From contig OX638150.1 in assembly GCA_951804945.1 (NCBI GenBank), forward strand, positions 56,482,001 through 56,546,000: a stretch of 64,000 nt of DNA, written 5' to 3'. The DNA is from Podarcis cretensis (lineage: Eukaryota). How positions within the stretch are numbered: the first letter of the stretch is position 1; the number at the start of each line of letters is the position of its first letter. Positions 1 to 64,000 of this stretch are shown here, piece after piece. The notes under the pieces were generated by a model. That model was not told the DNA's origin. It did not search any database and saw only the letters and a program-made list of their open reading frames with translations. The position numbers were made by a program, and so were the translations under genes.

Positions 1-142
1 AGCTAATGGGGCCTCCCACTGCTGCCACGCCGCCACTGCGCAATTTCTGTTCTCATCCTGAAGCAAAGTTCTTAACCCAAGGTACTATTTCTGTGTTAGC
101 AGAGTCTGTAACCTGAAGCATATGTAACCCGAGGTACCACTG
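1..142. mobile_element. Tc1/mariner-type MITE (right end; truncated by window edge)
   Basis: Ends GAGGTACCACTG + TA; same family as 16955-17185. Confidence 0.8.
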
Positions 143-567
143 TACTTCCTAGTCCTGAACATTGTTCAGCAGTTTGCGTAAGCTGCAGTCGAGAATCCAC
201 AAACATCACTAAGGACCTCATTCCAGAGGACTTGACAAAACCCTGGGACATGATGTTTTAATTTCAGGGCTATTCTAAGACTTGAGAGGCCTCTTGGCAA
301 GAGTTGCCTCCTCTGCTAATGAGCATCCCTGATTGATTTACCCAGTAGAAGTGACTGTGCTCCTTTGACCAATGACACTATAACTGGCACCAGACAACTG
401 CCATTTTAACTTCCCACAATGCCCCAGTGTATTGTTGCTTGGGAGCACTGCAGGAAATTAAAATGACAACCACTAATGGTGTCAAGCACTGGAAAGACAT
501 GTTTCAAAGACAGAGAAAGGGGGGACGCCCTTATAAAAATGAGGAAGGGGAAAAATAAACCTTGTTC

Positions 568-615
<48 letters not shown>

Positions 616-945
616 TTATCATTTCTACCCCGTCCATCTGGCTGGGTTTCCCCAGCCACTCTGGGCGGCTTTCAACAGAATATTAAAAACAGAATAAAAC
701 TTCAAACATCAAAAACTTCCCTAAACCGGGCTACTTTCAGATGTCTTCTAAAAGTTGGATAGTTTTTTCTTTTCTTGACATCTGATGGGAGGGCATTCCA
801 CAGGGCGGGCGCCACTACTGAGAAGGCCCTCTGCCTGGTTCCCTTAACTTCACTTCTCGCAGTGAGGGAACCACCAGAAGACGCTTGGAGCTGGACCTCA
901 GTGTCCGGGGTGAACAATGGGGGTGGAGATGCTCCTTCAGGTATA
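568..945 (-). mobile_element. L2 LINE 3' fragment with (TTA)n tail
   Basis: C-terminal peptide RAFSVVAPALWNALP...FRRHLK; the (AAT)n microsatellite at 568-614 is the tail. Confidence 0.8.
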
Positions 946-1795
946 CTGTTTAAAAATAAAAAGGTGGGGGAATAAAGACCCTGTTTAACTGCATATGATT
1001 TAAAAAAATAAATAAGTGAAGTAACTGTGCATACAGTGCTACCTGGATGACCTCATTATAAGGAAGCTTCCTATGCTCCCCCTACTTCAGAAGCAGAGAA
1101 GGGACTGCTGAGATCTAGATGTTGCTGCCACCTGTAACTCCTAAAACCAGTGGTGTCCTTCTACAAAGGTCCTTCAGTGCACTGTAACTCCTAAAACAAT
1201 GTAAAGCATCAATGGATTCTGTGGGTCTGTTTCTGTTGCTATTTTTATTTTATCTCATTAATAGTTGGCTTGGATGGAATTTCCTTGAGTTTTTACACAA
1301 GGAATTTGCCGACTTGTTCTTCTGATTTCCAGTACGCCGGGCACATGCATGCCATGAGATAACCAGCATGCTGGACATTACGAACCTAATTTTATTACAA
1401 GAGCAAGTCATGAGCAAAAGGTGTTTTATATAACTGTCCAGTTTGTCTTTCCCACTGCTTAATCTCCATATGCATCAAAACTTTGAGTCTCTTCCTACTA
1501 TTAATTAAGGCTTGTGAGATTATTTTACGCCATAAGTATGATTTCAATACATCCCATTAGTAGAGGCTGTGCTATTTCAATAAATTACTGTATGGCTGAG
1601 AGAAAAATGGCGTCCTAAGTAGGAAGGAACTGAGTCTCTACTGGTGAGGCGAGTCATTTCAAAGTGGCTGTAGCACTAAACTCACTGGGGCATGATCCAA
1701 AATGAGAACTGGTGCAGTCATAAATCTTATGATCTTTGACAAAGTGGAGTAAATACTAAGAAACAGTGTAGCCTCCAGCAGTTCTTACATACACA

Positions 1796-2168
1796 GGACA
1801 CGGGTGGTGCTGTGGTCTAAATCACTGCGTCTCTTGGGCCTGGCGATCAAAAGGTCTGAATCTCCGTGATGAGGTGAGCTCCCATTGCTCTGTCCCAGCA
1901 CCTGCCAACCTAGCAGTTCAGAAGCACTCCAGTAGGTAAATAGGTACCGCTGTGGTGGAAAGGTAAACAGCATTTCCATGAGCTCTGATTTCCGTCATGG
2001 TGTTCCATTGTGCCAGAAGCGGTTTAGTCATGCTGGCCAAATGACCGGGAAAGCTGACTGTGGACAAACACCAGCTCCCTCAGCCTGAAGGCGAGATGAG
2101 CGCCGCAACCCCATAGTCGCCTTTGACTGGACTTAACCATCCAGGGGTCCTTTACCTTTACCTTTTGT
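1796..2168 (+). mobile_element. Sauria SINE
   Basis: GGACaCGGGTGGtGCTGTGG head, (ACCTTT)n tail, TSD ttacatacaca. Confidence 0.85.
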
Positions 2169-2659
2169 TTACATACACAGCAAAGAGGGAGCAAACAACA
2201 ATAGTTCGAAAACTTTAAAAAAAACAACAGTAAAAAACATAGTTGCCAACAGGCATGGAAAAATAAAAGGTCTGCACCCATTAAAAACTAGTCCATTGCC
2301 AACAGATGGTCCAGGATGTTTTGCTACTAGAGGCAAAATAGAAAATGGATGAAGGAATGAGCGGTGCGCTCCCCCAAGGTCAAATCTGCTGCCCCTCCCA
2401 AATGCTGATGACTGCCACCTTGAGGCCACTGCCTCATAATGCCTCATGGGTTGGCTAGCCCTGCCACTGCCACAGAGAAGACCTTTTCTTCACCCACCTC
2501 ACACCATGAGGCAGTTGGGGATGGTGGTAGATAAGGGATCCAATTTTAAAATCCAGGCAGTCAAATGTGGGGAGAAATGATCTTACGGGTGTCCTGTCCC
2601 CAAGCAACTTGGGGCTTTGAAGATTAATACTAGCACTCTGAACTAGACCAGGAAACTGG

Positions 2660-3915
2660 AATACAGAAAAAAACTTATTTCTAGAGTGTACAAGTTATTA
2701 CTAGAATGGGAGACAAAAGGTGAACTGGTAAAATAAGCTATTGGGCGAGGGGTATAGAACATAATATAGAATTCAGTGCACATGAGAAATTATGGAAGAA
2801 AGACTTAAAATTTACAGCATGTTACAATTTTATGAAAATGATCAGTAGTACCTGACGCCTAGTAAATTAGCAAAGATGTATAAGTCAGAATCAGATATTT
2901 GTTGGAAATGTAAAGAGAAAGAAGGTACTTTCTATCATATGTGGTGGACATGCAAAATGGCTAAGGGCTTCTGGGAGATGATACACAATGAAATGAAGAG
3001 GGGGGGAGGCCCTTTGTATAAAGCTTTTCTTTTAGGAATTGTTTCAGATGTACCTAGAGATCGGGGGGGGGGGGATTCCTTTAAAAAAAGGGGAAAAGGA
3101 AAGGAAAATCTTTTCATGTATGCAACTAGGTAAAGGTAAAGGTACCCCTGCCCGTACGGGCCAGTCTTGACAGACTCTGGGGTTGTGCACCCATCTCACT
3201 TAAGAGGCCAGGGGCCAGCGCTGTCCGGAGACACTTCCGGGTCACGTGGCCAGCATGACATCGCTGCTCTGGCCAGAGCCAGAGCCAGAGCCGCACACAG
3301 AAATGCCGTTTACCTTCCCGCTGGTAAGCGGTCCCTATTTATCTACTTGCACCCGGAGGTGCTTTCGAACTGCTAGGTTGGCAGGCGCTGGGACCGAGCA
3401 GCGGGAGCGCACCCCGCCGCAGGGATTCGAACCGCCGACCTTTCGATCGGCAAGCCCTAGGCGCTGAGGCTTTAACCCACAGCGCCACCTGCGTCCTCAT
3501 GTATGCAACTACAGCAGCCCAAATGGTATATGTTCAGAAATGGAAGGAGGGTAAACACCCACAAAGCAGGAATGGCAGATGAAACTGATGGACTATGCAG
3601 AAATGGTAAGTTTAATTAGTAGAATAAGAGACCAGGAAGAAAGAGACTTTCAGGAACACTGGAAAAGATTTGAAATATTTAGAATATTCAAAAAACTATT
3701 GTAAACCAATTAAAACTGATTAGAGTAAATTCAGAAGTATAATGCAAACTGAGATAAAAAGGGGGGAAAGAACATGAAATAACTAGAATATGCAGTGGTA
3801 AAGGGTAAATAAAATGAAACATGGAACAGGGGGAAGGGAAGTGAAGGTGAAATGTATGGTTTGTATTTTGGTGACTGTAAATGTGTAAATTTTGTAAAAT
3901 TGGGGGGGGGGATAG
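2660..3915 (+). mobile_element. L1-clade LINE 3' fragment (degenerate ORF2 C-terminus), interrupted by a SINE
   Basis: Zinc-knuckle peptide CWKC..GTFYHMWWTC; absent at the homologous position upstream of copy B. Boundaries approximate. Confidence 0.75.
3129..3496 (-). mobile_element. Sauria SINE nested in L1
   Basis: 15-bp TSD tcatgtatgcaacta (3114-3128 / 3497-3511). Confidence 0.9.
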
Positions 3916-3952
3916 GGAACCACCTGGACATTCTAATTTGGGCCGAAAGCAT

Positions 3953-4131
3953 AGATAATCCTGTACATGATGAAGTCCTATCAGATATAACTTGATAGGA
4001 TTTCCATTGAATAGCAACAATTGCTCATTATGACCATGATGTCAAGATTGATGTGGTTTTGCGATTTTGAGGAGGGTGGAGATTCTGCACATACTGACAG
4101 CTATCTTTTTTTCCGTTGTTACACATATAAA
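3953..4131 (+). promoter_or_regulatory. Proximal promoter of IL13-like copy A
   Basis: TATAAA 4126-4131; GATA CTATCT 4101-4106; RUNX TGTGGTT 4052-4058; AP-1-like TTGCTCA 4021-4027; NFAT TTTCCA 4001-4006. All are retained in the copy B promoter. Confidence 0.7.
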
Positions 4132-4196
4132 TATTCAGCTTGCAAAGGAGCAACAAGCAGTAAGGATTGTTGTAGTGCCTAATAATCAAAAGGACA

Positions 4197-4355
4197 ATGC
4201 CCGCGTTTCTGAAAGCAATCCTGGCAATCTGCTTGTTGGTAGAAATTGTTTCTACCACTCCATTAAGACAACCAGAACTGATGGATGATAGAAAATTTAA
4301 AATATATGTTGCAAAGTTAAACACCAGCCTTGGTCCAGCATGTGAGAGCTTAAAG
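4197..4355 (+). CDS. IL13: IL13-like copy A exon 1 (signal peptide + helix A)
   Basis: ATG at 4197; 53 codons; strong donor AAG|GTAAGT. Confidence 0.9.
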
Positions 4356-7300
4356 GTAAGTCAAATATCATATTTGTTTTTATTGTCATGTCATTATGTA
4401 TTGTGGCCAATTTATTGCTCATTGAACAATCACAAAGAAGGCAAGGAGGATGTTTTGGTATTAAACCAACTTCCGTTGGCAAAATGTGCTAACTTTTCTC
4501 TCTCTCTCAAAATGTGCTAAGAAGAAGAAGAAGAAAAGGGGTTGTACTTTTTTACACAACATAAATGGTTCAATAGGATGTATCACTTTACTCAATATTC
4601 AGATTCATTCCTTGGAAGCATCAGTGTTTTATCTTTCTAGGAAACCTTTAACAGCAGCATGTTGATGATGCTACTGATTCAGAATCTTTACCATGATTGC
4701 CACTTTAAAAAAGAAATATATTATTATTTCGCAAGTGTATAGGTATTAGACAAAATCTTCATTACATTATTAATTCTAAACCACATCAGAACTTTCCTTT
4801 CATTCAACAATGATTTCAGTAATTATTCACTGATGTATGCTGCTTTGAGCACTTTGCAGAAAGGTAGGATAGAAAGTGTAATACAGTAAGTAAATAACTA
4901 TTGGATAAAAATTGTGCTGCTGAAAGCTTAAGATATTTGCGAGTTGCTGTTAGCAGACCGGGCTAGTATCTAATCTAGAATCATAAGCATTAATATAAGC
5001 AGAAACCAGTAACAATTATTTAGTGAATATGTTCTCAGCATAATGAGACAACAAGAAAATCCCAAAGTAATCTCCTTTCTTTGTAAAATCTAGAACTGAA
5101 AGTTACAGGTCACACATTCTGCTCTGCCCAGGGACCAGAATCCAGAGATATGATGCTGAAGTCCATGGCTCTACAGTGTATCTTAGAGCAACTGGCACAA
5201 TATACATGATACTGGTCCACCTATTACCCCTTTAACCATGTTCCCTCATGCTGGTAGGCTTCTGTGCATGAAATATATAGGAACAAGCTGCCTGTAGTAG
5301 ATTGTTTTCACAAATGGATTCAGGTTTCTTCTATATGAGGGCAAATGTGTTCCCCTCACTCAGTTCAGCTTGCATGGTTTACAGTTTTAGGCTTTTAAAA
5401 AAAGTCTTCCTGAAGTCCTTTGCAGAACATCATTTTTTCAGGAACACCCAGCCTGGTATCTTTGACAAACCTACAAATGAGCCATGATGCTGGCAATTGG
5501 TTATCCCCAACATCTGGTAATCGCACATACGCTGCCTGTGGAGGTGAAGACTTCATGTTGAATTACTGTAGCCATTGAGAAACTCCTTCTCATTGAATCA
5601 GTCTGGTCCATGTTTGAAGAAGACCAGCAGGCACTTCCTTCCTCTAAAATGGAAATGAGAGCGGGTGCAGGAAACAGTTGCCCAAGGTATAGCCAGCGAG
5701 TCAGGACTCGCTTGCCAAAGTTTCCTTCCTTAACCAATTTATTGCCTTTTGTTTTACAGAATTCATCTTGTGGTAATGAAGAAATAAGAAAGATTCACTT
5801 TGAACATAATGCTGAGAAAATTGTAAGTGAAAAGTTTATGTCCTTAACCCAAAATGTATAGCTTGAAAGTGTTTAGCAGCAAAAACCGAGCTGTTTGGGG
5901 CATGTGGTGGGTGGGTTGAACAGACATTTAGAAAATCTTCTGTAATTTATATGGCTACTTTATTGAGGAGTGTCCACAGTTGGCATCAAGCCATTCTTTA
6001 TTCATTATTTTGAAATGCTACAGATTGCTGTCCATATAGTCAAAACGTTTGTTGCTATGGCAGGGCAGTGGAAGGGACACTAAATTATCAGGTTGCAAAA
6101 AAGCAATTCCACTGAAAAAGTTCTCAACACTTGGGAATTGCAACACAATTTCCCAGTACAGGATAAAATATAAATTATGCATTGGAGAAAATTGCATTTT
6201 TTCATAAATATCAATATATTACTTTTTATTTAATTTCTGCTTTCCTCAGTTATAAAGGTTTTTGGATGCGCTGCTTCTCAGCCTGCTACTTCATTTGATT
6301 CAGGCAGGTCTCTTCACAATACGTGATATGGTTCAGGCTCATAGAACTTTAAACCACTATGAAAAATGTGGTTGCAGAAATTTACAAACTATGTAATGCC
6401 TTGTTAGGGACGTGGGTGGTGCTGTGGGTTAAACTACAGAGCCTAGGACTTGCCGATCAGAAGATTGGCAGCTCGAATCCCTGTAACGGAGTGAGCTCCC
6501 ATTGCTCGGTCCCTGCTCCTGCCAACCTACCAGTTCAAAAGCACATCAAAGTGCAAGTAGATAAACAGGTACCACTCCGGTGGGAAGGTAAACGGTGTTT
6601 CCGTGCGCTGCTCTGGTTCGCCAGAAGTGGCTTAGTCATGCTGGCCACATGACCTGGAAGCTGTACGCCGGCTCCCTCAGCCAATAAAGCGAGATGAGCA
6701 CCGCGACCCCAGAGTCGGTCACAACTGGACCTAATGGTCAGGGGGCCCTTTACCTTTACCTAATGCCTTGTTATGACCAACCAGGGGTATGTAGGAAAGG
6801 AGCCTTGCTTCTGCAAGTGTTGAGGCCTTCTCATTAAATCTTTAAGCCTGTCTCAGTCTGGAGTACAAGGAAGTACTTAGTTGGGAGAGAAACAGCAGAA
6901 TCCTTGCCATGTCTATTCACAAGTTACGTAGTCCTACTGAATTCATTAGGCTTTACCCCACTGTAAGTGTGGTTAGAATTGCAGCCTAAAGCTGTATTGT
7001 CATACACTCTTGCCTTGAAGTAAGTCCTACTGAACTCAGGAGGGCTTACTTCTTAGAAGGCATGGTTAGGATTTCAGTCTTATAATCTTGGAAGTGACAT
7101 CCTTCTAGAATGACATGTGCTTTTTTTAGAATATTGTTATTACACTTCAAAGAACATGTTAAAAGACACACATGATTTTTGTAATTATGTATGCCATGCA
7201 AGTAGCTGACCAAGGGAAAAACATCAGGGATTGATCCGCTATAGCATGAAACATAAATAAATTAGATTATACATAATGATAACGAGTAACTTGAGTCTTG

Positions 7301-7963
7301 AGAACATTATCTCCCTAAACAAGTAGTTCAGTTAAAAAAAGTATTGTGTCAAGTAAGAAATATGAACAAACCTTGTACTCAGTATGTATTGAAGTAGTCA
7401 TTCTACATTCAACTTTGAACTTTTCTCAACAGTGTCAAACTTACAAAAACGTATTTTTGGATGTCCACTGTGCCCTCGATAAAGCTGCAAAAAGCAGTCC
7501 AACTGAATGCAACAAAACTGTGTCTAAGATCCAGCCACACCCAGAGCTGTTTGACAACCAAGTGAGTATTCTCTGAACATATATATTTCCCATCAGTGAG
7601 AATCTTGTGAAAATCCAATCTTATTCGCTGACTCAGATCTTATCAGATGTGCGGAAAATCTGAAGAGAGATTTGCTTAACCAAACTTTGATCCAGCAGGT
7701 CAGATAGGCCTTTTGCAAGGCACAGCCACAGAATGATGAGAGAAGCTCTCAGACCTGTGAGAATTAATCAGTACTTAAATACGATCAGAATATGGGCCAA
7801 GAAAATGTGTGGATGAGCCTGTGGTAGAGAAAAAGTTTGCCCCTGCCCCTTTCAGACACTATTGGGGAGGGATTCCAGTATGGGATATATTTTTACAAGC
7901 ATATTTATAAATTGCTTTATCTTGACCTAAGAGATCAGCTCTAATCATCTGTCTCTAAAACAA

Positions 7964-8001
<38 letters not shown>

Positions 8002-8222
8002 ATCTTCTGAATGAGCCAAAATTCGTTCAGGCCTGCTTCTACAAATTACCGTTTTGGTAGCTTTGCACTGTTGGCGCTGTGCAGCCATATCAACTCTCCT
8101 TTTGTCTCCCTTTAAAGACCAGCTGCACTTTACCAAACGATGATGACATGCTAATGAAGGAATTCTGCCTCAGACTACAAAACTACGTCAGCCACTTATA
8201 TGCCAACTGTGCGAAGAGCTAA
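4197..8222 (+). CDS. IL13: IL-13-like short-chain four-helix cytokine, copy A (151 aa, 4 exons: 4197-4355, 5760-5822, 7433-7561, 8118-8222)
   Basis: Four exons joined by phase-0 GT-AG introns (159+63+129+105 nt). Protein: MPAFLKAILAICLLVEIVSTTPLRQPELMDDRKFKIYVAKLNTSLGPACESLK|NSSCGNEEIRKIHFEHNAEKI|CQTYKNVFLDVHCALDKAAKSSPTECNKTVSKIQPHPELFDNQ|TSCTLPNDDDMLMKEFCLRLQNYVSHLYANCAKS*. It has a signal peptide, a TATA box, an AU-rich 3'UTR and a helix-D F-x-x-x-L-x-x-Y motif, and lies in the RAD50 locus. The signal LKAxLA..ExVxxTPL and the C-terminus resemble avian IL-13 as I recall it. Confidence 0.85.
5760..5822 (+). CDS. IL13: IL13-like copy A exon 2
   Basis: Acceptor ttttgttttacag, donor |gtaagt; 21 codons; 16/21 identical to copy B exon 2. 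Confidence 0.88.
6407..6760 (+). mobile_element. Sauria SINE in copy A intron 2
   Basis: 13-bp TSD taatgccttgtta; empty site in copy B (~17500). Confidence 0.9.
7433..7561 (+). CDS. IL13: IL13-like copy A exon 3
   Basis: Acceptor ttttctcaacag, donor |gtgagt; 43 codons; homologous to 15927-16046(-). Confidence 0.88.
7964..8000. repeat. (CTA)n microsatellite in copy A intron 3
   Basis: Direct inspection. Confidence 0.9.
8118..8222 (+). CDS. IL13: IL13-like copy A exon 4 (helix D, stop)
   Basis: Polypyrimidine tract + taaag acceptor; 34 codons + TAA; MKEFC shared with copy B. Confidence 0.88.
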   Translation, partial: TSCTLPNDDDMLMKEFCLRLQNYVSHLYANCAKS

Positions 8223-10196
8223 AAGTGTACATCATAAGGAGTAAGAAGATGTTTGTTTCATAGGAAACCATGGCATCTGACATTGTCCTGGAAACCAACA
8301 CTTCATTTGTGTTTGTTATTCTTAATGTCTGCTATCGAAAGGGTTAAAGCAATAATTAATTTCTCCAGTCAGGAAAAAAAGAAAATCAATAATAATACAA
8401 ACTACCCACATCAGTGAGCTCAAAGAGCCTTGAGCGTCATCATATGTATTTGGAGGCTGCTACCGTGGGCAAAGATTTGAGGACCAAAATCAAATCCACA
8501 GCATTCGTTTAAAGTCCATGGCTTTCTTCCAAAGAATCCTGGGAACTGTAGTTTGGTAATGGGGCAGGGAGTTGTCGCTTTGTGGTGGGTAAACTACAGT
8601 TCCCAAGATTATTTGGGGTCACAAAAGAACATCTCCTTAAAAAATGACTGGAACAAAGAACAGACCCTCCAAGTGCCCTATTTTCCAGGGACATTCCTGA
8701 TTTAGAGAAGCCATCTCGGTTTCTGATTTGATCCCAGAATGCCCCTTCCGATCTTCAGGAGGAGGGGGGGTTGTGGGATCACGACCCCGCCCACACTCAC
8801 TCTGCGAGGCTGGCGTCAGCCTCGCAGGAGACAGGGATTCACCCAATTAGCATACCCTGTGGCGCCAGCCAATTGGCTGGTGGCAGGGGCGGGCCTTCCT
8901 AGGGCCACTTAAGGTCAGGGCAGCCCCTGGCTCGCCCCCTTTCTTCCCTGGAGACGACGCAGAATGTCCTGCTTTTCCTTAAGACATCCCTATTTTAATT
9001 GGAGAAGTGTCGGAAGATATGGAGTCATCCGACCCCCAAACTGTATGAAAGCAACCCTGTACTATATAGGAAAGTTTTCTTAATGTTTCATGTATTATTA
9101 TATGTTGGAAGCTAGCCCAGAGTGACTGGGGCAACCCAGTAAGATGTGTTGGGTATAAAATTATCATTCTTGAATGGGACGTCCCTATTTTCATCAGAGA
9201 AATGTTGGAGGAGGGTATGAAAGAAGAAGAAGCTCTCTCGAAGTCTGGTTGTGCCCAAGTGTGGCAGCAGCAGCCTTTAAGTGCCCATCTAGGAACTGAA
9301 GGTGGAAACAGGTTGAACCAGAAGCAAAAAATTTAAGGCAAATATAGTACAGTACAGCAATATTCCTCCCTCTTATCCCACAGGAGAGTCCATGGATTTA
9401 GGGCATTTTCATATGAGACACTTTTTCAGACTGCATGTACACCGTGCATTTCAGTCAGATGGCTTCCCCAAAGAATCCTGGGAATTGTAGTTTGTTAAAA
9501 GTGCTCTGTGTGGGTTGCATTTTCTATCAAGGCATGCCTTAACATCAGCAGGGAATCCATTTTTATTTTATTTCTTAAATTTGTTGTTATATAGTTGCAA
9601 CTGACGACTTTTTACCAAGCAGTAGTTTAACATGGTGTGTGTGTATGTCACTGCTGTCTGATTTGTTCTGTCAAGTCCTACAGAAAATGTCAGCATAAAT
9701 CTTGGGCAGATGTGTGGTAAAGTGGTTGTCTGCATCTATCCATCCATTCATAAAGATGGAGGGGTGTGTGAAAGCACTGAAATAGAGTTTATTTCCTCTT
9801 AGCAGTTTCATGACATTGGGTTGAACTTATTTATTTCTGTTCTATTTAACATATTTAATATTTTATATTATAAATATTTTCTTATCAAGATTGGAAAACA
9901 AACCTGTGATTAAGTGTTACAATAAATGAGATATTTTGTTGAAATTAGTAACCATAAGAGTTATGACCATTATTTAATATTTAAAACCATAGTTATATAT
10001 TTTCTTGTTTGTAGTTATGTAATTGGTACTGTTATTGTTTTCATAAACTTTCCTCATTTTGTACTGAAGAATAATTTTATACATGTTTGTACTGCAATTG
10101 CATTTATTCTGTATTTAAATTGATATGGATTTCTTATGTGCTGTTTTTATATTAAGTTAATAATGAAAATATTTAAGTTACCGAACACACAATAAA
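8223..10196 (+). other. AU-rich 3'UTR of copy A ending at polyA signal AATAAA 10191-10196
   Basis: Several ATTTA/TTATTTAT motifs at 9560-10180; the AATAAA context is conserved with copy B. An earlier AATAAA is also present at 9921. Confidence 0.6.
8661..9219. mobile_element. Non-autonomous DNA transposon in copy A 3'UTR with a GC-rich internal insert
   Basis: Inverted ends CAGACCCTCCAA ... TTGGAG(GAG)GGTATG; absent from the copy B 3'UTR. Confidence 0.6.
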
Positions 10197-11036
10197 ATCT
10201 TGAGCAAGAGTGAAGTGTTTTCCTTTGATTTTAAGAAGACTTGGATCGAGTCATTTGTGAAGCGGTATGAATTGGGCTTGACATTACACTTTATTGGGTA
10301 AAGCTGAACCAGCAACAAGGATTACAAACCCAATAAATTTGTTCACCTCACACTTTTCAGTGCATTTGCTCATCACTTTCCTAAGCACAAAAATATGTAT
10401 TTTTTAAAGATTTATTTTGCTAGGGTGATGGAGTGCTTTAATTCACTGTAATTGTGCACACTTAAAATTCGAGTATTCTTTTTACTAAAACGAGCCCAGG
10501 AAGGGAAATATATCTACACTAATACAAATAAGACTTCTAGAAACAGTTTAAAACAACCTTTTAAAACAGCTTAAAGCTCTTCAAAGCGATCACCTGCTCT
10601 GCAACTAAGTACTATGCACTTGAATCCCTCGCACAAAATTGTGACACTCTGGAGAATGGTCACATTAAGCCTTGGCCTAATCGTCCTCAGTATTCCCATT
10701 TGTACAGTGAGATGGAGGGTGGACTGTGTTTTACAAGGCCTTCTGTGTGCTTAATTCTGTAAATACGTACGTCAAATTCGTGAACATTTGTTTCTGCTTG
10801 TGGCACACTCCTAATTGCACTGGACTCAACTTGCCATTCTCCACTAGCCACCCTGGTCTCACCTCTGGGCTATTGCCAGGCTTCACCTCAAGCCCCACTC
10901 CTGATAGCAACACTTTGTCAAAAACACTAATAAACAATTAAAGAAAAGAAGAATTGCACTGGTATTGCCCTGAATGGATGAGTGGGTGTCTATCAGTGTG
11001 TGGAAATGCCGGGATGGTGAGAAGAGTTGGACTCAC

Positions 11037-11052
11037 CAGCGCCACCTAGCTG
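11037..11052 (-). promoter_or_regulatory. Candidate CTCF binding site
   Basis: rc CAGCTAGGTGGCGCTG resembles the CTCF core CCASYAGRKGGCRS. Confidence 0.5.
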
Positions 11053-11157
11053 CTCTTTTCCTCTTGAGCTAGCTTTGACATTCAGCACCAAACAGTTATA
11101 CAGTAATCCATCTGCGCTCTCTCGCTCTCTCTTTTGTTCTCTCTCCCCCTCCCTCCA

Positions 11158-11213
<56 letters not shown>
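11158..11213. repeat. (AAT)n microsatellite
   Basis: Direct inspection. Confidence 0.95.
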
Positions 11214-11214
<1 letters not shown>

Positions 11215-11397
11215 TCACCCTCAACATGTTTTCTAATTGCCTTGTAAGTCGGAACTGTCTTATAAACAAATGTCACCACTCCCAGTCTTGTCATAACTCG
11301 GACAACTGCTGTTGTCGCAGGAAACCCGCCCCCCCCCCAATCATTCAGTTTGTACAAACTTCACACACACACACACACACTACATATGCTACGCTTC

Positions 11398-12089
11398 TGT
11401 TATAAATTCATAGAAAAGCAACCATGCATCGGATTTGCACTGTTCCACTTTTATTTTACTCCATGAAGGAAGGACTACAAAATGGGGAAGGTTTGATACA
11501 GGGCAGCCATAATCCCTTGAGCATACCAGCACATACACAGGAGCCCTGCCCAGTTGCTATGCCAACCCTGATGGTCCTAGACAGAAGACCATCAAGATCA
11601 CAAAGAACTTGCATATGGGAGTGGATTCAGCACTGACTGGAACAAAGGACAATAATCAGCTCTTCCCTCTGGGGGCAGGAAACTACAAATTCCCCTCTGT
11701 CACCTGGAAAGTACTCATGGGGAGGGGGAAAGGGGGAACCAGCCAGGTGACAGGACACTCAGGTTACCACCGCAACTCCTCCCTCAACCCCTCCTTTCTG
11801 TGATGAAGGTGTGGTGTATCTGAGGGGTGGTCTTAGGTTACACCCCTTCTGTGATGTATGTATGATGTTTCTGGGGGTGGTCTTGATCTACAGGGTGGCA
11901 ATTTCAAAAGTCTTTATAAGGCCTTGCACACCATTTTTCTGGGTCCTTCCTCTCTCCTGCAAGTGAGGGGAGCACCCTGTTGCAACAGTTCAATAAAGGC
12001 CAAGCCTACAGGCTGCTGTTTTGCTCCAAGTTATCCTGGTTGGTGTCTTTGTTTTTGTCCAAGGGAGCCCTCGGATTTTTCCGTTAACA
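11398..12089 (+). mobile_element. Probable solo LTR
   Basis: TGTTA...TAACA inverted termini, TATAA 11915-11919, AATAAA 11992-11997; no clean TSD. Confidence 0.55.
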
Positions 12090-13994
12090 CTGTCTCTCTC
12101 CTAACAAAAGTCTTTCTCATTCTCTCTTTCAGTTAGTGGGAGTACTGACTTGCCTCTCCAATGCCTTATCTTGATGGCTTATAAGGAAAGCCCACCACCC
12201 TTATTACTGTACTTTCTTATGCTGCAGTCTTACCCAAAGCCCACATCCCTTCTCATGACATAACACATTCCTAAACACACTTAACTTCTTAAAGGACACT
12301 TGAAGGAGTAATAATAACTACACAGGTTCAGGTTTCTCTGCAGTCCTTGCATAGCCTACAATTGCCACGCAAATGTTGGGACCTTTGCAAAAATGCTTAA
12401 GCCATCACGGCTTCTCACTTTGTCATACAGAGTCCCAGGACTGGTACACACCAGGGCGAGCTGGGGATGGGGAAGGAGAGATTGGTGTAGGAAGTACTCA
12501 CAGAGTGACGGAGGATGGTGAGGCAATGGGACACAAGAACCAGAGCAGCAGGACCCATCTCCAAGGACAGAGAAGCCCCTGTCTCCTCAAACACAGCAGG
12601 CTCTGAGGCATAGGGAGCAGAAAGCTGTCCAGGTGGGGCTCGCTAGCTCTGAGGGGAGGCATGTGATTCCTTAGCTGGAGTAGGCTGAGAGCAGGTGAGG
12701 CTCACTTGCCTCATCAAGCCCACATGCTGCAATCAGCATGCAGAGTACAGAAGGGCAGCGGAGCTGTGTCTGCTCAACTACTTGGATACTTCAGGATCTC
12801 TGAGGGACTGTGCTTTGGTTTGGACTTTGGCCATGTGGATTGACTCCGGACATACCTGTCGTATTGTCTTGCTGCCAGGTAGGCCAGGGATTTGGGACAG
12901 GTGTGCAGGTGATTCAACCAGGATTCACCACAGCACCAGAATGCTGCAGTTGCTTACACAGTCCTAATTTGCTCAGAAGTTTGAAACACTTAAGAAAAAG
13001 GGAGGCTTGTGTATCCTTGAACTCAAAAGCTTATATGTCCCTGGTCCCTAAAACAAACATTGGCGTACCTCATATCATAAACCTGTGCAATTGCAACAAT
13101 AATACTCACATACTATAGTCTATATATACACACACACAACCCTATAGTTAGTTGTATTATTGATTTGGTGTTTTCTTTTGCCCTCAGGCTTCCCTTGCAC
13201 ACAATACATAAATTCAAAGACTTCTGTGTTTAAAATGCTGCAGTTTTGTGTGTTTACTCTAATAACTTTGGTACCTGAACAGGAGAAAACGTCCAAGCAG
13301 TGATACTGATGTAGAATAAAGTGTTCCCATTTGCACCTGAGGAATGTTGGAGGGTGAGGCCTGGCACAAAGTATCTGAGGGTTAAGTTGTCAGATACCAC
13401 TCTCTCATTGTAATATCTCTTTCACATTTCCCTTGCGGGGGCCAGGCTTCTCTCATACCCATGGGCAAAGTCCAGCTGCAATCACAATTGCAAATAAGGA
13501 CCCTCCCGTGTGGAAGTTCCTGAGTGGGGCTTGAAGAGGAGCTTATGATGGTGCAGAGGTAGACATACAGTAGGTGGCTGGTGGATAATGGGAAGTCAGG
13601 GATAGTGGAATTTAAGATGTTCCACGTGCAGAAACAAACGTTCATGAAATAGACCAGATATCTATGGAATTAAGAATGTGAAGGGCATTGTAAAAAGTAC
13701 TCTTTCCCAACGCTTCGTACAAATGGTAATAATGAGAGTGAGTAAGTTAAGGCTTAATGTAATCATTCTATGGGTACCTCCAGAGTCCAGGCTGTCACTA
13801 TTTTGCAGGAGGGATTCAAGTAGGCAATAAACCTTATTTGAAACTTGTATTAGTATTGATATGTTTGCCTCCCTGGGCGCCTTGAAGTGAATGCAATACT
13901 GGAATTTTAGGTTTGCAGAATGAAAGTGAATTAAAGCACTCTATCTCCCTAGCACAATGAATTGACCTAAAAAGCAAAGGCTAGTGTGAGGTGA

Positions 13995-14064
13995 GAACGC
14001 CAGGCGTTCTCTGGTCCATGGGGTCACGAAGAGTCGGACACGACTAAACGACTAAACAACAACA
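13995..14064 (+). mobile_element. BovB (RTE) LINE 3' end
   Basis: GTCCATGGGGTCACGAAGAGTCGGACACGACTAAACGACT + (CAA)n tail; TSD agtgtgaggtga. Confidence 0.85.
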
Positions 14065-14248
14065 AGTGTGAGGTGAACTAATTTATTTAGTTTGTGATCT
14101 TTGCTACAGGTTCAGATTGCCCAACGGAGTGTAATGTCAAATGGAAATGTAAACTGTTTCAAAAATGACTCTATTCAAGCTTTATGGAGATATTTTCATA
14201 AATATAAAGGGAAAACAATCAAGGGAAAACAGGAGTCTCGCTTGATAT

Positions 14249-15484
14249 TTTATTGTGCGTTTTGTTACTGAAACATTTTAATTCTCAACTTAATATATAA
14301 AAGGCACATAAGAAAACCATATTAGTTTAAATATAGTATTAATTTAATTGTAATACAAACATGTATAAAATAATTATATAGTACCAACTTAGTAACGGTG
14401 TCAATAATATAACTAAAAAGAATACAATATGTAACTTTAACTATAACTTTAAATATTAAATAATGGCCACAACTTAAAAGTCTTACTGTTACTGATTTCA
14501 ATAAAATATTTCTCTCTAGATGTGCTCAGCATTATTGCATCACTTAATCACAGGTTTGTTTTCCAATGTTGATCAGAAAATACTTAGAATATGCAACATT
14601 AAATATGTTAAATAGAACAGAAATAAATAAGTTCAACCCAATGTCATGGAACTGCTAAGAGGCAATAAACACTATTTCAGTGCTTTCACACACCCCTCCA
14701 TCTTTATGAATGGATGGATAGATGCAGACAACCATTTTACAACACATCTGACCAAGATTTATGCTGACATTTTCTGTACAACTTGACAGAACAATCCAGA
14801 CAGCAGTGACATACACACATGCACCATGTTAAATTACTGCTTGGTAAAAGGTCATCAGTTGCAGCTTTATACTAAAAACAACACAGAATAGCAAATAACA
14901 AAGAATAAGAAATAAAATAAAATGTGATTGCCCTTAGATGCTCAGGCATGGCCATACAACGGGACACTTCTCCATTAGAACAACCCAATTTAGGGACAAC
15001 TGTTTCTTCATGGTTCAGTGGCTTTTTTTTTTTTTTTTTTGGTTTTAGGAGATGTCAGAGATCTTTGCCCTTTCTACTCTCCAGCCCCCACACCCAAAAT
15101 TCCAGGGAACTGTAGTTTACCCATTACAGAGCTATAATTCCCAGCCCCTAACAAACTGCAGTTCCCACGATTCTTTGGTGGAAAGCCATGTGCTTTAACT
15201 GTGCTATAAGTGAATGGTGTGGATGTGACTCCAGTCCTCAAATCTTTGCGCAAAACATCAACCTCCAAATACATATGGCGAAGCTCAAGGGGTCTCTGAG
15301 CTCGCTGCTGTGCGTTAGATTGCATTATTATTGATTTATATTTCCTGGCTTAATAAATTAATTGTTGCATTTCCCTATTTGACTGCATACATTAAGAATA
15401 ACAAACATGAATGAGTTGTTGGTTTCCAGAACAATGTCGGGTGCCATGGTTTCTTATTGGGGGAAAAAGAGATCCTCCTAGTTC
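14249..15484 (-). other. AU-rich 3'UTR of copy B ending at polyA signal (rc 14249-14254)
   Basis: Homologous to the copy A 3'UTR; cacAATAAAat context shared. Confidence 0.6.
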
Positions 15485-15604
15485 TTATGAAGTACATTTT
15501 TTCTTGTCCACGTAGCAGATATGTAAGCTTCTGACGTAGTCCAATAGAGCTGGACAGAATTCCTTCATTGGCCTGCTACCAATGTTTGGCAAAGTGCAGT
15601 TGGT
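15485..15604 (-). CDS. IL13: IL13-like copy B exon 4
   Basis: cttcttttaaag acceptor; 39 codons + TAA. Confidence 0.88.
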   Translation of the reverse strand, partial: TNCTLPNIGSRPMKEFCPALLDYVRSLHICYVDKKKCTS

Positions 15605-18600
15605 CTTTAAAAGAAGATGGGGGGGGAGGAGAGTTAAATTGACCATACAATTCCAACAGTACAATGCTAATAAAATGGTAATTAGGAGGAGGAGGCCTGA
15701 GCTTATTTTGGCCCATTGAAAAGATTTATTTTTTATTGGTTTTCCCGACAGTTGATTAGAGCTGACCTCTCAGGTAAAGTAAGTTAAAGCAATTTGTAAA
15801 TACATTTGTAAAAATATATCCCAACCCACCGAGAATCCCTTCTGAACGTTTAAAAAAGGGGGCGCAAACTATTTCCCTACTATGTCTCACTAATGAGAAA
15901 TATATACATTTACAAAAAATACTCACATGGTCTTCATACAGAGAGTCGGATGGAAGCATATTTGATACAGTGCTGTTGCAAGCACTTTGAGAGACATTTT
16001 TCAGAGCCTCCTTGACTTGGCAAAATACTCTGCCGTAAGTTTTGCACTGTTGAAAAAAAGGTTTAAAATTGAATGCAGCATGACTGCTTCAACGCAGTTT
16101 GAATGCAAGGTTCATTCATTTTTTTTGTCATTTGAGGCGATACCTTTTTATTGCACTATCTGTTTAGGAGGAAAATGTTCTCTAGAATTCATATGTACAG
16201 TCATACCTCGGGTTGAACGTGCTTCAGGTTGAGCGCTTTCGGGTTGTGCTCCACGGCAACCCGGAAGTAACAGAGCGCGTCACTTCCAGGTTTTTCCGCT
16301 CACGCATGTGCAGACGCTTAAAATGATGTTACGCGCATGCACGGAAGCAGCAAAACGCAACCTGCGCACATGCAGATGTGCCGTCGCGTCTTACGTTCCA
16401 TTCAGGATGCGAACGGGGCTCCGGAATGGATCCCGTTCACATCCCGAGGTACCGCCGTATGTTGATCTGACAGATTGGTGCATGTTACTCATTATCGGTC
16501 CATATAATAATGCTATAGCAGATCTATTCCTGATGCTTTTCCCTAGGCAAGCCAGTTGCATTGTATACACATTTTCAATTATGCTGAGTATAATTTAATC
16601 TGGTTTTTGAAGTGCAATAGTGCTGTTCAGAAAAAGCATGTGCCCTTCTAGCAGGTTGCCAACCAGACACATGACATAGTAACTATGCAGGTGCCCCTGC
16701 AACCCCAGAACTCTGAGCGTCCTCTGGTATGTGCAGCTCTGGAAAAGGCATTCCCCTTCTTCTCCAGTGCGCTTCAGTGACATATATCAAATGATACATG
16801 TACACTAATCTTCTAGCATAACACAGCAAGAAGCGTGAGACATCGTAGAGCTAACCTATGTAATTATTTACACACTATGTACAGACAAAGGAGTCATGGC
16901 GTCCTCTTTCTCGAGCTCCGAGAGAAGAAACAGGCAGAAGTAAAAGCAAAAGTACAGTGGTACCTCAGGTTGAGAACTTAATTCGTTCTGGAGGTCTGTT
17001 CTTAACCTCAAACTGTTCTTAACCTGAGGTACCACTTTAGCTAATAGGGCCTCACACTGCCACCATGCGATTTCTGTTCTCATCCTGAAGCAAAGTTCTT
17101 AACCTGAGGTACTATTTCTGGGTTAGCAGAGTCTGTAACCTGAAGCGTCTGTAACCTGAAGCATCTGTAACCCGAGGTACCACTGTACAGTACAATAAGT
17201 ATATACAGCGGAAGAGATAAGACTGTCTTCCATTCCCGCACTCTTCTCAGAGAGGCATGTGATTTACACCAATCTCTTCTGCAGCATCGGAGGCATGAAA
17301 TACTAACAAGATGAACACCTGGAGACTTCAAGATTGAAGACTCCTTAGAAAAAGCCCCAGTGAGTTCCATATGACTTACTCCAAGGCAAGAATGTATGAC
17401 AGCAATAGGCTGCAATTCTAACAACATTTATCTGGAAGTAAACTCCAATGACTTAAGTAAGACAAGGCTCCTTTTCCACATACCCCTGGTTGGTCATAAC
17501 AAAGCATTTCATAGCTTGTAGATTTCTGCCACCACATTTTTCTTAGTAGTTTAAAGTTCTATGAGCCTGAACCATATCATGTATTGTGAATAAAATGAAG
17601 TAGCAGGCTGAGAAATGGCACACCCAAAAACTTTTATAACTGATGAAAGCAGAAAACTAAGTAAAAAGTAATGTATTTATTTATGAAAAATGATGCAATT
17701 TCCCCCAAAATGTAATCTAGCATTGTAGGTCACCCCAACAAATCTCCTGTACTGAGAAATTGTGTGGTAATTTCCAACTATGGAGAATGTTTTCAGTGGA
17801 ATTCCATTTTTGTGATGTGTTTTTCATTTAGTGTCCCTTCCATTGACCTGCCATAGCAACAAACACTTTGACTGCTTAGATAGTAATCTGTAGAGAAGGT
17901 CTCAAATAAAATGCACAAGTTGTGAGACTCCTATGAAGGTTCTCAAGGTCCAAATATAGCATTTCAAAATAATGAAGGAAGAATGGCTTGATGCCAACTG
18001 TGGGCACTCCTCAATAAATTAGCCATGGCTGATGTTTGAAAATTATGGAAGATTTTCTAAGTGTCCATTATGTCAAGGACATAAACATTTTGCTTACCGT
18101 TCGCTCAGCATTAGGTTCAAAGCGAATCTTTCTTATTTCTTCATTACCACAAGATGATTTCTGTAAAACAAAAGGCAATAAATTGGTTAAGGAAGGAAAA
18201 TTTTGGCAAGCGAGTCCTGACTCACTGGCTAGAGTTTGGGCAACTGTTTCCTGCTCCCGCCCTCATTTCCATTTTAGAGGAAAGAAGCAGGAGAAGTGCA
18301 TGCTGGTCTTCTTGACAGCCTTCAAACATGGACTAGGCTGATTCAATGAGAAAGACTGTCTTAGTGGCTATAATAATTCAACATGAAGCCTCTACCTGCA
18401 AAGGCAGGGTATGCTTAGTTGCCAGATGTTGGGGACAGCCAACTTGGGATGGCAATTGCCACCATCAGGGCTCATTTGTAGACTTGCCAAAGATATGAGG
18501 ATGGACGTTGCTGTGAAAAGGATGTTCTGCAAAGAACTCCAGGGAAAACAATTTTTTTTAAAAAAACAACAACCCTCATGCTGTAAACTTTGCAAGCTGA

Positions 18601-19726
18601 ACTGAGTGAGAGGAACACTTTTGTCCTCATAAAGAAGAAACAATATTTTGAAAACAATCTTCTACAGGCAGCCTGTTCCTGTATATTTCATGCACAGAAG
18701 CCTACCAGCATAAGGAAACATGGTTAAAGGGGTAATAGGTGGATTTGTATCATGTGTATTGTGCCAATTGCTCTAAGATACACAGGGAACGCTATGCAGC
18801 CATGGACCTCAGCATCATATCTCTGGATTGTGGTCCCTGGGCAGAGCAGGATGTGTGACCTGTAATTTCAGTTCTAGATTTTACAAAGAAAGGAGATTAC
18901 TCTGAGGTTTCCTTGTTGTCTCATTGTTCTGAGAGCATTCACAAAATTACCATTACCAGTTTCTGCTTATATTAATATTTATGATTCTAGATTAGATACT
19001 AGCCTGGTCTGCTTATAGCAACTAGCAAATATCTTAAGCTCTTAGCAGCAGCCTAATTTTTATCCTGAAAATGTACACAGTTATTTATTCATTACATTTT
19101 CCACCCCACCTTTATGCAAGGAGCTCAAGGTGGATACATCACTGAATGAAAGTTCTGATGTGGCTCAGGATTATAAAGTATTGAAAATTTTGTCTAGTAG
19201 CTGCACATTAACAAGATAATAATGTATTGCCTTTTAAAAGTAGTGAACGTTTTAAATATTCATTTTGATTATTTCAGTTCTGCAACATGTACAATACCAA
19301 ATTGGGTATCATTGTCAACATGCCTGCATGTTAAGTAAAGCAATACATCCTGTTGAACCATTTCTGCTGTGTAAGAAAGTGCTCCCTTCTTATTCTTAGA
19401 GAGAGAGCACATTCTGAGAGAGAAAGTAACAACATCTGGCTCCCATTAAGTTGATTCAGTAATAAATCTTTCCTCCTTGCCTTCTTTGCAATTGTTAAAC
19501 AAGCAATAAATTGGCTGCAAAACATAAAAATAAATAAATTATGTACCTCCAGGTTCTCGCATTCCGTAACAAGCCGTTTCTGTAATATTGTTAGTTTTCT
19601 TTGAAATCTGCACTTGTCCGTTTTCTGTACCTCTCTTCTGAACTTGCCTAGTTGTTTTAACGGAGTAGTAGAGATAATTTCTACCAGCAAACAGATTGCC
19701 AGGATTGCTTTCAGAAACACAGCCAT
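15485..19726 (-). CDS. IL13: IL-13-like cytokine, copy B (160 aa, 4 exons: 19726-19547, 18160-18098, 16046-15927, 15604-15485); syntenic IL13 position and orientation
   Basis: Phase-0 GT-AG introns (180+63+120+120 nt). Protein: MAVFLKAILAICLLVEIISTTPLKQLGKFRREVQKTDKCRFQRKLTILQKRLVTECENLE|KSSCGNEEIRKIRFEPNAERT|CKTYGRVFCQVKEALKNVSQSACNSTVSNMLPSDSLYEDH|TNCTLPNIGSRPMKEFCPALLDYVRSLHICYVDKKKCTS*. It is the first gene downstream of RAD50 and on the same strand, as IL13 is in mammals. Confidence 0.88.
15927..16046 (-). CDS. IL13: IL13-like copy B exon 3
   Basis: ttttttcaacag acceptor, |gtgagt donor; 40 codons. Confidence 0.88.
16198..16457. mobile_element. Tc1/mariner (Tigger-like) MITE in copy B intron 2
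   Basis: TA-flanked, imperfect TIRs CAGTcaTACCTCGG / CCGAGGTACcgCcG. Confidence 0.75.
16955..17185. mobile_element. Tc1/mariner MITE in copy B intron 2
   Basis: TA TSD; TIR CAGTGGTACCTC / GAGGTACCACTG. Confidence 0.9.
18098..18160 (-). CDS. IL13: IL13-like copy B exon 2
   Basis: ttttgttttacag acceptor, |gtaagc donor; 21 codons. Confidence 0.88.
19547..19726 (-). CDS. IL13: IL13-like copy B exon 1
   Basis: ATG at 19726; 60 codons; donor GAG|GTACAT at the position homologous to the copy A donor. Confidence 0.85.
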
Positions 19727-19794
19727 CGTACTTTTGATTATTAGGAGCTACAGACAAGATCCTTACTGCTTGTTGCTCTTTTGCAAGCTGGATA

Positions 19795-19930
19795 TTTATA
19801 TGTGCAACAGGGGGAAGGAGATAGGTGGTGTGGAATCCCCACTATCCGCAAAGCGTAAAACCACATCTATCTGATTATGTGGAAGATCTCTCAATGCAAA
19901 ATGAGTAATTGTTGCTGCTTAATGGAAATC
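19795..19930 (-). promoter_or_regulatory. Proximal promoter of IL13-like copy B
   Basis: TATAAA (rc 19795-19800), GATA 19819-19824, RUNX AACCACA 19859-19865, AP-1-like TGAGTAA 19902-19908, NFAT TGGAAA 19923-19928; collinear with copy A. Confidence 0.7.
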
Positions 19931-20388
19931 GCAAGCAGGGCTTGCGTGAAGAAGGTTGTCTTTGCCTTGGCCCTAAAGCTCAATTAGAATGTCCAGTTGG
20001 TTTCAAGGTCCAGTTCAGAGTTCTGGTATTATCTATCAAAGCCAGGATCCCCTTAAGCAGGCTCATGCGGGGCGATGGGGAGCTGGGCACACTTGACCCA
20101 GGCCTTGGAGGGCTAAGCTGGCAGGCAGGGGAGGGGGCGCCAGGGACCAGCTGCTTTTCTGTTTGAGTTTATAAAATATCTGCATCAGAGGCCTTTTCAA
20201 AATCTGCCTGCCTATTGATCTGAGGTGGGTGGTAAGGAAAGGGTCTTCTTGGTGGCAGTGGTCTAGTTATTGAACGGCCTTCCACAAAAGGCCCACTTAT
20301 GTTAGGATTTTGGTCACAAACCTTTTGTTTTCCCAGGCCTTTTAGCAACTATTATTTTTACTGCTTCAGTTTTGACTATATATATGTA

Positions 20389-20622
20389 CAGTGGTACCTC
20401 GGGTTACAGACGCTTCAGGTTACAGACGCTTCAGGTTACAGACTCTGCTAACCCAGAAATTGCACCTCAGGTTAAGAACTTTGCTTCAGGATGAGAACAG
20501 AAATCGTGCCATGGCGGCAGTGTGAGGCCCCATTAGCTAAAGTGGTATCTCAGGTTAAGAACAGTTTGAGGATAAGAACGGACCTCCAGAACGAATTAAG
20601 TTCTTAACCCAAGGTACCACTG
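20389..20622. mobile_element. Tc1/mariner MITE (inverted relative to 16955-17185)
   Basis: TA TSD; TIR CAGTGGTACCT / AGGTACCACTG. Confidence 0.9.
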
Positions 20623-21724
20623 TATATGTATATATATCTTTGGGATTTTCTTGTTATCTCATTGTTCTGAGAGCATCCCTGTCTTTAAATATATATTATT
20701 TGCTGCCCTTTTGCTGGGTTATTGTTTCTATATTGCACATGGGTGTGTGTGTTAGGGGAGTGACAGTACCTCTGGTAGGGGACATGTTGTGCTCCTTCTG
20801 AGGTAGTTTATCCATCTTTGGTCCCCACTCTGCATTCAGCTCTCATTTGTGGCTCTTAGAAGCTGTCAGCAAGCAACACCCTTGGGAAACAGCTTTGACT
20901 TGTCAGCTAAACCAGTGAGGCATCTAATCATAGCCTGCATTTTTATTGAGGCTTGATCAGGGCCTGTATTTTAAAATGAGCTTAAAGATTTTCAAATGTT
21001 CATGCCAAGCAGAAGACCAGCTGCCTAAGAACCTTGGCAAGATGTTTATTCTCCTGGACAAGGGGGCCCCCTGATTTATAGCAGAAAACAATTCTCAAAG
21101 TCAAAGGGAATTACAGGCTGACAGCCAAGGTTACACTGACCCTACATATTACAGAAGATAAAAAAGCAGAGAAAAACATAATTAAGAGTGGGTAAATAGT
21201 AAAATAAAACCATGTGCCTCCCATTAAACTTGAGCCATATTTTTCTAAGGTTGAAAAGTCAAGAGCAGTGAAAAAGGCAACTGGCTTGGCTGGAGAAGAT
21301 AGGTTTTCTTTCTTTCTATTTTGAGGCTGGAAACTGTTCCTTACTTTGAAAAGGTTTATTCTTCTAAAAAGCTATCTAAGTTATGTATTAAATATATTGG
21401 CTTAAATGTAATTATGCAAAGGAATTAGAAGCTAAGAAATGTTAAATCCTTATGCTAGATTCTTATTTCATATAGTTGGAAGAGATCACAGGGGCCATCA
21501 GCCACCAGCCCAGCCCCCCTGCCAAGCAGGAAACATCATTAGAGCATACATATGGTTGTCAGGCCTTTGTTTAAAAGACCTTCAAGAGAAGGAGATCTTT
21601 CAATGATGATGTAAATTCAAGATCCTTGACATCTGTTTAAGATAAAAATTTGAGATTAAACCATTTGTTTTGGAGGGCAATAGGGCGAGGTGAGCTGGTA
21701 ATTAAGGTTCCTTGTTGAGACACA

Positions 21725-22067
21725 TGTAAGATATATTACTACTTATTTGTCATTTATAGATAGAAGAATATATATCTTTTTGTTTCCCATAAAAGGACAA
21801 GAGGAAATGGGTGTATCTTTTGTGATTGGTTCTAGCAAACAGCCAATAGGAATTTCAACCAGGCTGATTGGACAGAGGCAGCCACAGGAGGAGCAAGGGG
21901 GCTGGATTAAGGAAATATAAGTGCTGGCCAGAATGGCAGGAGGCCAGGCCAGAGCTTGGTAACCATATACCACTGTGCCTCATATTTATTTGTCTGACAA
22001 ATAAATTATTATTTTAATTTCTCTATTGCTGCGTTGAATATTTCATTCCAGCTAAGCGTTAACCACA
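21725..22067 (+). mobile_element. Probable solo LTR
   Basis: TG...CA ends, three CCAAT/ATTGG boxes (~21823-21871), TATAA 21916-21920, AATAAA 22000-22005; boundaries approximate. Confidence 0.5.
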
Positions 22068-22423
22068 AGCAGGGTGCTACACCAGGGGAGGGTAGCCGGT
22101 GGGTCTCAAACCCTCAGTGAATTAGGAATTTCTCCTGCATATGAAGACAGGCTCTGAGTAGCTGAGAACAATAGTGGGCCCCACCACTTCTAGTTCAAGA
22201 CTCTATCTCATACAGCACACCACGTGCTGGCATGTTTGCACTCACAGATAAAATAGCAAAACAAATTGCATGTCTGTCTCCCAAACTTGCATAAAGTAAA
22301 TATTTGGGAGGCATTTTAAGACCTGGACATTCTCTTGGATGTCAAGATAGCATCCATGATACGAGTAATGCCTGTTGGTTGGTTCATCAGCTGTATCTCC
22401 TTCTAGGAGCAGCAATGTAGCTA

Positions 22424-24210
22424 AATAATAATAATAATAATATTTATACCCCGCCCTTCTGGTTGGGTTTCCCCAGCCACTCTGTGCAAATCGCAGCATA
22501 TATCAGAACATTCTAATACATCAGACATTAAAAACGTTTTGATACAGGGCTGCCTTCAGATGTCTTCTAAAAGTCAGGTAGTTAATTATTTCCTTGACAT
22601 CTGGTGGGAAGGTGTTCCACAGGGCGGGCGCCACTACCGAGAAGACCCTATGCCTGGTTCCCTGTAACATCACTTCTTGCAGTGAGGGAACCGCCAGAAG
22701 GCCCTCAGAGCTGGAGTTCAGTATCCGGGCTGAACGATGGTGGTTGAGACGCTCCTTCAGGTATACTGGGCTGAGGCCATTTAGGGCTTTAAAGGTCAGC
22801 ACCAACACTTTGAATTGTGCTCAGAAACGCCCTGGGAGCCAATGGTCCTCACGGCCACTCTGTCACCAGTACAGCTTCCTCATTCTGGATTAGTTGTAGT
22901 TTCTGGGTCACCTTCAAAGGCAGCCCCATGTAGAGTGCATTGCAGTAGTCCAATCAGGAGATGCACCACTCTGGCGAGAGAGTCTGCAGGCAGATAGGGT
23001 CTCAGCCTGCGTACCGTGGAGCTGGTAGACAGCTGCCCTGGACACAAAATTGACTTGAGCCTCCATGGACATCTGTGAGTCCAAAATGACTCCCAGGCTG
23101 CACACCTGCTCCTTCAGGGGCCCAGTTGCCCCATTCAGGACCAGGAAGTCACCCACACCTGCCCACACCCGTCCCCCCAAAACAGTACTTCTGTCTTGTC
23201 AGGATTCAACCGCAATCTGTTAGCTGCCATCCATCCTTCAGCCGCCTCCAGAAACTCATACAGGACCTTCACTGCCTTCACTGGTTCAGATTTGAAGGAG
23301 AGGTAGAGCTGGGTATCATCCACATACAGGTGAATGCCCAGCCCAACACCCCTGATGATCTCTCCCATCAGCTTCATATAGATGTTAAAAAGCATGAGAG
23401 AGAGGACAGAGCCCTGAGGCACCCCACAAATGAGAGCCCAGGGGTCTGAACACTCATCCCCCAACACCACTTTCTGGACATGGCCCAGGAGGAAGGAGCT
23501 GAACTACTGTACAACAGAAGATTTGAGACTGGGTGATAGTTGATCATATTGGCCGGGTCCAAACATGTTTTTTTTTAAGAAGTGATTTAATAACAGCTTC
23601 TTTAAGCAGCTCTGGGAAGACTCTCTCACAGAGGGAGGCATTCACCACCCTGCAGAGCCCATCACCCAGTCCTTCCCAGCTCGCTCTTATGAGCCAGGAT
23701 GGGCAAGGATCAAGAAACAGGTGGTCGGTTTCACTTGTCCAAGCAGCCTGTCCACATCCTCGGAGGTAACAGATTGGAACTGATCCTACACAATTTGACC
23801 AGACAGGACTCCAGCACTCTCCTGTCCCAGCCCCACTACCACAGTGGAATCTACCTCTTTCCGAATCTGAGCAACTTTATCTGCAAAAAACTTTGCCAAA
23901 CCATTCCAGGAGATCTTTGGGTCTTCACCAGACCCCAATGGTGAAGGTGGTTCTGTTAGATTGTGGACCACCTGAAAGAGTCTCCTGCTGCTGTTTTCTG
24001 CTGATGCAATAGAGGCGGCAATGAAAGTCCTCTTCGCCGTCGCTATTGCCGCTTGGTAGGCTCGACGTGGAGCTCTTACCCATGTTTGGTCAGATTCAGA
24101 ATGACTTTTCCTGCACTAGCGCTCTAGCCGTCTCAGTGATTGTTTTATCGCCCTCAGTTTCAAGGAAAACCATGCGGCTGTCAGGGTTCCATGCAGTCGG
24201 AGAGGGCGCT
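22424..24210 (-). mobile_element. Degenerate L2 LINE (frameshifted RT)
   Basis: Peptides GVPQGSVLS, YVDDTQLY, RLRLNPDKTEVL in several frames; (TTA)n tail. Confidence 0.9.
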
Positions 24211-25354
24211 TCTATACTTTCATTCACAGTATAGTAAACCTTTTGTTGGGACTACTACAACATGCTTTATGTATGTCTGATTTTGAAGGGTGTTCAGTAT
24301 ACTGTGACTCAATTGTTGATTTCAGCTAATCGCCATAATGCAATCGCCACACGTTTCTCTTCTGCAACATAGCATAGCATTTTTAATGTTGCCCAAGATT
24401 AGCAAAATGAAAATGACCACACTGTGAGAAAAGAAAGTTGTTTCTTTCTTTGGCTGTTATTTGGGGGGGGGGGGAGAGAGAGAGAAAAGGAGCGGGGGGG
24501 GGTGGAGAGAAAAGGAGCATGTCATTTTAAAAGATACAACTTAATGTGGATATTGGTAGGAAACTGGAGTGTCAGTTATTAAAATAAACCACCACGGGAC
24601 AAACAAGCAAGAGGTAGATAAAAGATTTTATCACAAAGTGACGCTTAAGAAAAAATGATGATACTAAACAAAAGAAATGGTTATGATAGTTCACGTAGCA
24701 TGAGTGGAAGGCAGGTTCGTAGGAGCTAACGGAACCTCATTCTTAGAAGTTGCCCCAGGGATTTTACACGTATAATCAAACTAAGAATTAGTAATTGGAC
24801 TCGCCATATCAGCCAGAATACATGGGGTGGAAAGTTGTAGCATGAATTAGTTGTCTCTTCAAAGTGGTGCTAATTATTAGCAACTTGGGCTTCTGATGCT
24901 CAGTGCAATATAACTACCACTATTTAAAAAAATGGTAAAACTAATGTGTCATCAGATATCACTCACTAAAGGTAGAGAAAGATTTGTAGACACAGATCCA
25001 TCTAAAGCTGAGCACCAGCTGTATGGGTAAGGGATGTGTGTGATCCCTTAGAAAGCAAATTTTAAAGGCTGGAATAAAGCTATAGTCAGGTCTTTGTAGA
25101 TGTGAAAAATGAATAACATAAGAGAACTGTTGGGTCAACCAAAGGCCAATCTAGCCTAACAGTCTGTTTCCCATAGTGGCCAATCAGGTGCCTATGGAAA
25201 ACCCATGAGCAGGTATGAGACAATAGTTAGTTGGCATCCATTTGTCTTGGGGGCAATGGAGGAGTGCGCCTTTGGGGGTGAAGTCAAACTATTGGAAGGT
25301 TATAATGTGTCAGTAACTGGTATACAAAAGCATGGTGCCTCTGATTTTGAAGGT

Positions 25355-25490
25355 GGGGCGGGAGAGCTCAGTTGGTAGACCATGAGACTCTTAATCTCGA
25401 TCTGCCTCATGTTGGGCAAAAAGATTCCTGCATTGCAAGGGGTTGGACTAGGATGGCCTTTGTGGTTTCTTCCAACTTGACAATTCTATG
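25355..25490 (+). mobile_element. tRNA-derived SINE with CR1-like tail
   Basis: A-box-like AGCTCAGTTGGTAGA, CTCTTAATC anticodon-arm remnant, CR1 3' tail GGGTTGGACTAG...TTCCAAC...TTCTATG. Confidence 0.7.
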
Positions 25491-27041
25491 GTCCATGAGG
25501 CAAGGTGAGGCAACTGCCTCACGTAGCAGGGTCCACAGGGGCGGAAGAGCTGGTCTCCAATGAATGCATCACACAGCGCAGCTGGCGTGGCAGGAGTGTC
25601 AGAGACTGCTGTGTCACTCCTTGGGAGGCTGGATACATCACCTCAACAGCTTGCAATGCTCCCCACTAGGAGCGGGGAGAGACCATCACCAGAGCCTCCT
25701 TTTTGCGAGGCCACTATGCAATGCTGCTGATCTCCCATCCCTAGGAGGAAATGGCAGAGGCTGTCCTCTGGAATCCTGGGATCTGCAACCACTCGGCATG
25801 ATTCAGACTGGGCCTCTTTTTCCTTCGCAAAGGCCTTTGATTCCCACTTCAGCTGCTGGGCAAGAATGATTTGATTCCCCCACCGCATGTTTCTTTGCTC
25901 ACTGGCATTTTCTGATCCGCCTCAGGTGCCAAAATGTCTTGGGTCAGCTCTCGTAGCAAGTAGCCATAATGGTGATCATCCACATTGGAGTTTTAATGTG
26001 GATTTCAAGATGGAGAGGGGGAATTTACACAACATCCTCTTGATCCAAGTGGATACCTGCACCGTCTCCCCACTAAACTTGATTTTCCCAAGTTAAGGAT
26101 AACTTAACACCCACGTTGCTCGAATGTGGATGCACTGAAGTGAATTGTATAGGCACACTTTTTTGTTTTGTTTTGTTTTGTTCTAAAGATGTATAGTGAC
26201 ATTTTGCTGGGTGCTATTATCACACACCCAACTTCAATTTTGTTTCTATCACCCTGAAGGAAAGGAGGCAGTTTGCATTTCCTTCTGTTGTTGCTGAAGG
26301 AATATTGAGTATTTTTAAAGCATCTGCTTTTGCACAGAAAAGATACATTAACAATAAACATAAAATTTACTCTTGCAGGTATGAGAGGGAGGAAAGGAGC
26401 GGGAGAAGGAAGTTGCAGTCTTTCATGGGAGTGATGCCACTGGAGCAACACACAACTATACACATGTAAGTATATTATTTTTGAGTGTAAATCTGATTTC
26501 CAACTTATGCTGGGTGGGGAAATACTGAGATCCTCAAATGTCTGGCCACTTCTCTTAATATGGAAGTTGCTGCAGCCCCCAGATATTTGGGTTGCTCTTT
26601 TTCACACCTTTCTCAGTCCTGCAATATCCTTTTCAAGTGTGATGGTCCGAACTGTAGTGTCTTCAAAGTGTGTTACATGCTTTAACTAAAACCACCCGAT
26701 TCAAAGAAGGCCCCTTATTCATAAGGGGGGCTTGAAGGTATGCACCCAGTCCACACCTTTTGATGCCAGAATTTCCTGGGGCTGGCAGATAGTTCAATTG
26801 CCCCCTATGATTCCACAGGCAATGGAGTTATTACTGAGGGTAGGCTGAACAAAAAGTGTATATAATATGAGGAAAATTGTACAGAGAGGCTTGGCTTTCC
26901 TAGGTCAGGCCTACACGGGGGGGGGGGGGGTACATGTATCCTTATCCTGGGTGGAGTTTTGGGTAGAGGAGTAGCCAACATGGTGCCCTTCAGGTTTTGG
27001 GACAAGTCACACTTGGCCACCAACCAAGCAATATTACACGC

Positions 27042-27365
27042 CAGTGCCGTATTAAACCCTATGAGAGGCCCCTAGGCAGTCTAAATCTCAGGGGGCCTCT
27101 CACAAATTATCTCAAAGCTTCTACTCAACTACTTGTGAATATTCTACTAGGATCTGGCATCCGTGGGAACTCGCCACACACTAACTCACAGAAAACTTCA
27201 TATCAGGTTTCTCGTGTGCGCACTCTAGAGGGATAACATTGAACATAAGAAATTGTAATTTTCGTTCAAGATCAAATATTCTTTTGATCCATTGTTGCAG
27301 GGCCCCTAAAAGGTGTGGGGTCAATAGGCTGCTGCTTACTCCACCCACTTCATAATCTGGCACTG
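27042..27365. mobile_element. hAT-type MITE
   Basis: TIR CAGTGCC / GGCACTG; 8-bp TSD ttacacgc / ttacaagc. Confidence 0.7.
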
Positions 27366-28892
27366 TTACAAGCACCAATCAGCCAGAAAACCCCCTTACT
27401 TGTGGGCAGGCAGCAATCACACCAAGAAAGATCAACTCAGATGAAGGAAAAATATATACAATCAGACCAGGCAGGTGCTAACCAGCCTCCCTGGCCTGAG
27501 GGGTGATTGGACCTATAGTAGGTCTGCTCCTACAGACTTAGCCCATCGAAAGCATTCCATATGGCTGGAAACTGACAGAATCCTGGTGTAATAACTCGCA
27601 AGTAAGGACACAAGCAAGGTCTGGAATTGTCCCTGATATGAAGCTAAAACATGCCCAACATTCAGTTGCCTGCCTTACTGTTTAGTTTGGTTAACAGTCT
27701 TGCCAGCCTAGGAAAGTAGTTTGATGGTAGGAGTATGTAATGTCAGAAGCAGGGATAGCCCACTCTAACTTTCCCCTTCCATTTTTGTTTTATAAGGAAG
27801 ATCTCAGAAGTATATTTTAGGAAGTACACAGTTAATACAAAGGGTATTTTTAGAAGAGTAATTCAGAGCAATGGAACATTTTTTAAAATAGTCTGTATCA
27901 GTTCACAGGATGAAATTTTTGCATGAAAAATTGCACCCAAGTGCCTGTTGCTAAGTATCATTTCATGTTAGCATGCACAGTATCTTGTAATCAGTGGTTA
28001 AATTTTGAAACCATGTGTTTAAAACTTCCTGTGGTATATATCTAAAATAAGAATTGAAAGTATAAGCAAATGTTGTGGGCATTCAATAAGCTCACCATGA
28101 CACAATGAAACACATTAAGGAGAAATGCAAAGAAACTATGTCACAAAATATCCAAATTATTATTATTAATGTCAAATGGGTCAAAGTTTGATAGAATGAA
28201 AAAGCTATTGAGAATTAGTTGACAAGTATTGCATCGTATGATAAAATGGTATGGTATCGGTGGCAGACCTTGGCGTCTCAAATTTCAGGGGTGTCCTATG
28301 TGACACCCCCTACTGCTTCTCACTTTCCGTTGGATTTCATAGTTGCAGTGCCTGCTGCAGTACCCCAGAAACTCTGCACCCAGTGCCACCAAACCAGTCA
28401 TGCTCCCCTAGATCCACCTTTGATAATAGGATGGAATATAGAAAGTTGTCTACATTAGATCTTTCAGCTGAGTGCTGACTACAATAACTGGCAGTGAGTC
28501 CCCAGGGTTTCAGGCAGAAGTCTTTCCCAGCCCTATCTGGAGATGCCAGAGAGTGCAGAGAACACTGGCAGGTTCTCTACCAGTGAGCCATGGTCAATGT
28601 TTCCCTGCAACACAATACATTACTATGTATAGTGCATCATCATGTACAGCAAGCAGAGGGCTACACTTTTAGCTTTGCCCCATCACCCCCAGTGATTACA
28701 TGTTGTACACAGTTGTCTGAGCAGAAAGCACAAAGCTTGAGCTCCTTCCTGCTCATGAGTAAGGGCTCTGTGTGATTTGGGTATCCCAATTGCACAGAGT
28801 TAATACACTGGGTATTCTGCTCATGCAACTTTGCACTATAGCTGCAATTTGGAAGGAAGAGATAGAGGTGCATCCCTGCTCCTTGGTCTACA

Positions 28893-29012
28893 CCAAACTC
28901 CAGATGTTTTGGGACTACAACTCCCATCATCCCTAGCTAACAGGCCCAGTGGTCAGGGATGATGCGAATTGTAGCTCCAAAACATCTGGAGGGCCGAGTT
29001 TGGGGATGCCTG
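28893..29012. mobile_element. hAT-type palindromic MITE (left end deleted)
   Basis: Same family as 49141-49277; gtctaca flanks. Confidence 0.7.
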
Positions 29013-29209
29013 GTCTACAGACTTAGAAGACTCACACATGAGAAATATTGAAAGAAGGCTTAGCTTTTAGAATACCACATTTCTGTGCTCAGAATTTTAA
29101 TCTCAATTTCCCCTCTTTTCAATAATACAACTGTTTAATATAAATCAACCAGCTACACATGCAGCAAAAAGTCTCCATCAGCAAACATCTGATGCTATCC
29201 AAAAGCAGT

Positions 29210-29215
29210 TTTATT
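29210..29215 (-). terminator. Candidate RAD50 polyadenylation signal AATAAA
   Basis: First AATAAA, ~54 nt downstream of the RAD50 stop. Confidence 0.45.
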
Positions 29216-29268
29216 TTCACTCTATTATGTTTTGGATAAGTCCTGTATCACAAAAGCATTTGCAAAAT

Positions 29269-63244
<33,976 letters not shown>

Positions 63245-63731
63245 TTAACTGATAAATCAAATACATCATTTACCTTTCTTCCTAGACAAGAATAAGAAAT
63301 TGTAATTAATAATTGAAGAAAGCAGAGCAAATTCCTTTTCTATATCATTATAGGTAGTTAAAATACTGACACGATGCTTTTGTTATGATATATCATCCTT
63401 CAGCTAATTTTCATTCCCAGATCAGAAGACAGACTAGATCAGATCTATTGGATCAGATCAGATAGATCAGATTTTGTGAGTAGGAAACCTCAGGCAGGCC
63501 TAGGGGGCAAATTTGGCTCTCCATGCCTCTCTATTGGGCCTTCAGATGTACATCAATAGCCTTGCCCTCCATTGTTGTTTTTGCTTGGCTAGATAGAATA
63601 TGTCATTGAACTCTAAAAATATTTCTTGCTTGCCTGGAAGAGGGATTTGTGAGTGGAGTGTAGAATCTAGCCTACTGTATGTAGATAACATTCACTGCCA
63701 TTGATCCATCCACTTTGACCTCTGACCAACC

Positions 63732-64000
63732 AAAATGGTCAAAGGCCTGGAAACGATGCCTTATGAGGAACGGCTAAGGGAGCTGGGCATGTTTAGCCTG
63801 GAGAAGAGGAGGTTAAGGGGTGATATGATAGCCATGTTCAAGTATATAAAAGGATGTCACATAGAGGAGGGAGAAAGGTTGTTTTCTGCTGCTCCAGAGA
63901 AGCGGACACGGAGCAATGGATCCAAACTACAAGAAAGAAGATTCCACCTAAACATTAGGAAGAACTTCCTGACAGTAAGAGCTGTTCGACAGTGGAATTT
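63732..64000 (+). mobile_element. CR1 LINE fragment (runs off the window)
   Basis: MPYEERLRELGMFSLEKRRLRGDM, a canonical CR1 ORF2 segment. Confidence 0.9.

What the first reader, a model, noticed from the sequence alone, without database searches (positions are those of the whole stretch)
2168..20720. Inverted duplication creating two intact, convergent IL-13-like cytokine genes in a lizard Th2 locus
Seen: ~2170-10240(+) is homologous to the reverse complement of ~14200-20720 across the upstream flank, promoter, all four exons, introns, 3'UTR and polyA site, with a ~4 kb unique spacer between. Both copies have open frames, GT-AG introns and TATA boxes. Known: mammals have the order RAD50-IL13-IL4-KIF3A with a single IL13 co-oriented with RAD50; copy B fits that position. 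Inference: copy A is a lineage-specific extra IL-13 paralog, making an expanded type-2 cytokine system that ORF-based annotation would miss.
Basis: partly seen in the sequence, partly recalled or inferred. Interest (0 to 1): 0.88.

Follow-up and report, generated by a model that had tools for sequence, protein, structure and literature searches.

The report
Two convergent IL-4/13-like lizard genes
Just downstream of RAD50, a wall-lizard genome carries an old inverted duplication holding two intact, tail-to-tail cytokine genes of the IL-4/IL-13 family; this is a real but modest addition to known type-2 cytokine evolution, and the data cannot say whether the genes are "IL-13" or "IL-4".

Summary
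The inverted duplication is real. Arm A (2228-10900, +) matches the reverse complement of arm B (13522-20363), 78% identical over aligned non-coding columns, in patches of 68-97%. The spacer is 2.6 kb, mostly repeats.

Each arm holds an intact four-exon gene with phase-0 GT-AG introns and a TATA box (A 151 aa, B 160 aa). RAD50 lies on the minus strand and ends near 29.27 kb, so B occupies the mammalian IL13 position.

Both genes exist in Podarcis lilfordi as consecutive "hypothetical proteins" with exactly these exon joins, so annotation found them but left them unnamed. The only sequence relatives are unnamed squamate proteins. Pfam IL4/IL13 models and PDB sequences do not match.

An AlphaFold model of the A orthologue, compared with 48,161 solved chains, ranks human IL-13 (Z 10.4) and IL-4 (Z 10.0) first. 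The family is therefore IL-4/13, subtype unresolved.

RNA contigs from a related species cover B's exon 4 and 3'UTR. No RNA was seen on A's distal 3'UTR.

Independent DNA contigs from another species bridge both arm-spacer borders, so this is not a mis-assembly. Two intact ORFs after K~0.26, with only in-frame indels, argue that both are functional. The age of the duplication and A's expression remain open. The scan's other notes cover this same stretch only.

The parts
2228..10900 (+). Arm A of the inverted duplication (interrupted by an L1+SINE insertion at 2657-3917)
   Evidence: transposon content read
13522..20363 (-). Arm B of the inverted duplication
10901..13521 (.). Spacer between the arms, mostly high-copy repeats
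   Evidence: contig depths of 10^3-10^5
4126..4132 (+). Copy A TATA box (TATAAAT), 65 nt upstream of the ATG
4197..4355 (+). Copy A exon 1 (53 aa: signal peptide plus helix A), GT donor
   Evidence: matches P0004 residues 2-53
5760..5822 (+). Copy A exon 2 (21 aa)
7433..7561 (+). Copy A exon 3 (43 aa)
8118..8222 (+). Copy A exon 4 (34 aa plus TAA stop)
8223..8237 (+). In-frame 'KCTS*' after A's stop, homologous to the last codons of B
9638..9925 (+). Copy A distal 3'UTR block, 93% identical to B over the 288-nt arm (93-97% per 100-column window), with an ATTTA cluster and AATAAA at 9921
10191..10196 (+). Copy A distal AATAAA
19794..19800 (-). Copy B TATA box
19547..19726 (-). Copy B exon 1 (60 aa)
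18098..18160 (-). Copy B exon 2 (21 aa)
15927..16046 (-). Copy B exon 3 (40 aa)
15485..15604 (-). Copy B exon 4 (39 aa plus stop)
14281..15604 (-). Copy B exon 4 plus 3'UTR covered by RNA contigs of a related species (X16 records 15 and 16; X18 records 23 and 24)
   Evidence: table 8
14249..14254 (-). Copy B AATAAA (the homologue of A's proximal signal is degenerate in B)
29269..29457 (-). Last coding exon of RAD50 (approximate limits), about 9.5 kb upstream of B's TATA on the same strand

Best explanation
An old tail-to-tail (inverted) segmental duplication of about 7-8 kb lies directly downstream of RAD50 in a Podarcis-type lacertid. It produced two convergently transcribed genes. Each encodes a secreted, cysteine-rich, short-chain four-helix cytokine of the IL-4/IL-13 family. 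Both copies have been kept as working genes.

Steps shown here:
- The duplication itself.
- Both four-exon, phase-0 gene models.
- Their exact conservation as annotated genes in a second species.
- The RAD50 adjacency.
- An IL-4/IL-13-type predicted fold.
- Transcription of B.

Steps inferred:
- Both proteins signal through IL-4R-alpha-containing receptors to drive type-2 responses.
- The paralogues have diverged mainly on the mature helices (A, C, D) under diversifying selection.
- Patchy gene conversion between the inverted arms keeps the promoter-proximal region, signal peptide, exon 2, intron 1 and an AU-rich 3'UTR block similar.

The subtype (IL-4 or IL-13) cannot be assigned. The pair is best called IL-4/13-like A and B.
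For: Duplication.

Gene models.

Orthologues: P0002 (160 aa) and P0004 (152 aa) of P. lilfordi, with consecutive accessions on one chromosome, reproduce every exon join. They are 94.4% and 84.8% identical to B and A.

RAD50: on the same strand as B, with its last coding exon near 29.27-29.46 kb. A skink annotation fuses the RAD50 C-terminus to exons 2-4 of a family member, which shows the same adjacency there (P0008).

Fold: the AF2 model of P0004 has pLDDT 71.6 and pTM 0.68. In the exhaustive search of 48,161 chains, human IL-13 ranks first (Z 10.4, rmsd 2.4 A, 100 of 109 residues) and human IL-4 second (Z 10.0), and ranks 3-34 are all other helical cytokines or growth factors. The second look at Foldseek's own hits puts eleven IL-4 entries on top (Z 9.9-10.9). 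The ESM Atlas neighbours of both proteins are almost all short-chain cytokine clusters.

Expression of B: a 1370-nt RNA contig covers 14633-15604 and runs 396 nt beyond the exon-4 acceptor. The spliced upstream mRNA is predicted at about 405 nt. The unique spacer has no RNA coverage.

Assembly: contigs from another species bridge both arm-spacer borders (records 25 and 28).

Selection:
- Non-coding K is 0.26.
- Only 8% of simulated neutral copies stay stop-free.
- About 8.5 indels are expected in 450 nt, against 2 observed, both in frame.
- Signal-peptide dN/dS is 0.17 and mature dN/dS is 0.72. Mature dN (0.43) exceeds intron K.
- 11 of the 23 A-orthologue replacements fall in the helix-A part of exon 1.
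Against: - No sequence-based method links the proteins to IL-4 or IL-13. Pfam gave no IL4/IL13 match at E<=10, with nothing at all for P0002/P0004 and only weak unrelated hits for single exons and relatives; PDB phmmer/hmmsearch gave none.
- Z~10 for a helical bundle is below the level the tool calls safe. Foldseek E-values were not significant. The B-orthologue model was poor (pLDDT 55).
- No RNA contig lay on A's distal 3'UTR, so A's expression is untested.
- Splicing of B is inferred from a length match, not seen, because my laid stretch ended exactly at the exon edge.
- Receptor use and function are pure inference.
Confidence: 0.8

Rival explanations
1. Both copies are IL-13 paralogues: B is the IL13 orthologue, A is a lacertid-specific extra IL13, and a separate IL4 lies further left, before KIF3A.
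For: B is the first gene downstream of RAD50 and is co-oriented with it, as IL13 is in human and chicken (PMC9465101). Human IL-13 is the top structural hit in the exhaustive search.
Against: - IL-13 and IL-4 tie structurally (Z difference 0.4), and IL-4 chains lead.
- Nothing left of copy A is visible: 1-3900 is transposon sequence, and no third paralogue is in the window.
- B carries an N-terminal and a C-terminal cysteine reminiscent of IL-4's clamp (the comparison with IL-4 is from memory).
- The profile found a single family member in each of the four other squamate species that had one.
Confidence: 0.3
2. A is the positional IL4 orthologue (inverted) and B the IL13 orthologue. Their similarity would come from concerted evolution (gene conversion) rather than a new duplication.
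For: - There are exactly two genes in the expected IL13-IL4 slots beside RAD50.
- The identity pattern is strongly patchy, 68-97%, as gene conversion between inverted repeats would give.
- A shares a shifted helix cysteine, a loop insertion and the stop position with the skink protein.
Against: - Ancestral IL4 and IL13 would have been far too diverged for conversion to start.
- Homology spans introns, promoter and 3' flank collinearly over about 7 kb, with shared indel structure.
- A+B as one clade is not rejected (p-AU 0.31), and A+skink has no support (46/0).
Confidence: 0.06
3. Copy A is a non-functional or decaying duplicate, and only B is a working gene.
For: - There is no RNA contig on A's distal 3'UTR in two RNA runs that do show B.
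- A evolves faster between species (84.8% vs 94.4% identity).
- A has about 1 kb of SINE-rich insertion in its 3'UTR and an L1 insertion about 210 bp upstream of its TATA.
Against: - A's ORF, splice sites and TATA are intact in two species, with the same length and stop.
- Staying stop-free under neutrality has a probability of about 0.08, and all CDS indels are in frame.
- The replacements cluster in helix A rather than being spread evenly.
- Only 610 nt of A's transcript was laid.
Confidence: 0.1
4. The inverted duplication is an assembly artefact.
For: Inverted repeats with repeat-rich spacers are classic mis-join sites. Logan contigs break at the repeats.
Against: - The arms differ by about 22%, far beyond allelic or collapsed copies.
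- Contigs of a different species (X5) span 9830-11110 and 12931-13818, across both arm-spacer borders.
- P. lilfordi's independent chromosome assembly has both genes as neighbours.
Confidence: 0.01

Closest known systems
Mammalian and avian IL13 (first gene downstream of RAD50 in the Th2 cytokine cluster)
   Same: - Copy B has the same position and strand relative to RAD50.
- It has four exons with phase-0 introns and an AU-rich 3'UTR.
- Human IL-13 is the best structural match of the A-orthologue model (Z 10.4).
   Different: - There is no detectable sequence similarity (Pfam PF03487 is not hit).
- The lizard proteins have 8-10 cysteines; human IL-13 has 4 (from memory).
- Here there are two copies, one of them inverted.
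Mammalian and avian IL4
   Same: - The fold matches (Z 10.0-10.9) and the gene structure is the same.
- A cysteine at the third residue of exon 4 and B's N- and C-terminal cysteines recall IL-4's disulfides (comparison from memory).
- Copy A sits where IL4 would be relative to B.
   Different: - Pfam PF00727 is not hit.
- Copy A is inverted relative to RAD50 and B.
- A lacks the N/C-terminal cysteine pair.
- KIF3A is not in the window.
IL-4/13 genes of teleosts, gar, elephant shark and frog, including tandem and whole-genome-duplication copies
   Same: - These are fast-evolving genes at the KIF3A-RAD50 locus that cannot be assigned to IL-4 or IL-13.
- They have lineage-specific cysteine patterns and lineage-specific duplicates (PMC4905449; PMC9465101).
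   Different: - Those duplicates are tandem or arose by genome duplication. Here the copies form a tail-to-tail palindrome-like pair with signs of arm-to-arm conversion.
- The taxon (squamates) was not described in the papers I could search.

Membership tests
IL-4/IL-13 family (short-chain type I cytokines of the Th2 locus) | Gene lies beside RAD50 in the KIF3A-IL4-IL13-RAD50 block | tested here: met
   RAD50 exons run on the minus strand from ~59.8 kb down to a last coding exon at ~29.27-29.46 kb. B starts at ~19.77 kb on the same strand. KIF3A is not in the window.
IL-4/IL-13 family (short-chain type I cytokines of the Th2 locus) | Four coding exons with three phase-0 introns (exon 1 = signal peptide plus helix A; exon 4 = C-D loop plus helix D) | tested here: met
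   The database proteins P0002 and P0004 join the same exons. The exon-to-helix layout follows PMC4905449, and the AF2 helices are 32-55, 72-96, 102-108 and 131-148.
IL-4/IL-13 family (short-chain type I cytokines of the Th2 locus) | Four-helix fold closest to IL-4/IL-13 | tested here: met
   In the exhaustive search, IL-13 scores Z 10.4 and IL-4 Z 10.0, at ranks 1 and 2 of 48,161 chains, with IL-15 next at 8.9. Eleven IL-4 entries lead. Caveat: the model's pLDDT is 71.6, and Z<13 is not decisive for helical bundles.
IL-4/IL-13 family (short-chain type I cytokines of the Th2 locus) | Sequence match to Pfam IL4 (PF00727) or IL13 (PF03487), or to solved IL-4/IL-13 chains | tested here: not met
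   No match to PF00727/PF03487 or to any solved IL-4/IL-13 chain at E<=10 for single exons, P0002, P0004, P0006, P0007, P0010 or the family profile; P0002 and P0004 had no Pfam hit at all, and the few other hits were weak and unrelated. The reviews stress that these genes are hard to trace by sequence (PMC7274943), so this lowers the claim but does not exclude it.
IL-4/IL-13 family (short-chain type I cytokines of the Th2 locus) | Two conserved disulfides (A-B loop to B-C loop; helix B to C-D loop) | tested here: inconclusive
   Cysteines occur at the fitting places: exon 2 'SSC', exon 3 'VFC' (A: 'VHC'), 'AC/EC', and exon 4 third residue. Their connectivity was not determined.
IL-4/IL-13 family (short-chain type I cytokines of the Th2 locus) | Binds IL-4R-alpha with gamma-c or IL-13R-alpha-1 and signals through STAT6 | not testable with these tools
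   This needs recombinant protein and lizard receptors or cells.
IL-13 specifically | Orthology to bird and mammal IL-13 by phylogeny | not tested
Position fits for B only.
IL-4 specifically | Second gene, between IL13 and KIF3A and co-oriented with IL13, with an N- to C-terminal disulfide | tested here: inconclusive
   A is the second gene but is inverted. B, not A, carries the candidate N/C cysteine pair. KIF3A was not seen.

The most novel reading that the evidence does not exclude
Squamates may not retain separate IL4 and IL13. They may carry a single IL-4/13 lineage that was re-duplicated as a small palindrome in the lacertid stem or earlier. The arms would still exchange sequence by gene conversion while the receptor-facing helices diverge under positive selection. 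This would be an independent re-invention of a two-ligand type-2 cytokine system, including a newly gained IL-4-like N-to-C disulfide clamp in copy B through a 7-residue N-terminal insertion and loss of a stop codon.
Probability: 0.2. Interest if true: 0.7.

Novelty: new member of a known kind. Interest (0 to 1): 0.45.

Why it matters
The reviews I read state that the timing of the IL-4/IL-13 split is unresolved and that reptiles are the missing group (PMC9465101). My literature searches found no description of squamate IL-4/13 genes.

This locus names the unnamed squamate proteins and gives exact gene models for two paralogues. It shows a duplicate pair retained long-term, with fast-evolving receptor-facing helices, which is useful for reptile immunology, for host-parasite work in Podarcis, and for annotation pipelines.

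It is not a new kind of system. Lineage-specific IL-4/13 duplicates are well known in fish, sharks and frogs, and public annotation already contains both models.

Tried and rejected
Sequence searches
- Pfam on each exon and on five family proteins gave no IL4/IL13 match: P0002 and P0004 had no hit at all, and single exons and relatives gave only weak, unrelated hits.
- PDB sequence and profile searches gave only chance hits.
- tblastn of both orthologues against the window found no third paralogue.
- Rfam and tRNA scans of 1-30000 found nothing, so the conserved intron-1 and 3'UTR blocks are not known RNA families.

Structure
- The AF2 model of the B orthologue had pLDDT 55. Its Foldseek and VIA searches returned generic helical bundles and were discarded.
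- Foldseek on the better A-orthologue model gave IL-2/IL-15 hits at non-significant E-values. I rely on the VIA alignments instead.

Phylogeny
- The six-protein tree was unresolved. A+B as a clade was not rejected (p-AU 0.31), and A+skink was unsupported.

Tools and look-ups
- The search of earlier findings by words returned nothing.
- Four literature searches found no paper on squamate IL-4/IL-13; a fifth found the P. lilfordi genome paper.
- Complex prediction was not used, because there is no receptor sequence in hand.

Spliced models
- The joined spliced models from the window were not sent to any search or fold tool. The exons were searched singly by reference, and the database proteins P0002 and P0004 served as full-length proxies.
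- Exon letters of copy A were concatenated once, in memory inside a script, only to count stop codons in a neutral simulation. Nothing was printed or searched.

Reads
Full report
**1. The observation**

An inverted-repeat scan of 1-26000 gave 41 collinear inverted pairs. blastn and a MAFFT alignment of arm A against the reverse complement of arm B show continuous homology from 3918-10900 to 20002-13522.

A more sensitive blastn shows that homology resumes beyond a 1.26 kb insertion in arm A (2657-3917). Read directly, this insertion is an L1 3' end with a nested tRNA-derived SINE. Homology then runs out to A 2228 / B 20363.

The limit on B (20720) is too far out, because a transposon copy starts at 20385. 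The inner limits are too conservative: the spacer is 2.6 kb, and contig depths of 10^3-10^6 show it is mostly high-copy repeat.

Over 3985 aligned non-coding columns the arms are 77.9% identical (K 0.26), but very unevenly:

| Region | Identity |
|---|---|
| Intron 1 | 84% |
| Intron 2 | 68% |
| Intron 3 | 76% |
| Distal 3'UTR | 86% |
| Distal 3'UTR, best 100-nt windows | 93-97% |

**2. The genes**

All exons have AG acceptors and GT donors, and all three introns are phase 0.

| | Copy A (+) | Copy B (-) |
|---|---|---|
| TATAAAT | 4126 | 19800 |
| Exon 1 | 4197-4355 | 19726-19547 |
| Exon 2 | 5760-5822 | 18160-18098 |
| Exon 3 | 7433-7561 | 16046-15927 |
| Exon 4 (with stop) | 8118-8222 | 15604-15485 |
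| Protein | 151 aa | 160 aa |

Both 3'UTRs carry ATTTA clusters and AATAAA signals. No third related exon set exists in the window.

**3. Context**

RAD50 exons run on the minus strand from ~59.8 kb (N-terminal part) to a last coding exon at ~29.27-29.46 kb. On the minus strand the order is therefore RAD50, then B, then A facing back. B is in the place that IL13 has in human and chicken (PMC9465101). Left of A the window holds only transposon sequence.

**4. What the proteins are**

I did not search joined spliced models. Instead I used stop-free read-through references containing exon 1 and scored only the exon.

This returned two Podarcis lilfordi proteins, CAI5766591.1 (P0002, 160 aa) and CAI5766590.1 (P0004, 152 aa). 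They have consecutive accessions on one chromosome, and both are called 'hypothetical predicted protein'. Their sequences reproduce all my exon joins. They are 94.4% identical to B and 84.8% identical to A. The window therefore comes from a Podarcis-like lacertid, and both genes are already in a public annotation, unnamed. That annotation combined RNA-seq, protein and ab initio evidence (PMC10214862).

A profile of the pair against 1.84 billion representatives, and a four-protein profile against 5.8 billion proteins, found only unnamed squamate relatives:
- Vipera latastei
- Naja naja
- Pogona vitticeps (XP_078241883.1)
- a Lerista edwardsae model that fuses the RAD50 C-terminus to cytokine exons 2-4. 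This is an annotation chimera, and it shows the same adjacency in a skink.

No Pfam IL4/IL13 family or solved IL-4/IL-13 chain matches by sequence.

Structure gives the link:
- The AF2 model of P0004 has pLDDT 71.6 and pTM 0.68.
- Aligned to every one of 48,161 representative chains, it has human IL-13 first (Z 10.4, rmsd 2.4 A, 100 of 109 residues) and human IL-4 second (Z 10.0, 110 of 133). Ranks 3-34 are all other helical cytokines or growth factors.
- In the second look at Foldseek's hits, eleven IL-4 entries lead (Z 9.9-10.9), ahead of IL-2 (9.7) and IL-13 (9.2).
- ESM Atlas neighbours of both proteins are almost all short-chain cytokine clusters.

Caveats:
- Z~10 is not decisive for helical bundles.
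- Foldseek E-values were not significant.
- The B-orthologue model was too poor to use.

Taken with synteny and gene structure, I put IL-4/13 family membership at about 0.85.

**5. IL-13 or IL-4?**

This is unresolved. Position favours IL13 for B. Structure ties. Some details look IL-4-like, but that comparison is from my memory of human IL-4 and was not tested here:
- the cysteine at the third residue of exon 4
- the 'MKEF' helix-D start
- B's N-terminal and C-terminal cysteines

The neutral name IL-4/13-like is the honest one.

**6. Expression and assembly**

All runs found were Logan contigs. I laid them on 9605-15604.

RNA-type runs of a related species (about 96.6% identical):
- The contigs lie on B's exon 4 and 3'UTR. 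X16 covers 14281-14662 and 14633-15604; X18 covers 14416-14546 and 15068-15399. No contig lies on the unique spacer.
- The 1370-nt contig continues 396 nt beyond the exon-4 acceptor. The predicted spliced upstream mRNA is 363 nt of CDS plus about 40 nt of 5'UTR. This fits a near full-length spliced mRNA, but the letters were not shown because my stretch ended at the exon edge.
- No RNA contig lay on A's distal 3'UTR (9605-10204). A's expression is therefore untested rather than excluded.

DNA contigs:
- Contigs of another species (X5) span 9830-11110 and 12931-13818, across both arm-spacer borders.
- Together with the 22% arm divergence and the P. lilfordi assembly, this excludes a mis-assembly.

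**7. Evolution**

Between paralogues:

| Region | dN | dS | dN/dS |
|---|---|---|---|
| Signal peptide | 0.067 | 0.39 | 0.17 |
| Mature protein | 0.43 | 0.59 | 0.72 |

Mature dN exceeds the non-coding K of 0.26. This agrees with the scan's note s1-838168.

Between species, A has 23 replacements, 11 of them in the helix-A part of exon 1. B has 9. In one cross-species comparison, the mature part of A's exon 1 differs at 8 of 32 residues, against about 4 of 47 pseudo-codons of the adjoining intron.

In a neutral simulation, only 8% of copies stay stop-free at half the arm divergence. The non-coding indel rate predicts about 8.5 indels in 450 nt. The CDS has two, of 21 and 9 nt, both in frame. Both copies are therefore under selection for an intact product.

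Taking the ~3.4% divergence seen in the related species' RNA contigs as spanning at most the 18-20 Myr Podarcis scale (PMC10214862), K 0.26 implies a duplication many tens of millions of years old, possibly more than 100. It long predates the genus.

The family tree cannot place the duplication.

The patchy identity is best read as gene-conversion tracts between inverted arms. The 3'UTR block is no more conserved between species than the rest of the UTR (table 3), which argues for conversion rather than extra constraint.

**8. The C-terminus**

A's stop is at the same position as the skink's. Snakes and Pogona end three residues earlier. B reads on for five more codons, which survive as an in-frame 'KCTS*' after A's stop. 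B therefore probably lost the stop rather than A gaining one. This is the reverse of the scan's note s1-838185.

**9. Verdict**

- This is a new member (pair) of a known kind. It is useful for reptile immunology and annotation, and it is of moderate interest.
- Lineage-specific IL-4/13 duplicates are known in other vertebrates (PMC4905449, PMC9465101), and the models already exist in a public annotation.

Noticed in passing
window 8223-8237 and 15485-15499: After copy A's stop codon, four in-frame codons and a second stop ('KCTS*') match B's last codons. Outgroup proteins end at or before A's stop (the skink at exactly the same position). B's 5-residue tail with an extra cysteine therefore looks like a stop-loss extension in B, paired with a 7-residue insertion and a new cysteine near the start of helix A.
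   Followed up: partly
P0008 (Lerista edwardsae KAJ6667944.1): This public skink protein is a chimera of the RAD50 C-terminus and exons 2-4 of the IL-4/13-like gene. It is an annotation read-through error, and it incidentally documents the synteny.
   Followed up: partly
window 13800-14065: An extremely high-copy element (summed contig depth >10^6 in DNA runs, 4x10^4 in RNA runs). The 82 nt at 13983-14064 are skipped in a contig of a related species (X5 record 29), so this is a presence/absence difference between species.
   Followed up: no
window 16953-17189, 20385-20624 and 1-132: Young transposon copies (93-98% alike) with a 16-nt tandem repeat lie in B's intron 2, upstream of B, and at the window's start.
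   Followed up: no
window 61064-62158 (-): A 364-aa open reading frame with a reverse-transcriptase-like sequence (LINE) lies upstream of the most N-terminal RAD50 exon identified (59459-59821), either in RAD50's first intron(s) or 5' of the gene. Further RT fragments are at 22521-23470, between RAD50 and copy B.
   Followed up: no
window 4908-5313 and 18646-19060: A ~400-nt block of intron 1 is 88-92% identical between the arms, against a 68-84% background. It matches no Rfam family. It could be a conversion tract or a conserved intronic regulatory element.
   Followed up: partly
window 4095-4110 and 19815-19825: A conserved AGATAG (GATA-type) motif on the opposite strand lies just upstream of both TATA boxes. 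Copy A also has a TTTTCC (NFAT-like) core there. These are motif resemblances only.
   Followed up: no
window 7964-8001, 568-615, 11159-11214: Perfect trinucleotide microsatellites: (TAC)12.7 in A's intron 3, (AAT)16, and (TAA)18.7.
   Followed up: no

Follow-up and report, generated by a model that had tools for sequence, protein, structure and literature searches.

Mosaic divergence in an inverted pair of putative IL-4/IL-13-type cytokine genes next to RAD50 in Podarcis cretensis

In the genes for snake-venom phospholipase A2 and three-finger toxins, the mature-protein exons are more diverged than the introns and UTRs, and the divergence of silent sites and introns is uniformly low. The window analyzed here, a 64-kb stretch of DNA from the lizard Podarcis cretensis, contains two paralogous genes, copy A and copy B. 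They recall the venom genes in that a similar signal peptide and similar noncoding DNA accompany diverged mature exons, with a replacement rate at least equal to the silent rate. In contrast to the venom genes, the lizard pair has strong divergence at silent sites and in flanking introns, mosaic noncoding DNA, and a conserved exon 2.

Interlocus conversion with divergence kept at selected sites is described by two-locus conversion-plus-selection models and is known from RHD/RHCE and from palindrome arms. The lizard pair shares with these systems its inverted arms, an apparently homogenized patchwork, divergence peaks on functional exons, and an identity that rises with distance. It differs in that conversion is something we infer for the lizard, and in that its youngest tracts (K ~0.08) are far older than the 1–3% divergence among the sampled taxa; conversion may therefore have ceased.

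Cytokines of the IL-4/IL-13 family act via IL-4Ralpha, paired with gamma-c or IL-13Ralpha1, to activate STAT6. In the receptor complexes of IL-4 and IL-13, the regions of helix A, the C-D loop, and helix D form the receptor-contact sites. Two reports describe diversifying selection acting on IL-4 and on type-2 factors in mammals (Koyanagi et al. 2010, PMC3017759; Genome Biol Evol 2017, PMC5569703). The lizard pair resembles mammalian IL-4 as a probable type-2 cytokine beside RAD50 with replacements faster than neutral, concentrated in helix A and present also in the C-D loop and helix D. However, the lizard genes are a squamate lineage-specific inverted pair, uncharacterized in databases and unmatched by the Pfam IL4 and IL13 families, and the lizard evidence consists of pairwise counts against noncoding DNA rather than site models, with putative receptor contacts. 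The teleost IL-4/13 paralogs lie on separate chromosomes and derive from genome duplication. Teleost IL-4/13A and IL-4/13B are presented as lineage-specific paralogs with no one-to-one assignment to IL-4 or IL-13 (PMC5440397, PMC4905449). The lizard genes likewise appear to be lineage-specific paralogs of the IL-4/IL-13 group without a one-to-one mammalian match, but they sit together at one locus as an inverted pair whose noncoding DNA is shared.

Structure and identity of the gene pair

The window contains two intact four-exon genes in a tail-to-tail inverted array, with copy A on the plus strand (4197–8222, 151 amino acids) and copy B on the minus strand (19726–15485, 160 amino acids). In gene models derived from the window sequence, every exon junction of both copies is in phase 0 with AG/GT borders, and two annotated proteins of Podarcis lilfordi, P0002 and P0004, have exon joins identical to those of these models. 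Exon 1 of copy A (4197–4355) starts with ATG and ends in phase 0 at a GT donor. It encodes a predicted signal peptide (4197–4271; the N terminus is hydrophobic, as judged by eye from the sequence) and the mature helix-A part (4272–4355). Exon 2 (5760–5822, 21 residues) has AG/GTAAGT borders, with pyrimidines at 16 of 20 upstream positions, and lies within a high-identity tract. According to the structural model, exon 3 (7433–7561, 43 residues; AG/GT, phase 0) would contribute helix C and the start of the C-D loop, and exon 4 (8118–8222, 34 residues plus a TAA stop at 8220–8222, behind an AG acceptor) would contribute helix D. The exons of copy B, all on the minus strand, are situated at 19547–19726 (60 residues, over which P. 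lilfordi P0002 is 95% identical), 18098–18160 (21 residues, AG/GTAAGC), 15927–16046 (40 residues), and 15485–15604 (39 residues plus stop). The last of these has five C-terminal codons, one encoding a cysteine, that exon 4 of copy A does not have. The promoter and 5'UTR of copy A (4101–4196, plus strand) contain a TATA-like CATATAAATAT that is kept in copy B (~19825–19727), at 85% identity. The first poly(A) signal conserved between the copies is at 10191 in A and 14254 in B.

RAD50 lies ~9.5 kb upstream of the gene pair. Its exons (29280–59821, minus strand) lie upstream of copy B, share its orientation, and match the TIGR00606 rad50 profile with E values of 5e-36 to 7e-17 over profile positions 70–905. 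The final exons carry LDEPTTNLD (30.4 kb) and VITHDE (29.4 kb) motifs, and the last ends near 29.3 kb, with copy B starting at 19726 on the same strand. In a Lerista gene model, the last RAD50 exon is fused to a homolog of the pair. In mammals, IL13 sits downstream of RAD50, and the type-2 locus of mammals and birds comprises RAD50, IL13, IL4, and KIF3A. The pair occupies the RAD50-adjacent position expected of the IL-4/IL-13 family; KIF3A is absent within the 64-kb window. Both copies also have the gene structure of the family, with four coding exons in phase 0 encoding a secreted protein of ~130–160 residues with a signal peptide.

Neither the separate exons nor the complete P0002 protein matched any Pfam family at E ≤ 10, IL4 (PF00727) and IL13 (PF03487) included, and no cytokine was among the PDB sequence matches. 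The predicted structure of P0002, the ortholog of copy B, has a helical cytokine fold (pLDDT 65.5). Its VIA-align Z scores against IL-13 (8.4; 3lb6_A, rmsd 2.9, 98 aligned), IL-2 (7.9), IL-4 (7.8), and IL-15 (7.6) are ties, and its best Foldseek matches are all gamma-chain cytokines (E 0.04–0.3). Structure comparison of the copy A ortholog model gave no clear match. The Atlas neighbors are short-chain cytokines, and every homolog found in Podarcis, Pogona, Vipera, and Lerista is annotated as hypothetical or uncharacterized. By RAD50 position and gene structure, with sequence profiles unmatched, the pair probably represents secreted short-chain helical cytokine genes of the IL-4/IL-13 group, an assignment weighed jointly with the overall explanation given below.

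Divergence between the two copies

Over 4419 aligned noncoding columns, the two arms have a mean identity of 79.1%, and 100-column bins (n = 44) range from 50% to 97% (heterogeneity χ2 p = 7e-29). A preliminary description of this DNA had taken introns and UTR to be generally ~96% identical, quoting two segments. Both counts were reproduced (5071–5170 against the reverse complement of 18798–18896, 96 identical of 99–100; 9681–9800 against the reverse complement of 14657–14776, 115/120), but these segments are the top two of the 44 bins, and the generalization does not hold. The second segment, a putative 3'UTR, sits 1.46 kb beyond the stop codon of copy A, past a repeat insertion of ~0.95 kb.

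High-identity tract 1 (4901–6406) extends from mid intron 1 through exon 2 into early intron 2, pairs with ~19060–17497 (K80 0.12–0.19), and is a candidate for gene conversion. Tract 2 (9588–9930), downstream of the gene, pairs with 14871–14530 at 92% identity (K80 0.083) and contains ATTTA motifs at 9829, 9844, and 9853; the tracts overall have a K80 of 0.08–0.19. The introns beside diverged exons are 68–76% identical between the copies, with a K80 of 0.39–0.43 beside exons 1, 3, and 4, which may be inflated by forced columns in the low-identity intron alignments. The exon-free inner end of the arm (9931–10900, paired with ~14530–13522) is 73% identical (K80 0.335, bins 63–80%) and provides the baseline divergence, and the spacer between the arms (10901–13521) is unpaired, with no match in an arm-to-arm BLAST. 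Along the collinear arms, paralog divergence forms a mosaic with K from 0.08 to 0.43, as expected of conversion, and noncoding identity increases away from the diverged exons (Spearman 0.63 for distance to the closest one, p = 8e-5).

Sequence runs from related taxa (X5, X7, X14, and X15) were compared with the window. Noncoding divergence inside and outside tract 1, respectively, was 1.0% and 1.05% for X5, 1.5% and 1.2% for X7, and 2.2% and 2.6% for X15. For X14 it was 0.9% inside versus 3.4% outside, a pattern resembling constraint or a lineage-specific event, and in X15 tract 2 is slightly less diverged than elsewhere. From the mosaic structure and these rate comparisons, we infer that the high-identity tracts best fit gene conversion.

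In the coding sequence, the signal peptides are identical at 21 of 25 residues, and the signal part of exon 1 has a K80 of 0.15, versus 0.64 and a 21-nt indel for the mature part. Helix A retains 7 of 28 residues, and exon 3 retains 16 of 40 (59% nucleotide identity), with silent changes in 6 of the 16 codons whose residue is conserved. These residue counts equal the earlier ones. For helix A, the earlier 46/84 nucleotides becomes 48/84 upon realignment, and its low identity stands; for exon 4 (67% nucleotide identity), the earlier 15/34 residues is correct ungapped, and a gapped alignment gives 16/34. The statement that the mature exons are all far diverged is true of the mature part of exon 1 and of exons 3 and 4 but not of exon 2, whose 21 mature residues (16 identical) are encoded at 89% nucleotide identity; all seven nucleotide differences there are replacements and none is silent. 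For exon 2 and the signal peptide, identity is 71–84% between A and B but drops to 19–36% in comparisons with homologs from Pogona, Vipera, and Lerista. For helix A and exon 4, the A-B identity is no higher than the identity of either copy to Vipera.

The diverged exon parts differ at 119 of 306 positions (38.9%), compared with 208 of 750 (27.7%) in the flanking ±150 columns (p = 5.5e-4). With respect to the adjacent introns, this 1.4-fold excess follows the venom-type pattern and bears out the claim that exons are more diverged than introns, but not the roughly 10-fold difference implied by the earlier figures. For the diverged exon parts, the NG86 method gives a dS of 0.635 (CI 0.39–1.09), a dN of 0.545, and an omega of 0.86 (0.47–1.47). 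Among degenerate codons with a conserved residue, silent changes occur in 12 of 38 in the diverged exon parts and in 4 of 20 in the signal peptide, whereas none of the 16 such codons of exon 2 has one. With this omega of 0.86, the pair departs from venom-type acceleration, in which silent and intron divergence is uniformly low and the paralog dN/dS clearly exceeds 1. In the diverged exon parts, silent divergence is old, its dS of 0.64 matching the baseline noncoding K of about 0.35–0.45, and between A and B the mature protein has changed at a roughly neutral rate. Because the dS of the exon parts is old and omega is ~0.9, most of the contrast between exons and noncoding DNA is one of age, not rate. 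A high dS with a dN/dS well below 1 had been named as the outcome that would speak against accelerated evolution; dS is indeed high (0.64), but omega (~0.9, 0.47–1.47) is not well below 1. The exon-versus-noncoding observation is partly confirmed.

Replacement changes between orthologs

Between the window and X5, the 453-bp coding sequence of copy A differs by 11 replacements and a single silent change, and the noncoding DNA has 32 changes in 3482 bp. The dN of 0.030 is 3.3 times the noncoding rate of 0.0092 (p = 0.0016; one taxon pair, copy A DNA), a replacement rate above neutral such as venom-type acceleration produces between orthologs. The ratio of replacement to silent changes is by itself not significant (binomial p = 0.28), and the case therefore depends on dN versus the noncoding rate. 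Among the runs, X5 is the one for which the ortholog counts draw on every difference. Exon 1 has 7 changes in 159 positions versus 5 in 937 in the remainder of the same contig (p = 5e-4), so that 7 of the 12 differences in this gap-free 1096-bp piece (4000–5095) fall inside exon 1; exon 3 has 4 replacement changes. The changes private to X5 in copy A comprise 8 replacement and 0 silent changes versus 6–10 noncoding (p ≤ 1e-4). Copy B shares none of these changes, which are therefore not conversions from B. The window's own lineage shows no replacement excess (2 replacement and 1 silent versus 18 noncoding). Polymorphism or balancing selection, rather than fixed adaptive change, could account for what distinguishes X5.

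Compared with P. lilfordi, copy A differs at 23 of 151 residues, including 11 of 28 in helix A, and copy B differs at 9 of 160 (p = 0.008). At helix-A sites 40, 46, and 53, no two of the window, P0003, and P0004 have the same residue. Copy A retains an intact reading frame and intact splice sites in the window and in P. lilfordi. Adaptive change is clear solely in copy A, against one related taxon, and helix A is supported as the hot spot. The interpretation of accelerated evolution in the preliminary description is thus partly supported, chiefly by this ortholog evidence, which goes beyond the paralog counts; the paralog contrast of 96% versus ~55%, on which positive selection had been proposed, largely reflects age.

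Competing explanations and implications

The best explanation, to which we assign a probability of roughly 0.6, is an age mosaic produced by conversion together with an added adaptive rate, with helix A of copy A as the hot spot. An old inverted tail-to-tail duplication just downstream of RAD50 in a Podarcis-like lacertid would have given rise to two copies, both kept intact. Arm-to-arm conversion would have homogenized a stretch running from mid intron 1 across exon 2 and into intron 2, together with the tract beyond exon 4; the promoter and signal peptide may have been affected as well. The segments coding for helix A, for helix C plus the C-D loop, and for helix D lie on the floors of identity valleys, where the old divergence would have been retained. 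Selection against conversion across the diverged exons may maintain these valleys, and the selected surfaces may contact receptors.

Alternatively, the duplication could be recent, with a few percent of neutral divergence, and all extra divergence of the mature exons could stem from positively selected acceleration as in snake-venom toxin genes. The two quoted segments of 96% identity fit such an origin, exon 2 and the signal peptide appear young, and each diverged exon part is less similar than either flank. Selection on the protein, however, can raise neither silent nor intron divergence, and the old values found for both therefore count against it: silent sites have diverged to the same degree as replacement sites (dS 0.64, lower bound 0.39), 12 of 38 codons with conserved residues are silently changed, and K reaches 0.39–0.43 in the neighboring introns and 0.335 in the exon-free inner arm. 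With a noncoding mean of 79% and strong heterogeneity in addition, a recent duplication is disfavored and very improbable. If the locus were instead of a single old age, the similar noncoding tracts could be enhancer, promoter, or mRNA-stability elements under purifying selection. The 85% identity of the promoter with its TATA-like box, the ATTTA motifs of tract 2, and the lower divergence in X14 (fourfold, tract 1) and X15 (somewhat, tract 2) are in line with regulatory constraint. Yet tract 1 changes as fast as other noncoding DNA in X5, X7, and X15, and ~1.5 kb of continuous intron at 84–93% identity is long for an enhancer. Moreover, exon 2 and the signal peptide, in or beside the tracts, share 19–36% of their residues with other squamates, and the 7 replacement and 0 silent nucleotide changes of exon 2 are the opposite of what constraint predicts, which leaves this account a slim chance.

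An old duplication with patchy noncoding homogenization could also have been followed by drift under relaxed constraint without positive selection, with copy A perhaps becoming a pseudogene. Such drift accords with a paralog omega of 0.86 whose confidence interval spans 1, with the lack of a replacement excess in the window lineage, with the loss of five C-terminal codons from copy A, cysteine included, and with the finding of no RNA run covering the locus. But relaxation limits dN to the neutral rate, and the copy A dN against X5, at 3.3 times the noncoding rate (p = 0.0016), therefore opposes it, as do the X5-private changes (8 replacement, 0 silent versus 6–10 noncoding). The replacements cluster in helix A (11/28) instead of being evenly spread, the frame and splice sites of copy A are intact in the window and P. 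lilfordi, and the X5 piece over exon 1 is without gaps. Drift under relaxed constraint is on balance unlikely.

The age mosaic with an added adaptive rate allows a wider proposal, which we put forward tentatively and as a whole. Squamates may carry an unannotated RAD50-adjacent gene of IL-4/IL-13 type, present in lacertids as an inverted pair in which selection against homogenization keeps islands of divergence at putative receptor-facing exons. Copy A may be engaged in a species-level arms race or in receptor co-evolution at helix A, and could be a functionally new type-2 cytokine or an antagonist rather than a redundant copy. Reptile type-2 cytokines are almost unknown, and placement at the RAD50 locus would give the homologs a name and a function that can be tested. 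The pair would also be a compact natural case of duplicates shaped both by homogenizing conversion and by selection that diversifies a ligand surface. Where noncoding DNA is a mosaic, measuring exons against a few selected pieces of intron exaggerates the acceleration in rate. The preliminary description also suggested that receptor or decoy-receptor use may have changed, or that an arms race with parasites may be involved. In a 2026 survey, IL13RA2 is one of the orthologs listed as not retrieved in squamates (PMC13005343). The copy A replacement excess among close wall lizards may point to a recent, possibly parasite-driven, change at the cytokine-receptor interface; between congeners, nearly 40% of the copy A helix-A residues differ.

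An inverted pair of probable cytokine genes downstream of RAD50

The locus holds an unannotated squamate gene of the IL-4/IL-13 type, which occurs in lacertids as an inverted pair and of which one copy evolves adaptively among congeners. The duplication consists of two collinear arms in inverted orientation, at approximately 3999–10900 on the plus strand and 19930–13522 on the minus strand, separated by a spacer of 2.6 kb. Each arm contains an intact four-exon gene. Copy A is encoded on the plus strand by exons at 4197–4355, 5760–5822, 7433–7561 and 8118–8222 (151 aa), and copy B on the minus strand by exons at 19726–19547, 18160–18098, 16046–15927 and 15604–15485 (160 aa). Every exon junction in both copies is in phase 0 with AG/GT borders. 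The exon joins are exactly matched by two annotated proteins of Podarcis lilfordi, the B-type P0002 of 160 aa and the A-type P0004 of 152 aa, whose records have the same length (123,173,420 bp) and are taken as one chromosome. Because P. lilfordi has the same exon joins and both copies, the gene models and the duplication are not artefacts of the P. cretensis assembly. An assembly artefact or a haplotype copy was rejected on the grounds of the 21% difference between the noncoding DNA of the arms and of the presence of both proteins in P. lilfordi.

Copy A terminates at a TAA codon (8220–8222), and the 15 nucleotides that follow align without gaps to the last five codons of copy B (8220–8237 versus 15502–15485). 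A second in-frame TAA ends this stretch matching the C terminus of B. The alignment indicates that an AAA-to-TAA change removed five codons, one of them for a cysteine, from copy A. The P. lilfordi copy A stops at the same place. The first poly(A) signal common to both copies is at 10191 in A and 14254 in B, and ATTTA motifs are present at 9829–9857.

RAD50 exons (TIGR00606, E-values down to 5e-36) run along the minus strand from 59.8 kb to the last exon near 29.3 kb. Positions 70–905 of the profile are spread over five open stretches at 29280–59821, with the Walker-B/D-loop exons at 30.4 and 29.4 kb. Some 9.5 kb past the last RAD50 exon, on the same strand, is the start of copy B, and the 3′ end of RAD50 points at it. 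In mammals and birds, this site downstream of RAD50 is occupied by IL13.

Full-length searches were performed with P0002 and P0004 as stand-ins for the window proteins, and the word search used stop-free read-through references (exon 1 into intron 1), with scoring limited to the exon, to admit full-length relatives. Among 1.8 billion representative proteins, relatives are limited to squamate entries annotated as uncharacterized or hypothetical, from Vipera latastei (P0006), Pogona vitticeps (P0007) and Lerista edwardsae (P0008). The Lerista gene model wrongly fuses the last exons of RAD50 to the cytokine gene. Pfam gave nothing relevant exon by exon and no cytokine family for the full-length P. 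lilfordi ortholog or a five-member alignment, and PDB sequence searches with a single protein or a profile returned chance matches only.

AlphaFold predicts a helical cytokine bundle for P0002 (pLDDT 65.5), which in structure matches IL-13 best (3lb6_A, Z 8.4, rmsd 2.9, 98 aligned residues). IL-2 (Z 7.9), IL-4 (7.8) and IL-15 (7.6) lie within one Z unit of this match, which makes it a tie. The neighbourhood in the protein Atlas agrees with the structural matches. For the model of the copy A ortholog (pLDDT 67.6), Foldseek gave no clear fold match. The IL-4/13 group is not separable from IL-2/15/21 by fold alone; the locus separates them. Three lines, namely the locus, the squamate relatives and the P0002 model, point to genes A and B as members of the IL-4/IL-13 group. 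The reading of A and B as the orthologs of mammalian IL-4 and IL-13 was rejected, since the two copies have alignable introns in common and their signal peptides, exons 2 and exons 3 clearly resemble each other more than those of any other squamate homolog. No such closeness is seen for exon 4 and helix A.

Divergence between the arms

The arms were aligned block-wise, anchored on BLAST, and Kimura (K80) distances between them were computed segment by segment. The preliminary description had set strongly diverged mature-protein exons against nearly identical noncoding DNA. All of its hand counts, for exons and for two noncoding segments, were correct on recount, and the direction of the contrast is real. 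Its size is smaller, with an identity of approximately 61% in three exon parts against a noncoding mean of 79%, instead of about 55% against about 96%. Of 44 noncoding bins, the two segments chosen sit in the pair with the highest similarity; noncoding identity is 79.1% over 4419 aligned columns, and the bins range from 50% to 97% (heterogeneity χ2, p = 7e-29). The divergence holds for the helix-A part of exon 1, exon 3 and exon 4 (the diverged exon parts), but not for exon 2, whose 21 mature residues are as similar as the surrounding tract. Overall, the observation was partly confirmed.

From the promoter and 5′-UTR (K80 0.17) and the signal peptide (0.15), the distance rises to 0.64 in the helix-A part of exon 1 and 0.43 in the first 550 bp of intron 1. 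It is 0.14 in the remainder of intron 1, 0.12 in exon 2 and 0.19 at the start of intron 2. High values return in the intron sequence directly upstream of exon 3 (0.42), in exon 3 itself (0.59), intron 3 (0.39) and exon 4 (0.47), followed by 0.23 in the 400 bp past the stop codon, 0.08 at 9588–9930 and 0.335 in the exon-free inner arm end.

Over the 102 codons of the diverged exon parts, NG86 comparison of A and B gives a dS of 0.635 (bootstrap CI 0.39–1.09), a dN of 0.545 and an omega of 0.86 (0.47–1.47). Among codons with a conserved amino acid, silent changes are found in 12 of 38 in the diverged parts, none of 16 in exon 2 and 4 of 20 in the signal peptide. The dS of the diverged parts is close to the baseline noncoding K of 0.35–0.45, and far above the 0.08–0.19 of the similar tracts. 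Since silent and intron divergence is high around the diverged exon parts, and cannot be raised by selection at the protein level, the duplication is old and the similar tracts are either young or slow.

Contigs from sequencing runs of four other lizard taxa (X5, X7, X14 and X15) were compared over 4000–9999, comprising copy A DNA only. Noncoding divergence inside and outside the similar tract at 4901–6406 is 1.0% versus 1.05% for X5, 1.5% versus 1.2% for X7 and 2.2% versus 2.6% for X15. The exception is X14, with 0.9% in the tract (5072–6302) versus 3.4% elsewhere in the gene (6763–8552); introgression, lineage sorting or lineage-specific conversion are possible causes. Identity in exon 2 and the signal peptide is 71–84% between A and B and falls to 19–36% against other squamate homologs. 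For helix A and exon 4, the similarity of A to B is no higher than to the viper protein. Slow evolution of the similar tracts is the less likely reading, because the tract evolves as fast as its surroundings in three of the four runs, and exon 2 and the signal peptide are unlike those of other squamates. The simplest account is that arm-to-arm gene conversion would have homogenised the similar tracts of an old duplication. The preliminary description had set against selection an old duplication with homogenised noncoding DNA, high dS and a dN/dS well below 1; half of this picture, the high dS and the homogenised noncoding DNA, was found.

Within the putatively homogenised tract, all 7 nucleotide differences between the two copies of exon 2 (5760–5822 versus 18160–18098) are replacements, affecting 5 residues, and none is silent. 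Polarised by P. lilfordi and copy B, the R to H and P to H changes of exon 2 in A are derived in the lineage of the window and X5.

Probable selection on the mature protein

Selection is supported besides the difference in age, by the excess of exon over flank divergence, by omega and, decisively, by the ortholog counts. The diverged exon parts show 119 differences in 306 columns, against 208 in 750 in flanks of ±150 columns (p = 5.5e-4), and noncoding identity increases with distance from the nearest diverged exon (Spearman 0.63, p = 8e-5). Such a gradient is expected where selection removes conversion tracts that homogenise diverged functional sites, and islands of divergence in sequence-exchanging duplicates are a known pattern. 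Averaged across a protein whose cysteines and core residues are invariant, an omega close to 1 suggests that some sites lie above 1.

Within the contig pieces of X5, the list of differences is complete or almost complete, and the DNA-level counts come from this one taxon pair. In the copy A coding sequence (453 bp) there are 11 replacement changes and 1 silent change, and 32 changes in 3482 bp of noncoding DNA, so that dN is 0.030 versus a noncoding divergence of 0.0092 (p = 0.0016). The ratio of replacement to silent changes alone does not reach significance (p = 0.28). In a single contig piece without gaps, 7 changes fall in the 159 bp of exon 1 versus 5 in the surrounding 937 bp (p = 5e-4). 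With copy B as outgroup, the changes private to X5 comprise 8 replacements and no silent change, versus 6–10 in noncoding DNA (p ≤ 1e-4). None of these clustered changes matches B, and an origin by conversion from that copy was therefore rejected. On the lineage of the window itself there is no excess (2 replacements and 1 silent change versus 18 noncoding). The excess on the X5 lineage and its absence on the window lineage indicate that the acceleration of copy A is episodic. Polymorphism of the X5 changes is possible and would suggest balancing selection. Positive selection, as proposed in the preliminary description, thus finds support in the replacement excess of copy A against X5, whereas the contrast between the paralogs largely reflects the old dS and the probably homogenised tracts. 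Overall, that interpretation was partly supported.

Compared with P. lilfordi, the copy A protein differs at 23 of 151 residues, 11 of them among the 28 of helix A, and copy B at 9 of 160 (p = 0.008). At each of the helix-A sites 40, 46 and 53, the window, P0004 and the database protein P0003 have three different residues. The variable sites of copy A comprise residues 28, 29, 32, 36, 39, 40, 42–44, 46, 47, 50–53, 108, 110, 111 and 142. The helix-A change T43A (window position 4323, codon 43 of A) is common to X5, X14, X15, P0003 and P. lilfordi and absent in X7, although X7 is otherwise grouped with X5 on overall similarity. A long-standing polymorphism or a recurrent change at this site would fit the distribution.

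The residues of A and B that would face receptors are those predicted from the mammalian IL-4 and IL-13 complexes. IL13RA2 is among the orthologs that a 2026 survey did not retrieve in squamates (PMC13005343), which bears on the earlier idea of possible decoy-receptor use. Two studies on mammals (PMC3017759, PMC5569703) document rapid evolution of IL-4 with positive selection at receptor-binding epitopes, and likewise of type-2 pathway factors; lizard copy A resembles them in its adaptive evolution among congeners.

Repeats and other elements

Two insertions specific to arm A, at 6407–6761 and approximately 8554–9500, are strongly repetitive in each of the four lizard runs; summed word depths for the former are in the millions. 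The loose ends at 6463–6491 (GGTTCGAATCCCC) resemble a tRNA-derived SINE, and the second insertion sits between the stop codon of A and the similar tract at 9588–9930. An inverted repeat pair (17068–17189 versus 20385–20506, and 16953–17067 versus 20510–20624) has 93–98% identity. One of its arms is in intron 2 of B and the other upstream of the promoter of B, and both probably derive from a single mobile element as young copies. Motifs like those of reverse transcriptase occur in long open stretches, which, at 61067–62161 and 23138–23503 on the minus strand and 63726–63998 on the plus strand, lie within and beside the RAD50 introns and are probably LINE fragments. A long AAT/ATT-type microsatellite, which translates to about 18 N or I codons, occupies 11079–11402, at the arm A side of the unpaired spacer.

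Follow-up and report, generated by a model that had tools for sequence, protein, structure and literature searches.

Inverted IL-13-like twin genes between KIF3A and RAD50 in Podarcis cretensis and the possible gain of a terminal cysteine pair by one of them

Human IL-4 contains three disulfide bonds, Cys3-Cys127, Cys24-Cys65 and Cys46-Cys99 (PMC3352089), and its bond between helices A and D is also given in PMC10448976. Its four exons map to helix A, the AB loop, helices B-C and the CD loop with helix D, respectively (PMC4905449). According to the same source, disulfide patterns in the IL-4/13 family are lineage-specific, with salmonid paralogues having four and six Cys and shark IL-4/13-2, Xenopus IL-4/13 and chicken IL-13 containing the four core Cys alone (PMC4905449). 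A pair of the Cys3-Cys127 type is absent from three of the four non-mammalian sequences compared from its supplement; the fourth, chicken IL-4, which is printed there to about residue 104, has an N-terminal Cys5 with no predicted partner (PMC4905449). Section 3.4.4 of a 2022 review assigns IL4 and IL13 to the interval between KIF3A and RAD50 and names reptiles as one of the groups required for dating the split of the two genes (PMC9465101). A literature search, with most subscription journals outside its scope, returned no study of lizard IL-4/IL-13 genes.

The window analysed here, a stretch of 64,000 nucleotides from Podarcis cretensis, contains two genes, copies A and B, which were born by an inverted duplication of about 7 kb. 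Each arm of this duplication carries one four-exon gene with GT-AG splice sites and phase-0 introns, copy A encoding 151 amino acids on the plus strand (exons of 159, 63, 129 and 105 nt) and copy B encoding 160 amino acids on the minus strand (exons of 180, 63, 120 and 120 nt). The features of the window are as follows:

3999..10900, plus strand: arm A of the inverted duplication, with promoter, four exons, introns and 3' region (blastn matches of 68-93% identity with the opposite strand at 19930-13522)
4197..4355, plus strand: copy A exon 1, putative signal peptide and helix A, with Arg32 at 4290-4292 (AGA) and Cys49 (supported by the P. lilfordi orthologue P0003)
5760..5822, plus strand: copy A exon 2, AB loop, with Cys57 (exon-2 letters in the loose end of a spliced contig)
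7433..7561, plus strand: copy A exon 3, with Cys75, Cys87 and Cys100 (joint from 7561 to 8118, GT..AG, in run X19)
8118..8222, plus strand: copy A exon 4, coding part, with Cys120, Cys134, Cys148 (8208-8210) and the stop codon TAA (8220-8222)
8223..8237, plus strand: post-stop K-C-T-S-stop, the start of the A 3'UTR and homologous to the terminal codons of B (13/15 identical)
13522..19930, minus strand: arm B of the inverted duplication (blastn self-comparison)
15485..15604, minus strand: copy B exon 4, with Cys124, Cys138, Cys151 (15517-15515), Cys158 (15496-15494) and the stop codon
15927..16046, minus strand: copy B exon 3, with Cys82, Cys90 and Cys104
18098..18160, minus strand: copy B exon 2, with Cys64
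19547..19726, minus strand: copy B exon 1, with Cys39 (TGC, 19612-19610) and Cys56 (supported by the P. lilfordi orthologue P0002)
29270..63170, minus strand: presumed RAD50, approximate coding span, a synteny marker on the same strand as copy B (exon translations and familiar motifs)

The name RAD50 reflects motifs that we take to be characteristic of this protein. Exons that are presumably of the KIF3A type lie on the plus strand between roughly 34 and 12 kb upstream of the window, and a septin-type P-loop exon on the same strand, about 83 kb before the window, likely belongs to the septin gene that we assume to flank KIF3A. By these motifs, both copies fall into the KIF3A-RAD50 interval, as expected for the IL-4/IL-13 locus, which bears out the placement of B at the IL13 position in the initial annotation. 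Copy A is inverted relative to both RAD50 and copy B. It thus differs from human IL4, which lies on the same strand as RAD50, whereas A is an inverted, young copy of B.

Protein searches returned seven proteins, two of which (P0001 and P0007) represent read-throughs from exon 1 into the intron and were excluded from the Cys counts. The remaining five comprise the P. lilfordi orthologues of A (P0003, CAI5766590.1; 128/151 residues identical) and B (P0002, CAI5766591.1; 151/160 identical) as well as three outgroup proteins (P0004, P0005 and P0006) from Vipera latastei (KAM3843465.1), Naja naja (E2320_015459) and Pogona vitticeps (XP_078241883.1), all of which we take to belong to Toxicofera and hence to a single sister clade. 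A gecko, skink, teiid or non-Podarcis lacertid homologue was not found in these searches. Between the two Podarcis species, A differs at 23 of its 151 residues and B at 9 of 160; many of the changes in A sit in helix A, which in IL-4 binds the receptor (PMC10448976). Copy A has an open frame, GT-AG sites and a TATA box at -71, and a 946-nt contig of run X19 joins 7561 to 8118 across a GT..AG junction and continues into exon-2 letters. Although this splicing was seen in one run, which is guessed to be RNA and carries a species label other than the best-matching one, copy A is likely transcribed. For copy B, P0002 is the sole source on splicing and on its state across species. The N-terminus is hydrophobic in a simple scan, and a structural model of the B orthologue P0002 (pLDDT 58) has a helix at residues 4-19. 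The predicted pI of the mature chain is 6.9 for A and 9.2 for B, with four and three N-glycosylation sequons, respectively.

The two encoded proteins share 52% identity, whereas each shows 30-39% identity to the outgroups. In a tree of the seven proteins, the clade uniting A and B was not starred; although the tree leaves this grouping open, it is clear from the pairwise identity and the alignable introns. At the DNA level, the copies are 80% identical in the 3'UTR, 84% in intron 1 and 85% in the downstream DNA. The coding blocks of the mature exons differ at 113 of 342 bases (33%) and intron 1 at 204 of 1307 (16%), with the excess in coding divergence spread over all three codon positions; it may reflect either selective pressure acting on the helices or introns that have been homogenised. 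The comparison of the two copies gave no sign of positive selection (dN 0.43, dS 0.45), third positions having diverged as much as first and second ones. Intron 2 of A contains a 356-nt interspersed repeat (6406-6761; 89% identical to 36117-35762) that is missing from the matching place in copy B, so that its insertion postdates the duplication and could help to date it.

Both copies have the four coding exons, phase-0 introns and short exon 2 of IL-4/IL-13 genes, and the four core Cys can be assigned by exon and spacing to residues 57, 87, 100 and 120 in A and 64, 90, 104 and 124 in B. In the ESM Atlas, they match clusters of short-chain four-helix cytokines with feature similarities of 0.89-0.93, B reaching a TM value of 0.57 against an IL-4 cluster and A one of 0.50 against IL-15. 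Chicken IL-13, which lies next to RAD50, shares a mature start of the T-P-L type and the four core Cys, and by eye its T-N-C in the CD loop and, 14 residues on, an F-x-P-A-L motif in helix D resemble B (PMC4905449, Fig. S10); in the same by-eye comparison, it differs in having four Cys rather than the eight of A or the ten of B. Based on the position between KIF3A and RAD50, the Atlas placement and this likeness, the intact four-exon genes A and B would encode IL-13-like cytokines. Searches with the Pfam families IL4 (PF00727) and IL13 (PF03487) gave no row at E up to 10 (5/5 and 3/3 queries), and PDB sequence searches returned no cytokine match. The five full-length squamate homologues (P0002-P0006) are all labelled hypothetical or uncharacterized, and the four that were scanned miss Pfam IL4/IL13. 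A profile of these five database proteins, run over 184 kb (the window plus 120 kb upstream), produced 11 rows, of which eight are the exons of A and B, with E values of at most 9e-5, and three have E values of at least 0.56. This squamate profile thus detected no separate IL4 between KIF3A and RAD50, although a divergent IL4 could escape it. Genome-wide searches with an IL4 profile and the cobra protein yielded nothing credible, but since both missed A and B themselves, these blanks are uninformative. A fragment alignment that misplaced exons 3 and 4 of A was dropped.

The two genes differ at their 3' ends. Exon 4 of A closes with TGT GCG AAG AGC TAA (stop at 8220-8222) followed by AAG TGT ACA TCA TAA (8223-8237), and exon 4 of B (15604-15485) with GTG GAC AAG AAA AAA TGT ACT TCA TAA. 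The alignment of the two exons is gapless over 120 nt (83/120 identical), which sets the TAA of A opposite an AAA codon for Lys in B and the post-stop TGT opposite the codon for Cys158. The stop and the in-frame K-C-T-S-stop behind it are exactly as first described. Correct, too, were the reported absence from A of the Cys at the start of helix A, whose place opposite Cys39 (TGC) in B is taken by Arg32 (AGA), and the numbering of Cys39 and Cys158 in the 160-residue B protein. What had been overlooked is that A retains Cys148 four codons upstream of its stop and that B has a second C-terminal Cys, Cys151. The chain of P0003 terminates where that of A does. Among the 40 of 114 rows listed, none shows a change at 8220-8222 in any of the four runs covering the site (organisms H, F, G and E); four runs were examined out of 24, and contigs lose rare variants. 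These four runs and P0003, which do not amount to a population survey, suggest that the stop of A is fixed across the genus. TAA with A as the next base makes a tight stop context. It is hardly credible that A is decaying or that its tail is still produced by stop read-through: A does change faster than B between species, but it has an open frame, GT-AG sites, the TATA box, a spliced contig in run X19 and eight Cys that are all kept in P0003, and a read-through product would carry an odd number of Cys.

The homology of the post-stop tail of A to B exceeds chance. However, its 13/15 identity is also reached by 127 of 270 ungapped 15-mers in the A/B 3'UTR, 559 of 905 in intron 1 and 384 of 597 in the downstream DNA, so that the tail is preserved no better than ordinary 3'UTR. 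Over the 24 bases that end the coding part of A (eight codons), 12 differ from B, as opposed to 3 of 18 in the stop and tail, and identity accordingly jumps at the stop from 7/18 (8202-8219) to 15/18 (8220-8237). This leap, together with the 56 of 63 identical positions in exon 2, could be explained by gene conversion between the arms, in which case the tail of A would be copied from B and uninformative about any past A protein. We consider this quite improbable, given that the identities in the UTR, intron 1 and downstream DNA are all comparable, making a special tract unnecessary.

Eight Cys are present in mature A, all of them kept in P0003, and ten in mature B. The three outgroup proteins (3/3) likewise have eight mature Cys, with none ahead of the helix-A Cys, and their chain ends at a Cys 14 residues after a K-E-F-C motif. 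Measured from this motif, Cys148 of A lies at +14 and is followed by three residues, and the two C-terminal Cys of B lie at +13 and +20. The Vipera, Naja and Pogona proteins and the P. lilfordi homologues thus share the eight-Cys plan, K-E-F-C and a terminal Cys at +14 with our locus, and the former three differ from B in lacking both Cys39 and Cys158 and in stopping at the +14 Cys. The co-occurrence of the two Cys proposed in the initial annotation holds: both are found in 2/2 B proteins and neither in 2/2 A proteins or 3/3 outgroups, leaving even counts of ten and eight. Within helix B, an F-C motif is found in B and in 3/3 outgroups, and A has Leu at this place and a Cys four codons later (7457-7471 vs 16022-16008), a shift that is retained in P. 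lilfordi A; one core bond has likely slid by one helical turn in A.

The pair had also been likened to the Cys3-Cys127 clamp of human IL-4, and here the spacing points elsewhere. From the CD-loop Cys to the terminal Cys there are 28 residues in human IL-4 (Cys99-Cys127) and likewise in A, 27 in each of the outgroups and, for B, 27 and 34 to its two C-terminal Cys. This spacing puts Cys148, a Cys that A kept and that corresponds to B Cys151, at the position of IL-4 Cys127 and leaves Cys158 out of register. Cys39, in turn, is 25 residues from the exon-2 Cys, as opposed to 21 in IL-4. A true homology of the pair to Cys3-Cys127, with loss in A and Toxicofera, would explain that the terminal Cys lies two residues from the C-terminus in both proteins (129 residues in IL-4, 160 in B) and that both end alike in K-C-x-S. 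It is nevertheless highly improbable, because both spacings disagree, the pair is missing from 3/3 squamate outgroups as well as from the shark, frog and chicken IL-13 sequences, and the CD loop and helix D of B resemble, by eye, those of chicken IL-13. MAFFT placed Cys158 of B on the terminal Cys of the outgroups by means of a six-residue gap; we rejected this placement since the DNA of A and B aligns without gaps through this region into the UTR. Given the spacing and the presence of A's plan in 3/3 outgroups, Cys39 and Cys158 of B likely represent a lineage novelty that is at best convergent with the IL-4 clamp. The four-exon layout is shared with human IL-4, and B is predicted to mimic the bond by which IL-4 links its helices A and D at the ends of the chain.

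The post-stop tail had been read as a fossil of a loss in A, but it is kept at the level of the UTR only, and the state of A is that of the outgroups. Our tentative preference is that B gained Cys39 and Cys158 by a route that included stop loss, while A kept the older eight-Cys plan. A one-base change of TAA to AAA would have added five UTR codons, including TGT, to the B protein; a Cys would have arisen on helix A level with the tail Cys, and the helix-D Cys would have shifted by one residue (from the register of 148 to that of 151). The K-C-T-S behind the stop of A would accordingly be no relic but the counterpart of the UTR source from which the B tail was drawn. Several points favour such a gain. 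It requires two events fewer than a gain followed by loss, A shares its number of Cys and the +14 Cys with 3/3 outgroups, and the N-terminal segment of B, counted from the Pro of T-P-L/T-A-P to the exon-2 Cys, is the longest (42 residues, compared with 35 in A, 30, 30 and 33 in the outgroups and, by eye from Fig. S10 of PMC4905449, 28 in chicken IL-13), making B the outlier. The four-core-Cys sequences of shark IL-4/13-2, Xenopus IL-4/13 and chicken IL-13 were also counted for a gain. Moreover, 200 of 2203 UTR starts (9%) yield a short Cys-bearing tail, so that stop loss is not far-fetched.

Possible as well, though with less weight, is that the pair arose in stem lacertids ahead of the duplication, without homology to IL-4, and that A lost Cys158 by the nonsense change and then Cys39 by a substitution that removed the free thiol. 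Both A/B differences within the tail (2/2) are synonymous, as expected in 5-10% of neutral cases, which leans toward a tail that was once coding in both copies; however, the synonymous-looking change at 8234 in run X19, which shows no stop change among the rows listed, occurred in a stop-bearing lineage and weakens this argument. The tail also ends in an in-frame stop opposite that of B, A evolves faster than B across Podarcis (128/151 vs 151/160), and chicken IL-13 extends to +20, so that a tail of this length may be ancient, with shortening in A as well as in the toxicoferans. Against such a loss stand the gain and later loss that it requires, the agreement of A with all three outgroups in Cys count and +14 Cys, the UTR-level identity of the tail and the N-terminal segment of B, which is the longest among all seven proteins. 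Whichever history applies, the outgroups lack the +20 Cys. Opposite Cys39, A of the window has Arg, but P0003 and P0007 have Ile, so that this residue does not fix the direction of change. Exon 1 of A is 21 nt shorter than that of B, and the best single placement of this difference is upstream of the Cys39 site, near A codons 27-29. An internal 12-nt repeat in exon 1 of B was rejected as the source of Cys39, since 86 of 500 shuffles match it.

How the Cys of either protein may pair was derived from exon position and the up-up-down-down topology (PMC10448976). In A numbering, the shared scaffold would comprise four bonds: 57-100 and 87-120, corresponding to the IL-4/IL-13 core, 49-134, linking the end of helix A to the start of helix D, and 75-148, linking the start of helix B to the end of helix D. 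The extra pair of B would sit at the same end of the bundle and hold the chain ends together like the exposed A-D bond of IL-4; it would thus be IL-4-like in action but convergent, lying about six residues farther out along helix D. AlphaFold models of P0002 reached a pLDDT of 42.3 with a single sequence and 58.2 with five sequences and returned no Cys distances. The second model, which was fed with the rejected MAFFT alignment, has helices at 24-60 and 134-159, with helix D broken at 154 and residues 158-160 below 50. Fold searches with this model retrieved generic helical bundles, with nothing at E 0.001 and a best Z of 9.6; IL-4 and IL-13 were absent among the matches listed, so that these provide no structural register to IL-4. 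When ideal antiparallel helices are anchored at 56-138, Cys39 has an axial offset of 4.5 Å to Cys158 and of 6 Å to Cys151, which thus also lies within one helical turn of it. Cys158 lies 160 degrees off the anchor face, and Cys151 is on the same helix face as Cys158, so that pairing of either with Cys39 needs a frayed end. On balance, a bond between Cys39 and Cys158 in B is predicted as somewhat more likely than not.

A less likely arrangement is a swap of partners in B, giving Cys39-Cys151 and Cys82-Cys158, in which the new Cys would not form one clamp. Cys151 is nearest to IL-4 Cys127 and, at 27 residues after the CD-loop Cys, matches the terminal Cys of the outgroups; its shift by one residue in B corresponds to a turn of about 100 degrees, and it is axially 6 Å from Cys39. 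On the other hand, the old bond of Cys82 would have to break and re-form, and Cys39 and Cys158 occur and are absent together. The two Cys might instead join two chains, since both are at exposed ends and IL-5, a neighbour in the locus family, is a disulfide-linked dimer. This possibility is very remote, considering that the A-D bond of IL-4 is intrachain and that the two Cys of B are level within one chain.

The lizard pair is a further case of lineage-specific disulfides in the IL-4/13 family. It resembles that of salmonid IL-4/13B1 and B2, which are also young paralogues one extra Cys pair apart (four vs six), although these originate from genome duplication and their extra Cys are both C-terminal (PMC4905449). 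It is tempting, if doubtful, to speculate that lacertids rebuilt a two-gene type-2 cytokine locus without IL4 when an IL-13-like gene underwent inverted duplication, with B re-inventing the terminal A-D disulfide of IL-4 by extending past its stop into a UTR Cys codon that is still unused behind the stop of A. If the pair was gained by stop loss, the origin of a disulfide would be traceable; if it was lost in A, ordinary nonsense trimming of five residues would have taken place. A and B provide a natural pair for testing the effect of one terminal disulfide. Our findings also define a squamate eight-Cys version of the IL-4/13 family that is unnamed in databases. More useful than the Cys pair itself is the result that a pair of genes in the KIF3A-RAD50 interval is not necessarily IL4 plus IL13; at this locus, the pair consists of young twins, of which one is inverted.
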